Source: a virus (taxonomy: Duplodnaviria; Heunggongvirae; Uroviricota; Caudoviricetes). Taken from it: DNA of 64,000 bases. The stretch lies in IMG/VR virus record IMGVR_UViG_3300014489_000001, positions 1 to 64,000 of that record. The stretch is one strand, 5' to 3'. A program made the position numbers and the translations under genes. The stretch's first letter is position 1. Every line of letters starts with the position of its first letter. This document shows, piece after piece, positions 1-64,000 of this stretch. The notes under the pieces were generated by a model that was given only the letters and a program-made list of their open reading frames with translations, made no database searches and was not told the origin of the DNA.

Positions 1-41
1 ATCAACAGAGCAGCAACACCACACAAGAAGAATCGCCACAT
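1..41 (-). CDS. N-terminal fragment of a hypothetical protein (hydrophobic N-terminus MWRFFLCGVAALL), gene continues beyond window start
   Basis: ATG at 41..39 (rc) preceded by GAGGAAAG Shine-Dalgarno; reading frame runs off the window. Confidence 0.3.
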   Translation of the reverse strand, partial: MWRFFLCGVAALL

Positions 42-340
42 ACTTTCCTCGCTTCCTGCACCGTAAGGTGCATTAGTGTAAACCCGGCAGTAAGAAATTA
101 CTACCAGATGTTCCTCGCTTTGACGTGTACTCAGGAAACCAACGAAAACTGAAAATCAACCAGATCACTCGATGAGTCCTCTCGATATTGCGTAGTCAAT
201 CAGGGGACCGAAACCGATTCCAAGGAAGTCTTCCTTGTTGCCGATATCGAAACGTTTTTCACGATTGTAGAGCAGGTATTTTTTGCCGTCAAAAGAAACG
301 ACATACAAACCCAACTCAAAACTGCCCCAATCGAGACCGG

Positions 341-460
341 TTAAATCGACTTTTTTTTCAAGGAAGCACCGACACCGATTTGTTTGGTTCTTATGCCGAC
401 TTTGGCAAGTCTTTCTTCCATCAAGTTGCTGTTGTAATCGTCACCAGTTGCGATCAACAT
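341..460 (-). CDS. small hypothetical protein (39 aa)
   Basis: ATG with GGGAGGAA SD 8 nt upstream; below the ORF-track size cutoff; translation MLIATGDDYNSNLMEERLAKVGIRTKQIGVGASLKKKSI. Confidence 0.3.
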   Translation of the reverse strand: MLIATGDDYNSNLMEERLAKVGIRTKQIGVGASLKKKSI

Positions 461-475
461 CACAATTCCTCCCAA

Positions 476-1228
476 TTACCAGTATTTCTCTCTCAGGTCC
501 AAGAGCCAATTGTTCAGTAACTGCTTGTTGCCGTGTTCAGGAATCAATGACATATCCAAACAGAAACCAACTGCTTGAATTTTCTCTTCCATGATTTTCT
601 GGATGTCGCAGGCGGCGAACTCTTCGCACCTAATCTTCATCAGGAAGTCTCGCTCTTCGCCCTCTTTCCAAACGACAGGCTCACCACCCATTGCAATCCG
701 TTTAGCGTCTTCACTCAGACGCACGATATGGTAAGCCCATTTCTCGTTGTACTTACCGGTCGCTGTGTTGAGACGTTGACCGTTGATCAGTCGTTTCATT
801 TGGCCAGTCATGAAGCCGAGGTATTGCTTCACAACATCCCGGCTCAGAAACTCACGACGCACGAGTCTCAACGTATACCATTCAGGCATCGAGCGGCACA
901 ATCGATCCGTGAACAGCATCTCGATAATACCAGGATTACCCTTCAACAGCAGGTCGCAGAACTTGCCGACTTCATGGAAGCTGTGATCGGGACGTTCTAC
1001 CTTGTCCTTCGAGTCTTCGGAATCGTGTTTCCACGTTTCCGGTGGACCAGGCTCTTGAGGTAATCTACACGCAAGTAGGCCACGAGTCGGAATGATGTAG
1101 ACGCCGGAGAAATCGGTGTCGCTGGTTATCTTCTCACAATTATGCGAGCGGCTGCCCCAGACCTTGGAGAACAAGACCTTACCGGGCGGCTTGAATCGAG
1201 CAAGGAAATCAGCAAGAACGTCCATCAC
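476..1228 (-). CDS. polymerase-beta superfamily nucleotidyltransferase (predicted NTase, PF10127-like)
   Basis: GSRSHNCEKITSDTDFSGVYI matches the GS-x(9-13)-DxD NTase signature; 250 aa. Confidence 0.5.
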   Translation of the reverse strand: MMDVLADFLARFKPPGKVLFSKVWGSRSHNCEKITSDTDFSGVYIIPTRGLLACRLPQEPGPPETWKHDSEDSKDKVERPDHSFHEVGKFCDLLLKGNPGIIEMLFTDRLCRSMPEWYTLRLVRREFLSRDVVKQYLGFMTGQMKRLINGQRLNTATGKYNEKWAYHIVRLSEDAKRIAMGGEPVVWKEGEERDFLMKIRCEEFAACDIQKIMEEKIQAVGFCLDMSLIPEHGNKQLLNNWLLDLREKYW

Positions 1229-1455
1229 ATTTCCTCCGATAGTGAATCGCGAAGACGTGCAGCTTTCATGTCTTCTTCAAGATTCCCGGTGAATTGGTCC
1301 ACATTCAGGCCAGCTTCGCCGCGAAGGTGAGCCATGACGCGTGACGCGATGTGATCGGCGTAATCGTCGAGAGCCTTGGTTATGGCTTTCCGCTTGTCCG
1401 AGTGGTAGGGTTGCGGATTCAACAAGTTAGCCAGTTCCTCAGATACTTTGCTCAT
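1225..1455 (-). CDS. hypothetical protein, first gene of an operon driven by a consensus sigma-70 promoter
   Basis: probable start MSKVSEEL at 1455 (GAGGAA SD); the upstream part of the track ORF overlaps the promoter. Confidence 0.45.
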   Translation of the reverse strand: MSKVSEELANLLNPQPYHSDKRKAITKALDDYADHIASRVMAHLRGEAGLNVDQFTGNLEEDMKAARLRDSLSEEM

Positions 1456-1488
1456 GATTCGATTCCTCGTGAGGGTTCCCTCTACTCC

Positions 1489-1517
1489 ATTATACCATAA
1501 TTCTTGCATTTTGTCAA
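1489..1517 (-). promoter_or_regulatory. consensus sigma-70 promoter (TTGACA-17 bp-TGgTATAAT, extended -10)
   Basis: rc reads TTGACAaaatgcaagaattatgGTATAATgg; -35 = 1512-1517, -10 = 1489-1494; perfect hexamers, 17-bp spacer, TG at -15/-14. Confidence 0.6.
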
Positions 1518-1540
1518 TGCCAAAATGCAAGAATTATGCT
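1497..1540. promoter_or_regulatory. 17-bp perfect inverted repeat overlapping the promoter spacer and -35 (candidate operator)
   Basis: ATAATTCTTGCATTTTG-tcaatgc-CAAAATGCAAGAATTAT. Confidence 0.45.
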
Positions 1541-1668
1541 AGTTTGATTCGATTTCCATGATTCCCAGGATCAGGATTTGCAATCCGATGATAACCAGCA
1601 ACCCTGTACGGCTAGGAAAGAGTATTTCCACAGCCGCCAGGAGAATGCTGATTAGGCAGCAGAACGGT

Positions 1669-2451
1669 TTAAGCGCGCTGACGAACTTTCGCACGACGTA
1701 CTTCCCTCAGTTCTTTGATTCGTCTAAAGACCACAGATGAAAAATTGGCACCATCCATGGTCATTGCCTTATTGATGAACCGACCTTGTTCTTGGACCGG
1801 CAATCTTGCCAGAACATAGGCATTGCAGACGTTGATTTTGTCTAAGGTCACGTATCGTTGCGCGGGAGGCGATAGGTTTTCCAGGCCGAGACGTTCATTA
1901 ACCCATTCTTCATCGACATGCAGCGTGCTGCACAGATGCGACATAGACATCAAGTCATCGTATTGCAGAATCCGTTGCAAACCTTTGCTGAATTGTACCG
2001 GTCGAATATCCTTGACCGTTTTGCCCAGCATGATTTGAAAGTTCTGGACCTGGACATCAGACAGTTCGATCACGTTTGCCGGAATCGCCTGCATTCCGAT
2101 GTCGCTGGCGGCGGTATACCGTTGAAGACCTTTGATCAGGCCGTAGAGCAGATTACCAGTCGTGCGGTCTTTGACAGGACGCACGACAATCGGTACGATG
2201 ACACCGTATTCCTTGATGCTCTGAACAAGCGACAGATACTCTTTCTAGCTTCGGTCAACATCGCGAAGAGCAACAGGATTCTCTCTGATCTCTCTGAGAC
2301 TAATTGCTTTGAGTGAGTAGTTCATTTGGTTCCTTGGGTGGTTGTAGAAGATTAAGAATCTTCTTAGCAATTGCTTCCTCGTAACAGACGCAGACGATCT
2401 TGCCACCCACATTACGAACAACGTGGGTAGCGCCGAGTTGCTTGTACTCAA
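1669..2451 (-). pseudogene. ParB-like nuclease/partition-domain protein interrupted by an in-frame TAG (2245-2247); pseudogene or stop-codon read-through
   Basis: ORFs 2245..2451 and 1669..2184 are in the same frame separated by one TAG. Joined translation ...ALRDVDRS*KEYLSLVQSIKEYGVIVPIVVRPVKDRTTGNLLYGLIKGLQRYTAA aligns residue-for-residue with the paralog at 56389..57354 (...ALRGVNRQTEQYQGLLESVKSKGVINPIAVREVKDATTGEMFYGIIEGLHRYTAS). Confidence 0.6.
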
Positions 2452-2605
2452 GCATTTTCAAACCTCTTCAACAGTGCTGCAAGTATGATGTCTCTCCAGG
2501 CATCGTCCTTGCATAAACAGACCACTTCATCAGTGCCTACTTCTTTGATTGCCGGACGGGTGTGGTCTTTCCCCGGAACAGGCATTTCAAATTTAACAAA
2601 TTCCA

Positions 2606-3106
2606 TTACTTGTGCCTTTCTAAGAATTTTTGCATGGCCGGTGAAATTGGTTTTTCAATGCCAAACAGTCCGTAATCTCTACGAAACTGTGGCCAAAACC
2701 TGGCCAGCAATCCTTGGTTCCGCAGGAATGGATGAATCCAGACCCACGACAAGTTCAGCTGCGGAGTTGCTTCGTCTCTAAATCGAAAACAAACACAGCC
2801 GACAATCGCTCGTTCCTTGCCCCATGATCTGGAAATCAGAATCACATGATCACAGATATCCGTATCTTCATTGTAAGCATACTGTCGAAAATCATAACCC
2901 ATTTCCCGACGGAAATAACCAGCTAAGACATCGGCAGCCATACGAACCTTATGCGGTGATGCGTTTGTTACTTTGATTAATTCGTATACAATGCCGTGAA
3001 TTTCTGGCATATGAAACAAAGGCACACGAATCACCAGTTGTGATACTTCTTCTCCGCAAATCATTGTTTCCTCCAGAGCCATTTCCAAAGACGCACGAAC
3101 CACCAC
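2606..3106 (-). CDS. hypothetical protein (possible acetyltransferase-like fold, weak)
   Basis: 166-aa ORF; RNQGLLARF resembles a GNAT motif A but is not diagnostic. Confidence 0.35.
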   Translation of the reverse strand: MVVRASLEMALEETMICGEEVSQLVIRVPLFHMPEIHGIVYELIKVTNASPHKVRMAADVLAGYFRREMGYDFRQYAYNEDTDICDHVILISRSWGKERAIVGCVCFRFRDEATPQLNLSWVWIHPFLRNQGLLARFWPQFRRDYGLFGIEKPISPAMQKFLERHK

Positions 3107-3245
3107 TCACGACGCCCGAGCCAACACAACTCAGATTTGGTAAGTGGAATCTCGCCGCAAGGGTTAAGTAGGTCCGATACAATGAAATCAACGGTTTCTT
3201 CGTGGCTCATCGGACCTACGATTCTTTTATTGTCCACGGTGACTG

Positions 3246-3542
3246 TTATACATCGGCGAGTCGAAGAATCTTGCATACATCCTCCCATTGGACACCATCA
3301 TTCCACAGACAGATGAGTCTCTGTCCGGTTGGTAGTAGTGAATAAATGCAAGTTGCCACTTCTTGATATTCTTTCTGGTCAGGATAACATACCCGCATTG
3401 CGCCAAGTAAATCCCAGCCGGTTGCCTCATGGTCCAATACTCCGCATGGCTTACCGAATCGGTCCCTGGCCATGTGACCCTTGATCCAGTTACCGTTGTT
3501 CAAGAAGTCTTTGATTTTCATTGTGATCTCTTGGATTTCCAC
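3246..3542 (-). CDS. small conserved hypothetical protein, member of a 3-copy paralogous family (with 8987..9277 and 13131..13412)
   Basis: shared pattern W-x-KG-x-ARD-x-GKPC...EA-x-W-L-GA...CY...WNDG. Confidence 0.5.
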   Translation of the reverse strand: MEIQEITMKIKDFLNNGNWIKGHMARDRFGKPCGVLDHEATGWDLLGAMRVCYPDQKEYQEVATCIYSLLPTGQRLICLWNDGVQWEDVCKILRLADV

Positions 3543-3820
3543 TTGAAAGTTAGAACCGTGACACCTTGGTCAACCGCAAAAGTGACCAACAGGTCACCGT
3601 AATGGTCTCTGAGAAGCTTTTCAAGGTCTTCACGTTCTTCAAATCTCTCGCTGACGGTCACGACGTATCTGCCTCGATTCGCTGCTTCTCGCAATTGCTG
3701 ATTGCAAGCGGCTAAGAATGTATTGAATTCATCGAGACGCCTGCGGGCACGATCTTGTGCCATCAATTCTTCGGCCCTGCCTGAGATTTCAGACAGGAAT
3801 TCTTTCGTGAGTTTTTCCAT
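3518..3820 (-). CDS. hypothetical protein
   Basis: 100-aa ORF, charged/coiled-coil-like. Confidence 0.4.
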   Translation of the reverse strand: MEKLTKEFLSEISGRAEELMAQDRARRRLDEFNTFLAACNQQLREAANRGRYVVTVSERFEEREDLEKLLRDHYGDLLVTFAVDQGVTVLTFKWKSKRSQ

Positions 3821-4107
3821 TAAAAATGCACCTGGGTTACGAATGTTCGGAGCGGAAGGTCATTGTGATTTTTCTCATCATATATGTCCTTTCCGTATTG
3901 AACATATGTCTTGCGGTACGATTCGTGGTATCCTTCACCTGGGTGGTAAGGTTCAATCTTCGTCATGAGATAGCTGCCCTTCTTGAACCCACCGTGCCCA
4001 CTATCATCGCCGTCATAAGGAAAGCAGATGAAGTGGGCACCGATTGGCAAATCTTCAAGTCTTGACGGCCGTGAATAGCAGTGCTTGAGAAAGTCTTGAC
4101 CGTCCAT
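3820..4107 (-). CDS. hypothetical protein
   Basis: 95-aa ORF abutting the dut start. Confidence 0.4.
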   Translation of the reverse strand: MDGQDFLKHCYSRPSRLEDLPIGAHFICFPYDGDDSGHGGFKKGSYLMTKIEPYHPGEGYHESYRKTYVQYGKDIYDEKNHNDLPLRTFVTQVHF

Positions 4108-4784
4108 TATTGTGACCTCGGTGGTTCTGCTTCGTTGTTTTTGATGTTTAAGTGGTTTCCTACCGAAAGATTCTTGATTGCCTCGTGGCGGCGTTCCGCT
4201 TCCTTGTGGTCGTAGTATGCTTGCTTACCACGAGGATTTGCTGCTAACATGCCATCTTCGGCTCTGGCAATCAGTTCGTCGTTAACAGCTTGCAGCACGC
4301 GAGGCGAAGTCATTACAGAGTCTTGTTGCACTTCTTGTGCAGTCAAAGCCCTGTCGAATACCTTGACAACGTCAGTCGAACCAAGACATTTGTCGCCGCG
4401 GAAAGAATCGGACAAAGTTTCAGACCATTCCCAGGTCGGGTTCTCAACCTGGATAAATAGGACCTGGGCGACGGCTTTCTCCGGACTGTAGACGTAATCC
4501 GTGTCTGCAAAATTTCGGAGAATAACCATCCACTCACCACGATAATCAGAGTCTATGGTTCCGGCCATATGACTCAAGCCAGCGTTGCCGGTGCTGCTGC
4601 GGTCGTCGATCAGGGCAACATAACCGCTGGGAAATTCCGTTGCAAAGCCAAGAGGAATCTTGACTTGCTCCCCCGACTTCACTACACCAAGCATGGCCGG
4701 ATATAGATCGTATCCCGCCGAATGGTAAGCCTTTGTCGGCAGCTTAGCACCTTCACGCATCTTTTTGATTCGGACGTTGTTCAC
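4107..4784 (-). CDS. dut: dUTP diphosphatase (dUTPase) with C-terminal extension
   Basis: motifs AGYDL, RSS(T)G, GTIDSDYRGE typical of trimeric dUTPases. Confidence 0.85.
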   Translation of the reverse strand: MNNVRIKKMREGAKLPTKAYHSAGYDLYPAMLGVVKSGEQVKIPLGFATEFPSGYVALIDDRSSTGNAGLSHMAGTIDSDYRGEWMVILRNFADTDYVYSPEKAVAQVLFIQVENPTWEWSETLSDSFRGDKCLGSTDVVKVFDRALTAQEVQQDSVMTSPRVLQAVNDELIARAEDGMLAANPRGKQAYYDHKEAERRHEAIKNLSVGNHLNIKNNEAEPPRSQ

Positions 4785-4953
4785 GAATTATTTGAGCGGC
4801 TTCTTGAGCTAACTCAATTCCCATAGTTCTCGCGGCATTTAAAACGGCTGATTGTAACTGTGTCTCAGTAGGCGGTAACGATTTCAAATCTGCTTCCGAT
4901 CTTCCTACGTTACCGTAACGATGGAAGAAAATGATTGCTTGGTCGTATGTCAT
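4753..4953 (-). CDS. hypothetical protein
   Basis: 66-aa ORF, start overlaps upstream gene. Confidence 0.35.
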   Translation of the reverse strand: MTYDQAIIFFHRYGNVGRSEADLKSLPPTETQLQSAVLNAARTMGIELAQEAAQIIREQRPNQKDA

Positions 4954-5228
4954 TTGATCATCTCGATAAGTTTCTCACGACACGTTTGTTTTGGCTGAGT
5001 TTTAAGCAACCAATACTTGGCCGCTAGCAGCACTGCATCACGAAGTCTTGACTTTTCAGTAGCAAGGATTTGCAAATCGCCGTTTACAATGGCTACTCGG
5101 AAGCCGTCACAGTAAGAAGCAAATTGAACCTTGTAATCGGGATCATATTCCTTGACAGCTTGCACCAAAGTTTCAAGCACTCGGAAATCGTCATGTACAA
5201 GTGAAATTGTGCAGCTTGTAGGTTCCAT
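4950..5228 (-). CDS. hypothetical protein
   Basis: 92-aa ORF, ATGA-type overlap with neighbours. Confidence 0.4.
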   Translation of the reverse strand: MEPTSCTISLVHDDFRVLETLVQAVKEYDPDYKVQFASYCDGFRVAIVNGDLQILATEKSRLRDAVLLAAKYWLLKTQPKQTCREKLIEMIK

Positions 5229-5229
5229 G

Positions 5230-5478
5230 TTAAAGTCCCCCGTGAACAGCGTTATTCAGTGCATTCCATTTTGATTTGCAATCGGTGTATTTGAGCCACG
5301 ACTCTGCACACAATGACACAGCATCATCAAGTGCGATGCCGTGTGCCCCATGAACCACGTCGCCCGTATGTGCCCGAATGCCGCAGAAGAACATTTTGTC
5401 ATTCATGTGCATGACAACTTCTGCGTCATTCGGACACCGTTCGTGCATAGCTTCAACCAGAAGCTTTAGAATCTTCAT
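5230..5478 (-). CDS. hypothetical protein
   Basis: 82-aa ORF. Confidence 0.4.
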   Translation of the reverse strand: MKILKLLVEAMHERCPNDAEVVMHMNDKMFFCGIRAHTGDVVHGAHGIALDDAVSLCAESWLKYTDCKSKWNALNNAVHGGL

Positions 5479-5660
5479 GCACTTTTCCTCGTAGGTTTCT
5501 GCCCATCAACCAACAATTCCGTTCGAAAAATATCAAACGATTTTGGTGCATCATAGATGAGCTTAACCTTGCCCTTTCCGTAAGCCACAATCATTGTGAA
5601 TTCTTCTCCCATATGAAACACCTTTACCTTCTCCTGGTCCTTGCGGTCAATCACGAGCAT
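5475..5660 (-). CDS. hypothetical protein
   Basis: 61-aa ORF in operon context. Confidence 0.35.
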   Translation of the reverse strand: MLVIDRKDQEKVKVFHMGEEFTMIVAYGKGKVKLIYDAPKSFDIFRTELLVDGQKPTRKSA

Positions 5661-6132
5661 CGTGCACGTATCCTTTGTATTGGAAGCCAGCTAAACGAGG
5701 AATCGCTCCACCCCACAACTTGAGAAATTCCGAGTATAAGACCCATCCACCTTTGTAATTGGTCAGATACACGTAGTCGTTTTCCTTCTCGCGAATTACG
5801 GTCCAGTGGCCACCTAGTTCCCCGTCCTGGATTAACACAATCGCAGGTAGGTGAGCCATAATCTCCATCTCGCCGTGCATTTCCTCAATTTGTTTGTCAC
5901 CCCAACGCTTGCAGATTTCATGCACTTGTTCGGGGCTTGTTCCCAACCAGCCGAAAAGAATGTCTGGCGGGAATTCTTTCTCCACCGTCTTCATCAGAAT
6001 TTGATTAGACGGGATCAGGTCGTAATGAGCCAAAAACGTACACGCTGCGGCTTGGCCGCAATCGTAGTCGTTGTCATTGACAAATTCAAACATCACCCAA
6101 ATCCCTCTCGATCTTGTTGAGGTAAATTTCAA
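5647..6132 (-). CDS. papain-like cysteine peptidase, C39-like domain
   Basis: NDYDCGQAAACTFLAHY (catalytic Cys region) and GGHWTVI (His region) resemble peptidase C39; no cognate ABC transporter nearby. Confidence 0.45.
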   Translation of the reverse strand: MKFTSTRSRGIWVMFEFVNDNDYDCGQAAACTFLAHYDLIPSNQILMKTVEKEFPPDILFGWLGTSPEQVHEICKRWGDKQIEEMHGEMEIMAHLPAIVLIQDGELGGHWTVIREKENDYVYLTNYKGGWVLYSEFLKLWGGAIPRLAGFQYKGYVHDARD

Positions 6133-6298
6133 TGATTACAATGCCGATAACGCGACGTAGAAGACCGTCACTAATCTTAGGAATTAGAGTTTCCAGTTGT
6201 TCTACGTTCTCTTCAAAATACGCCCACTCACGATCATTCCTTGCCTGAACAGCCGAGGCTTTTTTGGAGAGTTCCATGGCCTTTTTATCCAATTTCAT
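6086..6298 (-). CDS. hypothetical protein
   Basis: 70-aa ORF. Confidence 0.35.
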   Translation of the reverse strand: MKLDKKAMELSKKASAVQARNDREWAYFEENVEQLETLIPKISDGLLRRVIGIVIIEIYLNKIERDLGDV

Positions 6299-6515
6299 CT
6301 AGTTGCCTCCCGAGCATATTGATGCTCAACTGTAAGACAACCAGCATTAACGCACAACGTAGTACCGAGCCATCCTTTGGCATCAATTCGATTAGTGCCT
6401 CTAAAGCATCCTTATGTTGTTCCATCTCACGCCACCACTGGTCAATGTGGGATTGGTGAACCGTCTCGTTACGTTTGAGAGATTGCCAATCTGACCTTTG
6501 CTCCGGTGTCATCAT
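6285..6515 (-). CDS. hypothetical protein
   Basis: 76-aa ORF. Confidence 0.4.
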   Translation of the reverse strand: MMTPEQRSDWQSLKRNETVHQSHIDQWWREMEQHKDALEALIELMPKDGSVLRCALMLVVLQLSINMLGRQLDEIG

Positions 6516-6775
6516 TCTATTTCGTCTATGGTCTTTCGTAGACGATTCAGCTTGACCTGAGCATATAAAATGGTCAGGTAGCTGTGCATGATCCCACTCG
6601 GAGCTATGCAGCCAAGGGTCTGCTCCAGACTTATGTAATTATCGTCCAGAATCTTCCACATCTGGTCCAGGTGTGCTTGTTGAACATTCGCAGACGCAAC
6701 CAATAATTCTTTCAATGCAATAACCTCCAAATACAAAACATGAAAATTGTAACCATGACGATTATGATTAACCAT
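6512..6775 (-). CDS. hypothetical protein
   Basis: 87-aa ORF. Confidence 0.4.
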   Translation of the reverse strand: MVNHNRHGYNFHVLYLEVIALKELLVASANVQQAHLDQMWKILDDNYISLEQTLGCIAPSGIMHSYLTILYAQVKLNRLRKTIDEIE

Positions 6776-6796
6776 TCCATAAAAAATGGTGGTATA

Positions 6797-7639
6797 TCAT
6801 TCGGGTTTCCCTTCATTGGGCCATACCTCTTTGCGAAACTGATTCCAGCCCCGAAAAGGACCAGAACGCACGCCCGTAACCGATGCTTGAGCCACATGTT
6901 CAAAAGGCGACCGATGACCAAGGTCGCCGGAACCTTTGATCATGTCTAGTGCCAATGCCAAATCCTTCTCAACTGATTTACGTTTCTCACCATGCTGCAC
7001 ATAACTGACTCGGGCACAACGAGCCACTGAGACCTTCTTTGCAATGTCCAATTGCAAAGCCTGGTCGTATGTTGCATAGATGTGTTCGTGGTCATCGTGT
7101 TCCATGTATGGCATATGCCAATCCTGGAACAGTACAGGCTTCGGTGTCGAATTAAGGATTGCTTCCTTCATCATGCCGGCGATCTGCTGGAAATGAATCT
7201 CAGCATCCGGGTGGCACCGCTGGGCAAAGAAGTTCTTCCAGTCTGTACTTGTCATGACGACCGTAATCCACATCCACGGTTCCGTCAACCGATTGCACAA
7301 CGACTTGTGAATTCCAAGTTCGTGAATCTCCTGGGCAATCTTGACCATATAGTCACGCCCTTTGAGCCACAAATGTTGAGCGCGGAGTATAGTGGCATTG
7401 TCCACTTCTTCTCCAGTTTGCATTCCCTTCTGGTTCTTACCCCATTTGATGGGAATGACCGGATCGTTCTCGATATTTGCACACATCGTCGGCCACGGGA
7501 TCGCACGGGAAGACCCTGCGTTTCGGGCACGGTCACGATGCGTCATAATCTCAGAATGGATGAACCTCGGGTATGTCGCCTCAAGTGTGATGAGTCGCGT
7601 TTCGCAAACCGAATCAGCGATTATTTTGCAACTGAACAT
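6797..7639 (-). CDS. divergent ThyX-like (flavin-dependent thymidylate synthase family) protein
   Basis: THRDRARNAGSSRA aligns with the ThyX RHRxxxxNExSxRY signature (H-R-x4-N-x2-S-x-R); otherwise divergent. Confidence 0.45.
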   Translation of the reverse strand: MFSCKIIADSVCETRLITLEATYPRFIHSEIMTHRDRARNAGSSRAIPWPTMCANIENDPVIPIKWGKNQKGMQTGEEVDNATILRAQHLWLKGRDYMVKIAQEIHELGIHKSLCNRLTEPWMWITVVMTSTDWKNFFAQRCHPDAEIHFQQIAGMMKEAILNSTPKPVLFQDWHMPYMEHDDHEHIYATYDQALQLDIAKKVSVARCARVSYVQHGEKRKSVEKDLALALDMIKGSGDLGHRSPFEHVAQASVTGVRSGPFRGWNQFRKEVWPNEGKPE

Positions 7640-8109
7640 TGTTCCTCCGGAAAGTTGAAAACAGCAAACTCACCAAAATTCCTTTTCGCAGAACGATCAT
7701 AGATTCGTGCTGCTTCCTCTTCGTTATCAAATACGCCAAGATGGACCTTTTCATCGTTACCAACTCTAATCTCGACTAACCATTTTTTCTTGATAGGGTG
7801 CCATCTGACTCCCTTATATTTTGATGTCTGGCCAGAACGCTTAGATCGGTTACAGTTCTGTTCTTGCTGCGTGGCAGGTCGAAGATTATCTCGTTGGTTG
7901 TTTTTCTTATTTTGATCTTTGTGGTCTATTGTCTGGTCGTCTTTTAAGACTAAGCCCATTCTTTTTGCAATTAACGAATGCATAGAGACATGCTGATTAC
8001 TAAGTTCAACGTAGCCATGATTAAGACACCAGAGAAATTGATCGAGGTAATCAAAATCCTCGTCACTGCAAAGAGCGTAACTGTAATCACTCAACTGAAT
8101 ACGCTTCAC
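7621..8109 (-). CDS. HNH homing endonuclease with AP2 DNA-binding domain
   Basis: HNH_3 N-terminal part plus YKGVRWHPIKKKWLVEIRVGNDEKVHLGVFDNEEEAARIYD (AP2-like). Confidence 0.7.
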   Translation of the reverse strand: MKRIQLSDYSYALCSDEDFDYLDQFLWCLNHGYVELSNQHVSMHSLIAKRMGLVLKDDQTIDHKDQNKKNNQRDNLRPATQQEQNCNRSKRSGQTSKYKGVRWHPIKKKWLVEIRVGNDEKVHLGVFDNEEEAARIYDRSAKRNFGEFAVFNFPEEQCSVAK

Positions 8110-8357
8110 GAATCCTCCCTTAAGGAATCATTAACAAGAGCCTTAGCTTCGTCATCGGTCCAGTCAGTATGAATCCAAATAGAGAATTCATCAACAAGAT
8201 AATTAACGCCATCCCCGGTTGGCGTCCACCGTTCTTCCGTGACTAACACGATCTCCCCATCTACGCGGTAGATGTGAAGATAGCTAAACATGAATTTCCC
8301 ATGAGAAGGTGATGGAGAACTTCCCATTCTTGTCGAGCGGCTCCGGGTTGACTTCAT
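8106..8357 (-). CDS. hypothetical protein
   Basis: 83-aa ORF. Confidence 0.35.
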   Translation of the reverse strand: MKSTRSRSTRMGSSPSPSHGKFMFSYLHIYRVDGEIVLVTEERWTPTGDGVNYLVDEFSIWIHTDWTDDEAKALVNDSLREDS

Positions 8358-8592
8358 AGAAAGCAGACACCAAAAATGAAATCATTTCATTGCTAGGCCG
8401 CGGATCGAAGAATCGCACCAACTCATTTTTGCCGCTCTTGGCGGTCTTGACGAGTTCATCTTCGATTGAACGTGCCCATCTCTCGCACTGTTCATCAAAT
8501 TCTCGTTGCACTTCGTCGATTTTGAGCTGAATTGCTTGCTCGGTGTAGTAGCCGAGTCTGGCGACAAGACTTACGGTGTTTTCTTCTTTCAT
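8284..8592 (-). CDS. hypothetical protein
   Basis: 102-aa ORF. Confidence 0.4.
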   Translation of the reverse strand: MKEENTVSLVARLGYYTEQAIQLKIDEVQREFDEQCERWARSIEDELVKTAKSGKNELVRFFDPRPSNEMISFLVSAFYEVNPEPLDKNGKFSITFSWEIHV

Positions 8593-8987
8593 AGTCCTAA
8601 CGCTATCCTTTCTTCGTGGGTGAGTTTCTTCATGGCGCCGCTGACGATTTCATCGCGAGCCTTGTCGCGTATCTCTTTCTCAAGACGTTTATTGTCACGC
8701 TCCTGGTGTTCTTCCCACCAAGTTGCGAGATTCCTTGCATCTTTGTTATGACCATCCCACAAGAGACGCGATTGTTGGTCTTCTGTGAGCGTCAGAACCA
8801 TGTCACACAACGTCCGCGTGTAACCATCAACACGGTCAGCATTACCGTAGTAGTTCTTGGAATCCGCGATGAGATCTTCCCTGACGTTGAGTTTGAGGGC
8901 TGTACGCAGATATACGAGAAGGCCAGCTACACGCCGACTTTCAACCTCTCGTGGACCTGCTTCCATCCCATGGCATTCACATGGCAT
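8589..8987 (-). CDS. hypothetical protein
   Basis: 132-aa ORF. Confidence 0.4.
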   Translation of the reverse strand: MPCECHGMEAGPREVESRRVAGLLVYLRTALKLNVREDLIADSKNYYGNADRVDGYTRTLCDMVLTLTEDQQSRLLWDGHNKDARNLATWWEEHQERDNKRLEKEIRDKARDEIVSGAMKKLTHEERIALGL

Positions 8988-9277
8988 TAGATATCAAGCT
9001 CCGTTACGATTTCCATGATTTCCTCGTAGGTTCGGTGCTTTTGGTCATTGAACCACGACACAAAGCCCTTAACCTTCGGATGACGCGCCACACGTTGATA
9101 TGCTTCATTGCTATTGGTCTCAACGTATCTGTTGTCATAACACCTAGCAATCGCACCATCAAGACTCCAACTGACAGCCTCATCAGCATTCGGGTCACAG
9201 GGCTTTCCTTTGGAATCACGAGCCTCAGCTTTCGTTGTCCACCTGTTTGGATGGCACAGTAGTTCCTTTACTGTCAT
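8987..9277 (-). CDS. small conserved hypothetical protein, paralog of 3246..3542 and 13131..13412
   Basis: W-TTKAEARDSKGKPC...DEAVSWSLDGAIARCY shared motif. Confidence 0.5.
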   Translation of the reverse strand: MTVKELLCHPNRWTTKAEARDSKGKPCDPNADEAVSWSLDGAIARCYDNRYVETNSNEAYQRVARHPKVKGFVSWFNDQKHRTYEEIMEIVTELDI

Positions 9278-9524
9278 ACTTACTCCTAATCAGGCTACAC
9301 ACGACATCCCTGATTTCAAGTATAGCGCACTTTGGTATTGACAAGATGAAACGTAGACCATTTGATTCTGGATTCTGGTCCATACAGATGGTTATGAATT
9401 CTGGATTGTCAATTACAACCCATCCAACGGCTTCGAGCGTCGCTGGACCGCCGATGTCCTCTAGCCAATGTGTGCCTAAAGGCATCATCGACGAATCCAG
9501 ATACTTGATCCAAATCTTATCCAA
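9225..9524 (-). CDS. hypothetical protein
   Basis: 99-aa ORF. Confidence 0.35.
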   Translation of the reverse strand: MDKIWIKYLDSSMMPLGTHWLEDIGGPATLEAVGWVVIDNPEFITICMDQNPESNGLRFILSIPKCAILEIRDVVCSLIRSKYDSKGTTVPSKQVDNES

Positions 9525-9849
9525 GCTTTATCTTCTTCTTTTGTGCCTCGACTTGCTTGCCCAAAGCTTCGGCTTCCTCAGGAGTTGAGGGTTGGACTAC
9601 CTTGCCGTTCTGACGGTCGTATTCGCTCTTGATATACCCGGTCACGGACGCGATGAAAGCGATTCCTTCTTGCTGAGTCTTGACCGGTGCCATGAGGATT
9701 TTGCAACCACGCATCATGGCTACGACGGCCAGCTGCATGATCGGCTGCTTCTCAGCATCCTCACCGACTTTGAAATCCTCGAACGTGAACGCGTCGATAC
9801 CTTCTGCATTAATCGCACTGCCATCTGCTGCCTTCAACCAAAGAAGCAT
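9517..9849 (-). CDS. hypothetical protein
   Basis: 110-aa ORF. Confidence 0.4.
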   Translation of the reverse strand: MLLWLKAADGSAINAEGIDAFTFEDFKVGEDAEKQPIMQLAVVAMMRGCKILMAPVKTQQEGIAFIASVTGYIKSEYDRQNGKVVQPSTPEEAEALGKQVEAQKKKIKLG

Positions 9850-10060
9850 GAATCAATTCTCCTAAGTAACTTTAAAGGGTCGTGTACCTTGAGCAGTTTT
9901 AATTAAGACAATATGCTCGTGACTCTTTCCCTCAATGAGAAATTTGTACACAGCAAGTGCCTTAGCAATAACATGAACATCATCTTTCGATTTAGAGCGT
10001 TTCTTCAAATCGTCGAAACGCTTTTCGTGCTCATCATCCAAGTTGATTACGATTGCTCGA

Positions 10061-10264
10061 CTAATCTGTTTCTCCTAAAATCTCGGCCAGTCGACTGAGC
10101 TTCAACTTCGCTGCTTCCCCCTTGTCGAAAGTTTCCACATCGACACACTCCCCATCGACCAACTGTGCAAAGACAGTATGGGCTTTGTAGGTATTTTTGA
10201 TTCCAAACTTCACGATGTGAAGTTCATTAACCAAAGTATTGCCATCAGAGTTCATTACCCACAT
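10061..10264 (-). CDS. hypothetical protein
   Basis: 67-aa ORF. Confidence 0.3.
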   Translation of the reverse strand: MWVMNSDGNTLVNELHIVKFGIKNTYKAHTVFAQLVDGECVDVETFDKGEAAKLKLSRLAEILGETD

Positions 10265-10530
10265 ACTCGTCTCCCTGGTAATTCTCGATCAAAATCGCCT
10301 AGCGAACGAAAGAACTCAGCGGTGAACCGGCCACCCGTAGCAGCCGATAAAACTTGATTGGTCGCATGAAGCTCGACGCAATGCTTATGCAGCATTTGTC
10401 TAGGGATATACTGCTTGCCAATTGTATACAACCGAAGATTCTCGAATTTGGGATCAAGCAATGGAGCCATGACGTAACCTCTTTTGAAGATTGCGACGCT
10501 GACGCACGACACGTTGAAGGTTTTCAGCAC
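10255..10530 (-). CDS. hypothetical protein
   Basis: 91-aa ORF. Confidence 0.35.
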   Translation of the reverse strand: MLKTFNVSCVSVAIFKRGYVMAPLLDPKFENLRLYTIGKQYIPRQMLHKHCVELHATNQVLSAATGGRFTAEFFRSLGDFDRELPGRRVCG

Positions 10531-10644
10531 GTTCCGCTTCTATGAGTCGAAACGTACCATCCATGATTTCATAACAATGTAGACCCATCTTACAGATATG
10601 GTGGCTTGTTTGGTACGGCGATCGTAGTCGTAGACCAGGTACGT

Positions 10645-11064
10645 TCATTTGAGTTTGTCCTTTAACCACCTAACACCTTTGTTGAGCTTGCCGGCTATTT
10701 CCTCCAAGGTTAGCTCTGGGTGTTCCTTGATTAGCCGAAGCAAGCACTGTTTGTATTCCGTCTTGCTCGTCTCAATGTGATGATGCGGAGCGAGAAGTTG
10801 AGATTCTACAATCTCTCGCTCAGTCATCGTATGAATCGTCGCTGGTATTTCAAGAATTCCTAATTCACGACACGCACGAACCCTGTGCCGCCCATTCAGC
10901 AACTTGTAATCGTTGCCGACCAGGGCGACATCTATTGGCATCAAGACGCCAAGTCGCTTGATGCTATCGCGAATAGCGAAGTAAGTAGCATCGTGCATAT
11001 CTTTCATGGATGTCGAAAGAATCTTGTTAACTGGTATTATGGTAATCGTTTCCTCCCTTGCCAA
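10645..11064 (-). CDS. ParB-like nuclease domain (ParBc/sulfiredoxin-like) protein
   Basis: GRHRVRACRELG matches the ParB N-terminal GxHR box; 139 aa, no HTH partition domain. Confidence 0.6.
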   Translation of the reverse strand: MAREETITIIPVNKILSTSMKDMHDATYFAIRDSIKRLGVLMPIDVALVGNDYKLLNGRHRVRACRELGILEIPATIHTMTEREIVESQLLAPHHHIETSKTEYKQCLLRLIKEHPELTLEEIAGKLNKGVRWLKDKLK

Positions 11065-11099
11065 AAATCCTCAGGTTCTGGTATGACCTTCACTGACCT

Positions 11100-11921
11100 T
11101 CACTCGATACGTATTTTATACGTACCAGACGAAACATTGTTCCACGGTGAACCAATGATTCTAAGTTCAAGCTTACCACGTGGTAAATTTGTAGCAGTAA
11201 AGAAGTCCCCAACTACAAACTCTTTGTTATCAGAACCACGACCCATGAGAGCGCCAGCCGGATATATGCCACCTTTACCGGCCGTAGTGTAGCCTTTAGG
11301 GCCGCAGACATATTGCCCTGGACCTTGCGGCCAAATATCTACTTGCCCTGTCGCATTAATCGTTACGTGACCGTCAAAGACCTGGCCGACTTCTTGCCAT
11401 TCACTATTGGCAGCATCAAGTTCGACATCACGTTCTGGTTGTTTGCATACGATTAACTTCACCTGACTCATCTTGATCTTGAGCGGGCCGAGCGACTCAC
11501 TGACACCTTCGATCTCAGTCTGCTTGATTTCACCGGACATATAGCCGCTTGATATGGCTATGCTATCGAGAATCGGTGGCCGGTTACCCATGCCATCAAT
11601 CAGTTGTTGGACACGTTTATTTATTTCCTGGTCAGGGTCTTTCTGCAATGGCTGGATGTATTTCCACGCACCACGAGGATTGTCCTTGAGAAATTTGGTC
11701 GAAGACACGCGATCGCCGTACTTCTCATTGCCGAGACTTTTGACGGCATTGATGAACTGTTCCGGATTATCGACGTGGATACCAAAGGTAATATCTCGCG
11801 CCTCTTTGAGCGGAATCTTCAACGCTCCATACTTGGTCTGAACGTCGAACGCAGTGTCATTGTTTACTTTCAGGTTGACACTGCTCCCGTCCAGTAGCGT
11901 GATCACTAGAAGCAGGTACAT
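11100..11921 (-). CDS. secreted hypothetical protein (signal peptide)
   Basis: N-terminal hydrophobic MYLLLVITLL; 273 aa, Gly-rich C-terminal half. Confidence 0.45.
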   Translation of the reverse strand: MYLLLVITLLDGSSVNLKVNNDTAFDVQTKYGALKIPLKEARDITFGIHVDNPEQFINAVKSLGNEKYGDRVSSTKFLKDNPRGAWKYIQPLQKDPDQEINKRVQQLIDGMGNRPPILDSIAISSGYMSGEIKQTEIEGVSESLGPLKIKMSQVKLIVCKQPERDVELDAANSEWQEVGQVFDGHVTINATGQVDIWPQGPGQYVCGPKGYTTAGKGGIYPAGALMGRGSDNKEFVVGDFFTATNLPRGKLELRIIGSPWNNVSSGTYKIRIE

Positions 11922-12323
11922 TGGTGCATTCCTTTTTGTAAAAGTTAATCAGGTCATAGACGCCACGCATGACGCCTGACACATGAACTTTGTTGAGAAG
12001 ATATCCTTCACTGGTTTTATCTTGCTCACCCGCCAATCTCCGAAGTTTTGCCTGGAGATCGTTCGCTATCGTCTCTGCTATCGAACAGAGAAGCAAGGTC
12101 GATGGTTGCGAAGACGCCGTTATGTTCATAATCTGCCGGGTCAAGTAGAGTAATGTTTAAGATACAACGACCGTCAGGAAGTTCCTCTGGCACAATTTCG
12201 TATTGCCCTAGGCTAATCATCAGATTCAAGAGTTACCTCCTGGTCCGGGTGGAACTTGAAGATTCGGTCCGAAGGGTAATCCTTTGACGGTGAAACATTG
12301 TCCATGATTCAGTTTGTCAAGTT

Positions 12324-12974
12324 TCATAGGACTGCATCCTCCGCATGAAGCATTGCTTTACCTTTGTCCACCGTGACATACGTTCCTGGTTTCTCTACCC
12401 AACAACCAGTGTTGAAGTAGCTATGATTATGGAACTTGATGTGCGTTGGATAGTGAGTATGTCCGCAGATTACTGTGTTATACTCAAGACTCAATGCACC
12501 CTTGGCTACCTTGTCGATACACTTGATGAACTTCTTTATGATTCGCTTGGCTTTCTTTGCCAGCTTGTGGTCTGGATCAAGCCGTTGCAAACCGCCGTAG
12601 ATGAAGTCACCAACGTACTCGATAAGTGGAAACTTGCCAAGGAAATCGTCCCACTTATGGCCGTGAGTAATATGGAAAGTATTGCCATCGTCTATGAACG
12701 TCATGTTCTCTACAAACGGTACACCAAGTACCATGCTGGCTTTCTCGGCTGATTCTTCATGGTTGCCGGCAATCAGAGTCTTATTTGACCAATCGCGAAT
12801 TGCATTCAACACACGCCAGTGACTCTTCTTGAACCTCTTGAAATTGTAGTCATCAATGAGGTCACCAGCCACGATTAACTCAGTTGCCGGGTCAATAGAC
12901 TCAAGGAATCGGAGGAACAGTTTCGCTTCGCAGGCTTCCGACCCCAGGTGTAAATCCGATACGATGAGTTTCAT
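12324..12974 (-). CDS. calcineurin-like metallophosphoesterase (LpxH/YfcE-like)
   Basis: MKLIVSDLHLG, GDLID, GNHE, GHTH motifs. Confidence 0.7.
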   Translation of the reverse strand: MKLIVSDLHLGSEACEAKLFLRFLESIDPATELIVAGDLIDDYNFKRFKKSHWRVLNAIRDWSNKTLIAGNHEESAEKASMVLGVPFVENMTFIDDGNTFHITHGHKWDDFLGKFPLIEYVGDFIYGGLQRLDPDHKLAKKAKRIIKKFIKCIDKVAKGALSLEYNTVICGHTHYPTHIKFHNHSYFNTGCWVEKPGTYVTVDKGKAMLHAEDAVL

Positions 12975-13130
12975 AAGGAATCTCCAGAGTCATTTCTGCC
13001 ACGTCAGAACCATCGTTTTGGCTGAGGACCTCGACAACGATTTCCTTGTCACTTACGCTGAGTCTAACGAGATAGTTATCCGAGACAGCAAACACATCAC
13101 CTTCACAGATTACTGCTCTGAGTTTGGGAT

Positions 13131-13412
13131 TCATATTTCCAGCTTTTCCACAAGGGCCACCACGTCATCGAATCCGTGAGTGTCATTCCACCCACCAATA
13201 CATTCCTGACCAATTTCTTCCCTGATGGCTTTGAAAATTCTTTCTCGGTCGTCATATTGAGGGTAGAACATGTACACGGCACCGTAGAGGCATAGACCGC
13301 AAATCTTAGATAGATTGCTAGGACTGCAACCTGTTTCTTCGCCATTTGCATCTACGGCGGCATGTCTCTGGCACCAACACTCAGGACTTTTGAACCAATT
13401 CTTGATTAGCAT
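13131..13412 (-). CDS. small conserved hypothetical protein, third paralog (with 3246..3542, 8987..9277)
   Basis: W-x-Q-x-AAVDANGEETGC...GAVYM...WNDTHGF pattern. Confidence 0.45.
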   Translation of the reverse strand: MLIKNWFKSPECWCQRHAAVDANGEETGCSPSNLSKICGLCLYGAVYMFYPQYDDRERIFKAIREEIGQECIGGWNDTHGFDDVVALVEKLEI

Positions 13413-13953
13413 TGAAGTACCTGTGAAGTTCGTTTGTGACGTAATTCAACGTCGGCAACGCATGTAAACGATTCCAAGGTCGCGGGACTTGAATCGCCGG
13501 ACCACCAGCCTCGATCCACGCATCCACGTTCTTGTCGTAATCGTCAATCAGCAATTTGCCAGGAGCAGCAATTGCTTCCTTGCCTGAACCTACCAATATA
13601 CGACGCGTGAATCGTGGCATATTCTTACGAACCCAATACAACTTACCATCGACACACCCAGGCGTTGCAACGGGACTCGTCAGCAACGTAATTTGTTTCT
13701 CAGGCACGTAGCGAACCAATCGACCAAGGATTGCACTGGCACCAGTCATCCAATCCAACTTCGCCCAGAAATCGTAGCCGAGTGGACTCCAGAATTCATT
13801 CGGAGTCATATTGAAAATCTTATCCAGGTGATAATTACCCAAATTCACTTCATTGCTATAAGGATCGTCACAATTGAAGTGCTTGCAAATACCAGCAACC
13901 AAATCTACCAGCACGCCGTCCAAATCCAAGAAGATCTCAATCTTCATACCCAT
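13381..13953 (-). CDS. HAD-family 5'(3')-deoxyribonucleotidase (NT5C-like)
   Basis: IFLDLDGVLVD HAD motif I; size and motifs fit NT5C. Confidence 0.65.
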   Translation of the reverse strand: MGMKIEIFLDLDGVLVDLVAGICKHFNCDDPYSNEVNLGNYHLDKIFNMTPNEFWSPLGYDFWAKLDWMTGASAILGRLVRYVPEKQITLLTSPVATPGCVDGKLYWVRKNMPRFTRRILVGSGKEAIAAPGKLLIDDYDKNVDAWIEAGGPAIQVPRPWNRLHALPTLNYVTNELHRYFNANQELVQKS

Positions 13954-14054
13954 GCTCCAACAAATCGTTGAGTTCCTTCGAGTCGCAAGTAAAATCGATA
14001 GGATTGCCGCCCATCAATTTGATGGTACAATACCCGTCGTGAACTCCGATTTCC

Positions 14055-14885
14055 TCAATCCGAGAAACATTGATCCACCTGTTCCCTAGCACTAAGAAGG
14101 TACTTTTTCCTAAGCCCCTTAGCACTACCACATGACCGCCGTGTCCAATGGAATAATCTGGTTCGCTCCGCTTCACTTCCGCTGTTTCTTTCGGCATATC
14201 TGACCCTAGTGAAAATTCTTGCTTGTATCTGCCGGATACGTTCACGGGATACACCAACACGTTCGCCAGTTGTCTGGAGTGTCATTTTCAAAAAGAAACG
14301 ACACTCGATAATTAGTCGCTCTCTAGCGGTAAGCAACTCCATGAACCACAAAGAATCTTTTTCTACCTCTTTGTGTTGATCTCGACCGATTTCCGGTACA
14401 TCAGTCTTAAGTCGACTAAGTTCGACCATTATCTTCGGTGGTGGTAAAATTTCAGTCTCTTGAACTTCCGGTATGTCCCACTCAACGCCACCAAACCCAG
14501 TTTCACCCCTCAATCGTTGTTGCAATGCAGCTCTACGTCTTTTGCTGGTGCTTGATGGAATACGAATCAAGTCGCCAGTTATCTGAGCTTGAGACATGGC
14601 TTGACGCACGCACCAGTGCATGTGTGTAACCAATCGTGTACCGAGCTTCATGTCGAACGATTCAATGGACCTAAGGATTCCAACCATTGCCCATTGAGCA
14701 TAATCCTCATCATCCATGCCTTTGCCGTTATACTTCTGGGAGAGTTTTACCCCATAACGCATCAGCGACATGACAAGCTGGTCTCTTGCTTCCTGGTTCC
14801 CCCGTCTCGCTTGGCGAACCAGTTGGCGTTCCTCTTTCACTGTCAGTTGAGCGATAGAGTGTATTAGGAGATTCTGCATAGTCAT
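14055..14885 (-). CDS. RNA polymerase sigma-70 family factor (regions 2 and 4); C-terminal extent uncertain (ORF 13937..14260 overlaps its 3' end in another frame)
   Basis: LTARERLIIECRF...TLQTTGERVGVSRERIRQIQARI (region 4.2 HTH); region-2-like N-terminal part. Confidence 0.65.
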   Translation of the reverse strand: MTMQNLLIHSIAQLTVKEERQLVRQARRGNQEARDQLVMSLMRYGVKLSQKYNGKGMDDEDYAQWAMVGILRSIESFDMKLGTRLVTHMHWCVRQAMSQAQITGDLIRIPSSTSKRRRAALQQRLRGETGFGGVEWDIPEVQETEILPPPKIMVELSRLKTDVPEIGRDQHKEVEKDSLWFMELLTARERLIIECRFFLKMTLQTTGERVGVSRERIRQIQARIFTRVRYAERNSGSEAERTRLFHWTRRSCGSAKGLRKKYLLSAREQVDQCFSD

Positions 14886-14903
14886 CGTGGTTTTCCTGTA
14901 AGA

Positions 14904-15341
14904 TTACGTCTGGCTCTGCATCCCATTCGAATCGATAAAGCGTTCTGGGGCAACTGGCAAGTTCGGTCGCGAAGCAAGCGTCTGGGAAGAATCCATCTGG
15001 ACGCATGAGGACGTATTCTCGTCCATCGAGTTTGAACATGGTTCCGAAGTGGCAGTCTCTAAGGTACATCGTTTCTCCCGTAAGCCGTTAAAAAGGCTAT
15101 CCACGTAATCAATGGCATGTTCGACGGTCTCAAACTCAGCCAAGAGAGTACAATGAATGCAATCGTAAAACCCCTTCACTTCATACTTCTTGCTGTCGTC
15201 ACTATAATCCGTCATAACAGACATGATGCGATCCAGGTTCACTATCGAACCTTTGGTACCTTTGATCCAGTTCATATGATGCATACCTCCACGCCAGCCT
15301 CTCCGAACAATTCCATCGACAAGTCCATGTCTTCTTTCCAT
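14904..15341 (-). CDS. hypothetical protein
   Basis: 145-aa ORF. Confidence 0.4.
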   Translation of the reverse strand: MERRHGLVDGIVRRGWRGGMHHMNWIKGTKGSIVNLDRIMSVMTDYSDDSKKYEVKGFYDCIHCTLLAEFETVEHAIDYVDSLFNGLREKRCTLETATSEPCSNSMDENTSSCVQMDSSQTLASRPNLPVAPERFIDSNGMQSQT

Positions 15342-15703
15342 CGCTCCAGCTTATCGGCAGGAATCGCTGGTGCCACATGACGCTTGATTCCGGCTGTAAT
15401 AACCATGGATGCGCAAGTTGAGCATGACATGAAAGGCCACGTATATAACGTCGCCCCATGCAGCGATTCCCTTGCGTATAGCATTGCATTCCGTTCGCAG
15501 TGCATGATAATCTTGTACTTCAATTCTCGATTGTGAAGACGTTCATGCGTGTCTTCAATGCCGGGCGGGAGTCCATTGAACCCTATAGACACGACACGTT
15601 TCCCGTGCGTAATGACAGCACCAGTCTGGGTGCTGGGGTCTTTGGACCATTTGGCGATGAATTGTGCTAGACTAACGAATCGGTGGTCCCACTTATTGGT
15701 CAT
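15272..15703 (-). CDS. dCMP deaminase (cytidine/deoxycytidylate deaminase family)
   Basis: HCERNA (H-x-E zinc motif) and SCSTCA (PCxxC). Confidence 0.75.
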   Translation of the reverse strand: MTNKWDHRFVSLAQFIAKWSKDPSTQTGAVITHGKRVVSIGFNGLPPGIEDTHERLHNRELKYKIIMHCERNAMLYARESLHGATLYTWPFMSCSTCASMVITAGIKRHVAPAIPADKLERWKEDMDLSMELFGEAGVEVCII

Positions 15704-15975
15704 AGTTCCCTGTAGAAAAGATGGAAAACGGTATTACGCATTTGGAAAGTTCCTAGGAATTTGTAAGCATCCAAGTTGGCAAAATTAAAGCCAGTCTCAA
15801 CCTGAAATACTTCAATTGAGACTTGTTTTTCGGTAGCATGGACAGCAACCCACATGACCAATTGGTCGTGCTGCCATTGCACGCTAAGGATTTTATATCC
15901 TTCCGGCAATTGCATGAAGTTATTAACTTCATATTTCCAGATCGTTGTATTCTGCATCGATTTCCTCCGGATCAT
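15700..15975 (-). CDS. hypothetical protein
   Basis: 91-aa ORF. Confidence 0.35.
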   Translation of the reverse strand: MIRRKSMQNTTIWKYEVNNFMQLPEGYKILSVQWQHDQLVMWVAVHATEKQVSIEVFQVETGFNFANLDAYKFLGTFQMRNTVFHLFYREL

Positions 15976-15987
15976 CTGGAACAGTAA

Positions 15988-16245
15988 TTAGTAAGGTGTT
16001 TCCCATGGTTCAAGCACCAATACTGAACAATCAGGGTGCAACACTTGTTCCATCTCGGTGTCAACAGAATCGCGATCCTTAGCGAAACAACAAGAAATTT
16101 CACGCCAACCCGTCTTCTCAAAACGCATCCAAATGTGGAATGTCTTGAGTCGCGGTGACTCTATGACTCCGCGAATCAAGAATACAATGACAGTAATGGT
16201 GGCTATGATAGCCGACATTACCAACCACACGATTATGAGGATCAT
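15988..16245 (-). CDS. small membrane protein
   Basis: N-terminal TM segment MILIIVWLVMSAIIATITVIVFLI. Confidence 0.4.
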   Translation of the reverse strand: MILIIVWLVMSAIIATITVIVFLIRGVIESPRLKTFHIWMRFEKTGWREISCCFAKDRDSVDTEMEQVLHPDCSVLVLEPWETPY

Positions 16246-17435
16246 GCTTTCCTCCAGTACCGGGCTTCTTTCGGAATCCCGGCATCAGTCAGTTCTCGGT
16301 AGCGGAACGTCACTTGACTACCGCGAGGGAACTTTTCGTTTGTGATCCATGATGGAACTTCTTTTTCAGGGTTCGCTGTTGCCCAATCCTTGGCCGCAAA
16401 AGCCGTCTGGTCAACTTGATAATTGCCAAATAACTCACGTTCTTCTTCCTTGAATCCGCTAAGCTCAAGACGATGGCCGTTGTACGTCGTAATCAAGGCA
16501 CCCATCATGCCAAGTAACTTGCTGCCCTTGTCAGTCTCACGGCCAGTCGTGTAGCCAATCACCGTGGCTTCGGCGTCTTGGAACTTCTTGACCTTGAGCA
16601 GATTATAGGATCGCTTAGGTTCCCACATCGACGTTGGCTTCCGAAGGATTAACCCTTCGCCGCCATCGTTGGTGACATTGGTCAGATACGTGTTCAAGTC
16701 GTCCAACGCAGTTTGCGTTGCAAACGGCAACCGAATCTGGCCTAGCAGTTTCAGATTCTTGGTCTCGACAAGATACTTCTTGAGAAAGTTATTCGTGCTC
16801 TCGAAGCAATCCATGAAGACTTCGCGGACCTTTGTTTCTTTCTTCCACCACGGATAACAACCACGGAGGTAGACTTTGTAGGTCTGGACCCGAACATCGC
16901 CATCCATGAACAACAAACACGGTGGCGGCGAATCGAAGACCTGGTAGATTACACCATCCCACTCATGGCTGGGATTCAAGTGTTTAACGATGCCTGTCAT
17001 TGTCTGAAACGAGTTGCGGCCGCACCAAAGCTCGCCGTCCAAACAAAAGTCTGGCAGAGCATCCAAGAACCAGTCGGGGGCATGGAGGATGTTACCATAC
17101 CTCGTCCACAGACCGGTCGCAATCGGTGTCTCAACATACCGGGCATCCTTCTCGGTATTAGCATACGGGACTTCTGACGCAGGAACCCCGCGACTTCGAC
17201 CACCATCCCACCACGCACGCATCCCGTCGAGCTTTTCACTGACAAACCAACCCGCAATGGTTTGACGTTGCTGCTCATACACATGAGCAAGTTGGACATA
17301 ATCACGTTTCAAGCTGTCACGGCTCGCCATATTAGATTCCCCTAACCAAGGCAAAGGAACGGATGTTCGATTTGTGAATCCAGCCATGCAGGAAAAGCAT
17401 GACATAGCTTTTATTGCGGTCTTTGAACTTGTCAA
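16242..17435 (-). CDS. ATP-dependent DNA ligase
   Basis: adenylation motif SEKLDGMR (KxDG), EGLILRKP (motif IV), LLKVKK (motif V). Confidence 0.75.
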   Translation of the reverse strand: MTSSKTAIKAMSCFSCMAGFTNRTSVPLPWLGESNMASRDSLKRDYVQLAHVYEQQRQTIAGWFVSEKLDGMRAWWDGGRSRGVPASEVPYANTEKDARYVETPIATGLWTRYGNILHAPDWFLDALPDFCLDGELWCGRNSFQTMTGIVKHLNPSHEWDGVIYQVFDSPPPCLLFMDGDVRVQTYKVYLRGCYPWWKKETKVREVFMDCFESTNNFLKKYLVETKNLKLLGQIRLPFATQTALDDLNTYLTNVTNDGGEGLILRKPTSMWEPKRSYNLLKVKKFQDAEATVIGYTTGRETDKGSKLLGMMGALITTYNGHRLELSGFKEEERELFGNYQVDQTAFAAKDWATANPEKEVPSWITNEKFPRGSQVTFRYRELTDAGIPKEARYWRKA

Positions 17436-17842
17436 GAACCACTTGACCGTTCTTCGAGATTATCCTAACCTTCTTTCCTCGTGGAGCGGCAGTATGAAGG
17501 CTCATTTGACATGTCCTATGTAAAGGGCAAAAAGTTCGTCCAAAATCGCTTGGACTGCCAGGAAATCAGATTCATTGTGCGTGGGTGTGTATCCAGCAAG
17601 AGTGCATCGTTGATTCTCAGCTTGAAATCCAGCCACAGATATTTGTGCATCCGTTATGGCTTTCAAGCAAAGCAAGAATTCTTGATTCATGAGAAATACA
17701 CCACGATGAAAAAGAGATACAAAACAGCCACAAGGACTGCGACTACTCCGTATAACCAAATTGACTTATTCATAGATTCTCAAAAGCCAGAGAAGACACT
17801 GGAGGAACGCTGCGATTCCCCACAGTGTCAAATAGAGACGCC

Positions 17843-18106
17843 TCAAGGCATTTCCCTCGGTCCATTGATGGACAGAATCTCGTTGTGTTTGAGATATCGC
17901 TTGTGGCCGTTTGGATACACGATCCAGGCGTCTCCCTTGCTAATCGCAGGCTTCTCGTAAAAGTTGGGGATTTCAAGACGAGGTTGACTCTGGGCATCCG
18001 CTTTGAACAAGAAGACGCCAATGGCAAACAGGGCAACGGTAAAGATAATCGTTTTCATTGTCTGGTTCCTTTCAAAAGTGGGGAGGGTGACAATGGCGTT
18101 AGCCAC
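17843..18106 (-). CDS. small secreted protein
   Basis: signal-peptide-like MKTIIFTVALFAIGVFLFKADA. Confidence 0.4.
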   Translation of the reverse strand: MANAIVTLPTFERNQTMKTIIFTVALFAIGVFLFKADAQSQPRLEIPNFYEKPAISKGDAWIVYPNGHKRYLKHNEILSINGPREMP

Positions 18107-18139
18107 CCTCCCCGTCGGGTGCGGTCCGGGACCGCAGTA

Positions 18140-18673
18140 TTACCCTTCGCCTCCAAGCTCATTCCACCAGCCATAGCCGGTGAGATCGTAGCCGTCAAGA
18201 GGGTCGGGATAGCCGTCAAGATTACACGGCAACTGTTGTTGTTCTTGTAGCGGTTTCAAAGCCGCCTGGAGCGGAAGTCGTTGGTGTTCCATCGTGAGCC
18301 GTTGTTGCTCACGAACAGCCTGAAACGGCAACAGTTTCGGGGTGGCGTCTTCCAGAGCCGAATCAGAGAAGAAAGGTCCATCATGAGCGAGCCGCAAAAT
18401 CTCGCGGCAGGTCTCGATTCTCAATTCCACTGGTACGGTGGCACCGGTGCTGAACGATCCCTGAACATCCAGTGCCGTCTGGTGGATCGCGTCTGCGATT
18501 GGCTTAATCGCTTCGTGCAATTCCAGTCGCTCGTCATAGTTGAGTCCACGTCCTACGCCAAGCGCCACTGACACTTGACGCATGTGCTCTTTCCTCGTCA
18601 TTCTTACACTTCCTCGATTTTTAGAGAATGCGCTGGATTCAGACTGGGCGCGTGTACCTAACGTACACACCAC
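18140..18673 (-). CDS. hypothetical protein
   Basis: 177-aa ORF. Confidence 0.4.
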   Translation of the reverse strand: MVCTLGTRAQSESSAFSKNRGSVRMTRKEHMRQVSVALGVGRGLNYDERLELHEAIKPIADAIHQTALDVQGSFSTGATVPVELRIETCREILRLAHDGPFFSDSALEDATPKLLPFQAVREQQRLTMEHQRLPLQAALKPLQEQQQLPCNLDGYPDPLDGYDLTGYGWWNELGGEG

Positions 18674-18714
18674 TCACATGTTACATATCACACTCTCCCT
18701 TCTCTGAATAAGAG

Positions 18715-19932
18715 TTACTTTTTGTGTATCTCAAACGGGAAGATCGGAACCGTCGTTCCACCTTGCATAATCGTTTGAGGCACAACACCCGTCCAGCGGG
18801 ACCGCCAAACGGTTTCCATCTCAAGACCCTTCAACGCCAAGATCAAGTCCTTGGTCTTCTCAAGCTGTGCATAGCGATACGCTTCGGCATCAGCTTCGGT
18901 CCGAATTGCCAGTGACTTGGCTTTCGCAACCTCGATCTCGACGTTTACCGCGGCGAGTCTTGCTTTGGCTTCACCTTCGGCTCGTGCAATCGAAGCACGA
19001 GCTTACCCCTCAGCTGCCATGATGAGGGTTTTGTTGTCAATCTCTTGGTTCTGCAACTTCGTTTGTTGCTCGACTTTTTCCTTCTCTTGCATTGCCAATG
19101 CCGCAATCTTCAACTGTTGAGCTTGGACGGCATCGTCAATACTCTTCTGAATCGCAGGATTCCGAGGATGGAACCCGCCGATCATACCGAGTTTGGTGAT
19201 CGCGATTCCACGTCGTTTGAAGAATGGGACGACATCTTCTCGAACTGCTTCCACCAGTTCGTGCTGTGTTCCACGTAGCTTCTCGAATGTGTATTTCGAT
19301 GCAAAATCCGAAGTAACAGCCTGGACACGAATCCTAACTTCACTGTCCATGATATGTCCGAGTGTATCACCTTTGTAATAATACAAAAAGTGCTCAGCAC
19401 CTTCGGGACTCTTGTCGTCGGATTCGGGGATGTAGGCGGTACAGTTGAAATTGCAACCGAAGGCCATTCCATCTTTGCTCTGGGCAGAGATGGATTCGTC
19501 GGTGGTGTTGGTTCCTGTATGATGCTCACTTGTCCATTCCTTTCCGATAGTGGAGCGATCAACCTTGACGACACGTTTCTCGTCCAGGTAGTTGCCCCAC
19601 ACGTAGAGCCAGCCAGTCTGGTTCCACTTTTTGGGAATCTGAATTCGTTTGACGCCAATCTTGCCCTCGCCCAACATCTTGATTGAATCGACGTGCTTGA
19701 TGCCGCCGGTGCCATCGTCGAGCGGAAGAAGGAAGCCGGTTTCGTTGTTCTCGATTACCTCGAACTTAGGTGTGTTGTAAGGTGGTACGAAAAAGAACCA
19801 CACAATCAGAGCAACGAACACGATGATTCCAGCAGATACTGCCACCTTCAATTGAAGTTTTTGAGTCTTTGTCATCAGTTTCCTCAAGAGTAAAGAATCC
19901 AACATCGGGGAGGGACCGAAGTCCCTCCCCAC
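18715..19932 (-). pseudogene. SPFH/band-7 (prohibitin/HflK-like) membrane protein interrupted by an in-frame TAA at 19003-19005; pseudogene or read-through
   Basis: N-terminal TM plus SPFH core (…AITKLGMIGGF…IQKSIDDAVQAQQ). After TAA the same frame continues ARASIARAEGEAKARLAAVNVEIEVAKAKSLAIRTEADAEAYRYAQLEKTKDLILALKGLEMETVWRSRWTGVVPQTIMQGGTTVPIFPFEIHKK*, the typical SPFH coiled-coil C-terminus, ending at TAA 18715-18717. Confidence 0.6.
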
Positions 19933-19933
19933 G
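19908..19933. terminator. GC-rich perfect hairpin (GGGGAGGGAC-cgaa-GTCCCTCCCC), first of three hairpins in the 19.9-20.07 kb intergenic region
   Basis: 10-bp perfect stem with 4-nt loop; followed by CTTAGGGAG...CTCCCTAAG (19934-19965) and GCCGGGGC-catt-GCCCCGGC (20049-20068). Confidence 0.4.
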
Positions 19934-20273
19934 ACCTTAGGGAGCCGATTGCACTCCCTCCCTAAGACTCCATTACAGAGTCGAAATCATAAAGCACCCC
20001 TTTGTACGCGAGTACATAAGAAGCCAATCAACCTACTCACCACAACAAGCCGGGGCCATTGCCCCGGCTAAAAGTATATGCGGAAGACTGCGGTTAGACT
20101 CGCTTCATGATTATATCCTCCATACATTGTTTTGGTTTTGCGGACACATGACACACGTCACATGAATCCGAGGCGCGCCCGGCGGAGGTCAAGAAAGAAG
20201 GTTATACGTAGCAACAATTGATGCAATTGTCATTTGATTGTCCTTTCTGAAAATAGGGTGTAACTGGAACACG

Positions 20274-20510
20274 CTAAAGCGGCATCGCGAAGTGCTTTAC
20301 GGGTCCTTCGCGGAAGGACTCAATCCGAAAAGAATCATCGTCGCGAGGCTCAGCGTTGCCTGGTAGTCCCCCACGTTTGGAGACTTGGGCGTTTTCTCTA
20401 CTGCACGTTGGGCAAATCCGATTAAACGGACTTGTCGGTTGAAATGACTTCCCGCATTTGTTGCAAGGCTTCTTCATCAATTCCTCCGGAAGTAACGTGA
20501 TTGGCGACAA
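20274..20510 (-). CDS. small Cys-rich (zinc-ribbon-like) protein
   Basis: CNKCGK...CPTC pairs. Confidence 0.4.
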   Translation of the reverse strand: MSPITLLPEELMKKPCNKCGKSFQPTSPFNRICPTCSRENAQVSKRGGLPGNAEPRDDDSFRIESFREGPVKHFAMPL

Positions 20511-20817
20511 ATCGAAGAATCAACGGATGAGTCTTCAACCATTCGCCGGCATTGGAAATCTTTGTCAAGCTAATCTGACGAGCGTTGTTCAAATCAGCCT
20601 GAAATTCAGCGTAACCATCCTCCAGGTCCTTGACTTGAATATCGTTGTCAAGAGAGTGAGCAAATTGAAAGAATGGTTCAAGCTGCTGAGCCGTGTACTT
20701 GTTTACGATGCCAGTGACGAAATTGACAAACGACCCGTGAAGAAACTGGTCAATTTTCGTCAGAGTGTCTTGACCCGTCGTAATTGCATTATAGAGTTCT
20801 GATGGATTCATGACCAT
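20422..20817 (-). CDS. hypothetical protein
   Basis: 131-aa ORF. Confidence 0.4.
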   Translation of the reverse strand: MVMNPSELYNAITTGQDTLTKIDQFLHGSFVNFVTGIVNKYTAQQLEPFFQFAHSLDNDIQVKDLEDGYAEFQADLNNARQISLTKISNAGEWLKTHPLILRFVANHVTSGGIDEEALQQMREVISTDKSV

Positions 20818-20988
20818 CCTTTACAACGACATCGATCGCGATTCCTGGCGTACCGATATCTTTTTGAATAAGTTCCTCTTTCCGTTGAAGAACCAAGTCT
20901 AATCCAGGACGTTGGTCGTACACATGAACCACGCAATCGTGGACTGAATGTTCCATTGTAATTCCGCCATCTTCCAAAATTGTCACTA

Positions 20989-21357
20989 TCATGCGATGCC
21001 CGCCCACAAGAGATAGGGATTGTGTTCCCAGGTGTACATTTTACCACAATCTTCCGTGAGAGTTGTTCCGTCCCAACGGACCAATTTGTAATCCCAAGGT
21101 GTCCTGGCTTTGTTAGGATCAGGTTTCACTACCAAGAGATTATTACTGGTCGGTATGCAAAACGGATACCAGTAAATCTTTTGTTTGGGTGTCGCAGATA
21201 GTTCCAATATGTCAGCTTCGCAAAGCACACTCTTGAGCCGATCATATTCCTCCTGGTAGACCGGATTCCCCTTGAGTTGTTGCAGGTACTGGACAGTGTT
21301 CATTGTATCCCTCAGGCAGCCATTGGAAAATCTCAGGCAGCACGCCAGGGTGCCCAT
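20989..21357 (-). CDS. hypothetical protein
   Basis: 122-aa ORF. Confidence 0.35.
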   Translation of the reverse strand: MGTLACCLRFSNGCLRDTMNTVQYLQQLKGNPVYQEEYDRLKSVLCEADILELSATPKQKIYWYPFCIPTSNNLLVVKPDPNKARTPWDYKLVRWDGTTLTEDCGKMYTWEHNPYLLWAGIA

Positions 21358-21628
21358 CCCTGTGTAGACGAATCAGTTTCCTGATTCTTGCCAACAAGAT
21401 CATCATCTTGTCTGGGTTGTACTTCATGGTGATAAGGTCTTCATCGACCTCGACTATGTTGCCGGAAGCAATCCTCTCACCACCTTTGACCACGTAATAT
21501 TTTGGGCCTACGAATTCCATGGTTGCACCTTCCTGCAACAATGGCATAGGATCGAAGACACGATACATAGTCAGTCTCCCGTCTTTGAAGTGCCCAGAAT
21601 CGTCGCCAGCGAAGATGCCGTGAATCAT
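21242..21628 (-). CDS. hypothetical protein (start trimmed to MIHGIFAGDD with GGAGGAAAA SD)
   Basis: track ORF 21242..21832 overlaps the DHH gene; internal ATG at 21628 gives a 4-nt overlap. Confidence 0.4.
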   Translation of the reverse strand: MIHGIFAGDDSGHFKDGRLTMYRVFDPMPLLQEGATMEFVGPKYYVVKGGERIASGNIVEVDEDLITMKYNPDKMMILLARIRKLIRLHRDGHPGVLPEIFQWLPEGYNEHCPVPATTQGESGLPGGI

Positions 21629-22488
21629 TTTTCCTCCACGTTTGGAGAATCTCCATGTCGTGGTCCAGTTATTGCGTCCAAGAATTCTTGGTGCCACGGA
21701 ACAGAGAACGAAGCAGCATGTGCATGCCCTCCTCCTCCATATAATTGTGCAATTGCAGAGACATCGATTCCCGTATCGTTGCTTGAACGAAGAGAATACA
21801 CGAATCGTTTTATACGATCTTGGTTGAACCATACTATGGCAAATGGACGACCAAGCCCTAACTCATGACCGATTTCACTTGCGAGAACTGTTGAGTTGAC
21901 ACTCATCACCTTGTGCCCATGGAATTCGATTTCGCGGGCCTGGGACACAGCCTGGCGAATGATCTTTTCTTGGTAGCGGATAATCGGTCGGCCTTCCTTG
22001 ACACACGCATCACGACCCATCAGCACAAACTTCTCGCAGTTGGCCAGTGAGAAAGCGTAGCTTTGGATGCAGGCGTCAACTTCTTTGGATTCGGGGAGTT
22101 CCCATTTCCAAAGATCACGATCTCGGATGTAGGGGAGAATCCACAACATCTCGCGATCAGGTTTGAGATACTTCCAAGCGAGTGTCGCGCCAGATTCATC
22201 GTTATCGTCGATATACGAAAACGGATAATCAGGCACGAAGCCTTCAAGTTGTTCGCGAGTGGATTTGTGGTGGTCGATGACCAGAAGGGATTTCGGATGT
22301 ACGCTTTTGAGGATCGCAATGTCTGGACAGTAGTCCACACAAACGATTGAGTCCTCATCCGAAATTTGAGGGAGTTGTTCCTGATACCGGACAGGTATCA
22401 GGTCGGCACCTTTGAAATATGATTCTGCGATGTACGCTGCGAAGATTCCGTCGGCGCAATTTGCGTGGAAGAGCAACTTAGTTGACAT
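21625..22488 (-). CDS. DHH-family phosphoesterase (NrnA/RecJ-like) with DHHA1 domain
   Basis: HANCADG (motif I), VIDHH (motif III), GGGGHAHA (DHHA1 GGGH). Confidence 0.7.
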   Translation of the reverse strand: MSTKLLFHANCADGIFAAYIAESYFKGADLIPVRYQEQLPQISDEDSIVCVDYCPDIAILKSVHPKSLLVIDHHKSTREQLEGFVPDYPFSYIDDNDESGATLAWKYLKPDREMLWILPYIRDRDLWKWELPESKEVDACIQSYAFSLANCEKFVLMGRDACVKEGRPIIRYQEKIIRQAVSQAREIEFHGHKVMSVNSTVLASEIGHELGLGRPFAIVWFNQDRIKRFVYSLRSSNDTGIDVSAIAQLYGGGGHAHAASFSVPWHQEFLDAITGPRHGDSPNVEEK

Positions 22489-23044
22489 GATTAAGTTCCT
22501 TCAAGTCGTTAAGGACTGCAAATTCACCAAAAAGTTCAGTCACAGCATTGTTGTATGCAATTGCTGCTTCTAACTCAGTGTTGAAAGTTCCAATCGTAAT
22601 CTGAACGCCATTTTCGTAGGTGTAGGCTTGATAACCTTTACCCATTGGTCGAATGCCACGAAATCGTGACTGGTTGTTTCTTTGTAATCGATTCCTTCGA
22701 TTTTGAGAAACTGTAGCCATACGTAGATTATCTTTTTGACAATCTGTTCTATCTCGATTCTTATGGTCTACTTGTTTACCATCTTCATAACGACCATCAC
22801 GTTTCATTATCTCTATGTGTAAATAGAGATCAACTCCATTTTCTTTTCGACGTGCATAATGCCCTGGAGTATACGTCCAAATCCAATGATTAAAGAAATC
22901 GAAATCATTGTCATCAATTTTGATTTCGACAAAATAATCCGTTATCAACGTCTTCATATTTCGTCGAACGGTTCTTCTGTATAACCCAAAGTGAGTAGAT
23001 GGTCGCAAAATTCGTACATCAGAGCAGTAGTTTTCTTGAACCAC
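22478..23044 (-). CDS. HNH homing endonuclease with AP2 domain (second copy)
   Basis: DHKNRDRTDCQKDNLR (HNH) plus C-terminal AP2-like GVQITIGTFNTELEAAIAYNNAV. Confidence 0.65.
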   Translation of the reverse strand: MVQENYCSDVRILRPSTHFGLYRRTVRRNMKTLITDYFVEIKIDDNDFDFFNHWIWTYTPGHYARRKENGVDLYLHIEIMKRDGRYEDGKQVDHKNRDRTDCQKDNLRMATVSQNRRNRLQRNNQSRFRGIRPMGKGYQAYTYENGVQITIGTFNTELEAAIAYNNAVTELFGEFAVLNDLKELNHVN

Positions 23045-23367
23045 TCTGACCTACGGTAGTGAAACGATTCCACTTGAGCATTGTTGAAATTTGGCCACGG
23101 AGCATTCCATCCTTCTGGTTTGCCAGGCCATACTTCTAGTGGACCGATTTTGGATTCCATCCAGGTTTCCATTGCAGCGTGCATATCGACGACCGGGCCA
23201 ATAAAGGCCCGGTCGTTAATGAGATAGATCATATCTCTCCCTTAAACGTGGTCGGGGGACGTTTCAATCCCCCGCAAAGGCTAATCAGCTTTGCTACCAG
23301 CAAACATCGTTGGGTGAATTACTTCCAATTAGATTGCCAAGCTCTAAGCCACCCGGACACCTGAAAA

Positions 23368-24792
23368 TCATTGGGACTCGCTGGTGCGAATGAAGTCGAT
23401 GATCGCTTCGGACCACCCGCTGATATGGGTGAAGTTGCCGTAGCCGATTCCATTCTTGTCAGCACTGATGTTGATCAGGTAGTTCTCGTCACCGAATGCT
23501 TCCGCGGCGTTGGGATCGCACTTTGCATTCATGCCGGTTGCACAATCCTGCTCATCCGTAATGACGATGACGCGAGCCGCTTCGCCGTGTTCCTGTTCGC
23601 TGACGTAATCCATGCACTGAGTCAAGAAGATGCCACCGTGGCCGATTTCAGATTCCATCTTCATCTGGGCGAAAATCTCACCCAGAGCGAAACCACGACG
23701 CGCCGGAACCTGCTTCGTGGCATGTTTTCGGCGTTCATCAGACCCAGCAGTCGCATAGATGACCGGGTCTTCGGCAATCTCACGAATGAGAATCGCCAAA
23801 GCACCAGCAGCGTCCAATCTGGTCAGGTCACTCTTCTGCGAAATCTGCTTGCCGTGCATGGAACCAGACACGTCTATGATTAGGACGGTCTTACCAGGCA
23901 GTTTTTCGACCTTGGCAACGCATCGAAGCATCATATCTTCGATCATCGGTTCCCATCGCGGGCAAGCACGAGCCGCCGAGATGAATCGAAAAGGCAGAAC
24001 GCGGTCGAGAGGAACGTGCTTCGCGTACTCACGAACCAGGCCGGCGTCCACGCCAGACTGTTCCATGTTGCGAAGATTCCGAATGAAGGCTAAAGCGTAG
24101 AGCTTCTCTTCACGCATCAACCGCTCGAACGTCTCTTTCTTGTCAGCACCCGCGGAAAGTTCCGTTTCCCAAGTGTCGGGCGTCTGGAGCGTGCCGGCGA
24201 CCAATTTGCCGTACAACGATTCCGGATGGCGAAGAAGAATTTTCTCGTGGCCGTCCTTGTATTTCCGAGTGTATTTCTTGGAACGGCCGTTGCCCTTCGG
24301 TCCCGGATTCGCGTGACACAGGAACAACACGTCTTTGAGCTTGATCGCGTTGTTCTGGTTGTCGTACTTCGCGAGACTGTACTCGTTGAAGTTTCCGAAA
24401 GCCGCAGCGAGACCCTTCTTGACCTGGGCCGCAATCGGACACTTGCCGTCTTTCCAGTAGATCGAGAGGAACTAGGCCAACTCGTCGGGCCGCTGAATGA
24501 TTTCAGGTAGGAGTTTGCTCAGTTGTCCCTTGTGAACCGGCAGGCGAGCCATCTCGCGTGCAATCAGAAGCGGAACGTGCCGGAGTTTCTGGACAGTACG
24601 AGCTTGAATTGCGATTGCCGAGACCCGATCTGCTGGGACTTTGGCAATCAGAGAGCCGATGCGGGCGGCGATCTCTTCACCGGATTCGTAGAAATTGTCT
24701 TCCCAAAGCATACACGCCATTACGGAACGCCGAAGCTGTTCCTCAGTGTTGACGCTCACCGCACGAGCGCCGCCATGTGTTTTCACCGGCAT
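23368..24792 (-). pseudogene. rsr: Ro60/TROVE-domain protein with C-terminal vWA domain (Rsr-like), interrupted by an in-frame TAG at 24469-24471; pseudogene or read-through
   Basis: N-terminal segment contains the TROVE hallmark MLWEDNFYE. After TAG the frame continues FLSIYWKDGKCPIAAQVKKGLAAAFGNFNEYSLAKYDNQNNAIKLKDVLFLCHANPGP into ORF 23368..24330, whose C-terminal half has a vWA-type MIDAS (LIIDVSGSM). Confidence 0.7.
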
Positions 24793-25051
24793 TTTCGGTT
24801 CCTCCAGATTAAGGGATATACCACAAAAGTTGCAGGGATTAAACGATTCAGGGAGACATCATCAAAAGAAGTACCTGAATCTTACGCCACTGCAAGACAG
24901 ATTCGGGGAATAATTGACTACGGTTATCCCAGGTGTCAGGGTTTACAGCCCTGATCCTTGGGACTTCACTAATCAGAGAAGTATCCGTTGTCTACGCCAC
25001 CGAAAGACAGATGACGGGAATTGACGATTTCAGTTTTGGCCCTCTCGGGCG

Positions 25052-25122
25052 GTCTTTTGCTCTACCTTGGTGAGCTACAGCCAACTTGCGTTGCTGTTGG
25101 GAGTCGAACCCAATACCTAAAG
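25052..25122 (-). ncRNA. circularly permuted tRNA-like module (3' half - linker - 5' half)
   Basis: minus strand: TCTTT-AGGTA-TTGGG-TTCGACT-CCCAA-CAGCAAC-gcaag-TTGGCTG-TA-GCTC-ACCAAGGTA-GAGC-A-AAAGA; anticodon-stem strands AAAGA/TCTTT pair across the permutation. Confidence 0.5.
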
Positions 25123-25317
25123 AAGTAACTGTAATCTTCGCCACGTCAAGACTAACGACTCCAAAGGATTTACGACCTGTTTTATAGCGTCGTGAAAAAA
25201 GCACCGGGGATTAATCGGCACAGTTATGTCCATTTAAGGACACTCTAAGCAAGAAGTAACTGTGATCCTATCGCCACCGGATTGCAGATGCAGGGATTTG
25301 TCGCTACAGGCTTTCTG

Positions 25318-25388
25318 ACCGCTGCTCTTACACTGAGCTATGATGTCCGATCAGGACACCAGTTGGAATCAAACCAACGACCCGCGGT
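25318..25388 (-). ncRNA. circularly permuted tRNA-like module
   Basis: minus strand: ACCGC-GGGTC-GTTGG-TTTGATT-CCAAC-TGGTGTC-ctgatcg-GACATCA-TA-GCTC-AGTGTAA-GAGC-A-GCGGT; acceptor 7 bp (one G.U), anticodon stem GCGGT/ACCGC. Confidence 0.55.
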
Positions 25389-26180
25389 TTTCTTTGAAGT
25401 AACTGTAACTACGCCACTGCAAGAATCAGACCAACAACTACGCCAGCAGCAAAAGCTGCTATGATTACCAGTAGTTCAAACAGCAGAAAACAACCACAAC
25501 TTTTGTTGATCTCTTTTTCAGTCGGAATCAGATGACCAAACATTGAGCTATCCATCGTGTCTCCTGGATGTGGGGATTATTCACTACGGGGTAGCAGTGT
25601 TGAAACTGCAACAGCTTTCGCTGTTCTAACCGAAGTAACCGTAAGTAACGCCACCACAAGATTAAAAGGCTCATGTTATCTGTTATTCACCTTCGACCTT
25701 CGCATCATGCTACTTCCGTGGCAGACCACGCCATGAGCCTGCACCGTTGCCCATCCTCGGTGTACGGTATCGGGGATTATGCGATTCAGTGCTTTTTAGA
25801 AGGAAGTAACTGAATCTAACGCCACCGATGATTTAAGAGGGTTTTGTTTACGCAGCTTATCCCTTCAAGTGAGGGTTGCCATAGATGGGTCCCCGCTGCG
25901 TGGGCTAGGCAGTTCATGTGGCCGGGTTTCCCCGGCCCCGCGAACAATCTAAGACCCTAACCATCATTAGAAAGATTCAAAAGTCCGGGAATAATTTAGC
26001 TTCGGTTTTTCGTGTTGATGGTAGAAGTAACCGAAACAATCGCCACGGAACTAGCGTAGGTGGTGAGTTGCTTTAGGCCAGGTTGTTACTCACAATCGCT
26101 GTCTGGCCACCTTTGGATTCGTGAGGGCGGCTACACGCCGCCCTCGGCTTAATCAACAACCTCGTGCCTCATGCTTCAGC

Positions 26181-26254
26181 GCGAGTGTCCTGGACCGGTC
26201 TAGACGATACAATCCTTGTGGGATTGCAATGGGATTTGAACCCATGTTTCTCGC
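26181..26254 (-). ncRNA. circularly permuted tRNA-like module
   Basis: minus strand: GCGAG-AAAC-ATGGG-TTCAAAT-CCCAT-TGCAATC-ccacaag-GATTGTA-TC-GTC-tagaccggtccag-GAC-A-CTCGC; acceptor 7 bp (one G.U), anticodon stem CTCGC/GCGAG; flanks form an imperfect bulged helix. Confidence 0.5.
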
Positions 26255-26364
26255 AGCTTTGAGCCAGGGATTTTGCGATCACGGCGGGCACTTTTAACAG
26301 AAGTAGCCGTAATCTGTCGCCACTGGTTTGCGATTCGATTCTTGCAAGTCTCTCTGCCTAGTCC

Positions 26365-26393
26365 ATTATACCATAAAAAAGGTATCCTGTCAA
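26365..26393 (-). promoter_or_regulatory. consensus sigma-70 promoter with extended -10 (TTGACA-17-TGgTATAAT) reading into the ncRNA array and rsr
   Basis: rc reads TTGACAggataccttttttatgGTATAATgg; shares the 16-nt block tccattataccataa with the promoter at 1489-1517. Confidence 0.6.
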
Positions 26394-26429
26394 GAGCAAA
26401 AGCAAGAATTATCGGAGGAAGATTCGATT

Positions 26430-26642
26430 TCAGATCGTAACTTCATAGTTAGTATCAGTAATCGCAGCAGGCACACCCTTGATGCACTTGTTGGGATCAA
26501 GGTCATTAGCGATACATTGCTGAATCGCCATGTCCAAATCCCCACACAAGCCGAAGGGTGTAATCCACCACACCTTGAAATCGATAATCTTTTCGACCTT
26601 CCCAGGTTCGATCTCGATTGTTCTATTGACTAGGTTGATCAT
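26430..26642 (-). CDS. hypothetical protein
   Basis: 70-aa ORF. Confidence 0.35.
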   Translation of the reverse strand: MINLVNRTIEIEPGKVEKIIDFKVWWITPFGLCGDLDMAIQQCIANDLDPNKCIKGVPAAITDTNYEVTI

Positions 26643-28408
26643 GATTTCGATTCCTCAAGAGCTTTTGCCAAAGCTAAGCCACTGGTGCCGAACATCAACA
26701 AATGAGCACACACAGAGACGATTAACTTTTTGCGTTTCACGTCCGATTCGTCACGCATCTTGTCAGCGTCGTCACGTTTCCGGAGAAGCACTTCACGTTC
26801 TTTTGACGCACGACTCAAGCATTCGTCGCGATTCTTCACGATAGCAGAGCGATCCGCGATGATTTCTGACACACGACTCTCTGCCGCCCTCTTCTCTCCA
26901 AGAAGACTTGAAATACGGCACTTGGATTGCTCAACCGATTCGCGAAGAGCATTTCGACTTTCGATCATCTTCGCCAATTCGGCTTTCTGGCGTTCAGTCT
27001 TAGCCGTAAGCTCGTTATTTATGGCATCGGTCTTTTCTGCGGTCTTCTTGAGTCGGTTTAATTCGACTTCAAGATTGTGACGTTCGCCGTCGATGTTGGC
27101 CGCAAGCCTCTTGCCGTCCAAGATTTCCGCTTCCAGATTGGAAATCTTATATGCCTCAGAAGATACTGCATCGCGGCTTTCAACAAGCCGCTTGTTTGCC
27201 CGTTCGGCACACTGCACAGCTTCCTCAAGGAAGTGAATCTTTCGATTCAAATCAGCAATCAGAGGGTCGTCCTCGATCTGGTTTTGCAGTTGGAGAATCC
27301 TGGTATTCTGTTGCTGCAATTCCGTTCGTTGGTTTTCAAATGAAGAACGAATGTTATTGGATTCTTTACGAATCCTGTTCAACTCTTGCTCAAGATCACG
27401 ATTCTGCTTATCAAAATCGTTGAGCTTATCGTTGGTGACCTTGTACCGCCCTTGCAGACTTTCGAGATTCTTTTCAAGACTTGTAATCTTCATCTTGGAA
27501 AATTCCAAGTCTTGAGCCAGACATTTCGAGAGTCGGAGTTGTTCATTCTCCGACTTGAGCGCCCTGAAATCGATATCTCGACGCTCCAACAAGGTAGCAC
27601 TATACAACGCTGCTGCCTTGTTCTCATGACAATCGATTTGAAGAGTAGCAATCGATTTAGCCTGATCAGCCAGACGATCACCCTGACTCTTGGTTCCTTC
27701 CACGAGGCGGTCGATCTCGATGGTCTTGCCGCGGATGACTTCCTCAAGACAACAAATCTGTTGGCGGTCTGAATTGTCGAGAAGATTCCCGATACGTGTA
27801 CTCGCAGAAAGAAGCTGATCGTCTTTCCTCTTCAACTCTGCCCGTAATAGCTCAATCTCTTTGATCTTGTCGTCAACACGAGTCTTCTCTTGCAAATGCT
27901 GTAGCGTTCGTTCCTTCAACTCAGCTTCTCGTTCGTGAACCAAATCAAGACGACACCGAGAAATCTTTTTCTCGTGATCAAGATTGGCTCTATTCGTCTC
28001 GAAAGAATCGAGCATAGCGTCTGATCGTTCAGCATCACGCTGATCCCATTCGTCGATCTCAGCCTGCAACTTCTTGACCAGGTTCTTGAGTTCCTCGTTC
28101 TCTGTTCTCAAGTTCAGAAACTGCGGGTACAGAATCTCCCGCGACGGCATAAGGTGGTACCGTAAGGTGAGGTCCGATAGTTGCTGCTGTAAATCCTTGT
28201 TGGTCTTTTTCTGCTCGTGCAACTCGTGGCTGCGTTCCGTCAGCTTTCGCATATGGGATTTGAGTCGCTCCCTCATGCCCAGGACAGCTTTCTCCAGGTT
28301 GATGATTATGAGTGATTTGCTCATCGGGAATGTACCTTCCAAAGTTAGAATGTGATTTCCTTGCCATGTGCTTGAAACAGCCAAGACACACATAATACTT
28401 GTAGCCAT
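26639..28408 (-). CDS. long coiled-coil protein (SMC/tape-measure-like heptad-rich), start probably near MSKSLII (~28325)
   Basis: 589-aa ORF dominated by E/K/L/Q/R heptads; no enzymatic motifs. Confidence 0.45.
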   Translation of the reverse strand: MATSIMCVLAVSSTWQGNHILTLEGTFPMSKSLIIINLEKAVLGMRERLKSHMRKLTERSHELHEQKKTNKDLQQQLSDLTLRYHLMPSREILYPQFLNLRTENEELKNLVKKLQAEIDEWDQRDAERSDAMLDSFETNRANLDHEKKISRCRLDLVHEREAELKERTLQHLQEKTRVDDKIKEIELLRAELKRKDDQLLSASTRIGNLLDNSDRQQICCLEEVIRGKTIEIDRLVEGTKSQGDRLADQAKSIATLQIDCHENKAAALYSATLLERRDIDFRALKSENEQLRLSKCLAQDLEFSKMKITSLEKNLESLQGRYKVTNDKLNDFDKQNRDLEQELNRIRKESNNIRSSFENQRTELQQQNTRILQLQNQIEDDPLIADLNRKIHFLEEAVQCAERANKRLVESRDAVSSEAYKISNLEAEILDGKRLAANIDGERHNLEVELNRLKKTAEKTDAINNELTAKTERQKAELAKMIESRNALRESVEQSKCRISSLLGEKRAAESRVSEIIADRSAIVKNRDECLSRASKEREVLLRKRDDADKMRDESDVKRKKLIVSVCAHLLMFGTSGLALAKALEESKS

Positions 28409-28491
28409 CCCTGCCGCGCTGAAAGACCTTGAAAGCCCCTTTGAGCTTATCTCCGCAGAATTTGTTTTCGCACCAGCCCTTCATAGGGCGT

Positions 28492-28914
28492 TTAATCAAC
28501 TTGATCAGCATTAGGTTCTGCTCCTGGGTCTTCGGGCGGTTTGGCGTAACAACGAGAGTCGGCCAGAATCGGTTTGACACGTGCCAGACGTTCTGCCTCA
28601 GAGAGGTCACGACGAGCTTCTTCTGCCGCACGTTCCTTGGCTCCGAAATCCAGAACTGGCAGAGGTTGATTTTTGAGACGGAGCGTCCTCTTTTGTGTGC
28701 CAGCCATCAATGCGTAGAATGCATAAATCCATACTTTCTTCTCTTCCTTCCTGTACCGACTCGGCTTTACCGATTCCATCGGTACAAAAAGAGGCTTCTT
28801 CCTTGTGTCGGCGAAACGAACCATTGGATTTCTCCTAAAAGTTACAATCAAACCTTCCGTGACAAGCTTAGGTATGTAAGTCATAAAAGTCTCGGGGGTG
28901 GGTTTCGACCCCAC
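28492..28914 (-). CDS. hypothetical basic protein; a small CxxC zinc-ribbon ORF (~28330..28511) may follow it
   Basis: track ORFs 28492..28914 and 28059..28631 overlap in different frames; the latter contains CENKFCGDK...CLGCFKHM. Confidence 0.3.
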   Translation of the reverse strand: MGSKPTPETFMTYIPKLVTEGLIVTFRRNPMVRFADTRKKPLFVPMESVKPSRYRKEEKKVWIYAFYALMAGTQKRTLRLKNQPLPVLDFGAKERAAEEARRDLSEAERLARVKPILADSRCYAKPPEDPGAEPNADQVD

Positions 28915-28957
28915 AATACACCTTGGCCAAGGCCGCTATACATTTGCGTACCCCGAT
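28884..28957 (-). ncRNA. degenerate tRNA-like element (T-arm and acceptor present, anticodon arm collapsed to CCTTGGCCAAGG)
   Basis: rc ATCGGGG-TA-CGC..GCG-CCTTGGCCAAGG-TGTAT-GTGGG-GTCGAAA-CCCAC-CCCCGAG; no 7-nt anticodon loop. Confidence 0.3.
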
Positions 28958-29029
28958 TCGGCCTGAAAGGACTTGAACCTTCAACCTCCTGAGTATCAGT
29001 CAGGCGCTCTGCCATTGAGCTACAGGCCA
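28958..29029 (-). tRNA. tRNA-Ile (anticodon GAT)
   Basis: rc TGGCCTG-TA-GCTCAATGGCAGAGC-G-CCTGA-CTGATAC-TCAGG-AGGTT-GAAGG-TTCAAGT-CCTTT-CAGGCCG-A. Confidence 0.8.
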
Positions 29030-29043
29030 GTTGAGTCGAACAT

Positions 29044-29115
29044 TCGCTCTGCCGGGATTCGAACCCGGAACCGTCGAGATATAAGCCCGACACTCTGCCA
29101 TTGAGCTACAGAGCA
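29044..29115 (-). tRNA. tRNA with anticodon TAT (Ile, AUA decoder)
   Basis: rc TGCTCTG-TA-GCTC-AATGGCA-GAGT-G-TCGGG-CTTATAT-CTCGA-CGGTT-CCGGG-TTCGAAT-CCCGG-CAGAGCG-A. Confidence 0.7.
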
Positions 29116-29116
29116 G

Positions 29117-29189
29117 TGAACCCGGCGGGAATCGAACCCGCAACATTCTGATTAAGAGTCAGACGCTCTACCAATTGAGCTACGGATTC
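29117..29189 (-). tRNA. tRNA-Lys (anticodon CTT)
   Basis: rc GAATCCG-TA-GCTCAATTGGTAGAGC-G-TCTGA-CTCTTAA-TCAGA-ATGTT-GCGGG-TTCGATT-CCCGC-CGGGTTC-A. Confidence 0.8.
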
Positions 29190-29308
29190 AAATTTTGGTT
29201 TGAAGATTGGTTCGATACCTTCCGCACAGCCACGTAGTATATAGACTGGTGGCCAATCCGGTTTAATTGTTGTCAGTCTAACAGAAGTCGGAAACATGAA
29301 TCACCAAA

Positions 29309-29380
29309 TGGGACCGGAGGGAATCGAACCCTCATACACCGGATTAAAAGTCCGAGACTCTACCATTGAGTTACAGTCCC
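29309..29380 (-). tRNA. tRNA-Lys (anticodon TTT)
   Basis: rc GGGACTG-TA-ACTC-AATGGTA-GAGT-C-TCGGA-CTTTTAA-TCCGG-TGTAT-GAGGG-TTCGATT-CCCTC-CGGTCCC-A. Confidence 0.8.
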
Positions 29381-29446
29381 GGAAGGATTCGAACCTTCAA
29401 CCCTCGGATTCAGAATCCGATGCTCTACCGTTGAGCTACAGGACAT
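29381..29446 (-). tRNA. tRNA-Gln (anticodon CTG)
   Basis: rc ..TGTCCTG-TA-GCTCAACGGTAGAGC-A-TCGGA-TTCTGAA-TCCGA-GGGTT-GAAGG-TTCGAAT-CCTTC-CGGGAC..; 3' acceptor abuts or overlaps the next tRNA. Confidence 0.7.
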
Positions 29447-29519
29447 CAGCGCCGGTTGGATTCGAACCAACGACCAGCGGATTCAAAGTCCGCCGCTCTT
29501 CCATCTGAGCTACAGCGCA
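29447..29519 (-). tRNA. tRNA-Gln (anticodon TTG)
   Basis: rc TGCGCTG-TA-GCTCAGATGGAAGAGC-G-GCGGA-CTTTGAA-TCCGC-TGGTC-GTTGG-TTCGAAT-CCAAC-CGGCGCT-G. Confidence 0.75.
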
Positions 29520-29631
29520 ATAAAAGAGTTGTGATTAGTGGTGGTAGCCGCAGTTGCCTGGTGCGTCCTGACTAATCACATACAGCCGTTCTCAAACGTA
29601 TTGTCTCATCGTTATTTACCGGCTTACTCAG

Positions 29632-29705
29632 CAGTACCAACGGGACTTGAACCCGTAACCTTCCGGTTGACAACCGGATGCTCTAACCAATTGAGCTATG
29701 GTACT
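29632..29705 (-). tRNA. tRNA-Asp (anticodon GTC)
   Basis: rc AGTACCA-TA-GCTCAATTGGTTAGAGC-A-TCCGG-TTGTCAA-CCGGA-AGGTT-ACGGG-TTCAAGT-CCCGT-TGGTACT-G. Confidence 0.8.
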
Positions 29706-29711
29706 AAAAGC

Positions 29712-29738
29712 CGGTAGGACTAGGAATCCTACCGGCAT
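29712..29738 (-). terminator. hairpin (CCGGTAGGA-ctaggaa-TCCTACCGG) followed on the minus strand by a T-run; likely terminator/attenuator between the vWA gene and the tRNA array
   Basis: 9-bp perfect stem; rc continues CTTTTAGTACC into tRNA-Asp. Confidence 0.4.
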
Positions 29739-29891
29739 GACCTCAATTATATGCCGTCTTAAGTAAAGCCACTGTGGTAGCCTAGCGGCGAAGTAGTCCG
29801 CTGGCGTACCTGTAAGTGGTAAACGTATTCTACGGGATGGTTAATCTCCACCTGTCGAGGTCGCAACAGGTATAGGAGAACACGAAGCAGA

Positions 29892-30914
29892 TTAAACACG
29901 AACGAGTACCTTGGTGCCGCGGGGAAGAATCCGATTCACAGATCGCGACTGCACGAACACGTCGTAATTGCCGTGGTTGCCCGGATCGACCTGGGCGTAT
30001 TGGCCTGCCGGAAGACCAATCAATCCACGAGCTTCCGGACCACCGTAGACGGACTTCTTGCCCTTTTCCTTGACGAGGACTTCCTTGGTGGGTTGCACCT
30101 TCTCCGGCTTCATCAGCTGGTAGAAAGCATTGCCGCGCACATACTCTTCGCCAGTCTTGGTTTCAACGAAAGGCCGAATGATGTCCTCGGTGATGACCTT
30201 GAACTCCCGGAAGGACTTGCTCAAGTCCGTAAGCAATCGCTTAGCGTTGCTCGGAACCTTGCTCGTGACCTTCTGGAAGAAGTTCTTCGTCGCTCGCTGA
30301 CCAGACGTGCGGCCAGCGTAGAAGTTGCCCATGGCGTCTTGAGTATCAGAGAACGTCTCGCGGGTGCCCTCGTCGGTTTGTTCCCATTCCTGGACGTTAT
30401 CCTCAGGAATCCCGAACTTACAGCAGAAGGGAGTTTTCTGACCCTTCGGCACCTGGAAGGTAAAGGTCCAGTTACCGCGTTGCTGATGCTGACGGAACAG
30501 CGATTGCAGTTGCTGCTGGTTGTACCGTACCGAATGGTTCTCCTGGCCGTCAGTGATGACGAGCAGGACAAAACTGTCGTCGAAAGTGACGCCAGTTTTA
30601 ACTTCATCAAGTTGTTCCGTGGCGAAGCCGACGGCGTCTAACAGAGCCGTGTAGCCCTCGGTGCGATAATCGTAATCATTCAGCGGCTCGAGGAATTCCG
30701 GTCGAGCGTTGATGAATCGCGGAGCGTGGACGTGGGTGCTGAAAGTCAAGAAAGAAACGTAGTTTTGTTGACCATCCGGCGGATTCCGGAACTTCTCGGT
30801 CAGGGCGTTGTATGCCTGAACCGTTGCCCGTTTGATCTGGGTCATGGAATCCGATGCATCAAGGACGACGCAAATGAAGTTGCGAAGAATCTTCTTTTTG
30901 TTAAGCCGAGCCAT
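29892..30914 (-). CDS. von Willebrand factor A (vWA) domain protein
   Basis: MIDAS motif VVLDASDSM near the N-terminus; 340 aa. Confidence 0.6.
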   Translation of the reverse strand: MARLNKKKILRNFICVVLDASDSMTQIKRATVQAYNALTEKFRNPPDGQQNYVSFLTFSTHVHAPRFINARPEFLEPLNDYDYRTEGYTALLDAVGFATEQLDEVKTGVTFDDSFVLLVITDGQENHSVRYNQQQLQSLFRQHQQRGNWTFTFQVPKGQKTPFCCKFGIPEDNVQEWEQTDEGTRETFSDTQDAMGNFYAGRTSGQRATKNFFQKVTSKVPSNAKRLLTDLSKSFREFKVITEDIIRPFVETKTGEEYVRGNAFYQLMKPEKVQPTKEVLVKEKGKKSVYGGPEARGLIGLPAGQYAQVDPGNHGNYDVFVQSRSVNRILPRGTKVLVRV

Positions 30915-31105
30915 TTGAATTTTTCCTCAGAGTGAACCATAAACGTAGGCAAAGAAACGCTCTTTAGCCTGCGGTTTTGAGCATCCAGTAGCGAGAGCAA
31001 GGATGCCGTAATAATCTAGAAAGAGACTGCCAATATAATGCTTTTCAAAAAGGATTATACTGACAGTCTCACGCGTAAACGGGTTGACGAACTTGTCAAC
31101 TATGA

Positions 31106-31483
31106 TCATGCCGGGACCCGGTCCTTGAAGAAGGACGACAAATCGACGCGGCTGACCGTCTGAACCACGAACCGCCACTCACCGTCGATGAGAATCTTAC
31201 GGATGCCTTCGACGGGAATCGTCCTGTAGCCGCTCTTATCCATGTCGTAGACGCAGAGCGAGTAGTTAGCTTGGAAGTCCACGCCCTCTTTCGAGGGATT
31301 TTCGACGAGGAACTTCTTGACGCCGGTGCGACATCGCATCAGACGCAGGACGCCTGGGTCCGTTCGTTTTTCAAATTCGATGGAGAAGATTTGGCCGTTG
31401 GTTTTCTGAATGAACTTCAACGCCGATCTCAATGACACACGCTTCATGACACTTTCCTTTCTGAGTAACAGTTCGCTACTCAA
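31106..31483 (-). CDS. hypothetical protein
   Basis: 125-aa ORF. Confidence 0.4.
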   Translation of the reverse strand: MSSELLLRKESVMKRVSLRSALKFIQKTNGQIFSIEFEKRTDPGVLRLMRCRTGVKKFLVENPSKEGVDFQANYSLCVYDMDKSGYRTIPVEGIRKILIDGEWRFVVQTVSRVDLSSFFKDRVPA

Positions 31484-31928
31484 CCAGTTCGATTGAATTT
31501 TCGAATATCCGTTTCAATTGATCAGTTATCCTGTAATCAATGGCATTCTTCGCAATCGAGAAACGAAGATTACCATTGTCGTGCCGCATCGTTGCAGCCT
31601 TCCAGTCACAAAACATCTCGACAAGATCGAGAATGTTCATATCGTTGATGCCATCCTTGAAGTGTTGCGGATGATGCCGGTTGACAGCATAATGGTGGTC
31701 AAGAGCGGGTTTCAATGCCAGCTTCGCAGCATCATATTCAGGCGATCCAAAAGTTAATCCGTGAAGCTTTTCGGTCTGCTCCGCGAAATATGCAACCTCG
31801 GGCGGGTGCATTTTGGATTGATCGTGATCGTTGCCGCGATGCAGCAAACCGATCACAATTCTATTAAGTAAGTTTCGGACGTTCTGGATATGCTCCAGCG
31901 TCTCGCAGTTCGTTTCCCGGATGTTCAT
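31476..31928 (-). CDS. HD-domain phosphohydrolase
   Basis: H...HRGNDHDQSK (H-x(n)-HD) metal-binding motif. Confidence 0.55.
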   Translation of the reverse strand: MNIRETNCETLEHIQNVRNLLNRIVIGLLHRGNDHDQSKMHPPEVAYFAEQTEKLHGLTFGSPEYDAAKLALKPALDHHYAVNRHHPQHFKDGINDMNILDLVEMFCDWKAATMRHDNGNLRFSIAKNAIDYRITDQLKRIFENSIELVE

Positions 31929-32045
31929 TAAGCCCTCGACACACAGTAACCAACCGGCAATCGCTTTCTTGTGCCGGTGCAGTTTGCGGGACGTTCCCCA
32001 AACAGCTTCTTGAATTGATGACGTGCTTCGCCTTTCGTGGCAGTG

Positions 32046-32264
32046 TCAAGCAACAGGTCCTTCCCGTCCTTCTTCTGAGTTGTCTTGTTTTTCCGATTCC
32101 AACACTTGAACAGCATCAGGTGCCTCACAGATTTCCTTGAACCGATCCAACCATTCCGTGAGATACGATTCATGATGTTTGAAGACCTTAGCCATAAGGT
32201 CTACTGCGCCTTGAATCCTTTCGCCGACTGCTTCCATGCGTTCAACAGCTTCGCTGCTTTTCAT
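32046..32264 (-). CDS. hypothetical protein
   Basis: 72-aa ORF. Confidence 0.35.
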   Translation of the reverse strand: MKSSEAVERMEAVGERIQGAVDLMAKVFKHHESYLTEWLDRFKEICEAPDAVQVLESEKQDNSEEGREGPVA

Positions 32265-32375
32265 TAGCCCTCCCCGCCGTGTTCATGTGGCCATGACCAG
32301 TCTTGGTTAAGAATTGCAATCAATTCATCCCCGGTGATTACAATATCTTCCTCATCCAAGATACACAAAATTTCT

Positions 32376-32645
32376 TCATCCATCTCTCATCCTCGGCTTA
32401 AAAAGCTGCTTCCAACACCCTGGACAAAATCCAGATATCAGCATCTCACGATAATGCCGATCCATATGAGGAAAGCATTCTTGAACAGATTTCTGACTCC
32501 CGAGGAACGTCTTTAGTTCCTCAGGAGTCACTTCTAACGGAATCCAGTCTCTACAACAGACGCACTTTGCCTTAATCACGGCATGTTCATCAGTTACGAT
32601 TTCAACGTCGATCTTCATCTTTACCTCGGCCTTGGGTCGCCACAA
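32376..32645 (-). CDS. small Cys-rich protein
   Basis: CVCC...CPGC motifs. Confidence 0.4.
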   Translation of the reverse strand: MWRPKAEVKMKIDVEIVTDEHAVIKAKCVCCRDWIPLEVTPEELKTFLGSQKSVQECFPHMDRHYREMLISGFCPGCWKQLFKPRMRDG

Positions 32646-33187
32646 TGCTCAAAAACTTTGACGTTTGTCGTAACTTCTTGTTCAACGTCGCCGACTTTGA
32701 GAATCTCTTTCTTGTGTTCAATGGTCAAGACTTCAAAGTAGAAGAAACTGAACTCATCACGCTCAATTCGCACGTTGTGGTCGTCACAGTAGCAACAAAG
32801 TTCGAGAAGATTTTTACCTTCCCAAACCGTGCGAAGAGCTGGTTTCGGATCAAGCCGAGAAACTGCCTCACGACCCGACCGATGTTGTAATCGGTAGGTA
32901 AGCATCAGACCAAGCAACTCTTCTGCTTGGTTCTTTGTCTCAGACTTGGCCCAATACGTGGCTCGTGGGCCTTTGTCTACCACCTGGATGGCGTAGACGA
33001 TTACTGAATCACCCTGCTTTGCCTCTTCCTTCCAGCCGCCATCATCATGAATTTCAGCATCCAATCCACAGTAAAATGAGCGCTGGCGACTGTTGTGGAA
33101 GAATACTGTGCGTTCGTGTCCAGGAATCTCAATGAACCCGAACTTCCCATTCACATCATAGTGAATGATCGTTCCTACCATAGACAA
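32621..33187 (-). CDS. protein with N-terminal cold-shock-like (CSD) nucleic-acid-binding domain
   Basis: GTIIHYDVNGKFGFIEI resembles the CspA GxVKWFNxxKGFGFI motif. Confidence 0.45.
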   Translation of the reverse strand: MSMVGTIIHYDVNGKFGFIEIPGHERTVFFHNSRQRSFYCGLDAEIHDDGGWKEEAKQGDSVIVYAIQVVDKGPRATYWAKSETKNQAEELLGLMLTYRLQHRSGREAVSRLDPKPALRTVWEGKNLLELCCYCDDHNVRIERDEFSFFYFEVLTIEHKKEILKVGDVEQEVTTNVKVFEHCGDPRPR

Positions 33188-33238
33188 ACTCCTCGATTAA
33201 GTGCAACCATCGCACATTGTTACATGATCAATCATTGA

Positions 33239-33751
33239 TCACTCGATAAAATTGAGTTCGTTCTCAGCAATCTGCTTGTTGATTTCATCCTGCTTCTCAA
33301 CAAGGTATGCTTTGAACTTACCCATAAACGCAGTGTAGCTCACCCCAATGAACTTGAACAGATGAAAAAGTTGCAATATTTGCGTTGTCTTCATGCGTTC
33401 ATAGAAATCGTGGAGCGGATTCTCTTTAGACAGAGAAGGTATCCACACCCCACAGCAATCTAGGACCTCCATATCCAAAGTTGCACAACCAGTGGATTCC
33501 ATGCGAAAACGTTTCATTGACGCATGGACGCCGCGGACGAACTCTTCATGTTTTTTCAAACATGATTCCTCAAAGAGGATCGTAGACCTACGCTTACCGC
33601 AAACACTACAATGTAAGTCTGATTTGTTCTTGCATTTCTTGCAGACTTTAAGGGTCTTGAACATGGCCATTTTCCTCAATGACTTCCTCAGTAGGCCAAT
33701 CTGGTCTAATGGCATACTGTTGCGTACCGTTATCACCACGAATCGCGTCAA
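33239..33751 (-). CDS. hypothetical Cys-rich protein
   Basis: 170-aa ORF, CKKCKNKSDLHCSVCGK. Confidence 0.4.
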   Translation of the reverse strand: MTRFVVITVRNSMPLDQIGLLRKSLRKMAMFKTLKVCKKCKNKSDLHCSVCGKRRSTILFEESCLKKHEEFVRGVHASMKRFRMESTGCATLDMEVLDCCGVWIPSLSKENPLHDFYERMKTTQILQLFHLFKFIGVSYTAFMGKFKAYLVEKQDEINKQIAENELNFIE

Positions 33752-33992
33752 TCTTCTTGAAGATTTGCGATCCAGGAATCGCTGCCTGCATGACGCTATT
33801 AACCAACTGGAATTTCTTCCCGATGGCCACCTGACTGAATGGAATCTGTAGTCGCTTTCGCGCTGGCGAGTTCATGTTCCTCCCAACATTGTTCACAAAA
33901 CGGACCAGTGCCGTTGTCGTCGTAAATAGAACCATCACCAGCACCCGCCTTACCTGTTGGTTCATCACACAGGTAACACAATTCAAGTTCCA

Positions 33993-34964
33993 TTACCAAC
34001 CTCGGCACATTTTAGCGAAATCGTCATCACCCATGGATGCCGATTGCAGATCAAGAACAGAACACCGATCCTTCGATTGCTCAACCGTCATGTCTCGGAA
34101 GACGTGATCACTTTGAACCACGTCCCAGATATGCTGAGCAATCGCGAACGTGTTCCACTGGAATGCTTCACTGATCCTCAACCGATGCTCCGCAATTCGG
34201 ATAACCGGATAAGGTTGACGCGGCTTGCAGGCCAGTTGGTCGATGGCAACGATGAAATCGCTACCGATTTCATTACCGCACAACCAACCGTAGATTGCCA
34301 ACTGTGTTGCCCAATCTTCCTTGAGTTGCTCAAGGAATTGGTCACGATTGATAATCATACCATTGTGCATATACGGTATGCAGTCTTTATGAGGACCACA
34401 ATAGTCCTGACCACGAATCCGCATATAACCAGGCATAGGAGAAACAGGACTTCGACTACAGTATCCATTAACCTTCCAGTCGAGCGTGACATTGTTTCCA
34501 CCTGCATTGTTGAACGAGCAATCTGGCTTACCAAGGAAGGTAACACCAGAGAATGATTTAGTCACACCTTCGCGATGACCATTGACCACGCCTCTGACTT
34601 CAATTTCAAATCGTGGAGTTCCGACAGCCTGGTTGAGTTCGATCATCAAGTCAGCAAGAACACCAGAATCCCTATAGACTTGAAAAGCATACTTGCCGTT
34701 GATCAAAGCCCAATCCCGATGATGCTTCTCAACTTGAGCTTCGAACAATGTTGGGAAGTCAAAACGAGGATCGTTACCTTTGCCAAACAAACTTTCGTGA
34801 ATGTAACTTTTGGCGTAGGCATCAAAAGCAGACCCAATCGACATCGGTTGCGTCTGCGGTTCTCGGCTTGGACGATTCTCGGATAAATATCTCAAGTAAA
34901 AATCTTGAACACTTTTCTTGAAGACCGCAATCGAGGTCGGCGACAAATACTCAAGTTTTCGCAA
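33993..34964 (-). CDS. hypothetical protein, possible PD-(D/E)xK-type nuclease (weak)
   Basis: 323-aa ORF; YqaJ/Cas4-like N-terminal pattern but catalytic motifs not secure. Confidence 0.35.
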   Translation of the reverse strand: MRKLEYLSPTSIAVFKKSVQDFYLRYLSENRPSREPQTQPMSIGSAFDAYAKSYIHESLFGKGNDPRFDFPTLFEAQVEKHHRDWALINGKYAFQVYRDSGVLADLMIELNQAVGTPRFEIEVRGVVNGHREGVTKSFSGVTFLGKPDCSFNNAGGNNVTLDWKVNGYCSRSPVSPMPGYMRIRGQDYCGPHKDCIPYMHNGMIINRDQFLEQLKEDWATQLAIYGWLCGNEIGSDFIVAIDQLACKPRQPYPVIRIAEHRLRISEAFQWNTFAIAQHIWDVVQSDHVFRDMTVEQSKDRCSVLDLQSASMGDDDFAKMCRGW

Positions 34965-34966
34965 TT

Positions 34967-35389
34967 CTATCTCCCAGGCTTGTTGAGTTCTTTTATTTCA
35001 TCAAACAGGATTAGTCTTCTAATTCGCGTTTCATCAGATAAACGACGCCCATCAAATAAGATAGGTAATTTTGCGAATTCAAGAATAATCTCTGCTTGTC
35101 TCTTTTTAACAAAGAGATACGGTAAAAGCAATTGGCAAACAACGATTACTGAATCACCACACGCTACAAGTACCGATATATCTTTAGCTTTTGGATTGCT
35201 CGGAATAACTAAAAATACTGTTCCTACTTTTACAATATCTTTTAATCGGTGTACTGCCTTGTGGTATGTATTAGTCAGTTTGAATATTGGATAGACTACA
35301 CCGGAATCTTTCTCTCTTTCTTGAAGATTTATGCAACCTTCACCGTCAACGAATCCGGCAGCCCAGACAACATCAGTCACCTTTCTCAC
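34967..35389 (-). CDS. LAGLIDADG homing endonuclease (single-motif type)
   Basis: VVWAAGFVDGEGCINL matches the LAGLIDADG block. Confidence 0.65.
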   Translation of the reverse strand: MRKVTDVVWAAGFVDGEGCINLQEREKDSGVVYPIFKLTNTYHKAVHRLKDIVKVGTVFLVIPSNPKAKDISVLVACGDSVIVVCQLLLPYLFVKKRQAEIILEFAKLPILFDGRRLSDETRIRRLILFDEIKELNKPGR

Positions 35390-36023
35390 CTTTCAAGAAT
35401 CGTTCTTCAACCTTGCTTAGGTGAAGTTGAACCCATTGTTGAGACATGCCGAGAGTCACAGCGATCTCAGCTTGGGTGTAGCCACTTTTCCTCAAGTTGA
35501 CAATTTCCCGTTCGTGTTTCGTCCTGATAGCATTTTCGAGCGTTTCATTCAAAATCAATAGACTGAGCGTACAGGTCTCGACCTTCTGAGGCACTTCTTG
35601 TTCCTCTCCGATTTCTACGTCTTTGAGCCTATGCAAACAAAGGGTGCTAATTGGAATCCGTATTAACTTATCGTTGTACAGGAAGTTACCACAAGCACGA
35701 TTGATTCTGAACGATAGATAATTGGAGAATGGAACAGTGTCATACCAACTTGTTTGAGCATTGTTTACAGCTTCCACTAAAGCTAACAACGCTTCTGATA
35801 CCAAATCTCGCATCTTTCTACGAGCGAACCATGTGTACCGGCCAGCGATATACACAGCGAGATGTATGTGACCAGTAATCAGTTCATCAATTACCGATTT
35901 ATCACCTTGTTTTAATAGTGCCGCCAATTCAACACGTCTCTTGTGAGCAATAGGGGGCGGCGTCTTTGTGCCGAGCGGATCAGAAATCGAGCGTGGGCGC
36001 AATTTCTTGCCAATCAAATACAT
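35373..36023 (-). CDS. sigma-70/ECF-like sigma factor (region 2 and region 4 HTH)
   Basis: C-terminal TQAEIAVTLGMSQQWVQLHLSKVEERF is a sigma region-4 HTH. Confidence 0.55.
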   Translation of the reverse strand: MYLIGKKLRPRSISDPLGTKTPPPIAHKRRVELAALLKQGDKSVIDELITGHIHLAVYIAGRYTWFARRKMRDLVSEALLALVEAVNNAQTSWYDTVPFSNYLSFRINRACGNFLYNDKLIRIPISTLCLHRLKDVEIGEEQEVPQKVETCTLSLLILNETLENAIRTKHEREIVNLRKSGYTQAEIAVTLGMSQQWVQLHLSKVEERFLKGEKGD

Positions 36024-36066
36024 TCATGTTCCTGAGAGCCAATCCTTTTCCTAATCTCAATGTTCC

Positions 36067-36585
36067 TCAGCATTGTACGTTCTTTGGCATTTGGGCCAAT
36101 TTGTCCTTAACTTTGATCCATTTCTCTTCCTCATCCTTCAAGCCGAGCAGGCTCATGGTTTGTTCTTTTTCGCTCGCAACAATCCATAAGGCATCCATCA
36201 ATTCGCGCCACCCAAAGGATTTTATTGCAAAACGAATATTTGGTAGCGCTGGTGAATACGGTGGAGGCAACTTGTCGAATACCTCGTAATCGTGCATAAG
36301 TTTGGGCGATTCTTTAATCTTGCCCCAAACTTGCTCTATCGTTTGGTCTTTGAATCTTTTTTTGGTCCACTGGATGAATCGCTTGACACGATTACAATCG
36401 AACATAGTTTCCTCTGGAATCGAATCTAATTCATCGCGTTGTCCATACAACGGGTATCCCTTATTATACAATAGAATTCTCGTCGTGTCAATGTATTTTG
36501 ACCATTTTATTTGTGTACAATTGTCTACTGACAAAATGACACAATTCCCGCGGCGCGCCCGCCTTATATCAATTGCTTTCGACAA
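36067..36585 (-). CDS. hypothetical protein
   Basis: 172-aa ORF. Confidence 0.4.
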   Translation of the reverse strand: MSKAIDIRRARRGNCVILSVDNCTQIKWSKYIDTTRILLYNKGYPLYGQRDELDSIPEETMFDCNRVKRFIQWTKKRFKDQTIEQVWGKIKESPKLMHDYEVFDKLPPPYSPALPNIRFAIKSFGWRELMDALWIVASEKEQTMSLLGLKDEEEKWIKVKDKLAQMPKNVQC

Positions 36586-36591
36586 GTCTAA

Positions 36592-37080
36592 TTAGACAGC
36601 GCTAACGTCTGAATCAAATCGACTAGCCCACCATTTAGATTTGATTCGATGAAAAGCTTGGATTTGGAAATCATCTAGGTCTTCAACTCTAGTTGAACCT
36701 TGATTGCAATCGACAACCTCGCCATTGACCCACGCAATCGCATGTCGAGCGTGGTCTAGCCGTAGACCAGTAACTACACCATCACTATTGGTCATGATCT
36801 TTATGAACGAATCATGAAGCGATGTGATGACGCATGACTCTCGACCACTGATTAACACTGGTTGAGGCTCGAACGTGGTGCAAACGAAACCAAACCGATC
36901 CCCAAGATGAATCAATTCTTGGGGATGGAATGCACGGCGATTATACGGTTCAGGTTGGTCAGGCCAAACAATCTCTGAACCATCATGACCAATAGCTTTC
37001 ACGATTGCCCAATACGGCCACTGAATCACGTGCGCCCACGCCTGAACCAAGCAAGACCAAGGTGGTGGTTTGATAATCAT
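36592..37080 (-). CDS. hypothetical protein
   Basis: 162-aa ORF. Confidence 0.4.
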   Translation of the reverse strand: MIIKPPPWSCLVQAWAHVIQWPYWAIVKAIGHDGSEIVWPDQPEPYNRRAFHPQELIHLGDRFGFVCTTFEPQPVLISGRESCVITSLHDSFIKIMTNSDGVVTGLRLDHARHAIAWVNGEVVDCNQGSTRVEDLDDFQIQAFHRIKSKWWASRFDSDVSAV

Positions 37081-37164
37081 TTGCTTCTCCGCTTGTTTTT
37101 GCCTTTGTCAGACTTTGGACGACGGCTACGATTCTCTTTGTCGTGCGGCGGACAGATGGTACAT

Positions 37165-37701
37165 TTAAGATTTCCTTTTTTGTACCGTCCGTTTGCTTCT
37201 CGGTTGTCGGCGGTATTTTTCATCAATGCTCCTGATTACGTCGTCACCAATTGCGACACACTGATTTGTGGCTTCACACCAGGAAGTTTTGAAATCTAAC
37301 AATGGACAACAAATTGCCAGTTTCTGTATATCCATTTTGAATGCAAAGTACGTATTCTTATGCCATACTCCGTTGGCATAGACCCACAAGCCAGGTTGAT
37401 ATGGTACACGACAGAATGGCCAGCCAAATGCTAAAGCAACCGGTCGTTCGTCCTTGAATGACAACTCTTCACAAAGTTTGACTTCACGAGCATTCGGCGT
37501 AATACCTTTGACTTCAATCCAGATTTGTAATCTTGGCATGAAGAAGTCAGGAAGGTAGTTTGCTGTAGGTAGTTTGAAGAACCGTGACTCGTAGGTCCAC
37601 GGTTCGTCAAACATATTGAAAAGTGTGGTGTACTTTGCTTCTAATTGTGAGCGAAATCGTACACCACAGTATTTCGTCGGTTTAGCACGAATGCGTTTCA
37701 C
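37165..37701 (-). CDS. putative PD-(D/E)xK nuclease
   Basis: YLPDFFMPRLQIWIEVKG fits the PD...(D/E)xK core. Confidence 0.45.
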   Translation of the reverse strand: MKRIRAKPTKYCGVRFRSQLEAKYTTLFNMFDEPWTYESRFFKLPTANYLPDFFMPRLQIWIEVKGITPNAREVKLCEELSFKDERPVALAFGWPFCRVPYQPGLWVYANGVWHKNTYFAFKMDIQKLAICCPLLDFKTSWCEATNQCVAIGDDVIRSIDEKYRRQPRSKRTVQKRKS

Positions 37702-38055
37702 TTACATTGCCTTGAAATAAAGCTGAGTAACGTATTCCGTTTCAGTGAAGCCAGGGTATGTTTCCTTCATAACCTGTAGCAATCCTTCGTAAGTACGGCA
37801 AATTGGATCGTGTTCAAAGCACAGTAACTCTTTGTTCAAATCGATGAATCGAGTGTACTGCACTGTGAGAATTTTGTAATCCTTGTCAACAAGAGTGAAA
37901 GACATACTTTCACCAGATTCAAACCACGCCTTGATCCATTTGGACCCACGACGCACGGTAAGGTTCACATCATCCCTGAACACAGGATTGTTGAACAGTA
38001 AAGGAATCAACATCAGTCTTTCTCCAGATAAGTAGCTCCGACACACTTGAAACAC
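37702..38055 (-). CDS. hypothetical protein
   Basis: 117-aa ORF. Confidence 0.4.
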   Translation of the reverse strand: MFQVCRSYLSGERLMLIPLLFNNPVFRDDVNLTVRRGSKWIKAWFESGESMSFTLVDKDYKILTVQYTRFIDLNKELLCFEHDPICRTYEGLLQVMKETYPGFTETEYVTQLYFKAM

Positions 38056-39242
38056 ACACGACCTACGTGCATGTCTCGACGCTCAACCATCGGCTTGACA
38101 ACACAACCTTCTCGATAATGATTCGCACTTCGCCACTTGCTGGGTCCATCCGAGTGACCCACGACGCACGAAAACGAGTAGGGAACCGCTTTGTCGAGAA
38201 TCGGTACCCACGGTAGTTGATCAGCAAGATTCCTCGCAGCAATAGGGTCAGCAAATTCGCCATCAAGCATGATGTCGAATGCAGCGAACATTAACGGTTC
38301 ATTATCGGTCGCACCGTAGCGAAGATTCTGAACCTGACCAAACACTTCGCCGTATACTACGGCACCTGGATGGTTGATTAACCAAAACTCAAGACATGGT
38401 GTTGCACTGAGAGCATTCCACCAAAGATTACGTTGCTTCGGTTTGTTGTGCAACCTGTCGAAAATCTCTTGGACACGTGTCTCATCGACTTCCCTGAACT
38501 CAGGAGGTTGACTTGGAACAAGTCTTACAAATTGTGCTGGTGGCATTTCAGGCGTAGCTGTTGCGTCCTTCTTGAAGACGTGCTGGCGCAGGAACTCAAG
38601 AGTGATGTGATCGTAAGAAGGATATTCTTTCTTCCACTCATTACGCGACCCACAATGAATCTGCCCATCACTATAGACATAACGAGCCGAGCAACCATGA
38701 ATCTTTTCCGTAATCCACACCGGCTCACCCTCGGTGAACAAGTTATGATACTTACGGAATGCATCCACGTCGTACTTGACCGTGAATACAGTCGGGCCTT
38801 TGGCAGTTTCACCACCAGTAATCAGGTTGTCACTCTGGACACCTGGAAGCGGTGGCTCGTAATGCGTGACGCCTAGTTGCGTAGCAACGTCGTCACCGAG
38901 ATTACTGCCTTCCGGAGCAGGGACCATGAGGCCGTAGCTAACGACTTTGCGAAGCTTGATCGCTTTAACTCGGTGTGTTCCGTCGGCTTTTGGCTTAAGG
39001 AAGCTGAATTCTGGTCGACTGGTATCGACAACGGAATCCGGTGGGAGGTAAGCGCCCTGTGCCACGGCTTGCCAGTCTGCGGTTCGGACGACACAGGTGT
39101 AACCACCAAAGACGTTGACGATGGATAGTGAATCAGCATTAGGGTGTTTCTCCAACACGATTGATACGACTTCAACCTGATGCGTAGAATTACTCATTAC
39201 CACTCCCAAGCCATTAAAGGTGAAACGATTTCCGCTTTCCAC
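38013..39242 (-). CDS. Rnl2-type ATP-dependent RNA ligase fused to an N-terminal tRNA-binding (Myf/Trbp111-like OB) domain
   Basis: N-terminus VEVVSIVLEKHPNADSLSIVNVFGG (tRNA_bind HPNADxL); ligase motif I TEKIHGCSARY (KxHG) and motif IV EGCVVKP. Confidence 0.6.
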   Translation of the reverse strand: MESGNRFTFNGLGVVMSNSTHQVEVVSIVLEKHPNADSLSIVNVFGGYTCVVRTADWQAVAQGAYLPPDSVVDTSRPEFSFLKPKADGTHRVKAIKLRKVVSYGLMVPAPEGSNLGDDVATQLGVTHYEPPLPGVQSDNLITGGETAKGPTVFTVKYDVDAFRKYHNLFTEGEPVWITEKIHGCSARYVYSDGQIHCGSRNEWKKEYPSYDHITLEFLRQHVFKKDATATPEMPPAQFVRLVPSQPPEFREVDETRVQEIFDRLHNKPKQRNLWWNALSATPCLEFWLINHPGAVVYGEVFGQVQNLRYGATDNEPLMFAAFDIMLDGEFADPIAARNLADQLPWVPILDKAVPYSFSCVVGHSDGPSKWRSANHYREGCVVKPMVERRDMHVGRVCFKCVGATYLEKD

Positions 39243-39405
39243 TCTTCATCCATATTGTTGTCTAACCATTTTTGAGCCGTTAATACGGTTGACATAGCCA
39301 AATGATTTGGCATGATTACTGAAAATTTCATTAGAAATTTGTCAGATAATCTGAGCGCAGTTATTTCATACACGTTAGGTACTACGACGCTCACGTTGCT
39401 TTCCT

Positions 39406-39753
39406 TTACGACAAGCTCCACACTTGAGGCCAGGCATCACGCACCGGCCTAGAAGTAGCCCTAGAACAATATCTAGGGCTACGTAAACGATTCCAGCGAT
39501 TAAGAGGTACTTTTCCATTACAGTCTCGGCGAACAAGAAGGACACGAGCAACTAACCATATGAACACACTGCGTGCCATCTTTCCTGCGACCAGTGCCAC
39601 CACACTCTTGACACCTTTGATGTAGGCATTCGCTATTGTTGAATATGCCCAATGGTAGTAATCCTTGATACCCTTCCAGGATTTTACGATCAAGCCACAG
39701 CATATGTTTCTTACTGGCTTGCGTAATGTAATCATCCATGGCGTACCTCGCAT
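39406..39753 (-). CDS. small membrane protein
   Basis: hydrophobic segments; 115 aa. Confidence 0.35.
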   Translation of the reverse strand: MRGTPWMITLRKPVRNICCGLIVKSWKGIKDYYHWAYSTIANAYIKGVKSVVALVAGKMARSVFIWLVARVLLVRRDCNGKVPLNRWNRLRSPRYCSRATSRPVRDAWPQVWSLS

Positions 39754-42044
39754 GTAGGACCTTCACAGTAACGTTCGTCGATGCCATCAGAACCACGCAA
39801 CTGCGACCAGTCAATTGGTTTGATGTTCATCAAGCGTTCGTTGTATTCCGTTTCGCTGATTCCTTCTTCCGGCGTCTGGGCGTAAACACCCTTGGCCGTA
39901 TGCGGAAGCATTGCCACAGATTTTGTCATCGGAGCAATAGAACTGAGTACAGGCTCGATATCGTCTTCTTCGTGGTTAGGATCAAACTCAAAGAGTTTGA
40001 CCTCAACGGCAACCTGATTGAAATTGAACGTAGCTTTATACTCGTTGAAACTCGACACCAAAGTCCGCTTGTTCACGAGGATTTCAGATCGTTCTTTCTT
40101 GTTCAGGTATGTGTCCAACGGAGGACACGTCTCTGCCACGAACTTGTCGAAGTTAATCCACAAGTGGTATTTCATGATCCACTTCGGACGGAAGTTGAGC
40201 GTATTGCTCACGGCGTTATCCGACCACTCACGTTGAAGAAGAACCAACATAGCCGCTTGTTCCCACAAGCTAACTTTCTTGAAGTTCTTCTTGAACACTG
40301 GAAACTCGAAAACGTCCGTCTCATTCGGCTCATTGATGTCTACCTCATGCGGGACGTTGGCCCGAAGCAATAGAGGTCGGAGAGGCGATGATCGTGAAAC
40401 CCGTACGCGACGGAGCATAAATTCGAAATTCGGTCGATTAAAACCTGAATTCTCTCCTGGCAGATTCGGTGTAGTACCTCCGGGTTTAATGGTGGTAACT
40501 CGGATAGCCTCTGGAACTCCTGCCTCAGAGTTGCACCACTGATTGATGTATCGTACCCTTTCGTAACCATTACGCAGGTTCCTGATAAGTTTGTGGGTGC
40601 CGATTCCATCTTGCCAACCCGAAACGTTGATAATACCAACGCCGATCCGTCGATTTCGGAGCATGACGGCGTTCGTCTCAAGCCGATGTGTGGGGAGCAA
40701 AGTAACTGTTGAAGCGTATAAGGTTGCATATTCAACCGCTTTGAGCCACGTTGCATCATCACCGCACCGGCAAGGAATCGTTTCAACCAACGTGCAAAGC
40801 TCTTTATTCTCAAGAGGTTGTTCACCGCACGGGTTGAATGCGATTGCTTTATCGAGACGTAATCCCTCCATGGATTTACCAATCCGACCAAAAGGGAGAT
40901 TGACCTTGTTGATATAGCCAGGTTCGCCGTTTAGAATGACTCGCTTGGCAATCTCCCCTAGGCGCTCAAAGTCTTCCGGGTTTTCCAGGAAGACTGAGTT
41001 GTTACTCATGTAACCCCACGCCTCACGGTGTGGGTATTTGGCGTATTGTTTCAGGTCTATGATTTCGTCGATTTCTCCGGCACAAAGTTCTGCACTTCGA
41101 CGAACATTACCCGCAACGACGCAGCAACCAGTACAATTGGCAAGATCAGCTTTGAGAAGAACCGAATCATACCATTCCTCACAGGCATACATTTCAAAGA
41201 GTTCTTCAATCCGTTTGTGGAACTTGATGAGCGGACCAGCACCCGAACACACGCCGCCAAAACCACGAATCAATGCGCCTTCCGGGCGGATATTGTCGTA
41301 GATGAACTTTGGCTTTGGGAGACCAGGTTCACGGTACGCTTGCATCAACACGAGCGTAGAATCAATCCAACCCTCACGAGAATCATCAATGACGTACTCG
41401 TAGGTTCCATGCGGGTTGAAGATTTTGAGATCGTCCTGACGTTCAGGAAGGAATCCCACACCAACGCCGCACATGAGCGCATCCATCATCCAGTGGATGT
41501 CTTTTTCGAACTCTTCTCCGAGAACCGTGAAACCGCAATTCTGCAATGCCATGCTGCCGCGATTGTAGACAAACTCACTACCCATGGCCCATAGACCGCG
41601 ACCCGGAGGAAGCCATTCCATCTTGAACATGCTGACAGCAAAGTGACGAGCGTAATGCTGCCAGAAAGATTCATCCCACGGAATATGGTTCTTGACGTAG
41701 TGATCCTTACGAATCGAGAACGTCCCCTCAACGACACGAAGAATGGTGTCTGGCCACCATTCTTGACACGTTTCAGCTTCTCCCTTAGTGTCTTTGACAC
41801 AGTTCGCACAATACTCTTGTTTGTACGAATTTGACCATTTGATGTTTGGTTGACGACAACCCTTACAGATGTTGCGACTGTAAGTACGGAAGTAAAGAAA
41901 CTCACCGAATCCGTTAAATCCGAAGTTCGGGGTCATACCCCGGATTTCCTCCGTCGTGGATTCTGCCAGCTTGAACCGTTCCTTCACGAACATCATCTTC
42001 TCCCAATAGAGCGTGGGTGATACCTTGTATTTTGAGCAATTCAC
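39732..42044 (-). CDS. ribonucleotide reductase catalytic subunit (class II NrdJ-like; no beta subunit seen in window)
   Basis: active-site NPCGEQPL motif, 770 aa. Confidence 0.65.
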   Translation of the reverse strand: MNCSKYKVSPTLYWEKMMFVKERFKLAESTTEEIRGMTPNFGFNGFGEFLYFRTYSRNICKGCRQPNIKWSNSYKQEYCANCVKDTKGEAETCQEWWPDTILRVVEGTFSIRKDHYVKNHIPWDESFWQHYARHFAVSMFKMEWLPPGRGLWAMGSEFVYNRGSMALQNCGFTVLGEEFEKDIHWMMDALMCGVGVGFLPERQDDLKIFNPHGTYEYVIDDSREGWIDSTLVLMQAYREPGLPKPKFIYDNIRPEGALIRGFGGVCSGAGPLIKFHKRIEELFEMYACEEWYDSVLLKADLANCTGCCVVAGNVRRSAELCAGEIDEIIDLKQYAKYPHREAWGYMSNNSVFLENPEDFERLGEIAKRVILNGEPGYINKVNLPFGRIGKSMEGLRLDKAIAFNPCGEQPLENKELCTLVETIPCRCGDDATWLKAVEYATLYASTVTLLPTHRLETNAVMLRNRRIGVGIINVSGWQDGIGTHKLIRNLRNGYERVRYINQWCNSEAGVPEAIRVTTIKPGGTTPNLPGENSGFNRPNFEFMLRRVRVSRSSPLRPLLLRANVPHEVDINEPNETDVFEFPVFKKNFKKVSLWEQAAMLVLLQREWSDNAVSNTLNFRPKWIMKYHLWINFDKFVAETCPPLDTYLNKKERSEILVNKRTLVSSFNEYKATFNFNQVAVEVKLFEFDPNHEEDDIEPVLSSIAPMTKSVAMLPHTAKGVYAQTPEEGISETEYNERLMNIKPIDWSQLRGSDGIDERYCEGPTCEVRHG

Positions 42045-42246
42045 GACGCAGTTGTTCTTCGAGGACGACCATTCTGATGAGCGGATTCTGAATCGGTTCG
42101 ACCTCTACATCTTCACCACAGGAACAGAGAGTCCCATCCTGACGCAAACAAGCGGTGAATTCTTTACCACTTGTCTTAACGTAATACTTACCATCAGACT
42201 TGAACCATGTACCTACTTTCACAGCTTTGAAAGGAAGAAGATTCAT
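41914..42246 (-). CDS. hypothetical protein
   Basis: 110-aa ORF. Confidence 0.4.
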   Translation of the reverse strand: MNLLPFKAVKVGTWFKSDGKYYVKTSGKEFTACLRQDGTLCSCGEDVEVEPIQNPLIRMVVLEEQLRRELLKIQGITHALLGEDDVREGTVQAGRIHDGGNPGYDPELRI

Positions 42247-42629
42247 GACATCTCCGGAATTGGGCCAAATGATTGCACGATGTTTGTAACTGGTTCTAGT
42301 GGTATTTGTTGCAATGCTGTGTATGCGACGTTATCGATTACACGCACATACATTTCAGGTCCAAAAGTACGCACAAGAATCCACATTCCATCCTTGTCAG
42401 GCTTACCCACGACCCACCTTGGTGGTGGCACGTATTCGACACCAGCGGCTCGGCATCTCACAAATCTTGCACAATGTTCCAACAACACAAGTTCATCTTG
42501 CTTTGGCGGTGTGAATCCTTCCGGCAACAATTGAAACAGCTTGTGCCAATCTTCGTAACACTTGTCATCACCGAATGTGTCACGAATCTTTCTTATCTGG
42601 TCCATCAGAGTGTTGAGCGTACTGATCAC
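42243..42629 (-). CDS. hypothetical protein
   Basis: 128-aa ORF. Confidence 0.4.
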   Translation of the reverse strand: MISTLNTLMDQIRKIRDTFGDDKCYEDWHKLFQLLPEGFTPPKQDELVLLEHCARFVRCRAAGVEYVPPPRWVVGKPDKDGMWILVRTFGPEMYVRVIDNVAYTALQQIPLEPVTNIVQSFGPIPEMS

Positions 42630-43071
42630 GTTTTCTCCAGAATCAACTTGACAGTGTAATGTTCATCAAGACGGCGGATTTTAATCTCACCACCATCATA
42701 CTCAAGTATGGCGTAGGGCCGACCGCATTTGGTCTTGCCCACGCCATGACAAATACCTGTAGCATGATACTGGTCAGCCGATTCCACAAACGGACATGGG
42801 AAGAGGTTATCCATAGCGTTCCTTTTTGGATTGTTCCCACTTATGCAAATCAGCCTTGATAGTTGCATCTGGCGGTGGTAATCGATGTTCAGGCAAAAGC
42901 CGTTCCGGTGCCACACGACCCAAAGCTTCCGTAAGCATGTCAGCATTGCTGAATACTTTCGTAAGAATATCAAGCTCCTGAGTCTTCGATTGAATAAGAC
43001 CATACATAGTCTTATTCTCTTGCAGCAACTCTCCAACCATCTTCCTGAAATCCTCCCAACGTGCCTCAAAA

Positions 43072-43470
43072 CTATCGGGAGGGACAATGTTCAACATGTG
43101 AATACTTTCTGAAATGAATCCAGCCGCTTGGTGTAAAGAATCCCCAATCGCGATACTTGGTTGTGCAGAACACCAAGGTGTACGCACGCTTACCTTCTGG
43201 AATGATGACTTGATGTTGCCACGACGCACGACGAAATAAGACTGAACCAGGTCCATGCCATTTCTTCTTTTTGGTCTTGTCCACTTCCCAATAACCACCC
43301 CAAAGGATCAGGGAGACAAAATCCCAAGGATGATTATGTTGGCATTCATCGTCACTATCGACGAAGATGTGCAGATAGATTCTGAATAGCCAGCAGCGAA
43401 TCAGAATCAATCTCCACATATATGGAATTTCGTCGCCTCTTGTAATCAATTCCCATTGAAACATCTTCAT
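43072..43470 (-). CDS. hypothetical protein
   Basis: 132-aa ORF. Confidence 0.4.
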   Translation of the reverse strand: MKMFQWELITRGDEIPYMWRLILIRCWLFRIYLHIFVDSDDECQHNHPWDFVSLILWGGYWEVDKTKKKKWHGPGSVLFRRASWQHQVIIPEGKRAYTLVFCTTKYRDWGFFTPSGWIHFRKYSHVEHCPSR

Positions 43471-43943
43471 ATGTGTCTCCAGGTGTCACGGCATAATATG
43501 TGATTGACGTTTTGTTTACTCACGCCAAACATTCTTCTGATTTCAGCTTGAGTTTTTATGCCGTATAATGCCCTAATTTTAAGAACATCCGATTCTATTA
43601 AAATTGAATTAGGAGCAAAACTTCCTTGGTTATTGGCCCTACCCTCAAGGAATGCGTGTTTCATATTCTCTGATTTTGTGCCAAGAAATAAATGATCTGG
43701 CCTGACACAAGGTGGATTATTGCATTCATGACAAACTTCTAACTCTTTTGGGTCGACATGGTAGTGCATCCAATAAGAGATTCTTGTAGCTATGTACGTT
43801 GTACAATTTATATTTTGACAACCATAGCCTCCCTTATTCTTATAACCTGTCCAAAGCCAACAATAATCCGTTTTATTAACTTTGTCCCAGAATCTCATTA
43901 TATTATTCATAATGAGAATCGGCATAGGAAGATGACCAATCAT
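43467..43943 (-). CDS. HNH homing endonuclease (third copy)
   Basis: CWLWTGYKNKGGYG and CHECNNPPCVRPDHLFLGT (HNH_3). Confidence 0.7.
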   Translation of the reverse strand: MIGHLPMPILIMNNIMRFWDKVNKTDYCWLWTGYKNKGGYGCQNINCTTYIATRISYWMHYHVDPKELEVCHECNNPPCVRPDHLFLGTKSENMKHAFLEGRANNQGSFAPNSILIESDVLKIRALYGIKTQAEIRRMFGVSKQNVNHILCRDTWRHI

Positions 43944-44467
43944 AACAACCCTTCTACATCATCTGCTTTTCTATGCGTGTTAAAGATGTAATCCACGAAA
44001 GGTGGAAGAACTATGCAGTAATTAGATGTAGGATGCAGGTGATGAATGTAATGGTTGTTGCGAAGATACTTGAATAATCGAGTCTTACAATACCATGCAC
44101 CTATAGGACAGTGCATCTCACGATGTATTGTAGTCCAGATTATTCCATGAATCGTGATCACCGCCACCAGGATAATCCCTCCCAAAGGATTGAAGTACAT
44201 AATCGTTCCCCATACTGGAGAAAACTCGACTAATGTCTTACCTGGATGAAGCTCAATATCTATGTGATGGGATGCCGGATCAGTATCATGGTCGAAGATT
44301 TTGAAGTATCGGCCATGGTGGAGGATAGCATGTGCCTCCATCGTCAGGGCGAAGAAGGAAAACTTCTTCCCAAGAATCGCATTGTGCATTAACCAACGAT
44401 GCACGATGTATTCAAAGAACGCCATCGCAATGACGCTGCCCGTAATCCATAGCAAGATTTCCATCAC
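43940..44467 (-). CDS. membrane di-iron His-box enzyme (fatty-acid hydroxylase/sterol desaturase superfamily)
   Basis: TM helices plus His boxes HRWLMH, HHGRY, HYIHHLH. Confidence 0.5.
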   Translation of the reverse strand: MMEILLWITGSVIAMAFFEYIVHRWLMHNAILGKKFSFFALTMEAHAILHHGRYFKIFDHDTDPASHHIDIELHPGKTLVEFSPVWGTIMYFNPLGGIILVAVITIHGIIWTTIHREMHCPIGAWYCKTRLFKYLRNNHYIHHLHPTSNYCIVLPPFVDYIFNTHRKADDVEGLL

Positions 44468-44844
44468 GCCCTCGGTGGTCTTTGAGCCGAATTTGTCCGA
44501 CCAGCAGGAGGATAAGGTGCCGTCGTTGTACGAGGCGCCTTGGTACTGGCCTGATCGGGTTCAGGTTTCAATGTATCACAAAGAGGTTCAACTTTCTTGA
44601 ACTGACGAGCGATTTCAGCAAGCTGAGCCACAGCCGCATCTCTCTCTTGTGTGACCATAAAAAGAGAGGCACTTACGACCTGCAACTGGTCAGACAATTC
44701 ACGAACCTGATCAGTCCAACTCTGAGCAACGCGATTAAGCTCTGCTTCAAGCCGATTCGCATGGTCACACGCCGCTTGCAGCAATACGGTTTCCAGAGAC
44801 ATTGTCTCTCCTAGTTTTTGAAGATCGGAAGGTACATGTGCCAA
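44464..44844 (-). CDS. hypothetical coiled-coil protein
   Basis: 126-aa ORF. Confidence 0.4.
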   Translation of the reverse strand: MAHVPSDLQKLGETMSLETVLLQAACDHANRLEAELNRVAQSWTDQVRELSDQLQVVSASLFMVTQERDAAVAQLAEIARQFKKVEPLCDTLKPEPDQASTKAPRTTTAPYPPAGRTNSAQRPPRA

Positions 44845-45164
44845 TTGCTTGGCCCAAAGAGTTTCTTGATTTCATCGTCCGAGTCAGAGACCAAAACATA
44901 GATACCGACGCCTTTACCAGACATGATTGAGAAATCATGAATCTGTGCTTCGGTAAAATGGTAACTCAGAGGATTCTTGACTTCAATCCAACGTGTGCCG
45001 TATGAGCGATGGCACGCATAAAGATCAGGAAATCCCTGCTGGTACATATTACCATGTGTAGATTTCACAAACCAACCACCTAAGGTCAGTTTGTCAATGA
45101 TCTTTTGTTGAATCTTGTGTTCAGGTCCTTCATGCTTGTTGCCCCGAGGTTTGAACGCGTTCAT
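44811..45164 (-). CDS. VRR-NUC domain nuclease
   Basis: GFPDLYACH...WIEVKNP (PD-(D/E)xK of VRR-NUC). Confidence 0.6.
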   Translation of the reverse strand: MNAFKPRGNKHEGPEHKIQQKIIDKLTLGGWFVKSTHGNMYQQGFPDLYACHRSYGTRWIEVKNPLSYHFTEAQIHDFSIMSGKGVGIYVLVSDSDDEIKKLFGPSNWHMYLPIFKN

Positions 45165-45590
45165 CGAATCTCGCTTTCACTAGGCCAAGTAGAGCGATAG
45201 CCTGACCCAATTTCTCATCGGGTGCGCCAGTTAAAACTTCACGCAAAAGTTCATCAGCACGACGAACCAGATAGTCGTTATGGGCATCAGCGACGATTTT
45301 GAACCATCCTGGTTTGTTTGGATCAAGAGCGCAATCACTCAGCGTCTTCTTGATCCTCTTGATTCCTATTTCCTTTTTTCTTGCGGCCATGTTGAATGAT
45401 CTCCCTGTACTTGGTGCGAAGCCTTTTGAGTGCCTCTTTAAGCAACAACTGCTCACGGAGGTCTTCGATTTCCATCGCTTCATAGCGATCCCATTGATCC
45501 TCTGGCAGAAGCTGTCGAATCTCTACCACGTCCCTCAACTCGTGGACCATGATATCATCAACCATTGCTTCAATTGCAGCAATGAATTCT

Positions 45591-45989
45591 TCATTGCCCA
45601 ACTCCATCCTTTTGGTTTGGCGGTCCAGCTGCTTCTCTGTCACGCCGCTCATCCTCAAGAATCTTTCGAGCATGTTGCCTCAGTTTGATGTAGGTGATAA
45701 GCTGTTCCTTTGAAAGGATGTGATAATCTAACACACCAGCATGACGAGCAGTTCTTCGTAACGCCATGACACTCATTGTCTCGATTCCAGAATCACGAAT
45801 CTTGTCTAAAAGAGAACAGAACAACTCACGCTCGCCTTTCTCAAGGTGAGCGTAGAGTTGTTCTTGTTGTTCTGGTGTCGCTTTTTGGACTAAAGATTGC
45901 GCCTCATTCGTTTGGAGGTAGTAATCCAAACTCCGTGCTTGAAGGTACTTCTTCCTTGCTAATACCAGGAACTGTTGTAGGTTCTTCAT
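45591..45989 (-). CDS. hypothetical protein
   Basis: 132-aa ORF. Confidence 0.4.
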   Translation of the reverse strand: MKNLQQFLVLARKKYLQARSLDYYLQTNEAQSLVQKATPEQQEQLYAHLEKGERELFCSLLDKIRDSGIETMSVMALRRTARHAGVLDYHILSKEQLITYIKLRQHARKILEDERRDREAAGPPNQKDGVGQ

Positions 45990-46151
45990 TGGAAATCCTT
46001 AGATGCTCATCATTGATCGTGAAGTACCTGTTAAGGAATCGACACACAGTTATGTGAAGAATATTCTCTTCCTTGGTAAACGATCTCTCACACAAGATTC
46101 CGGATAACTGCCCACGAGTTTGATGAGCAGCCGTCATACCATCAAATGGTG

Positions 46152-48734
46152 TCATTTGTCTGCCCAACTATTTAACCCTATCTGCCAATCCATTTTAATC
46201 AAGGGCACCTTGGGTCGAATCGATTCCACCGATTCATTCACAACACGCTTCACTTCTTGTGAATACTCTGGACGAGTAACACACATTACCTCATCATGGA
46301 TATTCATGGCAATTACTCGCCACTCATTAACACCATGAGGTTGAATGCCCCAAATGTTGCGTTGCAACTTCTTTGTTGCCTGGGCACCCGACGACTGAAT
46401 CTGATGATTCGCTGCCGCACGCATTGAGCTAGACTGAATGTTAAATGCAGCAGCAAACAACGCAGACCGTGTGGCTCCCTCTGCCAACTGTAATCGATCT
46501 CGCCTTACGACCCGTATCCGAATGTCCTTCCAAGATCGCGGTGGTTTCTCTGCAAGATCGAATAAGGCTTTGCAGATACGATTCTCAAGAGTAAAGTATC
46601 GGGGAAATCCGAACAAGGACTCGATCTTGTCAGAAGGTTCATGCCATTCAACCTTACTTCCAATTCCTCCCGGTTGACGCATTGAGCAAAACTGATCGAC
46701 GATTCGCTGACGGGCAACTCCGACTTGCTTAAATTGTCGGCCAAATTCGATAAATGCTTTGTTAGCTGTCTCAAGATCGACGCCAAGACGAGATTGGAGG
46801 GTAGGTCCTTCTCCACCGTAAAACATTGCGAAAACAGCGGACTTTGCTCTGGTGTACTTGTCATCAGCCGTTCCCTTGGTTGCCTTCAAAGATTTATAAG
46901 TATGCTCGGGATACACATGAACCCCGAACAAAGCATGAATCGCTTTGCCATCCTTATCACAGCTTGGGCAATAGATTTCATTCGTCGGACTTATTGCTTT
47001 GATCTGCTTGCAGATTTTGCACGGCTTTTCATTCGATGCCGTTCTCTCACGCTTGACGCATTCTGGGCAGTAGATGTCCCCTTCTTCGATGACCATCTGC
47101 TGGTCGCAGTATTCGCAGGTGAGTAGAGCTTTTCGCAAATCCGGATCACCGTAGCAAGCCTCTGCAAGCGTGACTTCAAATCCTGCAAAGTCTCCACCAT
47201 CAAGGGAGAACCCAGGCCAGGCAAGAGGAAAGCAGGATCTAACTTCTTTAGTTTTGTTAATGCCTTGCGCATTAAGTCCATCTGTTCCTGACATTCTTGA
47301 ACTGAGAGCACCAATGACTTTAAAGCTGGCGTGGAATCTCCCGGCAAGCAAGAGCTTGTCGTAGAGTTCGATTTCCTTGCAAGCTTTGCGAGCATCGAGG
47401 ACCGCTTGCGCCCGGTAGGCAGCGGGATGCAGAATCTTTCCCGTGGAGTGGCAGTTTTCACAAGCAACCTTTGGTGTTGAGATTACACTCTTAACAATGA
47501 TTGGGTCTTGCCCGGTTAACTCTTCCGTAAGTTCCCGAACATCTTCACAACACTCTTCAATGACAATCTCAGTGATTGCATTCTTGTTACACACTGGACA
47601 TGGTATTTCCAGTTTTGCAACCGTCTCAAGTAAGACCTTTTTGGTACTCCCCTTGAGAACTACTTTGCAAGCGGGTTCTAAGAGTTCATTGACGTAGTGC
47701 TTGACTTCCCTCGCACCGGTGGGGATGGCTTTCTTTTTGGCGATTGCTGAAGTTCGCAAGGCTCGGAGTTTGTCGAGATCGAGCTTGAATCCACGCCACC
47801 GCACAGCAGCGACCATGCAAGCCAACTCAGAATCATCGTCACCAGGATCGGGACGCCCAAAATGATTGTATAACCCGCGAGTGTAAATAACGTCGTCACG
47901 AGCGTACTCCCTAGCAAGGTCGTTGAAAGTCCAGTGATTGATGTGGTGACGGATTACTTCCGGCCACGCCTCACGATCTTGATTCTTCTTGGATTTCTTG
48001 CCAATCTTCCTGGCAAAAGGTACGGCTTTCGCGAAAGGTGCGAATCCGTACTCAGCTGGCCACCATCGACGATCTACCTCGATATCGGTAAATCGTAATA
48101 CCTTCTCTGGCGGGATGTTGAGCGCATCGACAGCCAGAGCTTTTAATCCTGAACTGGCTTTGAACTTCAAGACAATGTCTTTGAAGTCAGGGTTAATTAT
48201 TTTCTCTTCGTCTACAATATCGTAGACTTGCCACTTTTTTGAAGAACGATCCTTCTTCCGTGCAAAGTAAATGTCCTTCAATTCGATTCGTTGTTCCAAC
48301 TCATGTGCCAACTGCCAGGCCAAAGCTGTAGGCACGCGTCGGACCCGAATATCTCCACGATCCATCGTGGATTGGTAAGGGCCTTTACGAGCGTGTAACA
48401 TAAGGTCACAAGCAGAAACAGGCTTAACGCAAGGGCCATCGCGACCCAAAGGCTCAAGCTCAGCAATCTCAGCAACAATATCTTCTGGAATCGCGTCATG
48501 ATCATAGTGAAGCGAGAAGATAGTGTAGAGCTTGCACAGATGGAACCAGTCGAACGCGAGGTTGAATCCACAAACCCCTCCAGGGTGGTTAGCGAACATT
48601 TCAATCAAAGCGAGAGTCTTGCTGATCGGTTCCGTCCAGACTGAATACAATTCAATAGGGCCGTCATCTTCGGCCCATTGAATCAACACAGCCATGCCGT
48701 GCAATCCGCATGTTTCAGTATCAACGAAGATCAT
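46152..48734 (-). CDS. family-A DNA polymerase (Pol I/T7-like) with N-terminal 3'-5' exonuclease
   Basis: exo I FVDTETCGL; polymerase motif C AMNIHDEVM; 860 aa. Confidence 0.8.
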   Translation of the reverse strand: MIFVDTETCGLHGMAVLIQWAEDDGPIELYSVWTEPISKTLALIEMFANHPGGVCGFNLAFDWFHLCKLYTIFSLHYDHDAIPEDIVAEIAELEPLGRDGPCVKPVSACDLMLHARKGPYQSTMDRGDIRVRRVPTALAWQLAHELEQRIELKDIYFARKKDRSSKKWQVYDIVDEEKIINPDFKDIVLKFKASSGLKALAVDALNIPPEKVLRFTDIEVDRRWWPAEYGFAPFAKAVPFARKIGKKSKKNQDREAWPEVIRHHINHWTFNDLAREYARDDVIYTRGLYNHFGRPDPGDDDSELACMVAAVRWRGFKLDLDKLRALRTSAIAKKKAIPTGAREVKHYVNELLEPACKVVLKGSTKKVLLETVAKLEIPCPVCNKNAITEIVIEECCEDVRELTEELTGQDPIIVKSVISTPKVACENCHSTGKILHPAAYRAQAVLDARKACKEIELYDKLLLAGRFHASFKVIGALSSRMSGTDGLNAQGINKTKEVRSCFPLAWPGFSLDGGDFAGFEVTLAEACYGDPDLRKALLTCEYCDQQMVIEEGDIYCPECVKRERTASNEKPCKICKQIKAISPTNEIYCPSCDKDGKAIHALFGVHVYPEHTYKSLKATKGTADDKYTRAKSAVFAMFYGGEGPTLQSRLGVDLETANKAFIEFGRQFKQVGVARQRIVDQFCSMRQPGGIGSKVEWHEPSDKIESLFGFPRYFTLENRICKALFDLAEKPPRSWKDIRIRVVRRDRLQLAEGATRSALFAAAFNIQSSSMRAAANHQIQSSGAQATKKLQRNIWGIQPHGVNEWRVIAMNIHDEVMCVTRPEYSQEVKRVVNESVESIRPKVPLIKMDWQIGLNSWADK

Positions 48735-49304
48735 TCTATTCTCGTTAAAATAAGTTGAAAAGCTTGAGCCTGCGTAATCTTGTTTGGGTTACTGCACTGT
48801 TTGTTGATATCTGCTCTTGTCAGATTCTTCTCACCGCATACCAGACATACGCCAACAAACTTTTCACTTTTATGATTAGTCCGTTTAAGAACGTGCTTAA
48901 AATTGACCACCAGAATCTCCAATCAATTGGTCGCACAGAGTGTGTCCGGAGTAAACACTTGATTGAGGACGGCGAGAGCCTTCACTTTAGTTGGCTCAAA
49001 AGCCTCAAGCAAAGCCTCATTATTCTGCAATGACGATGATCGAATGTACAATTCGATGAATGTCAATGCTGCTCGGATGGATTCAGGATCGTATCTCATT
49101 TCTTCTTTTCCAAAAGTTCTCGAAGTTCGGCCCAAGTAATATTGATTAACGGTTGTGCCACATCTGTATGGCACTTACAACTGATTATGCGAGGTAAATA
49201 CTGACGCATGGTAAATACCATTGGTGTCAGACAAATTGTACAAGTTCGAAAAGGTACGTCTTTCTCTGCCATTAACAGAGCTTTCACATAATCGAAGGTC
49301 ATGA

Positions 49305-49787
49305 CTAATCCTCAGGTAGGTCACCAAGATAGGTCAATGTCTCACGGCTAAGAATCCCATCATTAGTCCATCGGCCGTTGAGTGTCCTTCCAGTAATCCG
49401 GTATGTTGAAATACCGTGCAACTTACCATCAGTCCAGCTAACAGCAAAATTGTCACCAGTTTTGATTCCCACTCCCTGAGTGGTCACATTACCGGCTACA
49501 TTGACAAAATGATATGAATCTGCTTGCAACTGACGAATGACGCACACGCCATTGTATTTGATACTTTTCTGAGTACCAGTTACAGTGTAGATTCCTTCAA
49601 GCGGAAAGTTCTTCACCAGAACTTGGGGTTCCTTCGTTTGGACCGGGTTACACAGAACCAGAATCGAAAGCACGAGAGACGTTATCATTGGACGGGTCCT
49701 CTTCTTGTATGGTGTTAATTCTACGTGATGTCCCGGATTCTTGAGAACTGTTCTGAAAGATAGATTGCCGTCGGCGCGCAGGTCCAC
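49305..49787 (-). CDS. secreted hypothetical protein
   Basis: signal-peptide-like segment ITSLVLSILVLCNPVQT. Confidence 0.4.
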   Translation of the reverse strand: MDLRADGNLSFRTVLKNPGHHVELTPYKKRTRPMITSLVLSILVLCNPVQTKEPQVLVKNFPLEGIYTVTGTQKSIKYNGVCVIRQLQADSYHFVNVAGNVTTQGVGIKTGDNFAVSWTDGKLHGISTYRITGRTLNGRWTNDGILSRETLTYLGDLPED

Positions 49788-49841
49788 CGCATGTGGGGCA
49801 TGTGTCCGACGACAGGAATTTCTCGCAATCGACGCAGTATC

Positions 49842-50309
49842 TCACGATTCGAATATCCTTTTGACTAACTCATCAGCCAAGACGTTACAGTCAGCCAGAG
49901 TCGTCAGATTTGCTGGTGCCTCGCTCAACTGATCGGCGAGTATGATTTCGGCGATGCTCGCCACGTAACCTTTCCTCATTGAGAGATCATCCTTGAATGC
50001 TTCCTTGAAAGCATCACGTGCCTGTTTGATTGTCGGCACTTTCGAAAACAAGCTCGCTTTTGCAACCTCATCAATAAGAATGTCAGCAAAAGCATCACAA
50101 AGCGATGGGTCCATTACCTTACGCCTGTTATTCGGATGCGTACACCACGACTTTGCGGCAATGCCGCGTGCTACGTCACGGTTCACTTGTCTTTTCTCCA
50201 GTAAAGTTGGGGTATTCTTCCTTGATAGATTCAAAGAAGTCTTTTGTGCTAATCGCACCACCCGCCCAAGACAAGGTACGAGTAACAAGATTAGGGCCAA
50301 TTTTATCAT
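49842..50309 (-). CDS. hypothetical protein
   Basis: 155-aa ORF, N-terminal hydrophobic segment. Confidence 0.4.
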   Translation of the reverse strand: MIKLALILLLVPCLGRVVRLAQKTSLNLSRKNTPTLLEKRQVNRDVARGIAAKSWCTHPNNRRKVMDPSLCDAFADILIDEVAKASLFSKVPTIKQARDAFKEAFKDDLSMRKGYVASIAEIILADQLSEAPANLTTLADCNVLADELVKRIFES

Positions 50310-51072
50310 AGACCATATCCAAGACTTCGAAAATCTCTCGCATGTTGCGAGCAGTCTTGGTGGTCAAATCGTCCGTGACAGCTTTCTTTGGCTTGGCTGG
50401 GACAAACAATTGTTCATCTTCACCACGAGCCTTTGCATCCTTGATTCGCTTCACGGCGTCGATGCGACCTTGCCGAGAAGGAATCTCATGCAGCATCTTG
50501 ATCTGGTCTTGCTTGAGCAGACCTGCTGCAACCTCCAATTGAATATCAGGTTCCAAGTCCAGTATCAAGTATCGAATCGATACCCAACCAGTAGACTTGC
50601 CGACTTCCTTGGCAACCTCACGCAACTGCAAACCTGCTTTGCGAAACCATTCAATGGCTTTCGCTTCTTGAAGCATGTTCAAATCTTTGCGTTCAAGATT
50701 CTCGATGATGTTGAGTGCGCGGGCATCCAACTCACTCAACTTCTCATTGACGGTTCCAGGGATGTCTGTCCACTTCAAAAGTTTGCACGCGAAGTGCCGA
50801 CGATGACCCACCACGATCTTGTAACGGAAAGGTGGGAAATTGTACGGCCGCACGACAATCGGTTGCAAGAGTCCTTTATCCCTGATGGACCCAACCAGAC
50901 TCTCAACTTCATATGGCGCAATTGGACCACGACAATTGAAGTTGGAGTCTGAGTAAATGTCTTGCATCGGAATCTGCACAAGCTGCATGTCAGTTCCCCA
51001 TTGTAGAATCGCCTTCACGAAGACTAATATCGTCCTCATTCCGCGACTTAAAATAGTCTCTGAGGGCATCAC
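50176..51072 (-). CDS. ParB-like N-terminal domain protein with HTH
   Basis: LLQPIVVRP...YKIVVGHRRHFACK (ParB box GxRR). Confidence 0.6.
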   Translation of the reverse strand: MMPSETILSRGMRTILVFVKAILQWGTDMQLVQIPMQDIYSDSNFNCRGPIAPYEVESLVGSIRDKGLLQPIVVRPYNFPPFRYKIVVGHRRHFACKLLKWTDIPGTVNEKLSELDARALNIIENLERKDLNMLQEAKAIEWFRKAGLQLREVAKEVGKSTGWVSIRYLILDLEPDIQLEVAAGLLKQDQIKMLHEIPSRQGRIDAVKRIKDAKARGEDEQLFVPAKPKKAVTDDLTTKTARNMREIFEVLDMVYDKIGPNLVTRTLSWAGGAISTKDFFESIKEEYPNFTGEKTSEP

Positions 51073-52123
51073 GAAGTTTCGGTTTGCCAGACGTTAGTTG
51101 GTAAATGCCTTGTGAATCTTTGAATATGTCGGTGTACGGATCGAAGTCACAATCACGCAGAATTTTCCACCGATGTTCGTATTTACGCAATACCTTGCTA
51201 CCGTGGAAATGGTGAATCGCATGGCAGTCCACACATCCAACGTTCTTGTTGACGAATCTGGCAGCACGATTTTGCCAGATTTTGATAGAGTCGGTATAGC
51301 GTTGCCCAACACTGTTCATCTCCCTGACATTAGGATGAATATCAGGCTCACCAGCAAGGCCAAAAGCCATATGCCAATCACCTGAACCAAGGATGCAAGT
51401 GTCAAGAAGACCGCCACAAGCATTAAACGCTGGACGTTTCCACGCCCATGCCGCACCGGTCGTGCCGATTCCACCACGACTCTTTATAAGTTGGCTTCCG
51501 GTGGCTGCTCCATAATACAAACCCTCAGTCTCGGGGATACCCTTCTGTACTCTTGAGAGTACCTCTGGTGTCAACTCACCAGACACGAATCGTGAGCCAA
51601 AGCTCTTGAGAATCCGAAGAGGTTTGTGGTCGTGCGTCAAGTCGCAATACGTGGAGAACATCTGCACCCAATCGTGGTGCTGTAGCATATGGATGGTTTC
51701 CAATGCCACGTCATAACGCGTGAACGTAAAGTCGCCATCGACATACGCCCCATATCTCCACTCAGGATCAAACCGTGAGATTACAGCATTGAGAATATTC
51801 TCTTTGTGCCATAACTCATGGTCTGTTCTCAATTGCACATCGAAAGGATTGCTTGTTGATGTTACTTCAAACGGACGATCACCGTAAGCAAGTTCACCAA
51901 CATACAATCGTACATTTGGTAATGCGGTGATGTGCCGTCGAAAATCATTAAACAATCGGATACGAGTCCGCCACCGAAACGGATTGCTATAAGCAACCGC
52001 AACGTGCAGAGTTTGCTCTGGTGCCCAACTTGCATGAGCGGGCGTGCTGTTTGGATGAGGGTGTCCGTGATCCACAGTTTTCATACTGCGATGCACTTCT
52101 ACCCCATGGTTGCTGTAATCCAT
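50990..52123 (-). CDS. putative GT-A-fold glycosyltransferase (DxD)
   Basis: Rossmann-like LHVAVAYSNP and YVDGDFTF (DXD); weak assignment. Confidence 0.35.
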   Translation of the reverse strand: MDYSNHGVEVHRSMKTVDHGHPHPNSTPAHASWAPEQTLHVAVAYSNPFRWRTRIRLFNDFRRHITALPNVRLYVGELAYGDRPFEVTSTSNPFDVQLRTDHELWHKENILNAVISRFDPEWRYGAYVDGDFTFTRYDVALETIHMLQHHDWVQMFSTYCDLTHDHKPLRILKSFGSRFVSGELTPEVLSRVQKGIPETEGLYYGAATGSQLIKSRGGIGTTGAAWAWKRPAFNACGGLLDTCILGSGDWHMAFGLAGEPDIHPNVREMNSVGQRYTDSIKIWQNRAARFVNKNVGCVDCHAIHHFHGSKVLRKYEHRWKILRDCDFDPYTDIFKDSQGIYQLTSGKPKLRDALRDYFKSRNEDDISLREGDSTMGN

Positions 52124-52293
52124 TTTTTAACACTCGCAAGGTATCATTAAAGATACTTCTTTGTTATCAAACCAACACTTCCCACATACAAGAACATTAA
52201 GATCAGGGTGCAGGAAGGGTTGAGGATGTTCACACTCGTATGGACAATGCCCATGAGAACAATTCTTCGCGACACACCAGATTTGGTAATCGC

Positions 52294-54291
52294 TCATTGA
52301 GAACGTTCCACACCTTCAAGGGCCGCTAACTGTACATTCATCTCACCCAATGTTAGAGATTGAAGTTTTCTCTTGTTACGGAGATTATTCAACACCAACT
52401 CGTCGGATGACAAATGTACAATGTCGATAATCGTAGCACCACGGTTCACGTCCATGCCCATACGGTGGATACGATCTTCTGATTGTATACGAGATTCCGC
52501 ATTGAAGTCATTGGAGTAATAGACAATCGTGGGGCTGGCGGTAAGTGTAAGTCCCATGCCCGCAGCCGAAGGCTGTCCAATGAATACAAGACGCGGAATC
52601 TCGCTATTCTGAAACAGCAAAAGAAGTTCTTTTGCAGTACCAGGAATACTTGAGGTCCATCCTCGACCATCTACGCGAATCCATTCCCATTGAGCTTTCT
52701 TTGCTATTTCGACGCAACGATCAACGCTACCAGTAAAGCCGGCATACACGACAAGTCTTCCCACTTCATCATGTTCGTCGAGTAGGTCTGACAGTACAGC
52801 CTCTTTCGCGCATTCAACTTGCGTTGCCGTCCGAGTGTACGCCGTGCTTTCTCCAGTGCCATCGCAATGTGGACATGCCTTCTGAGTTTCCTGAAACGAT
52901 CCCTTCGGAATCTCAAGTCCTTCATATTGTCTCCGCATGATTTCATCATACTGGTCGTCGGGACCAATATACATGAAGTCAATTACAGTACGGTCGCCCT
53001 TGCACAACGGACACTTCTCAGTACCGATTGCAGTTTCGTCGTATTGAAATCCATCGGAGAGTTCACGGAGAAGGGTCAGCGTCTTAATCGCTGAACTACC
53101 TGTAGCCGTGATTAGCTTTGCTGCATTGATAATCGCTTGCGTTGGCTTGACACGGATCAACTTGTACTGCTTCTCTGGCAGGTCCAAGCAATCCTTCTTA
53201 AGCTTGACCAGAACCAAGCCGTTCATCCGTTTGTACAGATAACTGACTTCATTCTTGCTCGGAGCGTATGCGTGGTAATCCTCTTCACAAAGATTAACTT
53301 CGCTGTGAATATTATCGTCAGCGAATTTGCCGCACACCTTGCACTTGCGTTCGTCATCCAGCCAGGCTTCAAGTTTCGAGTAAACACCAGCCACGCCCTC
53401 AGCCTCTTTCATGATAGCTAATCGGCGGCGGAACTTCGCCGGATCGCCCTCTTTAAGAAAGCCGGGACAAGCAATGTTACAAAGACTCCACCAATCAACG
53501 GGAGACTTTGGGGCAGGGGAACCTGACATAAGAATGACATAGCCACGGTCTCCCCAATGGTCACGGATTGCATCAGCCAGAAACTTAGCTGCCTGAGTAC
53601 GCTGCGCAGTATGTGTCTTGCAACGACTGGCTTCATCTAGTACAAGCCCCTGCGGTGGCAGTTTGTCTTTCGGCCAATCTTTGAGCAGCTTTGTTAAGCC
53701 CTCATACGTGTAGAACATCGGCCGGATGATTGCTCCCCATTTGTCAAATTCAAGTTGCACCGAATACATCGCAGACTTCGGTGCAATCCAAAACCAATCT
53801 CGAGCTTGGGTGAGCAAGAGCGATGCTTCCATCGCTTCGATTGTAGCAAGTGTTTTACCGCAACCCATCTCGCCTGCGATTACACAATACTGGCGAGACA
53901 ATTCAAAGGCCGCAATATCAACCTGGTGAGCGTGACAAATCTCACGACGCGCATCGAACTTAATTATCGGCTTATCGAAATGCGCGTAAGGATTGCCACC
54001 AGTCAGATATTCGAGTTGAAACCGATTATGCTGAGAGTCCGGGAGAGACCACTGCTTAATCGGATTAGGTTCCTCGAAACCGTGCCAACGTGTCCCCTCA
54101 AGAGCTTTGAGTTCCTCAGTAATCTTCTTGTTGAAACCGTAGGATGCCCAAAGTTTTGCACCCTTCTTTGTAAAGGCAACCGGCACCTTCATCTTGCCGA
54201 TGATTCGACCTTTCAGATCGACCATATCGACACCGATTTTAAGTTCGGTTCGAATGCCTTCCTCAAATCGGAGTGTAGTGAACATTGACAA
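52294..54291 (-). CDS. SNF2/DEAD-like superfamily-2 helicase
   Basis: Walker A GEMGCGKT, motif II LVLDEASR, C-terminal helicase domain; Cys clusters (zinc finger). Confidence 0.75.
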   Translation of the reverse strand: MSMFTTLRFEEGIRTELKIGVDMVDLKGRIIGKMKVPVAFTKKGAKLWASYGFNKKITEELKALEGTRWHGFEEPNPIKQWSLPDSQHNRFQLEYLTGGNPYAHFDKPIIKFDARREICHAHQVDIAAFELSRQYCVIAGEMGCGKTLATIEAMEASLLLTQARDWFWIAPKSAMYSVQLEFDKWGAIIRPMFYTYEGLTKLLKDWPKDKLPPQGLVLDEASRCKTHTAQRTQAAKFLADAIRDHWGDRGYVILMSGSPAPKSPVDWWSLCNIACPGFLKEGDPAKFRRRLAIMKEAEGVAGVYSKLEAWLDDERKCKVCGKFADDNIHSEVNLCEEDYHAYAPSKNEVSYLYKRMNGLVLVKLKKDCLDLPEKQYKLIRVKPTQAIINAAKLITATGSSAIKTLTLLRELSDGFQYDETAIGTEKCPLCKGDRTVIDFMYIGPDDQYDEIMRRQYEGLEIPKGSFQETQKACPHCDGTGESTAYTRTATQVECAKEAVLSDLLDEHDEVGRLVVYAGFTGSVDRCVEIAKKAQWEWIRVDGRGWTSSIPGTAKELLLLFQNSEIPRLVFIGQPSAAGMGLTLTASPTIVYYSNDFNAESRIQSEDRIHRMGMDVNRGATIIDIVHLSSDELVLNNLRNKRKLQSLTLGEMNVQLAALEGVERSQ

Positions 54292-54637
54292 CGTCCCTTA
54301 AAAGTTCGTAATAGCTTTTGAATGTTGATTGTAGTAAATCACTCCAATCCGCAAGACACACTGTGCCTTCACGAGAACTTAGTGGAGTGTAACCTTCAAC
54401 TTGAGTCCTGAAACACAAGACGTAAAAATCATCCGCACCACTAGGTGCTTGGAAGATCAATTTCTGTCGAACAGCAACAAGGCCAGTCTCTTCACGAAGT
54501 TCACGAGCGGCAGTTCGCTTAAATGATTCGCCAGGTTCCATTTTACCTCCAGGTAGAATGAAACCACGACCCTTTGCACAATAGATGGAAACAATCTTAC
54601 CATCTATCTCAACAAAACTGACACAGCCGATCTTCAT
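54263..54637 (-). CDS. NUDIX hydrolase
   Basis: Nudix box GGKMEPGESFKRTAARELREETGL. Confidence 0.75.
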   Translation of the reverse strand: MKIGCVSFVEIDGKIVSIYCAKGRGFILPGGKMEPGESFKRTAARELREETGLVAVRQKLIFQAPSGADDFYVLCFRTQVEGYTPLSSREGTVCLADWSDLLQSTFKSYYELLRDVVNVHYTPI

Positions 54638-55129
54638 TCATTTCTCCAAAAGCTTGTAAGAGCCGTCTTTCAACACTGATTTACGATAATCAGAGAACAC
54701 CTGACTCAATCCTCGCGATTCCATATCCGTGAGGATTGCATTCGTAAATAGTCTGAATGAGTTGAGAGCAGAATCACTACAACCATCCAGAATGGCAGAA
54801 CGCCATTGTTGAAGATTCCCACTCACGACGCCTAATTCATTATCCTGGTCCGTTGTAATATTCAGTCCCGATTCCCAAACAATCTCAAACATTTCACGTT
54901 CTTTACAATGAACGAGATATGAATAAAATTCATGCCTGAGTATCGAACCAAGATTTGAAAAATTACAAGGAACACTTTTGAAATCAGTCAACGTCGCAAG
55001 TTGTGCCAATGGATGTTCTGGCGAGATTTTCAAATCGTCAATCTTCAAGGATTTATTGAGCTTGTGTTTTACCACACTCAACAAACCTTTCATGTCGATC
55101 TGAGTCTTACCTAAGAATACAACATTCAT
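54638..55129 (-). CDS. hypothetical protein
   Basis: 163-aa ORF. Confidence 0.4.
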   Translation of the reverse strand: MNVVFLGKTQIDMKGLLSVVKHKLNKSLKIDDLKISPEHPLAQLATLTDFKSVPCNFSNLGSILRHEFYSYLVHCKEREMFEIVWESGLNITTDQDNELGVVSGNLQQWRSAILDGCSDSALNSFRLFTNAILTDMESRGLSQVFSDYRKSVLKDGSYKLLEK

Positions 55130-55275
55130 TTTGTGCCCATTAGTCGATTAACGACCAATACGTTGTTGGTTCAACCTTCTTATCGGCAATGCGAATTGAG
55201 GCAGTATAGTTGGACCGGCCGGAAAGTTAAACACCTTGCCGCTCAACAAGTTGTAACACATCGACCGGTCCAGAT

Positions 55276-55326
55276 TTGATGAGTCAGGAATCGAACCTGA
55301 ACTAGGGTATGACCCTAGTCACCAAT
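55276..55326 (-). ncRNA. D-armless mini tRNA-like element with CAU anticodon loop
   Basis: rc TGGTGAC-TAGG-GTCATAC-CCTA-GT-TCAGG-TTCGATT-CCTGA-CTCATCA; 6/7 acceptor pairs, canonical T-arm, 7-nt loop with U33/A37. Confidence 0.3.
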
Positions 55327-55368
55327 GCTCACCAACGCCACCCGTAATAAGGATGGCTAGCTACGCAA

Positions 55369-56067
55369 TTAACGAGCGCGATCATTGTCGGTAGGCGCTG
55401 CTATTTCAACTTCAGAATCCTTCGGATTCGCAAACTTCGTTGCCTGGTCCATCATGTCTTCGACCGATGGAAGATTGGCAAACTGTGTCGAGCAGGGCGT
55501 CACGACAGGGCCGTGCCACATGTACTTCTCGGTCTTGATGAGCTGAGATTTCAGCGTCATCGGCTTGGGACCGTGACCCTCGGTGGTCTGAGTCGCGCCT
55601 GCAGGACAGAACGAACGGATGTTCGGGGCTTCGCGACGGCTCGTCTTGCTGTTGCAGTAGAACGTGGCAAAACACTGAGCCGGAAGATTCGGAACCCAAA
55701 ACATGAACTCGATGCCGTACATGCAGCCCGAATCCTTGACGCCGGCCTTTTCCTGAATCAGGATGAAAGATGCCGACTTCGGATTGTACTGGCTGACGAT
55801 GTTACCGTCGAGAATCTGCATGGCCTTGAAACGCCAGCCAAGAGGCAAACAGTCGAATTCCTTCGTGAGGTCTTCGATCTTGTCTTTCTGGCGGACGAGA
55901 CCGTAGTGACCGATTCCGATGAGACCTTGCTTGGCCGCATTGGAATTGCCGCCGTACAGTGAGATGTACGGAAGGTAGGACGCGGCGGTGACTACGCCAG
56001 CCCACGCTTTGTCATCTTGAGTGTGTTTGGAAACTGGAAAATTCATCGTAGCAAGTTCATTCGACAT
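55369..56067 (-). CDS. hypothetical protein
   Basis: 232-aa ORF. Confidence 0.45.
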   Translation of the reverse strand: MSNELATMNFPVSKHTQDDKAWAGVVTAASYLPYISLYGGNSNAAKQGLIGIGHYGLVRQKDKIEDLTKEFDCLPLGWRFKAMQILDGNIVSQYNPKSASFILIQEKAGVKDSGCMYGIEFMFWVPNLPAQCFATFYCNSKTSRREAPNIRSFCPAGATQTTEGHGPKPMTLKSQLIKTEKYMWHGPVVTPCSTQFANLPSVEDMMDQATKFANPKDSEVEIAAPTDNDRAR

Positions 56068-56090
56068 TGTCTTGTTCTCTGTTGGTGTTA

Positions 56091-56117
56091 TAGGGAGCCG
56101 ATCACAAGATCGGCTCC
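56091..56117 (-). terminator. perfect 11-bp hairpin (GGGAGCCGATC-acaa-GATCGGCTCCC)
   Basis: lies 3' of minus-strand ORF 56128..56274. Confidence 0.4.
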
Positions 56118-56127
56118 CCGCGATTTA

Positions 56128-56274
56128 CTTCGAGCAATTGTCAACCTTGCCACCCGGCTTGCTCACAGGACCAGACTTGGTCATGGGAGGGCCAGCTTGC
56201 TTGGTTGCGGACGGCATTCCGGGTGGCTTGATCGGGTTGCCAGCCGGAATCGTTGCGGTCGGTTTCGCCATGGC
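56128..56274 (-). CDS. small Pro/Lys-rich protein (48 aa)
   Basis: MAKPTATIPAGNPIKPPGMPSATKQAGPPMTKSGPVSKPGGKVDNCSK; GGAGTG SD; below track cutoff. Confidence 0.35.
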
Positions 56275-56388
56275 AAAACACTCCTGAAATGTGGGAGGGC
56301 GTCCCCTCCCAGGGTTGAAAAGACCGGCAATATGCCGGGGACAATAGAACCTGGAATCTACCAGGTAAAGAATCTCGCCTCCGCGAGA

Positions 56389-57354
56389 TTAGACGGTGGC
56401 CGGAACGCCCTGGAGCTTCGCGACTTCCGCTGCGGCTTCTTGGGCCTTGCGTGCGGCGCGCTCGGAAGCTGCGTTGGTCCGTTCGACTTCGGCGGCTTTC
56501 TTGCGAGCCGCGTCCTTCGCCTGTGCGGCTTCGATGGAACGCGAATCCAAGTGGACGCAGAATTGAAGGCCAAGCTTGAAGCCCTCTTCGGCAGTCTTGG
56601 CGCCGGTTTCGCGGACAAGCTGAGGACCGAACTGAGGGGATTCCAACTCGGTCTTGATCTCGGCGGTCTTGCGAGCGCGAGCCACGGCGACGAATCCTTC
56701 GGCCTGGGCCTGGCGACCTTGACGACGCGCGGTGTCGAGTTCCTTCTTGCGGGCCTGGACGGTGCCGCCGAATTCTTGAGGCGTCATTTGCATGGCGCGG
56801 TCAACGAACGCGGGTTGCTCGTCTTCGGGCAGCTTGGCGAGAACGTAGGCATTGGACAGGTTGATCTTGCCGGAATCGACCAGCTCGGCGATCTTGCCGT
56901 TGAGCTTGGTGAGGCCGAGCCGTTCCTTGAGCCACGTGTCGCTCTTGTGGAGCTTGCCCGCGAGTTCATGGAACGTCATGAGAGGATTCTGACCGAGCAG
57001 CCGTTGCAGCGCCTTGCTGTACTCGACAGGCTTCGTCTCGATCTTGTGGATGTTGCCGATGATCTGTGCTTCCTGGACCTCGGCGTCGTTCATGTTGAGG
57101 ACTTGAGCCGGAATCGTTTCCTTGCCAGCGTCAAGCGATGCAGTGTAACGGTGCAAACCTTCGATGATGCCGTAGAACATCTCGCCGGTCGTGGCGTCCT
57201 TCACTTCGCGCACAGCGATGGGATTGATGACGCCCTTGGACTTCACGGATTCCAGAAGACCCTGGTACTGCTCGGTCTGGCGGTTGACGCCACGCAGCGC
57301 AACAGGATTCTCGCGAATCTGTTTCAGCGGGATTTCTTTCAGATGCTTGGACAT
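56389..57354 (-). CDS. ParB-like partition/nuclease protein (full-length paralog of the interrupted 1669..2451 gene)
   Basis: IPLKQIRENPVALRGVNR ... GLHRYTAS ParB box; Ala/Lys-rich C-terminus. Confidence 0.7.
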   Translation of the reverse strand: MSKHLKEIPLKQIRENPVALRGVNRQTEQYQGLLESVKSKGVINPIAVREVKDATTGEMFYGIIEGLHRYTASLDAGKETIPAQVLNMNDAEVQEAQIIGNIHKIETKPVEYSKALQRLLGQNPLMTFHELAGKLHKSDTWLKERLGLTKLNGKIAELVDSGKINLSNAYVLAKLPEDEQPAFVDRAMQMTPQEFGGTVQARKKELDTARRQGRQAQAEGFVAVARARKTAEIKTELESPQFGPQLVRETGAKTAEEGFKLGLQFCVHLDSRSIEAAQAKDAARKKAAEVERTNAASERAARKAQEAAAEVAKLQGVPATV

Positions 57355-57394
57355 AACGGACTTCTCCAGAGAAGAAAACTAAGAATCGAAACAG

Positions 57395-57414
57395 GAATCA
57401 AATCGATTTGATTC
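57395..57414. promoter_or_regulatory. 20-bp perfect palindrome GAATCAAATCGATTTGATTC ~40 bp upstream of the ParB-like gene (candidate operator/parS-like site)
   Basis: 10+10 inverted repeat. Confidence 0.4.
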
Positions 57415-57419
57415 AACGC

Positions 57420-57700
57420 TAGAAAGCGCCTCCATAATAATATACTCCAGCGACCTAAAATTTACTAAAAGAATATTTCCGCCGGGTCCACGCGCACGGG
57501 AATAATAATGGCGCTATTTTCCTTATTATTATTGCTCTCTTTTCTATCTCTTTTATGTATTACCTTTTTTCTCTTTTTATACTTCCCGTATGAAGAATAA
57601 GGGCAGGTAATAATAATAAGCTAGAAAATTATGGTAAAATACGCTGTGTTAGAGTATATTATTATGAGGGCATTCTTTAGAGCCGCAATTGATTCGATTC
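57420..57700. promoter_or_regulatory. AT-rich divergent control region with iterated AATAATAAT/ATTATTATT inverted repeats; candidate divergent promoters and/or replication origin
   Basis: no ORFs; AATAATAATggcgctattttccTTATTATTATT inverted pair; TGgTAAAAT extended -10-like element ~60 bp upstream of the primase gene. Confidence 0.4.
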
Positions 57701-57719
57701 CTACGGAGATTCCGCTCAA

Positions 57720-60431
57720 ATGAAGCGTAGTGAGGCGATTAAGAATCTGTTGGTCAAGAAGACTCATGCAGACTTGGCTGCACTGTACAACAAAGGAATG
57801 GAGGTACAGTTCAACGTTGCCCAGGATGGTGGCGAAAGGACCGACAAGGATTACAAAGGTCGGATGTATCACAGCTACACAGATGGCGAGCACACCTGGA
57901 GTCATTTTCGGATTCCACGCAACGCGAAGACAGTACCAGAAGATAATGATTCCGATGTCCACACCGACCTATACACGCACGCAGAAGGTGTAGGTATGAC
58001 TGGTTGGGATTGGCAGAATCAAATGTCGCGTTGGGTGGCATACGATTTTGACGCCATGACTGGCCACTCAGACAAACACGCTAAAAAGATGACTGACGTT
58101 GAGCTTCAAAAACTCAAAGAAGTCGTATCTGAGATTCCGTGGGTCACGATCCGCTTGTCAACATCCGGTAAAGGTATTCACCTTTACGTATTCGTGACTC
58201 CAGTTGGAACCAAGAACCACGACGAACACGCGGCACTTGCACGTGCGATCCTTGGCATGATGGCCTCAATCACAGGTTTCGATTTTCAATCGAAAGTTGA
58301 TACATGTGGTGGCAACATGTGGGTCTGGCATCGTAAGATGGCTGGGACTCCAGGACTCAAGTTAGTTAAGCAAGGGCAAGAACTTACAGAGATTCCTCCT
58401 AATTGGAAGGATCATGTTCGTGTCGTTAGTGGAGCGGGTCGTAAAACTGTACCACAATTCATCGAAGACCCGAATGCTAATCCTGCATTGAAGGATATGT
58501 TCGAAGAAATCACTGGTCAGAAATCTAGGACTCCACTTGATGAAGAACATAGAAAGCTGATCGCTTTCTTGCATGAAAATAAAGCATGTGGTTGGTGGGA
58601 GCAAGACCATCACATGTTGATTACGCACACAATCCACTTACGCGAGGCTCATGAAAAACTCGGCTTGAAAGGGGTTTTCAAAACCAATGCGAAAGGTGAA
58701 AATTACGGTGCCGACCATAACTGCTTTGCGTACCCGCTTAGACGAGGCGTTTGGGTTGTGCGACGGTATACTCCGGGCGTTGCCGAAGAATCGACGTGGG
58801 ACCAAGATGGGCAAGGATGGACTCGATGTTATCTCAATCGAGAACTTGACCTCTCAACTGCGTGCCGCTCGTACTCTGGCGTTGAGCATCCAACGGGAGG
58901 TTATATCTTTCGAGAAGCGGAAGTTGCAAGTAAAGCAGCCCTTCTTCTCGGATTGAATATAAAGATTCCATCTTGGGCTAACAGTCGCCAGACTAAGATT
59001 AAGGATCACAAAGATGGTCGTTATATAGTCTCTTTCGAGAAGACTGTACAAGACCGTCCAGAAGAACTGACTGATTGGGTTGCTGAGAAGGGTTCTTGGG
59101 TGAAAATCTTTTCAGGTAATACTGCATCTTCAACTGAGCAAGATGTCGGTAACTATGATGAATCAGTTCGTCATATAATCTCATCTGGTGGTTCAGACTT
59201 AGGTTGGGTAATAAAATCTGAACGCTACTGGAGAGAAGAACCAAGAGTCAATATTCTTGATTTCCTCAAGGGTACCATAGGTTTGAAAGCTCAACAAGCT
59301 CAAGCTGTTATGGGCACAGCAATCGCACGACCTTGGCAAATTGTTTGTCGGCCTTTTGAAGAAGAATATCCGAAGACAATTGAGGGTCATGAATGGAATC
59401 GAAAAGCACCACAATTGAAGTATCGACCATCAAACTCAGATACTCTGACTTATCCAACATGGTTGAAAGTTCTTAATCATTGTGGAAAAAGTCTCAATGA
59501 TTCTATCTCTAAGAATCAATGGGCAAAGTCAGCAGGAATCTTAACGGGTGCCGATTATCTCAAGGTTTGGTTAGCATCACTCTTTCAAGAACCGATGCAA
59601 CCGTTACCGTATCTGTTTTTCTATGGGCCACAAGATAGTGGAAAATCTATCTTATACGAAGGAATCCGAGAATGCCTTGTAACATCTGGCGTCGTGCGTG
59701 CAGATAATGCACTAACGAACGCAGCAGGTTTCAATGGTGAATTGGAGTATGCAATTCTGTGTGCAATCGAAGAAACGGATATGCGACAAAGTAAAGTTGC
59801 GTATAACCGAATCAAAGATTGGGTCACGGCACGCGAACTTCCCATTCATGCGAAAAACCAGACACCTTACGATGTAGTCAATACTACGCATTGGATTCAA
59901 AATGCGAATGATTACATGGCGTGTCCGGTGATGGGTGGTGATACTCGTGTTGTCGTGTGTTATGTAGATGAACTACAGCCACAAGATAAGATTCCAAAGA
60001 AAGCGATTCTGCAATCTTTGGAGAAAGAAGCATCAGATTTCATCGCTGCCTTGTTGAACCTAGAGATTCCAGATTCGAATGATCGTTTGAATGTTCCAGT
60101 AATTTCAACTGACGAGAAACTGCGAGCAGTAGCTGCTACTCAGAGTCATTTGGAAATGTTTCTTGAAGATAAATGTTTCTACTGTCCAGGAGAAACTGTC
60201 CCATATGGAACATTCTTCAATGAATTTGTAACTTGGTTACCACCAGACACGGTACAAAGTTGGCCAAAAATTAAGGTTGGCCGCGAACTACCAAGACAGT
60301 ATCCAAAGGGTCGAGGGACCAATAACATCGTCATGGTTGGTAATCTTTCATTCACGAAGCCCGAAGAAGGTGCCCCTGCTAAATTTGCGTTGGTATGTAA
60401 AGATGATAAACTCGTACCTAACAACGGGTGA
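57720..60431 (+). CDS. bifunctional primase-polymerase (AEP-type) / SF3 helicase (D5/P4-alpha-like)
   Basis: N-terminal AEP-like STSGKGIHLYVF; C-terminal Walker A FFYGPQDSGKSIL; 903 aa. Confidence 0.75.
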   Translation: MKRSEAIKNLLVKKTHADLAALYNKGMEVQFNVAQDGGERTDKDYKGRMYHSYTDGEHTWSHFRIPRNAKTVPEDNDSDVHTDLYTHAEGVGMTGWDWQNQMSRWVAYDFDAMTGHSDKHAKKMTDVELQKLKEVVSEIPWVTIRLSTSGKGIHLYVFVTPVGTKNHDEHAALARAILGMMASITGFDFQSKVDTCGGNMWVWHRKMAGTPGLKLVKQGQELTEIPPNWKDHVRVVSGAGRKTVPQFIEDPNANPALKDMFEEITGQKSRTPLDEEHRKLIAFLHENKACGWWEQDHHMLITHTIHLREAHEKLGLKGVFKTNAKGENYGADHNCFAYPLRRGVWVVRRYTPGVAEESTWDQDGQGWTRCYLNRELDLSTACRSYSGVEHPTGGYIFREAEVASKAALLLGLNIKIPSWANSRQTKIKDHKDGRYIVSFEKTVQDRPEELTDWVAEKGSWVKIFSGNTASSTEQDVGNYDESVRHIISSGGSDLGWVIKSERYWREEPRVNILDFLKGTIGLKAQQAQAVMGTAIARPWQIVCRPFEEEYPKTIEGHEWNRKAPQLKYRPSNSDTLTYPTWLKVLNHCGKSLNDSISKNQWAKSAGILTGADYLKVWLASLFQEPMQPLPYLFFYGPQDSGKSILYEGIRECLVTSGVVRADNALTNAAGFNGELEYAILCAIEETDMRQSKVAYNRIKDWVTARELPIHAKNQTPYDVVNTTHWIQNANDYMACPVMGGDTRVVVCYVDELQPQDKIPKKAILQSLEKEASDFIAALLNLEIPDSNDRLNVPVISTDEKLRAVAATQSHLEMFLEDKCFYCPGETVPYGTFFNEFVTWLPPDTVQSWPKIKVGRELPRQYPKGRGTNNIVMVGNLSFTKPEEGAPAKFALVCKDDKLVPNNG

Positions 60432-60628
60432 TCACCATGAGTATCAACGACACCTTCAAGAGTCTCAACCAGGTAGATAAAGATTGTCTAATGTACGCAT
60501 TTGATAATCTAATTGCTCAATACGTCAAACTTCCAGATAATCGTTTCTTTGGTTGCCACTGCGGTGACGACCCTGGATTGATTGTGGAAGAGACAAACGG
60601 TTATTGGTTCTTAGGGACAATCAAATGA
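60428..60628 (+). CDS. hypothetical protein
   Basis: 66-aa ORF translationally coupled to neighbours. Confidence 0.35.
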   Translation: MITMSINDTFKSLNQVDKDCLMYAFDNLIAQYVKLPDNRFFGCHCGDDPGLIVEETNGYWFLGTIK

Positions 60629-61194
60629 AGATAATCGCGTTTGGTCATAGGAAGAACGTCGGCAAGGATACTGCGGTACGATTCCTCAGTCAGGAAATTC
60701 GGTTGAAGAGACCTGGCTGTAATATCATGGTGGTGGGCTTTGCTGACAAGGTGAAGGACATTGCTTATCAGTTGTTCGGTTGGGCTGGTCTTCAACCCAA
60801 GCATTACTACGATAAGCACTATGATGAGAAGGAAGTAATTCTTTCTAAGATCAATCGCACTCCTCGTGCTTTATGGATTCACATTGGGAATTCTATTCGC
60901 ACGAACGACCACGATTGGGTTTGGTCTGAATTCCTTTTCAACCAACCAAAGGTGGATTATCTCTTCATCAATGATTTACGATTCCCGACGGAAGCGGAAT
61001 ATATCGTGAATCGTGGTGGCTGGGTTTATCGTATTGACCGTCCAGACCAACCAAAGGTTACGGACGGTGCTGACGATCCACTCGAAGATTACAGTAAGTG
61101 GAAAGGAATCTTACTCAACGACAAAGGCATCAAGGAATATCACGCGACCGTGATGACTTTTCTGCCATTCATTTTGGACGAAAGAACCCAATGA
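60625..61194 (+). CDS. deoxynucleoside monophosphate kinase (T4 gp1-like P-loop kinase)
   Basis: MKIIAFGHRKNVGKDT parallels T4 gp1 MKLIFLSGVKRSGKDT. Confidence 0.6.
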   Translation: MKIIAFGHRKNVGKDTAVRFLSQEIRLKRPGCNIMVVGFADKVKDIAYQLFGWAGLQPKHYYDKHYDEKEVILSKINRTPRALWIHIGNSIRTNDHDWVWSEFLFNQPKVDYLFINDLRFPTEAEYIVNRGGWVYRIDRPDQPKVTDGADDPLEDYSKWKGILLNDKGIKEYHATVMTFLPFILDERTQ

Positions 61195-62069
61195 GTGAAG
61201 ACTTGATGCGGATATACGCTGATCTCGATGACACTCCAGTTACGAGAGAAGCGTATGTCCGCTCACCGTTCAACTACCCCGGAAACAAACGAGAATCTCT
61301 TGAACAAATTTTACCGCTCTTACCTTCTGGTGACGTATTTGTGGATGTGTTTGGTGGCACTGGTATTATCACACTTAATCGACGACCATCCAAGTTGGAT
61401 GTCTTCAATGATCGCTGGGCTGGTATCGTCGCTTTCTACCGCTGTATTCGCGATCCTATTCTTCTGGATCAACTTACAGAGAGAATCAAACTCTGCGTCC
61501 ATGCTCGTGAAGAGTTCATGTGGTGCAAAGCCACCTGGGAAAATTGCCAAGACGATGTAGAGCGTGCCGCTCGTTGGTACTACATGGTACAGACAAGTTT
61601 CGCTTGTCGTGGCAAATTCTTTGGCAGAATCCTAGGACCCTCGACACCCATTAGTCGAAAGATATTCGAGAATCTCGAATGCTTTGCTGAGGTTCATCAA
61701 AGATTCCAAGATGTGCAGGTGGAGAACCTGGACTTCCGCGAATGCTTTAAGGATTACGATTCTCCAACTACGGTGTTCTACTGTGATCCACCGTACTATG
61801 AAAACAATATCTATGCAGTAGGGTTCACAAAGCAAGATCACCTGGAACTGCTCGACAAGATTTTCAAGGCTAAAGGATTTGTAGCCTTGTCAGGCTACAT
61901 GAATGAAGCCTATTCCAAGATGCCATGGGATAACATACATTCTTGGGATCGCAAAGACAAGATGGCTACGATGGCCACGAAGACTGAAACAAGCGTCGTG
62001 GCTGGTCGCGAGGACATGGACACTCGTAGCGACAAGATTGAATATCTCTGGATTAAAGAGGCTTACTAA
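61191..62069 (+). CDS. dam: DNA adenine methyltransferase (Dam family, N6-adenine)
   Basis: motif I SPFNYPGNK and motif IV DPPY. Confidence 0.8.
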   Translation: MSEDLMRIYADLDDTPVTREAYVRSPFNYPGNKRESLEQILPLLPSGDVFVDVFGGTGIITLNRRPSKLDVFNDRWAGIVAFYRCIRDPILLDQLTERIKLCVHAREEFMWCKATWENCQDDVERAARWYYMVQTSFACRGKFFGRILGPSTPISRKIFENLECFAEVHQRFQDVQVENLDFRECFKDYDSPTTVFYCDPPYYENNIYAVGFTKQDHLELLDKIFKAKGFVALSGYMNEAYSKMPWDNIHSWDRKDKMATMATKTETSVVAGREDMDTRSDKIEYLWIKEAY

Positions 62070-62266
62070 TGGCATTAATCGGAGCTGGTGCAGTATTAGT
62101 GCTCGTCATCGTCCTCGGTTTTTTGTTCTTAGCGAAGCCACCGTGTCCTCGTTGCCACAAATTCAACACGCTCGAATTGAGTAAATACAGAACTCTAGGG
62201 CGTGTTGAATACGAGTATGAATGCTGCGATTGCCATTGCGTGTTCCCAATAATAATCGAGAACTAA
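62069..62266 (+). CDS. small membrane protein with Cys cluster
   Basis: TM segment plus CPRC...CCDCHC. Confidence 0.4.
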   Translation: MALIGAGAVLVLVIVLGFLFLAKPPCPRCHKFNTLELSKYRTLGRVEYEYECCDCHCVFPIIIEN

Positions 62267-62267
62267 C

Positions 62268-62876
62268 ATGCATCTCATGAAACATCTCAATGGCCACCTA
62301 TTGTGTGCCATTGACACTGAAACTACGGGAACTGATCCGCGTAAGCATGAAGTCATACAAGTTGCTGTAATTCCGCTTGACGGATTACTTCAACCGGATG
62401 CTGCGCGACTTCCGTTCTTGTTAGACATGGCGCCGAATCGGCCCGAGAATGCTGACCCTGCGGCAATGGATTGCAACAGACGCAGGTTGGCGGAACTTAT
62501 CTTGAGAGCGGTAGATCAGGACAAAGGCTGCGATTTGTTTGTTGAGTGGGTAGAGCGTCAGAAACTCGGCTTCAACAAACGCATCATGCCTCTTGGAGCG
62601 AACTGGCCGTTTGATCGAGAAATGATTAAGGAATGGTTGGGGCCGAAGACCTTCGAAATGTGTATCGACTCACAGTTTCGTGACGTTCAAAGCACCGCGG
62701 TCTTCTTGAACGATCTGGCGTCTATTCGCGGGTTGCCTTACCCATATCCGAAGGTGAACCTTGGTTACTTGTGTAATCAACTTCGTATTGAACGCACAAG
62801 TGCGCACGATGCGACAGATGATGCACGAGTCACGGCTGAGGTCTATCGTCGGATGTTACAGGAGTTTTACTCCTAG
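62268..62876 (+). CDS. DEDDh 3'-5' exonuclease (DnaQ/epsilon-like)
   Basis: Exo I AIDTETTG, Exo III HDATDDARVTAEVY. Confidence 0.75.
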   Translation: MHLMKHLNGHLLCAIDTETTGTDPRKHEVIQVAVIPLDGLLQPDAARLPFLLDMAPNRPENADPAAMDCNRRRLAELILRAVDQDKGCDLFVEWVERQKLGFNKRIMPLGANWPFDREMIKEWLGPKTFEMCIDSQFRDVQSTAVFLNDLASIRGLPYPYPKVNLGYLCNQLRIERTSAHDATDDARVTAEVYRRMLQEFYS

Positions 62877-62942
62877 AATCCTGGGCTTACTTGATTTGCT
62901 TGCTAACCAGGAAGCTTGCGTTACACCTTATCAGGTATAACA

Positions 62943-63308
62943 ATGGCTTACGAATCCCCCATCAAGATCACAGAGATTACCATCAGAAAGCCGCAATATC
63001 CGGACAGCCGGTTACTGGCATTCGTGACAGTGGTCTTCGAGAACAGTTTCGCAGTCACGGACTTGAGACTGCTGCAACTTAAAGATGGACCTTTCCTCGC
63101 GATGCCTTCTAAGAAGGCATCAACACCTTGCCCGAAGTGCAAACGAAAGAATACTTTCGATTGCCGCTATTGTGGCAAGTGTGGATTGCTTTTGGAATTC
63201 AAGGAAGAAGAGCACTTCGACGTGTCGTTCCCAATCAATAATGATTTCCGCAAATTCATGCTGGAATCGATTTTGAAAAAGTACAGAGAGGAAACGCCAA
63301 ATGCTTGA
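62943..63308 (+). CDS. SpoVG-like nucleic-acid-binding protein with an inserted CxxC...CxxC zinc ribbon
   Basis: KITEITIRK...LAFVTVVFENSFAVTDLRLL...GPFLAMPSKK ... FPINNDFR parallels SpoVG; CPKCKRK...CRYCGKC insertion. Confidence 0.45.
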   Translation: MAYESPIKITEITIRKPQYPDSRLLAFVTVVFENSFAVTDLRLLQLKDGPFLAMPSKKASTPCPKCKRKNTFDCRYCGKCGLLLEFKEEEHFDVSFPINNDFRKFMLESILKKYREETPNA

Positions 63309-63636
63309 GGACTTGTTCCTCGACGCTTACGCCGAAGCCAATGGTAGTGACAGAAAGGAAATTGCCATTACACTCGTACTCGCCTTAATCGGATTGGGTA
63401 TGGAAGCTGCTAGCTTCTATCTTGATCATTGCAAGCAACCCAAAAAGGAAGTCTTGCGACAAGCTAAATACCCAACCCTGCGTACCAGACTTCAATTCAG
63501 AAAGTTTCTGGCACACATAGATTACACAGGCGATCATCATCTTGCCGAGTCTGTAATCTTCGCCGTTATGAAGAAAGCAGATATCGACGACGTATTGAAG
63601 GAACTAGAAGAACCTAAGGCAACTTGGGTCTTCTAA
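63301..63636 (+). CDS. hypothetical protein
   Basis: 111-aa ORF. Confidence 0.4.
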   Translation: MLEDLFLDAYAEANGSDRKEIAITLVLALIGLGMEAASFYLDHCKQPKKEVLRQAKYPTLRTRLQFRKFLAHIDYTGDHHLAESVIFAVMKKADIDDVLKELEEPKATWVF

Positions 63637-63642
63637 TCCTGT

Positions 63643-63716
63643 GGTGACTGAACTCAAAAAGGTGCGAGACCAGATTGTGAATCTGGTATAAGCGGGTTCG
63701 ACTCCCGCCAGTCACA
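63643..63716 (+). tRNA. tRNA-His (anticodon GTG) with encoded G-1
   Basis: g-GTGACTG-AA-CTC..GAG-A-CCAGA-TTGTGAA-TCTGG-TATAA-GCGGG-TTCGACT-CCCGC-CAGTCAC-A; short 3-bp D stem. Confidence 0.7.
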
Positions 63717-63756
63717 CTGAAAGTCCCCAAAAGGTTCTTTCATCTCGGCTCCCTCC

Positions 63757-63779
63757 CCTAGACTCGGTGTCTAGGGGAT
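63757..63779. other. 9-bp perfect hairpin between tRNA-His and tRNA-Thr (CCCCTAGAC-tcggt-GTCTAGGGG)
   Basis: inverted repeat seen directly. Confidence 0.4.
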
Positions 63780-63781
63780 TT

Positions 63782-63854
63782 GCCGCGTTAGCTCAGTTGG
63801 AAGAGCAGGGGTTTTGTAAACCCCAGGTCCTCAGTTCGAGTCTGAGACGCGGCT
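63782..63854 (+). tRNA. tRNA-Thr (anticodon TGT)
   Basis: GCCGCGT-TA-GCTCAGTTGGAAGAGC-A-GGGGT-TTTGTAA-ACCCC-AGGTC-CTCAG-TTCGAGT-CTGAG-ACGCGGC-T. Confidence 0.85.
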
Positions 63855-64000
63855 CTCATGCCCTATCGTCTTACCTTTGACAAGGCAGCCGGTAGGGCCA
63901 GCGGTGGGTAAAAGCGTCGGCGGGTCTATACCACCACGTTGATTACGAATCGAGAGGACCTTGTCAGGGTCCATGTCGTATAGGACGGTGATCCTCCCAA

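What the first reader, a model, noticed from the sequence alone, without database searches (positions are those of the whole stretch)
1669..24792. Three conserved genes each contain one in-frame stop codon (TAG in ParB-like 2245-2247, TAA in SPFH 19003-19005, TAG in Ro60 24469-24471) with homology continuing in frame
In all three cases the downstream sequence stays in frame and continues the conserved domain. The ParB case aligns residue by residue with the intact paralog at 56389..57354. No suppressor tRNA (CTA, TTA or TCA anticodon) is present, so simple code reassignment is unlikely; other large ORFs (PolA, RNR, primase, helicase) are intact. Options: (i) assembly or sequencing errors; (ii) genuine pseudogenisation; (iii) programmed read-through. 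The phage encodes tRNA-Gln(CUG), tRNA-Gln(UUG), tRNA-Lys(CUU) and tRNA-Lys(UUU), which are the first-position near-cognate decoders of UAG/UAA via a G36.U1 wobble; glutamine insertion at UAG/UAA is a known natural read-through mechanism.
Basis: partly seen in the sequence, partly recalled or inferred. Interest (0 to 1): 0.6.

Follow-up and report, generated by a model that had tools for sequence, protein, structure and literature searches.

The report
Three real nonsense mutations in phage genes
An uncultivated large phage carries one premature stop codon in each of three accessory genes; the stops are real in the DNA but absent from its closest relatives, so they look like recent knock-out mutations and not a special decoding trick.

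Summary
On the minus strand, a ParB-like gene (2325..1669) has TAG at 2245-2247. An SPFH gene (19875..18715) has TAA at 19003-19005. Homology continues in frame across each stop.

The stops are not assembly errors. The same codons occur in 100%-identical contigs built by three pipelines from at least two sequencing runs.

They are not code reassignment. TAG and TAA terminate many conserved genes, treating them as sense adds only 1.5-3 points of coding density, and the 73.6 kb I could read holds no suppressor tRNA.

They are not conserved. Every relative found has an intact gene with a sense codon at the site: Ro60 has Glu GAG, one G>T step from TAG; SPFH has Val or Lys; ParB-like has Asp, Ser or Thr. 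About 80 other genes shared with relatives show no disruption. No shared stop context or downstream RNA structure was found.

Best reading: three recent, lineage-specific nonsense mutations that truncate accessory genes (confidence about 0.7). Relative-rate tests show no extra decay, so the mutations are young, or the genes are still read at some level. A suppressor tRNA in the unread ~50 kb of the genome, or in the host, remains possible.

The parts
1669..2325 (-). ParB-like gene, a short paralog of 218 codons. Start ATG at 2323-2325, preceded by AAGGAA; final TAA at 1669-1671.
   Evidence: Translation. Pfam ParB_N, residues 5-98, E 2e-12. 46% identical to the paralog at 56389-57354. The ortholog in relatives L026/L027 is intact at 223 aa and ends at the same point, so the short length is native.
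2245..2247 (-). In-frame TAG at codon 27 of the ParB-like gene. Context: AGC TAG AAA.
   Evidence: The column holds Asp in the ortholog, Thr in the paralog and Ser/Thr/Asp/Gly in other homologs. The same TAG is present in contigs from ERZ27249415, SRR35930976 and ERZ28661085.
18715..19875 (-). SPFH/Band 7 membrane-protein gene, 386 codons if read through. Start ATG at 19873-19875; final stop at 18715-18717.
   Evidence: Translation. Pfam Band_7, 25.6 bits against a cut-off of 23.6. Intact 384-aa orthologs P0009 and P0010 at 82% and 79% identity.
19003..19005 (-). In-frame TAA in the SPFH gene. It leaves a 290-aa product that lacks the conserved C-terminal 95 residues. Context: GGG TAA GCT.
   Evidence: The column holds Val (GTT/GTC) in the two closest relatives and Lys in most others. 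The truncated 290-aa product P0011 is on record from JGI, Logan and ENA assemblies, 4 contigs.
23368..24792 (-). Ro60/TROVE (Rsr-like) gene, 474 codons if read through. Start ATG at 24790-24792; final TGA at 23368-23370.
   Evidence: Translation. Pfam TROVE, 43.1 bits against a cut-off of 23. Intact orthologs: L024 479 aa (82.6% identity), L023 458 aa, L001 483 aa, RsoM2USA_57 488 aa.
24472..24474 (-). In-frame TAG at codon 107 of the Ro60 gene. Context: GCC TAG TTC.
   Evidence: Orthologs have Glu here: GAG in L024 and L023, GAA in L001 and RsoM2USA. The stop is therefore one G>T change away. The exact 106-aa fragment that ends at this stop is on record in 5 contigs.
56389..57354 (-). Intact ParB paralog (321 aa) used as the comparison.
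   Evidence: Pfam ParB_N plus HTH_ParB.
28958..29705 (-). tRNA array: Asp GUC, Gln UUG, Gln CUG, Lys UUU, Lys CUU, Ile UAU, Ile GAU. No suppressor anticodon.
   Evidence: ARAGORN and Rfam.

Best explanation
The three stops are genuine, recent nonsense mutations specific to this phage lineage. They sit in three unrelated accessory genes: a short ParB paralog, an SPFH membrane protein and a Ro60/TROVE RNA-binding protein.

In the standard code that the phage otherwise uses, each stop ends translation early.
- ParB-like: a 26-residue peptide, with possible weak re-initiation at GTG 2184.
- SPFH: a 290-residue product without its conserved C-terminal 95 residues.
- Ro60: a 106-residue fragment without the TROVE and vWA core.

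The genes are therefore inactivated or crippled. They may be young pseudogenes, or knock-outs that were selected, for example because the products became dispensable or harmful on the current host.

What is shown: the stops are real, they are not conserved, the code is standard, and no further decay is visible.

What is inferred: loss of function, and why three such mutations became fixed (drift or bottleneck, relaxed selection, or selection for loss).
For: 1. The stops are real. The same stops occur in 100%-identical contigs from several assemblies and at least two runs.

2. They are lineage-specific. All relatives have intact genes with sense codons at the sites.
- Ro60: Glu GAG/GAA in L024, L023, L001 and RsoM2USA.
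- SPFH: Val or Lys in 11 homologs.
- ParB-like: Asp in the 223-aa ortholog.

3. The code is standard.
- Among ORFs, TGA ends 67, TAA 38 and TAG 22.
- TAG ends ORFs that match relatives' genes along almost their whole length, such as window 8284-8592 and 31476-31928.
- The coding-density proxy is 0.871 in code 11, 0.886 with TAG as sense and 0.902 with TAA as sense. That is well below the >10% gain used to call recoded phages on contigs of 5-100 kb (10.1101/2021.08.26.457843).

4. There is no suppressor tRNA among the 14 tRNAs in 73.6 kb.

5. There is no common read-through signal. The +4 bases are A, G and T. Downstream folds have z-scores of -1.2, -1.1 and +0.2.

6. Two TAG and one TAA is what random nonsense mutation predicts from the codon usage: TAG 0.42, TAA 0.36, TGA 0.22.

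7. Relatives show no internal stops of their own in the genes compared, so there is no clade-wide tolerance of stops.
Against: 1. Three clean nonsense hits with no frameshift and no second lesion, in genes that are among the best conserved between this phage and its nearest relative (about 83% amino-acid identity), is a somewhat high load. About 80 other shared genes are undisrupted.

2. Relative-rate tests show no excess amino-acid change on the window branch.
- Ro60: 3 v 3 before the stop and 6 v 7 after it.
- SPFH: 15 v 18 before and 9 v 7 after, against P0009.
This fits a very recent origin, but it fits continued selection on a read-through product equally well.

3. About 50 kb of the genome of at least 123 kb could not be read, so a suppressor tRNA there is not excluded.

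4. The assemblies are 100% identical. They may come from one site or one culture, so they show that the base calls are correct but not that the stops are stable over evolutionary time.
Confidence: 0.7

Rival explanations
1. The stops are suppressed by a dedicated suppressor tRNA that I could not see. One ochre-type tRNA (anticodon UUA) would read both UAA and UAG. It could be encoded in the unread ~50 kb of the phage genome or by the host. The genes would then still make full-length protein. This could be an early stage of stop-codon recoding.
For: - All three stops are UAA or UAG, the pair that one ochre suppressor can read.
- No post-stop decay and no rate acceleration.
- The genome is at least 123 kb, of which only 73.6 kb was readable.
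- The phage invests heavily in tRNAs, 14 in two clusters.
- Borges et al. propose that in-frame stops accumulate after a suppressor is acquired, and they detected suppressor tRNAs in only 35-40% of recoded phages.
Against: - No suppressor in either tRNA cluster.
- TAA and TAG end about half of the ORFs, so efficient ochre suppression would extend many proteins.
- Only 3 of roughly 100 genes carry such a stop, and none of the relatives carries one.
- The absence of TGA among three stops is expected by chance (P about 0.48).
Confidence: 0.12
2. Programmed or tolerated read-through by near-cognate phage tRNAs (Gln CUG/UUG, possibly Lys or Glu). A fraction of ribosomes would make full-length protein.
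For: - The phage encodes both Gln isoacceptors and both Lys isoacceptors, and Glu UUC just beyond the window.
- Gln, Tyr and Lys are the residues inserted at UAA and UAG during natural read-through in yeast (PMC4150775).
- No decay after the stops.
Against: - The stops are not conserved in any ortholog. Conservation is the hallmark of programmed read-through.
- The native residues at the sites are Glu, Val/Lys and Asp/Ser/Thr, not Gln.
- The contexts differ, and one is TAG-T. By my recollection of E. coli work, U at +4 favours termination.
- No significant downstream structure. The 8-bp hairpin after the SPFH TAA follows from the codon pattern of the repeated Ala-Arg-Ala peptide (GCN-CGN-GC is its own reverse-complement pattern).
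- The Lys tRNAs would need a U.U mismatch, not a wobble.
- By general knowledge, near-cognate read-through in bacteria is typically well under 1-2%. That is little protein for three genes.
Confidence: 0.1
3. Sequencing or assembly artefact: the true genome has sense codons at these positions.
For: Single-base errors can create stops. The window itself is a single metagenomic contig.
Against: - The identical stops appear in contigs from three assembly pipelines (Logan, JGI, ENA/MEGAHIT-style k141) and from at least two runs, SRR6505094 and SRR35930976.
- One of these contigs comes from a structural variant that lacks about 290 bp nearby.
- The SPFH TAA is at least two substitutions away from the Val codon of the nearest relatives.
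Confidence: 0.03

Closest known systems
Nonsense (amber/ochre) mutations and young pseudogenes in phage and bacterial genomes
   Same: One premature UAG or UAA sits inside an otherwise intact, conserved reading frame. Orthologs carry a sense codon. Full-length product would need suppression.
   Different: These were found fixed in a wild, uncultivated phage population, not selected in the laboratory. They lie in accessory genes, not essential ones. Three occur together with no frameshifts.
Stop-codon-recoded phages (code 15 TAG>Gln, code 4 TGA>Trp; crAss-like, Lak and others; 10.1101/2021.08.26.457843, PMC9523058)
   Same: In-frame TAG codons inside phage genes whose homology continues. The phage carries many tRNAs.
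   Different: There are only three sites, involving two different stop codons. TAG and TAA are used as ordinary terminators. The coding-density gain is 1.5-3 points, against a threshold of more than 10% for contigs of this size. No suppressor tRNA was seen. The genes hit are accessory genes lying in the region with the DNA-metabolism genes, not genes of the structural and lysis regions where that paper finds recoding concentrated. Relatives lack the stops.
Programmed stop-codon read-through (for example the Qbeta A1 protein at UGA, and viral and eukaryotic leaky stops decoded by near-cognate Gln/Tyr/Lys tRNAs; PMC4150775)
   Same: A stop is followed by an in-frame coding sequence, and near-cognate tRNA-Gln is available.
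   Different: Programmed sites are conserved across relatives, sit at the end of a complete protein and add an extension, and often have a defined context or structure. Here the stops interrupt conserved domains, are not conserved and share no context.
Bacterial Rsr (Ro60)-YrlA modules
   Same: The disrupted Ro60 gene is a TROVE protein preceded by YrlA-like RNA matches. Relatives have the same arrangement.
   Different: In this phage the protein gene is interrupted at codon 107, and the YrlA matches score lower and are only partial.

Membership tests
Stop-codon-recoded (alternative genetic code) phage | Coding density rises by more than 10% (contigs of 5-100 kb) when the stop is read as sense (criterion from 10.1101/2021.08.26.457843) | tested here: not met
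   ORF-based proxy: 0.871 in the standard code, 0.886 with TAG as sense, 0.902 with TAA as sense.
Stop-codon-recoded (alternative genetic code) phage | The reassigned codon is frequent in frame and is not used as a terminator of conserved genes | tested here: not met
   TAG ends 22 ORFs and TAA 38. TAG ends ORFs that match relatives' genes along almost their whole length (window 8284-8592 and 31476-31928). Only 3 internal stops were found among the roughly 80 genes compared with relatives.
Stop-codon-recoded (alternative genetic code) phage | A phage-encoded suppressor tRNA (anticodon CUA, UUA or UCA) | tested here: inconclusive
   None among 14 tRNAs in the 73.6 kb that could be read.
Programmed stop-codon read-through | The stop codon is conserved at the same site in orthologs | tested here: not met
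   Orthologs have Glu (Ro60), Val or Lys (SPFH) and Asp/Ser/Thr (ParB-like).
Programmed stop-codon read-through | A leaky context or a stimulatory downstream RNA structure | tested here: not met
   The +4 bases are A, G and T. Fold z-scores are -1.16, -1.11 and +0.17.
Programmed stop-codon read-through | The read-through protein is detectable | not testable with these tools
   Needs proteomics or ribosome profiling of infected cells.
Nonsense-mutated gene / young pseudogene | The stop interrupts a frame that is homologous on both sides to intact orthologs | tested here: met
   Single alignments span the stops: Ro60 82.6% over 472 aa, SPFH 82.9% over 380 aa, ParB-like 40.5% over 227 aa. The Pfam ParB_N match covers residues 5-98, across codon 27.
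Nonsense-mutated gene / young pseudogene | The stop is present in the DNA and is not an error | tested here: met
   Identical stops in contigs from several assemblies and runs.
Nonsense-mutated gene / young pseudogene | Relaxed constraint: extra substitutions or further lesions on the affected branch | tested here: not met
   Relative-rate counts are balanced: Ro60 3 v 3 and 6 v 7; SPFH 15 v 18 and 9 v 7. No second lesion is visible. This fits a very recent origin, but it does not positively show decay.
Nonsense-mutated gene / young pseudogene | Loss of the full-length product | not testable with these tools
   Needs protein-level data.
ParB_N / SPFH (Band 7) / TROVE domain families (identity of the three genes) | Pfam score above the curated gathering cut-off | tested here: met
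   ParB_N 47.4 bits against 26.3, Band_7 25.6 against 23.6, TROVE 43.1 against 23.

The most novel reading that the evidence does not exclude
This phage lineage may tolerate UAG and UAA inside genes because it, or its host, supplies suppression. The source could be an unseen ochre-type suppressor tRNA in the unread part of the genome, or strong near-cognate decoding by its own Gln, Lys or Glu tRNAs. The three genes would then still be expressed. That would catch the earliest step of stop-codon recoding: a phage that still uses the standard code but has begun to accumulate in-frame stops in dispensable genes.
Probability: 0.1. Interest if true: 0.7.

Novelty: already known. Interest (0 to 1): 0.25.

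Why it matters
As it stands, the result is mainly a caution for annotation. Automatic gene callers split these genes into fragments (a 106-aa plus a 320-aa 'Ro60', a 290-aa 'SPFH', a 171-aa 'ParB'), and those fragments are now in public protein databases as if they were genes.

Biologically it shows a wild large phage losing, or switching off, three conserved accessory genes at about the same time. That hints at relaxed or reversed selection on them in its current host.

If the genes were shown to be translated through the stops, the phage would be a natural intermediate on the path to stop-codon recoding, and that would be of real interest.

Tried and rejected
- Megablast of 24 kb against GenBank phages found no match.
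- The search for related loci with the ParB-like and SPFH proteins in IMG/VR found no close relatives.
- Exact-pattern scans for the Ro60 site, with NNN at the stop codon in the two larger scans, found nothing in IMG/VR, JGI metagenome contigs or GTDB genomes. I therefore found no population variants with a sense codon and no host clue.
- Literature searches for the sample accessions returned nothing relevant, so the habitat and the independence of the samples remain unknown.
- A first all-frame tblastn screen for stops was swamped by non-coding frames. I replaced it with screens that used called genes.
- Apparent extra 'stops' turned out to be natural gene ends: window 14055 (sigma-like gene), 26430 (70-aa gene) and 10645 (139-aa ParB_N gene).
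- The perfect 8-bp hairpin directly after the SPFH TAA was considered as a read-through stimulator and rejected. It follows from the repeated Ala-Arg-Ala codons (GCN-CGN-GC is its own reverse-complement pattern).
- Pyrrolysine, selenocysteine, introns, inteins and translational bypass were rejected. The alignments show a one-codon substitution with no insertion, and TAA is among the stops.
- Walking into the remaining ~50 kb of the 123-kb contig was not possible, because the look-up tool only accepts window proteins or proteins returned by the search for homologous proteins.


Full report
**What is there.** Almost all genes in window 1-57.4 kb lie on the minus strand. Translating that strand confirms one in-frame stop in each of three genes.
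- The ParB-like frame 2325..1669 reads ...RDVDRS*KEYLSLVQSIKEYGV..., with TAG at 2245-2247.
- The SPFH frame reads ...LIMAAEG*ARASIARAEGEAK..., with TAA at 19003-19005, and continues for 95 codons to 18715-18717.
- The Ro60/TROVE frame 24792..23368 reads ...QRPDELA*FLSIYWKDGK..., with TAG at 24472-24474.

Pfam places all three above the curated cut-offs: ParB_N 47.4 bits over residues 5-98, so across the stop at codon 27; Band_7 25.6 bits; TROVE 43.1 bits. The ParB-like frame aligns at 46% identity with the intact paralog at 56389-57354. Rfam adds a tRNA-His at 63644-63716.

**Are the stops real?** The window is the first 64 kb of Logan contig SRR6505094_2717 (67.5 kb). An exact look-up of the 106-aa Ro60 fragment that ends at the TAG returns five contigs. 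They come from Logan SRR6505094 and SRR35930976, JGI 3300050191 and ENA ERZ27249415, plus a similar place that was not shown. All are 99.9-100% identical to the window.
- The truncated 290-aa SPFH product is on record in four contigs from JGI, Logan and ENA.
- The ParB TAG with its context is present in contigs from ERZ27249415, SRR35930976 and ERZ28661085.
- JGI contigs match the window at 100% across about 33 kb of the window.
- An ENA contig of 123,274 bp shares the window's coordinates, so the genome is at least 123 kb.

Different assemblers and at least two runs therefore agree, and a sequencing or assembly error is excluded. The copies are identical, however, so they may come from one site or one culture. 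They say nothing about how long the stops have persisted.

**Is the code unusual?** It is not.
- Among mechanically chosen ORFs, TGA ends 67, TAA 38 and TAG 22.
- TAG ends ORFs that match relatives' genes along almost their whole length, such as window 8284-8592 and 31476-31928.
- An ORF-based coding-density proxy is 0.871 in the standard code, 0.886 with TAG read as sense and 0.902 with TAA read as sense. This is far from the >10% gain that Borges et al. used to call recoded phages on contigs of 5-100 kb.
- The two tRNA clusters (28958-29705, and 63644 onwards into the flank read as L016) hold Ile x2, Lys x2, Gln x2, Asp, His, Thr, Glu, Pro, Ala and Asn, with no suppressor.

**What do relatives have?** Several related uncultivated phages were retrieved.
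- L024/L026/L027: JGI 3300052990 and SRR29604914.
- L023: SRR29078297, a 92.9-kb contig.
- L001/L039: IMG/VR 3300022173_000112, 111.8 kb.
- Ralstonia phage RsoM2USA, for Ro60 only.

Results for the three genes:
- Ro60 is intact in all of them (479, 458, 483 and 488 aa). The stop column holds Glu: GAG in L024 and L023, GAA in L001 and RsoM2USA. The window's TAG is therefore a single G>T change.
- SPFH is intact in all 11 aligned homologs. The column holds Val (GTT/GTC) in the two closest, at 82% and 79% identity, and Lys in most others.
- The ParB-like ortholog in L026/L027 is an intact 223-aa protein that ends at the same place (...RRAKSSKRS*). The short length is therefore native. The stop column holds Asp there and Ser/Thr/Asp/Gly in other homologs.
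- This gene evolves fast. It is 40% identical between the two phages, while its flanking genes are 73-83% identical. The window copy is no further from the paralog outgroup than the relative's copy is (46% v 42%).

Screening the called genes of the relatives against the window, across 1.5-60.6 kb and roughly 80 shared genes, shows no other internal stop and no split alignment. The other flagged 'stops' are natural gene ends. The relatives themselves show no internal stops in the genes compared. The three stops are therefore lineage-specific and not a habit of the clade.

**Age and selection.** I counted residues unique to the window branch against residues unique to the closest relative, using outgroups.
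- Ro60: 3 v 3 before the stop and 6 v 7 after it. With single outgroups the counts are 4 v 4 before, and 12 v 13 or 16 v 16 after.
- SPFH: 15 v 18 before and 9 v 7 after, against P0009. One comparison, against P0010 with P0012 as outgroup, is uneven (12 v 2 after the stop), but the others are balanced.

So there is no sign of accelerated decay and no second lesion. Either the mutations are very young relative to the ~17% protein divergence from the nearest relative, or the genes are still under selection. These data cannot separate the two.

**Read-through signals.**
- The contexts are AGC-TAG-AAA, GGG-TAA-GCT and GCC-TAG-TTC, so there is no shared +4 base.
- The 100 nt downstream of each stop fold no better than shuffles: z = -1.16, -1.11 and +0.17.
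- The neat 8-bp hairpin just after the SPFH TAA follows from the Ala-Arg-Ala...Ala-Arg-Ala codons, whose GCN-CGN-GC pattern is its own reverse-complement pattern.
- Gln, Tyr and Lys insertion at UAA and UAG is documented in yeast (PMC4150775). That shows the mechanism is possible, not that it operates here.
- From the codon usage, random single-base changes give TAG 42%, TAA 36% and TGA 22% of nonsense outcomes. Two TAG plus one TAA, with no TGA, is unremarkable (P about 0.48).

**Conclusion.** The best-supported reading is three recent nonsense mutations that truncate three accessory genes of an uncultivated large phage (confidence about 0.7). Why three became fixed together is an inference. 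Candidates are drift in a bottlenecked or enriched population, relaxed selection, or selection for loss on the present host.

The main alternative I cannot exclude is suppression by a tRNA in the unread ~50 kb of the genome or in the host (about 0.12). Artefact is very unlikely (about 0.03).

In kind this is an already known phenomenon, so interest is low to moderate. It would rise sharply only if protein-level data showed translation through the stops.

Noticed in passing
window 25052-25121 and 25320-25386 (minus strand); L023 5959-6079 and 6096-6207; L001 1390-1483: Y RNA-like (Rfam YrlA, RF02553) matches below the gathering score lie in the ORF-poor 1.6 kb just upstream of the Ro60 gene (32.8 and 27.7 bits; E 9e-5 and 2.7e-3; partial model). 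Relatives with an intact Ro60 have full-length matches in the same position (E 4e-7, 2e-6 and 5.5e-7). This looks like a phage-borne Rsr-YrlA module. The window's copies score lower.
   Followed up: partly
window 63644-63716 (+) and beyond the window end (L016 10803-11112): Rfam finds a tRNA-His (GUG) at 54.3 bits that ARAGORN missed. The second tRNA cluster continues past the window end with Glu UUC, Pro UGG, Ala UGC and Asn GUU. That makes 14 tRNAs in 73.6 kb.
   Followed up: yes
window 29309-29445 (minus strand): The tRNA-Gln (CUG) and tRNA-Lys (UUU) genes overlap by 7 nt: the sequence GGGACUG is both the 3' acceptor strand of one and the 5' acceptor strand of the next. Several neighbouring tRNAs abut with no spacer. 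Rfam aligns the Gln (CUG) gene only over model positions 7-64.
   Followed up: no
window 56389-57354, 50176-50988, 10645-11064, 1669-2325 (all minus strand): The window holds four genes with a ParB_N domain: 321 aa and 270 aa with the HTH domain, a 139-aa protein with only the N-terminal domain, and the 218-codon copy with the stop. That is an unusually large ParB complement for one phage.
   Followed up: partly
window 25864-26154, compared with L014 (ENA ERZ27249415): One assembly of the same phage lacks about 290 bp of the non-coding region upstream of Ro60. It is otherwise 99.9% identical and keeps the Ro60 TAG. This is the only structural variant seen.
   Followed up: no
window 50990-52123 (minus strand): A 377-aa ORF with no Pfam match lies between the SNF2-like helicase gene and the 270-aa ParB gene. 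The relative L039 has no counterpart, and the two flanking genes are adjacent there. It is probably a lineage-specific insertion.
   Followed up: no
window 26221-26280 (minus strand): A weak tRNA-like match (20.7 bits, E 0.37) with a good T-arm and acceptor stem but no D or anticodon arms, in the same ORF-poor region. It may be a tRNA remnant or part of another Y-like RNA.
   Followed up: no
public protein databases (P0001, P0011 and the 106-aa and 320-aa Ro60 pieces): Gene callers have deposited the fragments of the three interrupted genes as separate proteins. The 26-codon ParB N-terminus is not called at all.
   Followed up: yes

What the first reader, a model, noticed from the sequence alone, without database searches (positions are those of the whole stretch)
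23368..26393. Ro60/TROVE gene directly downstream of a 1.5-kb tandem array of tRNA-mimicking structured RNAs under one consensus sigma-70 promoter: a phage-encoded Ro60/Y-RNA-like module of unusual size
Seen directly: the 1.5 kb upstream of the TROVE+vWA ORF, on the same strand, has no credible ORF and is packed with hairpins plus T-arm and D-arm consensus blocks. A textbook TTGACA-17-TGgTATAAT promoter (26365-26393 rc) reads through the whole array into rsr. Established knowledge: bacterial Ro60 orthologs (Rsr) are encoded next to Y RNAs such as YrlA, which carry a tRNA-like domain (T-arm, closed acceptor-like stem, D-arm) attached to the Ro-binding stem. The permuted order found here (3' anticodon strand, variable loop, T-arm, acceptor, linker, acceptor, D-arm, 5' anticodon strand) is exactly what that architecture predicts. 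Inference: this is a Y-RNA-like array. Known loci carry one or two Y RNAs; eight or nine tandem units next to a single rsr would be unusual. An Rnl2 RNA ligase with a tRNA-binding domain (38013..39242) and a 9-tRNA complement echo the Salmonella rsr-yrlBA-rtcBA arrangement in function.
Basis: partly seen in the sequence, partly recalled or inferred. Interest (0 to 1): 0.9.

Follow-up and report, generated by a model that had tools for sequence, protein, structure and literature searches.

The report
Phage Ro60 with nine Y RNAs
A phage carries, behind one strong promoter, nine different small structured RNAs of the type that bind the ring-shaped RNA-quality-control protein Ro60, followed by the Ro60 gene itself; that is about three times more such RNAs than in any of about 130 other Ro60 loci I surveyed.

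Summary
On the minus strand a perfect sigma-70 promoter (26393-26365) is followed by 1.5 kb with no conserved ORF. This stretch holds nine units (24829-26329), then an RBS and a TROVE+vWA (Ro60/Rsr) gene (24792-23368).

Every unit has the same closing module: a variable 4-6 bp stem, a bulged U, GG:CC, a GGCG(A/U)(A/U) loop, a 7-8 bp helix and UUACUUC. This matches the published Y-RNA signature (GNCGAA motif plus YUAY).

The apical modules differ. Only U5 and U7 are YrlA-type tRNA mimics, and there is one further tRNA-like element without a Y stem. The other seven carry short loops or hairpins.

A covariance model of the closing module hits only this array in the window. It gives 243 further hits in 106 of 126 viral and bacterial rsr loci, all on the rsr strand. 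Those loci have 1-5 hits each, whereas the window's own phage clade has 6-10 model hits (7-11 units by all methods), with module types conserved across the clade.

Rfam's YrlA model scores below its threshold. The rsr copy here has a premature TAG at an invariant Glu codon.

Verdict: a lineage-specific expansion of a known system, and a new variant of a known kind. RNA processing, Ro60 binding and function are all inferred.

The parts
26365..26393 (-). Consensus sigma-70 promoter: -35 TTGACA (26393-26388), 17-nt spacer ending in TGG, -10 TATAAT (26370-26365).
   Evidence: 12 of 12 matches, TG present. Sequence. Conserved in L043 and L044 (A2).
26261..26329 (-). Unit U1 (type A). Short Y-like RNA with the invariant apical loop CUUCUGUUAAAAGUGCC.
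   Evidence: R1 59.4 bits, E 1.4e-12. Fold z -3.3. Orthologues in all six clade genomes, with a covarying helix and an invariant loop.
26178..26258 (-). tRNA-like element without a Y stem. It has a T-arm (AUGGGUUCAAAUCCCAU), a closed acceptor-like hairpin and a D-arm (CGUCUAGACCGGUCCAGGACA), closed by GCUGCGAG/CUCGCGCU. It lacks the GUGGCG...AAUCCC module.
   Evidence: Folds (z -2.3). It occupies the position of a complete tRNA-like unit in L043 (6867-6999), which has a similar D-arm. It gave no Rfam hit at E<10.
25981..26052 (-). Unit U2 (type B). Short Y-like RNA.
   Evidence: R1 65.9 bits. z -2.1. Orthologues in L044, L047 and L001.
25767..25831 (-). Unit U3 (type C). Short Y-like RNA.
   Evidence: R1 65.3 bits. 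z -3.4. Orthologues in L043 and L044.
25567..25660 (-). Unit U4. Y-like RNA with a module of two hairpins.
   Evidence: R1 41.9 bits, E 2.9e-8. z -2.5.
25287..25423 (-). Unit U5. YrlA-type Y RNA whose module is a tRNA-like domain (T-arm, closed acceptor-like stem, D-arm AUAGCUCAGUGUAAGAGCA).
   Evidence: Rfam YrlA at 25320-25386: 27.7 bits, E 5.7e-3, model positions 23-85. 5' and 3' motifs and stem. z -2.7. With filters off, R1 reaches only E 0.43 on the 5' half.
25201..25283 (-). Unit U6 (type F). Y-like RNA with a conserved hairpin (5-bp stem, loop UUAAAU).
   Evidence: R1 47.2 bits. z -2.2. Orthologues in five genomes.
25010..25150 (-). Unit U7 (type G). YrlA-type Y RNA and the only unit with an exact GNCGAAG motif (GGCGAAG). 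It has a tRNA-like domain plus an extra GCCC-GAGA-GGGC hairpin.
   Evidence: Rfam YrlA at 25052-25121: 32.8 bits, E 1.9e-4. Its orthologues L047 6936-7060 and L001 4702-4795 match the whole YrlA model, positions 1-114. The T-arm and acceptor-like stems covary in seven units (A4). z -2.9.
24900..25006 (-). Unit U8 (type H). Y-like RNA with two hairpins; the second is capped by a 7-nt loop CUGUAAA.
   Evidence: R1 52.8 bits. z -3.4. The same hairpin and loop recur in L043_7816, L047_6657 and L001_3098, with covarying stems.
24829..24896 (-). Unit U9 (type I). Short Y-like RNA.
   Evidence: R1 67.4 bits, E 1.5e-14. z -3.9. Orthologues in L044, L047 and L001.
24801..24805 (-). Shine-Dalgarno sequence GGAGG, 8 nt before the rsr ATG.
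   Evidence: Sequence.
23368..24792 (-). rsr (Ro60 orthologue, TROVE + vWA/MIDAS). It would encode 474 aa if read through, but is interrupted by TAG at 24474-24472.
   Evidence: The TAG replaces a Glu that is invariant in 11 homologues. It is also present in a second contig, L048.
25661..25766 (-). Spacer S3, a conserved non-Y structured element. The long-range stem GGCUCAUG...CAUGAGCC shows a compensatory change in L043 (GGCUCGUG...CACGAGCC).
   Evidence: Fold. Alignment A2.
25832..25980 (-). Spacer S2, with conserved hairpins (CGCAGCGG...GCUGCG and GGCCGGG-GAAA-CCCGGCC) between U2 and U3.
   Evidence: Fold. Blocks conserved in A2.

Best explanation
This is a phage Ro60 (Rsr) operon whose 1.5-kb leader is a polycistronic array of nine Y-RNA genes.

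Shown by the sequence:
- Host sigma-70 RNA polymerase would start at the consensus promoter.
- No intrinsic terminator is predicted before rsr.
- Each unit can close into the same module: a variable stem, a bulged U, GG:CC, a GGCG(A/U)(A/U) loop, a 7-8 bp helix and a UUAC junction.
- Each unit presents a different apical module.

Inferred from established Ro60/Y-RNA biology:
- The precursor is cut into individual RNAs of about 65-140 nt. Candidate cleavage sites are the short AUCUGUCUU-like linkers, the tRNA-like domains and, in relatives, the interleaved tRNA genes.
- Each RNA binds one Ro60 ring through the common module.
- The variable module acts as the effector arm. It would tether Ro60 to different partners: single-stranded loops to the S1/KH domains of an exoribonuclease such as PNPase, and tRNA-like domains to tRNA-binding enzymes. 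It could also gate access to the ring.

The phage would thereby create a set of differently specialised Ro60 RNPs that reshape or protect structured RNA (tRNA, rRNA) during infection. This sits alongside its own nine tRNAs, an RNA ligase and a DHH phosphoesterase.

In this particular genome the rsr copy carries a nonsense codon. Here the RNAs would need amber suppression, a host Ro60 or a co-infecting relative to act.
For: Unit anatomy, found nowhere else in the window.

Covariation. On 21 short units, 89.7% of cells are paired against 27-55% when the partner columns are slid. There are 43 double-sided changes against 14.3 in shuffles (0 of 500 shuffles reach the observed value).

Link to rsr. 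Model R1 gives 107 hits in 39 of 46 viral rsr loci and 136 hits in 67 of 80 bacterial rsr loci. All 243 hits are on the rsr strand and almost all lie upstream. R1 also hits next to rsr in cultured phages, including CcrColossus, which PMC12135203 (citing Chen 2014) names among phages with Ro60 homologues and Y-like RNAs.

Published signature. PMC4201824 describes a 5' GNCGAAN0-1G motif plus YUAY. The units have GGCG(A/U)(A/U)N0-2G plus UUAC, and U7 has the exact GGCGAAG.

Rfam YrlA. It matches U5, U7 and their orthologues with E from 1e-2 to 4e-6, and several matches span the whole model.

tRNA-like stems covary.

Conservation. The promoter and the unit order are conserved in phages whose Rsr is 83-85% identical. 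Module types are conserved down to 69% Rsr identity, with helices that change and loops that do not.

The protein is full-length homologous to phiLo Ro60, which binds two upstream Y-like RNAs in vitro (PMC12135203).

In Listeria phage CKA15, the three most highly transcribed regions lie within 2 kb upstream of an Rsr-like gene, on the same strand (PMC12282133).
Against: - There are no expression, processing or binding data for this phage.
- No unit reaches the Rfam YrlA gathering score (at most 32.8 bits here and 43 in relatives, against 69). Rfam Y_RNA gave nothing.
- Seven units lack the exact CGAA motif.
- rsr is interrupted here, so the module may be decaying in this genome.
- R1 was built from this clade and its E-values are rough.
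- R1 misses units with long modules, so counts per locus are lower bounds. The contrast with other loci could therefore be somewhat smaller than it appears.
- The partners of the modules are entirely inferred.
Confidence: 0.75

Rival explanations
1. The units are decoys or sponges that act without the phage's own Ro60. The phage would flood the cell with RNAs carrying the host-type Ro60-binding module, tRNA-like domains and anticodon-loop-like hairpins. These would sequester host Rsr, its nuclease partners, or tRNA-directed defence nucleases.
For: The array and its promoter are intact while rsr carries a nonsense codon, in two contigs. The same closing module occurs next to chromosomal rsr genes of Acidobacteriota and other bacteria, so a host Ro60 could plausibly recognise the phage RNAs. 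The promoter is maximally strong. A Ro60-like phage protein was reported to counter a defence system (PMC11482910).
Against: All five related phages keep an intact rsr beside their arrays. The nonsense codon is a single G-to-T change with no further decay, so it looks recent or accidental. The host is unknown.
Confidence: 0.12
2. The units are cis-acting sites in the rsr 5' leader rather than separate RNAs. Ro60 would bind its own mRNA leader to autoregulate translation or stability.
For: All nine units and rsr lie in one predicted transcription unit with no terminator between them. In most loci the units sit immediately upstream of rsr.
Against: In relatives, units also lie downstream of rsr (L044, L045). 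In L047 and L001 they are spread over 3-4 kb among protein and tRNA genes. Nine different conserved apical modules are not needed for autoregulation. Known Y RNAs are stable, separate RNAs (PMC4201824).
Confidence: 0.08
3. The region is a graveyard of degenerate tRNA genes or a repeat family with no RNA function.
For: T-arm and D-arm blocks are present, a tRNA cluster lies 2.6 kb upstream, and one tRNA-like element lacks the Y stem.
Against: The shared module is not tRNA-like. The stems covary. Loops stay conserved while the helices around them change. The element is tied to the rsr strand in 243 of 243 hits.
Confidence: 0.03

Closest known systems
YrlA / YrlB of Salmonella Typhimurium and the YrlA family (Rfam RF02553; Chen et al. 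2014, PMC4201824; structure 6CU1, bioRxiv 10.1101/312249)
   Same: The RNAs are encoded beside rsr on the same strand. The 5' and 3' ends pair. They carry a 5' GNCGAA-like motif and a YUAY junction. U5 and U7 have the permuted tRNA-like effector domain (T-arm, closed acceptor-like stem, D-arm). The short units resemble YrlB in lacking it.
   Different: There are nine units per locus, in one compact array upstream of rsr. Scores are less than half the Rfam gathering score. Most units have GGCGU(A/U) rather than CGAA. Seven have short, non-tRNA modules of several conserved types. There is no rtcBA operon.
Thermus phage phiLo Ro60 with Yrl1 and Yrl2 (PMC12135203; PDB 9KOP, 9L5Y)
   Same: It is the closest solved protein (E 1e-31 over the full length). 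It is a phage Ro60 with Y-like RNAs directly upstream. Binding was shown in vitro, and a ternary complex formed with host PNPase.
   Different: It has two RNAs rather than nine. I could not test R1 on phiLo because the record was not retrieved.
Deinococcus radiodurans Rsr / Yrn1 / PNPase (RYPER)
   Same: It provides the model for the mechanism: the Y RNA stem binds the Ro60 ring and the other module tethers an exoribonuclease (as summarised in 10.1101/312249).
   Different: It is a bacterial, stress-induced system. There is no sequence-level match to Yrn1 here. I recall from memory, not checked, that several small RNAs are encoded upstream of rsr in that species.
Y-like RNAs of cultured phages (mycobacteriophages, CcrColossus and Bacillus phage G in Chen 2014; candidate ncRNAs of Listeria phage CKA15, PMC12282133)
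   Same: These are phage rsr genes with adjacent Y-like RNAs. R1 detects two units upstream of the CcrColossus rsr, three in Brevundimonas phage Gurke and one in Xanthomonas phage MET23-P3.
   Different: They have 0-3 units per locus. No cultured phage has an Rsr more than 47% identical to that of the window's clade.
Metazoan Y RNAs and nematode sbRNAs
   Same: They share the overall design: a closing stem with a single-nucleotide bulge bound by Ro60, and a variable loop that binds other proteins.
   Different: They are Pol III genes transcribed individually. There was no Rfam Y_RNA hit here.

Membership tests
Bacterial/phage Y RNA (Ro60-associated ncRNA, general definition) | Encoded next to, and on the same strand as, a Ro60/Rsr gene | tested here: met
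   The nine units lie 37-1537 nt upstream of the rsr ATG on the same strand. The unit model hits the rsr strand in 243 of 243 cases in 126 other loci.
Bacterial/phage Y RNA (Ro60-associated ncRNA, general definition) | 5' and 3' ends pair into a stem carrying the conserved Ro60-binding motif (GNCGAAN0-1G, or CGAA in an internal loop or bulged helix) | tested here: inconclusive
   The closing stem with a bulged U and GG:CC is present in 9 of 9 units and covaries. The motif is GGCG(A/U)(A/U)N0-2G. Only U7 matches GNCGAAG exactly (motif definition from PMC4201824).
Bacterial/phage Y RNA (Ro60-associated ncRNA, general definition) | A second, variable effector module | tested here: met
   There are nine different apical modules, and their types are conserved across six genomes.
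Bacterial/phage Y RNA (Ro60-associated ncRNA, general definition) | Physically bound by Ro60/Rsr in vivo or in vitro | not testable with these tools
   Needs RIP/CLIP or EMSA.
YrlA (Rfam RF02553) | Score at or above the Rfam gathering threshold (69 bits) | tested here: not met
   There were no hits at the gathering threshold. The best scores are 32.8 bits (U7) and 27.7 bits (U5), and 28-43 bits in relatives.
YrlA (Rfam RF02553) | tRNA-like effector domain: T-arm, closed acceptor-like stem-loop and D-arm in that order, between the strands of the Ro60-binding stem | tested here: met
   Met for U5 and U7 only. The YrlA model aligns to its positions 23-88. The T and acceptor-like stems covary and the D-arm is invariant in seven related units. 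It is not met for U1-U4, U6, U8 and U9.
YrlA (Rfam RF02553) | Conserved YUAY (the UA kink) at the junction after the 5' strand | tested here: met
   UUAC, CUAC, AUAC or GUAC is found in all nine units. The feature is described in PMC4201824 and 10.1101/312249.
Ro60/Rsr protein | TROVE (HEAT-repeat ring) domain followed by a vWA domain with a MIDAS DxSxS motif | tested here: met
   Pfam TROVE E 4e-11 and VWA_2 E 2.4e-3 (18.9 bits, below Pfam's cut-off of 27). DVSGS is invariant in homologues. The profile matches 9KOP/9L5Y (E 1e-31), 9NEN and 1YVP.
Ro60/Rsr protein | Intact open reading frame | tested here: not met
   An in-frame TAG at 24474-24472 replaces an invariant Glu. There is no amber suppressor tRNA in the window and no sign of TAG reassignment in other genes.
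tRNA | Cloverleaf with free acceptor ends and an anticodon arm (ARAGORN or Rfam RF00005) | tested here: not met
   No tRNA call falls inside 24829-26329. The tRNA-like domains are circularly permuted, with a closed acceptor stem.

The most novel reading that the evidence does not exclude
The array may be a natural library of adaptor RNAs that programme one Ro60 ring for different, specific RNA or protein targets, some of them individual tRNA species.

Two conserved modules hint at this:
- Type A (U1). Its loop contains UUAAAAG, which is invariant in all six genomes. This is the exact complement of the anticodon loop CUUUUAA of tRNA-Lys(UUU), including the phage's own copy.
- Type H (U8). It displays a hairpin whose 7-nt loop CUGUAAA is, from memory, the anticodon loop of tRNA-Tyr(GUA).

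If real, phage Y RNAs would capture particular tRNAs, or act as decoys for the anticodon nucleases that attack them. That would make this an RNA-specified counter-defence system built on Ro60.
Probability: 0.1. Interest if true: 0.85.

Novelty: new variant of a known kind. Interest (0 to 1): 0.62.

Why it matters
What the variable 'effector' half of bacterial Y RNAs does is still largely unknown. For YrlA the partner has not been identified (10.1101/312249).

A phage lineage that keeps 7-11 Y RNAs has, in effect, done the experiment. Each RNA has the same Ro60-binding module but a different, conserved apical module. Pull-downs with each module would list the partners of Ro60 RNPs.

The same analysis shows that a simple closing-module model finds unannotated Y-like RNAs beside rsr. 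It does so in most viral loci, in Acidobacteriota and other bacterial loci, and in cultivable phages (Xanthomonas MET23-P3, Brevundimonas Gurke, Caulobacter CcrColossus). Rfam's gathering threshold reported no YrlA in the 13 such loci I checked. This gives tractable systems, and suggests that multi-copy Y-RNA arrays are the rule in this Rsr subfamily rather than the exception.

Tried and rejected
1. Rfam at gathering thresholds found only tRNAs in the window. It found no YrlA in 13 other loci that have R1 hits. Rfam therefore cannot be used to annotate these units.

2. Stop-codon reassignment or suppression as an explanation for the TAG in rsr is rejected. Homologues have an invariant Glu (GAG) at that position. 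None of the nine tRNAs has a CTA anticodon; the extra one at 63644-63716 reads as His-GTG. No other long minus-strand gene is split by TAG.

3. Assembly error as the explanation for the TAG is unlikely but not excluded. The same split gene is in a second JGI contig.

4. My first partner-finding regex, which required at least 4 contiguous pairs, missed a third of the 3' strands. It was relaxed to 3 pairs.

5. The MAFFT alignment of short units mis-registers the lower part of helix 2. Pair 3:72 was dropped after the count showed 14 of 21 cells unpaired.

6. R1 does not recover the two long tRNA-like units even with filters off. They rest on the motif, the fold and the YrlA model.

7. RNAalifold on the tRNA-like units predicted a spurious GUGGC/GUUAC pairing, which I ignored.

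8. YrlA 'hits' between adjacent true tRNA genes in L043, L044 and L047 are the artefact that Chen et al. described. They were discarded.

9. The 48-aa ORF in spacer S4 is not conserved.

10. crAss001 has no R1 hit within 5 kb of its TROVE gene.

11. The Sim/Wolin reviews (PMC10870794, PMC6047535) and the supplementary tables of Chen 2014 are not held. The published maximum number of Y RNAs per locus could therefore not be checked.

12. Outside the clade, the type A and type H loop motifs are rare, so the anticodon idea remains weak.


Full report
**What is in the window**

All features lie on the minus strand. A perfect sigma-70 promoter sits at 26393-26365: TTGACA, a 17-nt spacer ending in TG-G, then TATAAT. 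It is the only 12-of-12 site in 22500-27000. It is conserved in two related phages (alignment A2).

The next 1.5 kb has no conserved ORF. It contains nine copies of GTGGCG-N9-12-[AT]ACTTC. This motif occurs nowhere else in the 64-kb window on either strand. Each copy is followed 50-125 nt later by AATCCC or ATTCCC, and then by the complement of the 3-5 variable bases that precede its own GTGGCG.

RNAfold gives all nine units the same closure: a variable stem, a bulged U, GG:CC, an internal loop that begins with CG(A/U)(A/U), and a 7-8 bp helix that ends just before UUACUUC. Z-scores against dinucleotide shuffles range from -2.1 to -3.9.

A GGAGG ribosome-binding site (24805-24801) and the ORF 24792-23368 follow. 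No intrinsic terminator is predicted in between. Two weak terminator-like sites were found, against 4.9 expected by chance.

**The protein**

The ORF matches Pfam TROVE (E 4e-11), plus a weak VWA_2 hit (E 2.4e-3, below Pfam's cut-off). It has thousands of homologues of 455-480 aa, several labelled '60 kDa SS-A/Ro ribonucleoprotein' by their source. A profile of it and 11 homologues matches, over its full length, the Ro60 of Thermus phage phiLo (9KOP/9L5Y, E 1e-31). The profile also matches vertebrate Ro60 (9NEN, 1YVP). The MIDAS motif DVSGS is invariant among homologues.

An in-frame TAG lies at 24474-24472, where all 11 aligned homologues have Glu, so it is a single G-to-T change from GAG. 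The same split gene occurs in a second JGI contig. The window holds no amber suppressor tRNA, and no other long gene is split by TAG. I read this as a recent nonsense mutation or variant, not as recoding.

**Are the units Y RNAs?**

Chen et al. 2014 (PMC4201824) define bacterial Y RNAs of the YrlA type by four features:
- position next to rsr on the same strand;
- a 5' GNCGAAN0-1G motif thought to contact Ro60;
- a conserved YUAY;
- a tRNA-like domain made of a T-arm, a closed acceptor-like hairpin and a D-arm.

The units here have GGCG(A/U)(A/U)N0-2G, with an exact GGCGAAG in U7. UUAC, CUAC, AUAC or GUAC follows in all nine.

Rfam's YrlA model matches the tRNA-like cores of U7 (25052-25121, 32.8 bits, E 1.9e-4) and U5 (25320-25386, 27.7 bits, E 5.7e-3). 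In relatives it matches orthologous units over the whole model (positions 1-114) at 28-43 bits. All of these scores are below the gathering score of 69, so by Rfam's own rule none is a YrlA member.

In an alignment of seven tRNA-like units, the T-arm and acceptor-like stems covary and the D-arm is invariant. The other seven units of the window have no tRNA-like domain. Their modules are 15-25 nt loops or one or two hairpins.

A third tRNA-like element lies at 26178-26258. Its D-arm is CGUCUAGACCGGUCCAGGACA, and it lacks the Y-type closing module. It sits where the relative L043 has a complete tRNA-like unit with a similar D-arm.

**Covariation and specificity of the closing module**

I aligned 21 short units from six genomes (A3). 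The proposed structure pairs 89.7% of cells, against 27-55% when partner columns are slid by 1-3. It shows 43 cells changed on both sides, against 14.3 in shuffles, and 0 of 500 shuffles reach the observed value.

A covariance model of this alignment (R1) finds seven of the nine window units at E from 1e-14 to 3e-8. It finds nothing else significant in the window, even with filters off.

In 46 viral contigs chosen only for encoding an Rsr homologue, R1 gives 107 hits in 39 loci. In 80 genome contigs, mostly Acidobacteriota and at 45-52% Rsr identity, it gives 136 hits in 67 loci. All 243 hits are on the rsr strand and nearly all lie upstream of it.

This strand and position bias is independent of how the model was built. 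It is the strongest evidence that the unit is functionally tied to Ro60.

R1 also hits beside rsr in cultured phages: Xanthomonas MET23-P3 (53.7 bits), Brevundimonas Gurke (three hits), Microcystis Mvi-JY20, Ralstonia RsoM2USA and Caulobacter CcrColossus. PMC12135203, citing Chen 2014, names CcrColossus among the phages with Ro60 homologues and Y-like RNAs. Rfam at gathering thresholds reports no YrlA in 13 of these loci.

**Is nine unusual?**

R1 hits per locus are 1-5 in bacterial loci (median 2) and 1-3 in viral loci outside the window's clade, with one locus at 5.

The five relatives closest to the window by Rsr identity (69-85%) have 6-10 R1 hits. They have 7-11 units when the motif and the long units are also counted.

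So the expansion is real, and it is a property of a phage lineage rather than of this contig alone. The arrangement varies across the lineage:
- compact arrays behind the conserved promoter (window, L043, L044);
- units on both sides of rsr (L045);
- units spread over 3-4 kb and interleaved with small protein genes and true tRNA genes (L047, L001).

Counts are lower bounds, because R1 misses units with long modules.

I found no paper in the held library that describes arrays of this size. The two key reviews and the supplementary tables of Chen 2014 are not held.

**Module types**

Clustering the apical modules of 56 units shows recurrent types shared across the clade.

Type A (U1) occurs in all six genomes. 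Its loop CUUCUGUUAAAAGUGCC is almost invariant, while the helix beneath it changes by compensatory substitutions. Types B (U2), F (U6), H (U8), I (U9) and the tRNA-like type G (U7) behave in the same way. A conserved loop over a covarying helix is the signature of selection on specific recognition surfaces. It argues that the nine RNAs are not redundant copies.

**Context**

The window is a phage replication and nucleotide-metabolism region. It holds an RNA ligase (PF09414 with an N-terminal OB fold, 38013-39242), ribonucleotide reductase, a family A DNA polymerase, an SNF2 helicase, a primase and a DNA ligase.

Seven tRNAs lie at 28958-29705, and two more at 63644-63855.

A DHH/DHHA1 phosphoesterase (21625-22488) lies downstream of rsr. 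It is separated from rsr by a small ORF and an HNH endonuclease. In L047 its orthologue (57% identity) directly follows rsr, and L045 has one too.

No cultured phage has an Rsr more than 47% identical to that of the window's clade. The host is unknown.

**Mechanism**

The sequence shows one promoter, nine foldable units with a common closing module, and an rsr gene with its own RBS.

The rest is inferred from established Ro60 biology (Chen 2013/2014 as summarised in 10.1101/312249; phiLo). The transcript would be processed into separate RNAs. Each would bind a Ro60 ring through the common module. Its apical module would then tether the ring to a partner, or gate it.

Possible processing cues are the short conserved linkers (AUCUGUCUU-like) between abutting units, RNase P at the tRNA-like domains and, in relatives, the flanking tRNAs. 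In Listeria phage CKA15, the three most abundantly transcribed regions lie just upstream of an Rsr-like gene, which fits with high expression of such arrays.

Because rsr is broken here while the array is intact, a decoy role or a role that depends on the host Ro60 is a serious rival.

**Verdict**

This is a known kind of system (phage Ro60 plus Y RNAs) in a new, strongly expanded and diversified form. It is useful mainly as a natural library for working out what Y-RNA effector modules do.

Noticed in passing
window 24472-24474 (minus strand): There is a premature TAG in rsr at a codon that is Glu in all 11 aligned homologues. The same split gene is present in a second contig (L048). The window has no suppressor tRNA and there is no sign of TAG reassignment.
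   Followed up: yes
window 26178-26258 (minus strand): A tRNA-like element (T-arm, closed acceptor-like hairpin, D-arm) lies directly after U1 and lacks the Y-type closing module. From memory, its D-arm resembles that of tRNA-Glu. L043, L045, L047 and L001 carry complete Y units with a related D-arm.
   Followed up: partly
window 26261-26329 (U1) and 29309-29380 (tRNA-Lys-UUU): The invariant type A loop contains UUAAAAG. This is the exact complement of the anticodon loop CUUUUAA of the phage's own tRNA-Lys(UUU). A rough estimate puts the chance of such a 7-mer match at a few percent.
   Followed up: partly
window 24900-25006 (U8); also L043 7816-7928, L047 6657-6766, L001 3098-3211, L120 ~4337, L055 ~4764: A conserved hairpin has a 7-nt loop CUGUAAA on a covarying stem. 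From memory, this is identical to the anticodon loop of bacterial tRNA-Tyr(GUA). Two bacterial rsr loci have the same loop upstream of rsr.
   Followed up: partly
window 25661-25766, 25832-25980 and 26058-26110 (minus strand): The spacers between units contain other conserved structured elements that lack the Y signature and have no Rfam match. One example is the stem GGCUCAUG...CAUGAGCC, which shows a compensatory change in L043.
   Followed up: partly
window 25409-25555 (minus strand): A 48-aa ORF has a GGAGA Shine-Dalgarno sequence and a hydrophobic C-terminal half (MDSSMFGHLIPTEKEINKSCGCFLLFELLVIIAAFAAGVVVGLILAVA). It lies between U4 and U5 and overlaps the start of U5. It is absent from L043 and L044.
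   Followed up: partly
window 21625-22488 and 22478-23044; L047 9525-10331; L045 10493-11293: A DHH/DHHA1 phosphoesterase is syntenic with rsr in the clade (57% identity to the L047 copy, which directly follows rsr). In the window an HNH endonuclease gene and a small ORF sit between the two. It is a candidate nuclease partner.
   Followed up: partly
L001 1389-1460 and 5113-5185; L047 3633-3704, 3968-4039 and 7152-7225: In two relatives, true tRNA genes abut Y-like units within the array. This suggests co-transcription and tRNA-type end processing.
   Followed up: no
L049-L128 (mostly Acidobacteriota / Terriglobia contigs): Chromosomal rsr genes of this subfamily are preceded by 1-5 R1-type units on the same strand. 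In the 13 loci I checked, Rfam at gathering thresholds annotates none of them as YrlA.
   Followed up: partly
window 63644-63716 (+): Rfam finds a tRNA here (54.3 bits) that ARAGORN does not. Its anticodon loop reads UUGUGAA (His-GTG). Its D-arm region looks atypical.
   Followed up: partly
window 29892-30914; L047 808-1851; possibly L043 4001-5044, L044 1941-3002 and L045 3225-4235: A second, separate vWA-domain protein of about 340 aa (PF00092) lies upstream of the tRNA cluster and the array in the window and in L047. Genes of similar size sit in the same relative position in the other relatives, but they have no Pfam hit on record.
   Followed up: no
L133 (Bacteroides phage crAss001) 5810-6716: The crAss001 TROVE gene is followed by about 900 nt without annotation. 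R1 finds nothing within 5 kb, so any Y RNA there would be of a different type.
   Followed up: no
window 26639-28408 (minus strand): A 589-aa protein lies between the tRNA cluster and the array promoter. By eye its sequence looks like a coiled coil. It has no Pfam or PHROG match.
   Followed up: no

What the first reader, a model, noticed from the sequence alone, without database searches (positions are those of the whole stretch)
24868..26323. Nine copies of a 23-nt non-palindromic direct repeat (GAAGTAACYGTAAYCTnnCGCCAC) spaced 110-276 nt apart punctuate the RNA array
Seen directly: copies start at 24868, 24978, 25121, 25252, 25396, 25632, 25804, 26024 and 26300, with a highly conserved core GAAGTAAC...CGCCAC. 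The first copy sits ~76 nt upstream of the rsr ATG. The repeat lies at each unit boundary and is not part of the tRNA-like fold; only in unit 3 does its last two nt contribute to the anticodon-like stem. Candidate roles: a phage-specific promoter (two sigma-70-family factors are encoded in this window), an RNase processing site that releases individual RNAs, or a protein-binding site (Ro60 or other). The layout superficially resembles a CRISPR array but the repeat is too short, non-palindromic and the spacers are long and structured.
Basis: seen in the sequence. Interest (0 to 1): 0.75.

Follow-up and report, generated by a model that had tools for sequence, protein, structure and literature searches.

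The report
Ro60-binding stems of nine phage Y RNAs
The nine "repeats" are the conserved 5' halves of nine small folded RNA modules (Y RNA-like) that most likely each bind the phage's neighbouring Ro60/Rsr protein; this is a known kind of RNA, here in an unusually long tandem array.

Summary
The repeat is real: nine copies of GAAGTA-N10-13-CGCCAC, all within 24868-26323 and nowhere else in the window (0.01 expected by chance). It has to be read on the minus strand, as GUGGCG..(7-9 nt)..UACUUC, the same strand as the adjacent TROVE/Ro60 (rsr) gene. It is neither a promoter nor a CRISPR-like repeat. Each copy is the 5' half of a stem-internal loop-stem RNA module. The 3' half, (R)NNNAAUCC-C plus flanking bases, was not reported in this finding. 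G1, G3 and G4 pair with CCC (U2 bulged), the bases just upstream extend this lower stem, CG(A/U)(A) sits in an internal loop, and the variable middle forms an upper stem. In the nine units both stems prefer their own partner (0/20,000 permutations). In 30 modules next to rsr genes of other phages, 92.8% of cells pair (61% shuffled) and all 15 pairs show compensatory changes. The motif matches the published Rsr-binding motif GNCGAAN0-1G and the conserved UA of bacterial Y RNAs. Two units carry YrlA-type tRNA-like cores. One perfect sigma-70 promoter precedes the array. Caulobacter phage CcrPW has an unannotated array of eight. Rsr binding itself is inferred, not shown.

The parts
26365..26393 (-). 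Sigma-70-type promoter TTGACA-17 nt-TATAAT with a TG extended -10, about 35 nt upstream of the first module (U9). It is the likely single promoter for the array and rsr.
   Evidence: 12/12 consensus match with TG before the -10. It is the only strong promoter-like site in 24300-26900, and no convincing terminator lies inside the array.
26264..26326 (-). Module U9 (63 nt, minimal). 5' half 26326-26300 contains repeat copy 9; 3' half 26285-26264. P2 is GAUUACGGC/GCCGUGAUC and P1 is CCAG/CUGG.
   Evidence: CM R1 hit of 53.5 bits over the full model; hand parse.
25984..26049 (-). Module U8 (66 nt, minimal). Repeat copy 8 lies in 26049-26024; 3' half 26006-25984.
   Evidence: CM R1 50.4 bits; own partner ranks first for both P1 and P2.
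25769..25829 (-). Module U7 (61 nt, minimal). Repeat copy 7 lies in 25829-25803; 3' half 25790-25769. P2 is GAUUCAGU/ACUGAAUC.
   Evidence: CM R1 59.7 bits.
25569..25658 (-). Module U6 (90 nt). Repeat copy 6 lies in 25658-25632. A 42-nt insert forms two small hairpins. 3' half 25589-25569.
   Evidence: CM R1 58.3 bits. Unconstrained MFE reproduces P1/loop/P2, z = -2.6.
25289..25421 (-). Module U5 (133 nt, YrlA type). Repeat copy 5 lies in 25421-25396. The tRNA-like T-arm/D-arm core is at 25386-25320. 3' half 25309-25289.
   Evidence: Rfam YrlA core hit of 27.7 bits, E = 0.0025, model positions 23-85. MFE gives P1/loop/P2 enclosing a three-way tRNA-like core, z = -2.3.
25204..25280 (-). Module U4 (77 nt). 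Repeat copy 4 (25 nt) lies in 25280-25253. It has a hairpin insert; 3' half 25224-25204, followed by UGCUUUUUU.
   Evidence: CM R1 51.1 bits; MFE z = -2.8.
25012..25148 (-). Module U3 (137 nt, YrlA type). Repeat copy 3 lies in 25148-25122 and is the only copy with the canonical GGCGAAG. The tRNA-like core is at 25121-25052. 3' half 25034-25012.
   Evidence: Rfam YrlA core hit of 32.8 bits, E = 8e-5, model positions 23-88; MFE z = -2.9.
24902..25004 (-). Module U2 (103 nt). Repeat copy 2 lies in 25004-24978. It has a 54-nt hairpin insert; 3' half 24923-24902.
   Evidence: CM R1 55.7 bits; MFE z = -3.4.
24831..24894 (-). Module U1 (64 nt, minimal). Repeat copy 1 lies in 24894-24868; 3' half 24852-24831. 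It ends 38 nt before the rsr ATG, so it lies in the rsr 5' leader.
   Evidence: CM R1 66.4 bits, the best hit.
23368..24792 (-). rsr: a Ro60/TROVE + vWA-type protein gene of 474 codons, with one in-frame TAG at 24476-24474 (codon 107).
   Evidence: Pfam TROVE, E = 1.3e-8. It is 40-57% identical over its full length to phage Rsr homologues, and the TAG aligns with a conserved Glu. tblastn finds 78 phage records with a match.

Best explanation
Read on the minus strand, each 'repeat' (G-U-G-G-C-G-N2-4-[7-9 nt]-U-A-C-U-U-C) is the sequence-conserved 5' strand of the Ro60/Rsr-binding module of a Y RNA-like RNA. Nine such modules lie in tandem directly upstream of, and co-oriented with, the phage's rsr (TROVE) gene.

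Shown by sequence analysis:
(i) Each repeat has a downstream partner, [P2 3' strand]-RNNNAAUCC-C-[P1 3' strand].
(ii) G1, G3 and G4 of the repeat pair with CCC while U2 bulges out, and 3-5 bases just 5' of the repeat extend this lower stem (P1).
(iii) CG(A/U)(A) faces a 7-9-nt 3' loop in an asymmetric internal loop.
(iv) The variable middle of the repeat forms the upper stem (P2).
(v) UACUUC opens the distal part. That part is a tRNA-like (YrlA-type) domain in U3 and U5, other hairpins in U2, U4 and U6, and a 12-17-nt loop in U1, U7, U8 and U9.

Inferred:
- The whole array plus rsr is transcribed from the single consensus sigma-70 promoter at 26393-26365.
- The phage Rsr ring binds each module through the conserved 5' strand and bulged helix, as Ro60 binds Y RNAs in animals, Deinococcus, Salmonella and Thermus phage phiLo.
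- The precursor is cut in the short linkers (7-8 nt between U5/U4, U3/U2 and U2/U1) into individual Y RNAs whose different distal domains tether or gate Rsr differently, for example towards host PNPase or RNA-repair enzymes.
- Module U1, 38 nt before the rsr start codon, could also let Rsr regulate its own mRNA.
For: 1. Nine copies, confined to the array. CM search of the whole window finds modules only at 24828-26330 on the minus strand.
2. Own-partner specificity in the window. Mean P2 duplex energy is -8.1 (own partner) against -3.3 kcal/mol (others), and P1 is -5.3 against -0.9. For each, 0/20,000 permutations reach the observed mean.
3. Thirty modules from other phages' rsr loci: 92.8% of cells are paired against 61.4% in shuffles and no more than 48% with slid partners. 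All 15 pairs have changes on both sides. G3:C becomes A:U in 6 modules with no mismatches. The covariation score is 0.83 against 0.22.
4. RNAalifold independently predicts the same structure, including the bulged U.
5. Unconstrained MFE of U2-U6 reproduces it, with z from -2.3 to -3.4.
6. Link to rsr: in the 32 rsr loci the motif occurs 41 times on the rsr strand and 0 times on the other. Among 120 contigs chosen by DNA pattern alone, 13 of the 16 with a module have a TROVE gene on the same strand, against 3 of the 104 without a module.
7. Match to known Y RNA features: GNCGAAN0-1G is the proposed Rsr site and a YUAY follows it at about nt 22-25 (PMC4201824). [quoted passage not shown] A stem-bulge-stem with CGAA binds phage Ro60 at about 17 nM, and each CGAA base contributes 3-4-fold (PMC12135203).
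8. The Rfam YrlA consensus starts a-cggCgaAUG...CUA.
9. YrlA tRNA-like cores lie inside U3 and U5.
10. A 12/12 promoter lies upstream, and no strong promoter or convincing terminator lies within the array.
11. TROVE is the only neighbouring gene shared between the window, CcrPW and RsoM2USA.
Against: - No binding, transcript or processing data exist for this genome, so Rsr binding is inferred from homology and gene linkage.
- Only one of the nine copies (U3) has the canonical CGAA. The others read CGUA(A), CGAUA, CGUUA, CGAUU or CGACA, and in phiLo single substitutions in CGAA weakened binding 3-4-fold.
- The Rfam YrlA model scores only 28-33 bits (gathering threshold 69) and covers only the tRNA-like core. 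In the Rfam consensus GGCGA is drawn as fully paired, not as a bulged helix plus loop.
- The rsr gene here carries a premature TAG, so in this particular sequence the protein partner may be truncated.
- One well-formed module (L035) has no TROVE gene within about 3 kb.
- The alignment used for the covariation counts was fitted to my model, although the slid controls and RNAalifold address this.
- G-U against A-C counts favour the rsr strand only about 2:1.
Confidence: 0.8

Rival explanations
1. The repeat is a phage-specific promoter, recognised by one of the phage-encoded sigma factors or another phage RNA polymerase, and drives separate transcription of each small RNA.
For: The repeat is a non-palindromic 22-25-nt element with two invariant blocks separated by a roughly constant distance, placed in front of each RNA unit. 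A sigma-70-family protein is encoded at 14055-14885.
Against: The motif precedes no other gene in 64 kb. The bases between and just upstream of the invariant blocks covary with a partner 12-90 nt downstream, which is a constraint on RNA rather than on a DNA site. The same motif is conserved next to rsr in phages with very different Rsr proteins and G+C contents of 29-63%. The blocks do not resemble -35/-10 elements, and the promoter scan finds no site at the repeats. A consensus host-type promoter already precedes the array.
Confidence: 0.03
2. The repeat is primarily an RNase recognition or processing signal that releases individual RNAs from a long precursor, with no role in Rsr binding.
For: The repeats sit at the 5' edge of every module. 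Linkers between adjacent modules are short and similar (UCUGUCU twice, UCUGCAA once). A polycistronic precursor is likely, so some processing must occur if discrete RNAs are made.
Against: A cleavage signal does not explain the strict linkage to TROVE genes, the match to the Ro60-recognition motif, or the conserved 3' loop and bulged helix. The window-specific linker sequence is not conserved in other phages, whereas the module is.
Confidence: 0.06
3. The modules are not released as separate Y RNAs. They act in cis as a long structured 5' leader of the rsr mRNA, carrying multiple Rsr-binding sites for autoregulation or mRNA stabilisation.
For: One promoter and no convincing internal terminator. 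U1 ends 38 nt from the rsr ATG. In most related loci the modules lie directly upstream of rsr on the same strand.
Against: In two loci the module lies downstream of rsr (L078, L138), and in Salmonella the Y RNAs are 3' of rsr. One orphan module has its own terminator. Two modules carry complete tRNA-like effector domains typical of free Y RNAs. Known Y RNAs accumulate as discrete small RNAs (PMC4201824). A small ORF with a good Shine-Dalgarno sequence sits inside the array. This rival shares the Rsr-binding premise and differs only in the fate of the RNA.
Confidence: 0.1
4. The array is a CRISPR-like or other DNA-level repeat array, for example recombination or replication sites.
For: Direct repeats of about 23 nt are interspersed with unique sequence.
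Against: The repeats vary in sequence and length (22-25 nt). The 'spacers' are 87-253 nt, structured, and include tRNA-like folds. The Pfam scans found no Cas protein among the annotated ORFs. The covariation shows RNA-level selection.
Confidence: 0.01

Closest known systems
Bacterial and phage Y RNAs of the YrlA/YrlB type (Rfam RF02553 YrlA; Chen et al. 2014, PMC4201824)
   Same: They are encoded next to and co-oriented with an Rsr/Ro60 (TROVE) gene. They have a 5' motif GNCG(A/U)A(N)G and a conserved UA about 20 nt downstream. A stem formed by the 5' and 3' ends has only its 5' strand conserved in sequence. Two units (U3, U5) contain the permuted T-arm/D-arm tRNA-like core.
   Different: Rfam scores are far below the gathering threshold (28-33 bits against 69) and cover only the core. 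The phage-clade module has its own signature: an invariant bulged U in GUGG/CCC, an invariant UACUUC, and a conserved 3' loop (CGNUUGUU in relatives, RNNNAAU in the window). Canonical CGAA is present in only 1 of 9 copies. Seven of the nine modules lack a tRNA-like domain, and four are only 61-66 nt, shorter than the 80-220 nt quoted for Y RNAs. There are nine tandem copies, compared with the two to four distinct Y RNAs reported for most vertebrate species and the two in S. Typhimurium.
Thermus phage phiLo Yrl1/Yrl2 with phiRo60 (PMC12135203)
   Same: These are phage-encoded RNAs located upstream of the phage Ro60 gene. They have a stem-bulge-stem architecture with a CGAA-type motif in the internal loop or bulge. 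A minimal stem-bulge-stem suffices for nanomolar binding, and they lack a tRNA-like domain, like U1 and U7-U9.
   Different: phiLo has two RNAs and this window has nine. Binding and PNPase recruitment were shown there and are only inferred here.
Metazoan Y RNAs / nematode stem-bulge RNAs bound by Ro60
   Same: Ro60 recognises a conserved bulged helix near the paired 5'/3' ends, mainly through the 5' strand (GGUCCGA). The design is modular: a Ro60-binding stem plus a variable effector loop.
   Different: They are transcribed individually by Pol III with a 3' U-tract for La. They have a different sequence, are not arrayed and have no tRNA-like domain.
Unannotated array upstream of the TROVE gene gp440 of Caulobacter phage CcrPW (NC_048046; Colossusvirus)
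   Same: Eight copies of GUGGCG-N-U(A/U)CUUC, spaced 92-197 nt apart in a 1.4-kb gap directly upstream of the TROVE gene. Three contain sub-threshold YrlA cores. This is the same architecture as the window.
   Different: There is no nucleotide similarity beyond the motif, and the Rsr proteins are about 42% identical. The CcrPW record annotates no RNA in that gap. By the account in PMC12135203, Chen et al. [quoted passage not shown] I found no description of the whole array in the papers I could search.

Membership tests
Y RNA (bacterial/phage Rsr-associated ncRNA) | Encoded close to, and on the same strand as, a Ro60/Rsr (TROVE-domain) gene | tested here: met
   The array ends 38 nt upstream of a TROVE-domain ORF on the same strand. 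The same linkage is seen in about 26 of 32 related loci and in 13 of 16 pattern-selected loci.
Y RNA (bacterial/phage Rsr-associated ncRNA) | Conserved 5'-strand Ro60-recognition motif (GNCGAAN0-1G in bacteria; GGUCCGA in vertebrates) | tested here: met
   GGCG is invariant in 9/9 copies. The full GGCGAAG is present in U3, and the other copies read GGCG-UA(A)G, -AUAG, -UUA, -AUUG or -ACAG. In relatives the motif is GG(C/U)G(A/U)AG. It is met as a variant, because canonical AA occurs in only 1 of 9 copies.
Y RNA (bacterial/phage Rsr-associated ncRNA) | Stem formed by 5' and 3' segments with a bulge or internal loop at the Ro60 site (stem-bulge-stem) | tested here: met
   P1 (with bulged U), an internal loop and P2 are supported by own-partner specificity, covariation in 30 independent modules, RNAalifold and MFE folds.
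Y RNA (bacterial/phage Rsr-associated ncRNA) | Physically bound by Ro60/Rsr in vivo or in vitro | not testable with these tools
   This needs RIP/CLIP or EMSA. It is inferred only from homology to systems where binding was shown.
YrlA subfamily (Rfam RF02553) | Reaches the Rfam gathering score (69 bits) with a full-length match | tested here: not met
   The best hits are 32.8 and 27.7 bits, covering model positions 23-88 only. No locus of the phage clade reaches the threshold.
YrlA subfamily (Rfam RF02553) | Effector domain is a permuted tRNA-like fold with conserved T-arm and D-arm | tested here: met
   This is met for U3 and U5 only: GGGUUCGACUCCC and GUAGCUCA..GGUAGAGC align to the model's T and D arms, and the MFE gives a three-way core. 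It is not met for the other seven modules.
CRISPR array | Near-identical repeats of fixed length with uniform, unstructured spacers | tested here: not met
   The repeats are 22-25 nt with variable middles. The intervals of 87-253 nt contain structured RNAs.
Phage-specific promoter | Motif recurs upstream of several transcription units across the genome, with no requirement for a downstream complementary partner | tested here: not met
   The motif is confined to the array and covaries with a downstream partner.

The most novel reading that the evidence does not exclude
Large phages such as this one and CcrPW may encode 'Y RNA arrays': one early transcript carrying 8-9 Rsr-binding modules with diversified or deleted effector domains. 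Such a transcript could act as a multivalent platform or decoy. It might assemble several Ro60 rings on one RNA, or yield a repertoire of mini Y RNAs (61-66 nt, smaller than any characterised Y RNA) that redirect or sequester host PNPase, RNA-repair or tRNA-handling enzymes during infection. The invariant UACUUC element would be a new, clade-specific contact site. That would be a new mode of phage control of host RNA metabolism, not just more copies of a known RNA.
Probability: 0.2. Interest if true: 0.7.

Novelty: new variant of a known kind. Interest (0 to 1): 0.5.

Why it matters
The result turns an unexplained repeat into a concrete, testable RNA-protein model. It gives exact coordinates for nine Y RNA-like modules. 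It also gives a covariation-supported secondary structure for the Rsr-binding module of a widespread phage clade (bulged GUGG/CCC helix, CG(A/U)A loop, P2, invariant UACUUC), and a covariance model that finds these RNAs where Rfam's YrlA model fails. The analysis shows that some large phages, including the cultured Caulobacter phage CcrPW, carry unannotated arrays of eight or nine such modules. Many are minimal hairpins lacking the tRNA-like domain. This widens the known range of Y RNA size and copy number, and offers a tractable system (CcrPW/Caulobacter) for asking what phage Ro60-Y RNA particles do during infection. It is not a new class of element, because the underlying biology (Y RNAs binding Ro60/Rsr) is established.

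Tried and rejected
1. I replaced it with gapped patterns.
2. Rfam at gathering threshold found only tRNAs in the window and no YrlA in 12 related loci. Only the permissive scan showed partial YrlA cores.
3. My first rigid regex/offset parser for 5'/3' partners mis-assigned several modules, so I replaced it with hand parsing plus a covariance model.
4. The CM misses or mis-aligns modules with 86-87-nt inserts (U3, U5). Those were delimited by hand and checked by MFE.
It became useful only after filtering with the CM and tblastn.
6. blastn of the array against all fetched loci gave no hit. Against GenBank phages only the rsr coding part matched, so the array has no nucleotide-level relatives and the spacers could not be identified.
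7. A possible extra pair between C5 of GGCG and the G of the 3' loop (CGNUUG) was considered and rejected, because it gives C-A mismatches in several modules and is absent from the window.
8. Genome-wide TAG recoding as the explanation for the stop in rsr was rejected: TAG ends 10 long ORFs.
9. The supplementary tables of Chen et al. 2014 and the 2020 Annual Review were not available.
Full report
OBSERVATION.
The repeat exists. A gapped pattern, GAAGTA-N10-13-CGCCAC, gives exactly nine + strand matches, at 24868, 24978, 25122, 25253, 25396, 25632, 25803, 26024 and 26300. There are none elsewhere in the 64 kb, and 0.01 are expected by chance. The 24-nt consensus as written matches only one copy within three mismatches, because the middle varies in length.

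STRAND AND CONTEXT.
Everything functional around the repeat is on the minus strand.
- The adjacent ORF (24792 to 23368) is a Ro60/Rsr-type protein. Pfam finds a TROVE domain (E = 1.3e-8), and the protein is 40-57% identical over its full length to phage homologues.
- Eight tRNA genes at 28958-29705 are on the minus strand.
- A permissive Rfam scan finds two partial matches to YrlA, the bacterial Y RNA family, at 25121-25052 and 25386-25320 on the minus strand. They cover only the tRNA-like core, model positions 23-88.
- A perfect sigma-70 promoter (TTGACA-17-TATAAT with a TG extended -10) lies at 26393-26365 on the minus strand, about 35 nt upstream of the outermost repeat. There is no strong promoter-like site and no convincing terminator inside the array.
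Read on this strand, the repeat is GUGGCG-N2-4-(7-9 nt)-UACUUC.

ANATOMY.
Each repeat has a downstream partner that the finding did not report: a stretch complementary to the repeat's variable middle, followed by RNNNAAUCC-C and a few bases complementary to the bases just 5' of the repeat. This gives nine modules with a common plan:
- a lower stem P1, whose top is G1:C, a bulged U2, G3:C and G4:C;
- an asymmetric internal loop, with CG(A/U)(A) on the 5' side and 7-9 nt on the 3' side;
- an upper stem P2 of 7-9 bp;
- then UACUUC and a variable distal part.
The distal part is a YrlA-type tRNA-like core in U3 and U5, other hairpins in U2, U4 and U6, and a 12-17-nt loop in U1, U7, U8 and U9.
Module coordinates: U9 26326-26264, U8 26049-25984, U7 25829-25769, U6 25658-25569, U5 25421-25289, U4 25280-25204, U3 25148-25012, U2 25004-24902, U1 24894-24831.
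The linkers U5/U4, U3/U2 and U2/U1 are only 7-8 nt. The other gaps are 55-214 nt.

IS THE PAIRING REAL?
- Within the window, the duplex energy of each 5' strand with its own 3' strand is much better than with the other eight. For P2 the means are -8.1 against -3.3 kcal/mol, and for P1 they are -5.3 against -0.9. In each case 0 of 20,000 permutations reach the observed mean.
- Unconstrained folding of the hand-delimited modules U2-U6 returns the same P1/loop/P2 architecture, with z-scores of -2.3 to -3.4.
- A covariance model built from the nine trimmed modules finds full-length modules, always on the rsr strand, in about 26 of 32 IMG/VR loci retrieved only through the Rsr protein.
- On the 30 best non-window modules, 92.8% of cells form standard pairs, against 61.4% after shuffling and no more than 48% when partners are slid. 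All 15 pairs show changes on both sides, and the covariation score is 0.83 against 0.22.
- The two pairs that involve the 'invariant' part of the repeat are especially clean. G3:C is replaced by A:U six times and G4:C once, with no mismatch.
- RNAalifold, run without my structure, predicts the same fold, including the bulged U and one further pair closing P2.
- Conservation per position: the bulged U, the G of CG, UACUUC and some 3'-loop positions are invariant. The helix positions carry almost no sequence information yet stay paired.
- G-U pairs outnumber A-C pairs 20:10, which favours the rsr strand.

LINK TO Rsr.
In the 32 rsr loci the 5' motif occurs 41 times on the rsr strand and never on the other. 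For the converse test I took 120 viral contigs selected only by a DNA pattern. Sixteen of them carry a full module. Thirteen of those have a TROVE gene in the same fetched stretch, always co-oriented, with the module upstream in 11 and downstream in 2. Two of the remaining three are truncated close to the module. One of these is the CcrPW fragment, whose TROVE gene is known. Only 3 of the 104 module-less contigs have a TROVE gene. One orphan module (L035) has its own terminator and no TROVE gene within about 3 kb. No other neighbouring gene is shared between the window, CcrPW and RsoM2USA.

COMPARISON WITH WHAT IS KNOWN.
- Chen et al. 2014 (PMC4201824) identified a short 5' motif, GNCGAAN0-1G, as the likely Rsr-binding site of bacterial Y RNAs. 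It resembles the GGUCCGA contacted by Xenopus Ro60. They also found a conserved YUAY at about nt 22-25.
- Wang et al. (bioRxiv 10.1101/312249) state that all Y RNAs have a stem formed by their 5' and 3' ends that contains the Ro60 site, that only the 5' strand of this helix is conserved across bacteria, and that a UA is conserved.
- For Thermus phage phiLo, two Y RNA-like RNAs upstream of the phage Ro60 gene have a stem-bulge-stem with CGAA. A minimal stem-bulge-stem binds with a KD of about 17 nM, and each CGAA base contributes 3-4-fold (PMC12135203).
- The Rfam YrlA consensus begins a-cggCgaAUG...CUA.
The window's repeat (GU-GGCG-AAG in U3, GGCG-UAG and similar in the others, then ..UAC) is therefore the conserved 5' strand of a Y RNA Rsr-binding module. 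That explains why it looks like a non-palindromic direct repeat.
- A Listeria phage study reports three very highly transcribed ncRNA regions within 2 kb upstream of, and co-directional with, an Rsr-like gene (PMC12282133). This is transcript-level support for that kind of arrangement in another phage.

MECHANISM (shown versus inferred).
Shown: the modular RNA structure, its conservation, and its linkage to rsr. The promoter match, the absence of strong internal signals, and the tRNA-like cores in two modules are also shown.
Inferred:
- Host RNA polymerase transcribes the array and rsr as one unit.
- Rsr binds each module through the GUGG/CCC bulged helix and the CG(A/U)A loop.
- The precursor is cut in the linkers into separate Y RNAs.
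- The different distal domains give Rsr different partners or gate it.
- U1, in the rsr leader, may allow autoregulation.
The genomic context fits an RNA-repair or RNA-metabolism role. The window encodes an RlaP nucleotidyltransferase, an Rnl-type RNA ligase, DHH/DHHA1 and metallophosphoesterases, an RNase T-like exonuclease and tRNA arrays.

RIVALS.
- A phage-specific promoter is very unlikely. The motif is confined to the array, it covaries with a downstream partner, it is conserved across very different phages, and it has no -35/-10 resemblance.
- A pure RNase signal does not explain the TROVE linkage or the match to the Ro60 motif, although processing near the repeats is expected.
- A cis-acting multi-site leader of the rsr mRNA shares the Rsr-binding premise and cannot be excluded without RNA data.
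- A CRISPR-like array is excluded.

HOW UNUSUAL IS IT?
Counts from the 5' motif pattern show most related loci with one to four copies. The largest arrays are the window (9), Caulobacter phage CcrPW (8, in a 1.4-kb gap directly upstream of TROVE gene gp440 where no RNA is annotated), L118 (6) and L124 (5). I found no description of such arrays in the searchable literature. The supplementary tables of Chen et al. 2014 were not available. By the account in PMC12135203, Chen et al. [quoted passage not shown] Four modules (61-66 nt) are shorter than the 80-220 nt quoted for Y RNAs.

VERDICT.
The element belongs to a known kind (Y RNA, Rsr-binding module). It is a clade-specific variant organised in an unusually long tandem array. 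Interest is moderate.

Noticed in passing
window 24474-24476 (minus strand, codon 107 of rsr): The rsr gene has a single in-frame TAG where nine homologues have a conserved Glu (DELA-E-FL), so GAG to TAG is one base change. The rest of the gene is intact. TAG ends 10 other long ORFs, so this is not genome-wide recoding. A nonsense mutation, a sequencing error and read-through all remain possible.
   Followed up: partly
window 25409-25555 (minus strand): A small ORF of 48 aa (MDSSMFGHLIPTEKEINKSCGCFLLFELLVIIAAFAAGVVVGLILAVA) has an AGGAG Shine-Dalgarno sequence 6 nt upstream and a C-terminal transmembrane-like helix. It fills the 147-nt gap between modules U6 and U5, and its TAG stop lies inside repeat copy 5 (GUGGCGUAG).
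   Followed up: partly
window 26050-26263, 25830-25983 and 25659-25768 (minus strand): Long spacers after modules U9, U8 and U7 (214, 154 and 110 nt) lie outside the Y modules. The first two fold somewhat better than shuffles (z = -2.2 and -2.0). The first contains a T-arm-like hairpin (CAUGGGUUCAAAUCCCAUUG) that gives a weak tRNA hit (20.7 bits). No similar sequence was found in any fetched locus, and their identity is unknown.
   Followed up: partly
window 25195-25203 (minus strand): The 3' end of module U4 (P1 CCGG/CCGG) is followed directly by UGCUUUUUU. Together with the long module stem this could act as a partial intrinsic terminator or as a 3'-end signal in the middle of the array. The simple terminator scan did not flag it, because the loop is too long.
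   Followed up: no
all modules: window copies and A2 alignment columns 26-31: UACUUC immediately 3' of the P2 5' strand is invariant in 9/9 window modules and 29/30 modules from other phages. That is much more conserved than the YUAY/UA of bacterial YrlA. No pairing partner was found. Many minimal modules also have an A-rich stretch (GAAAA) at the 3' end of the apical loop.
   Followed up: partly
L153 1609-2985 (Caulobacter phage CcrPW, NC_048046, record about 115999-117375): The gap upstream of TROVE gene gp440, where no RNA is annotated, contains eight copies of the motif (L153 1755, 1847, 1991, 2161, 2358, 2488, 2647, 2822) and three sub-threshold YrlA cores. The only annotated feature in the gap is a 42-aa hypothetical ORF on the opposite strand, which is probably spurious.
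   Followed up: yes
L035 3992-4062 (IMGVR_UViG_3300005526_000012): This is the best-scoring module outside the window (48.7 bits). It stands alone in an intergenic region, is followed by a clear intrinsic terminator, and has no TROVE gene within about 3 kb on a 50-kb contig. It may be an orphan Y RNA that relies on a distant or host-encoded Rsr.
   Followed up: partly
window 63644-63716 (+): Rfam calls a tRNA here (54.3 bits) that ARAGORN misses. Its anticodon loop UUGUGAA reads GUG (His), and the D-arm region is unusual. It sits 65 nt upstream of the tRNA-Thr at 63782-63855.
   Followed up: partly
window 476-1228, 21625-22488, 38013-39242 (all minus) and 62268-62876 (+): RNA-repair or RNA-metabolism genes are scattered through the window: an RlaP nucleotidyltransferase, a DHH/DHHA1 phosphoesterase two genes downstream of rsr (after an HNH endonuclease), an Rnl-type RNA ligase with a PHA02142 OB domain, and an RNase T-like exonuclease. 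These are possible functional partners of the Rsr-Y RNA system.
   Followed up: no
L015 149-5001 (IMGVR_UViG_3300036790_000219): A related phage has about 20 tRNA genes and a two-piece (permuted) alpha-type tmRNA (3652-3943, 134.8 bits) immediately upstream of its Y modules and rsr. This suggests that rsr and the Y RNAs are often embedded in phage tRNA/tmRNA islands, as in the window, where eight tRNA genes lie about 2.6 kb upstream.
   Followed up: no
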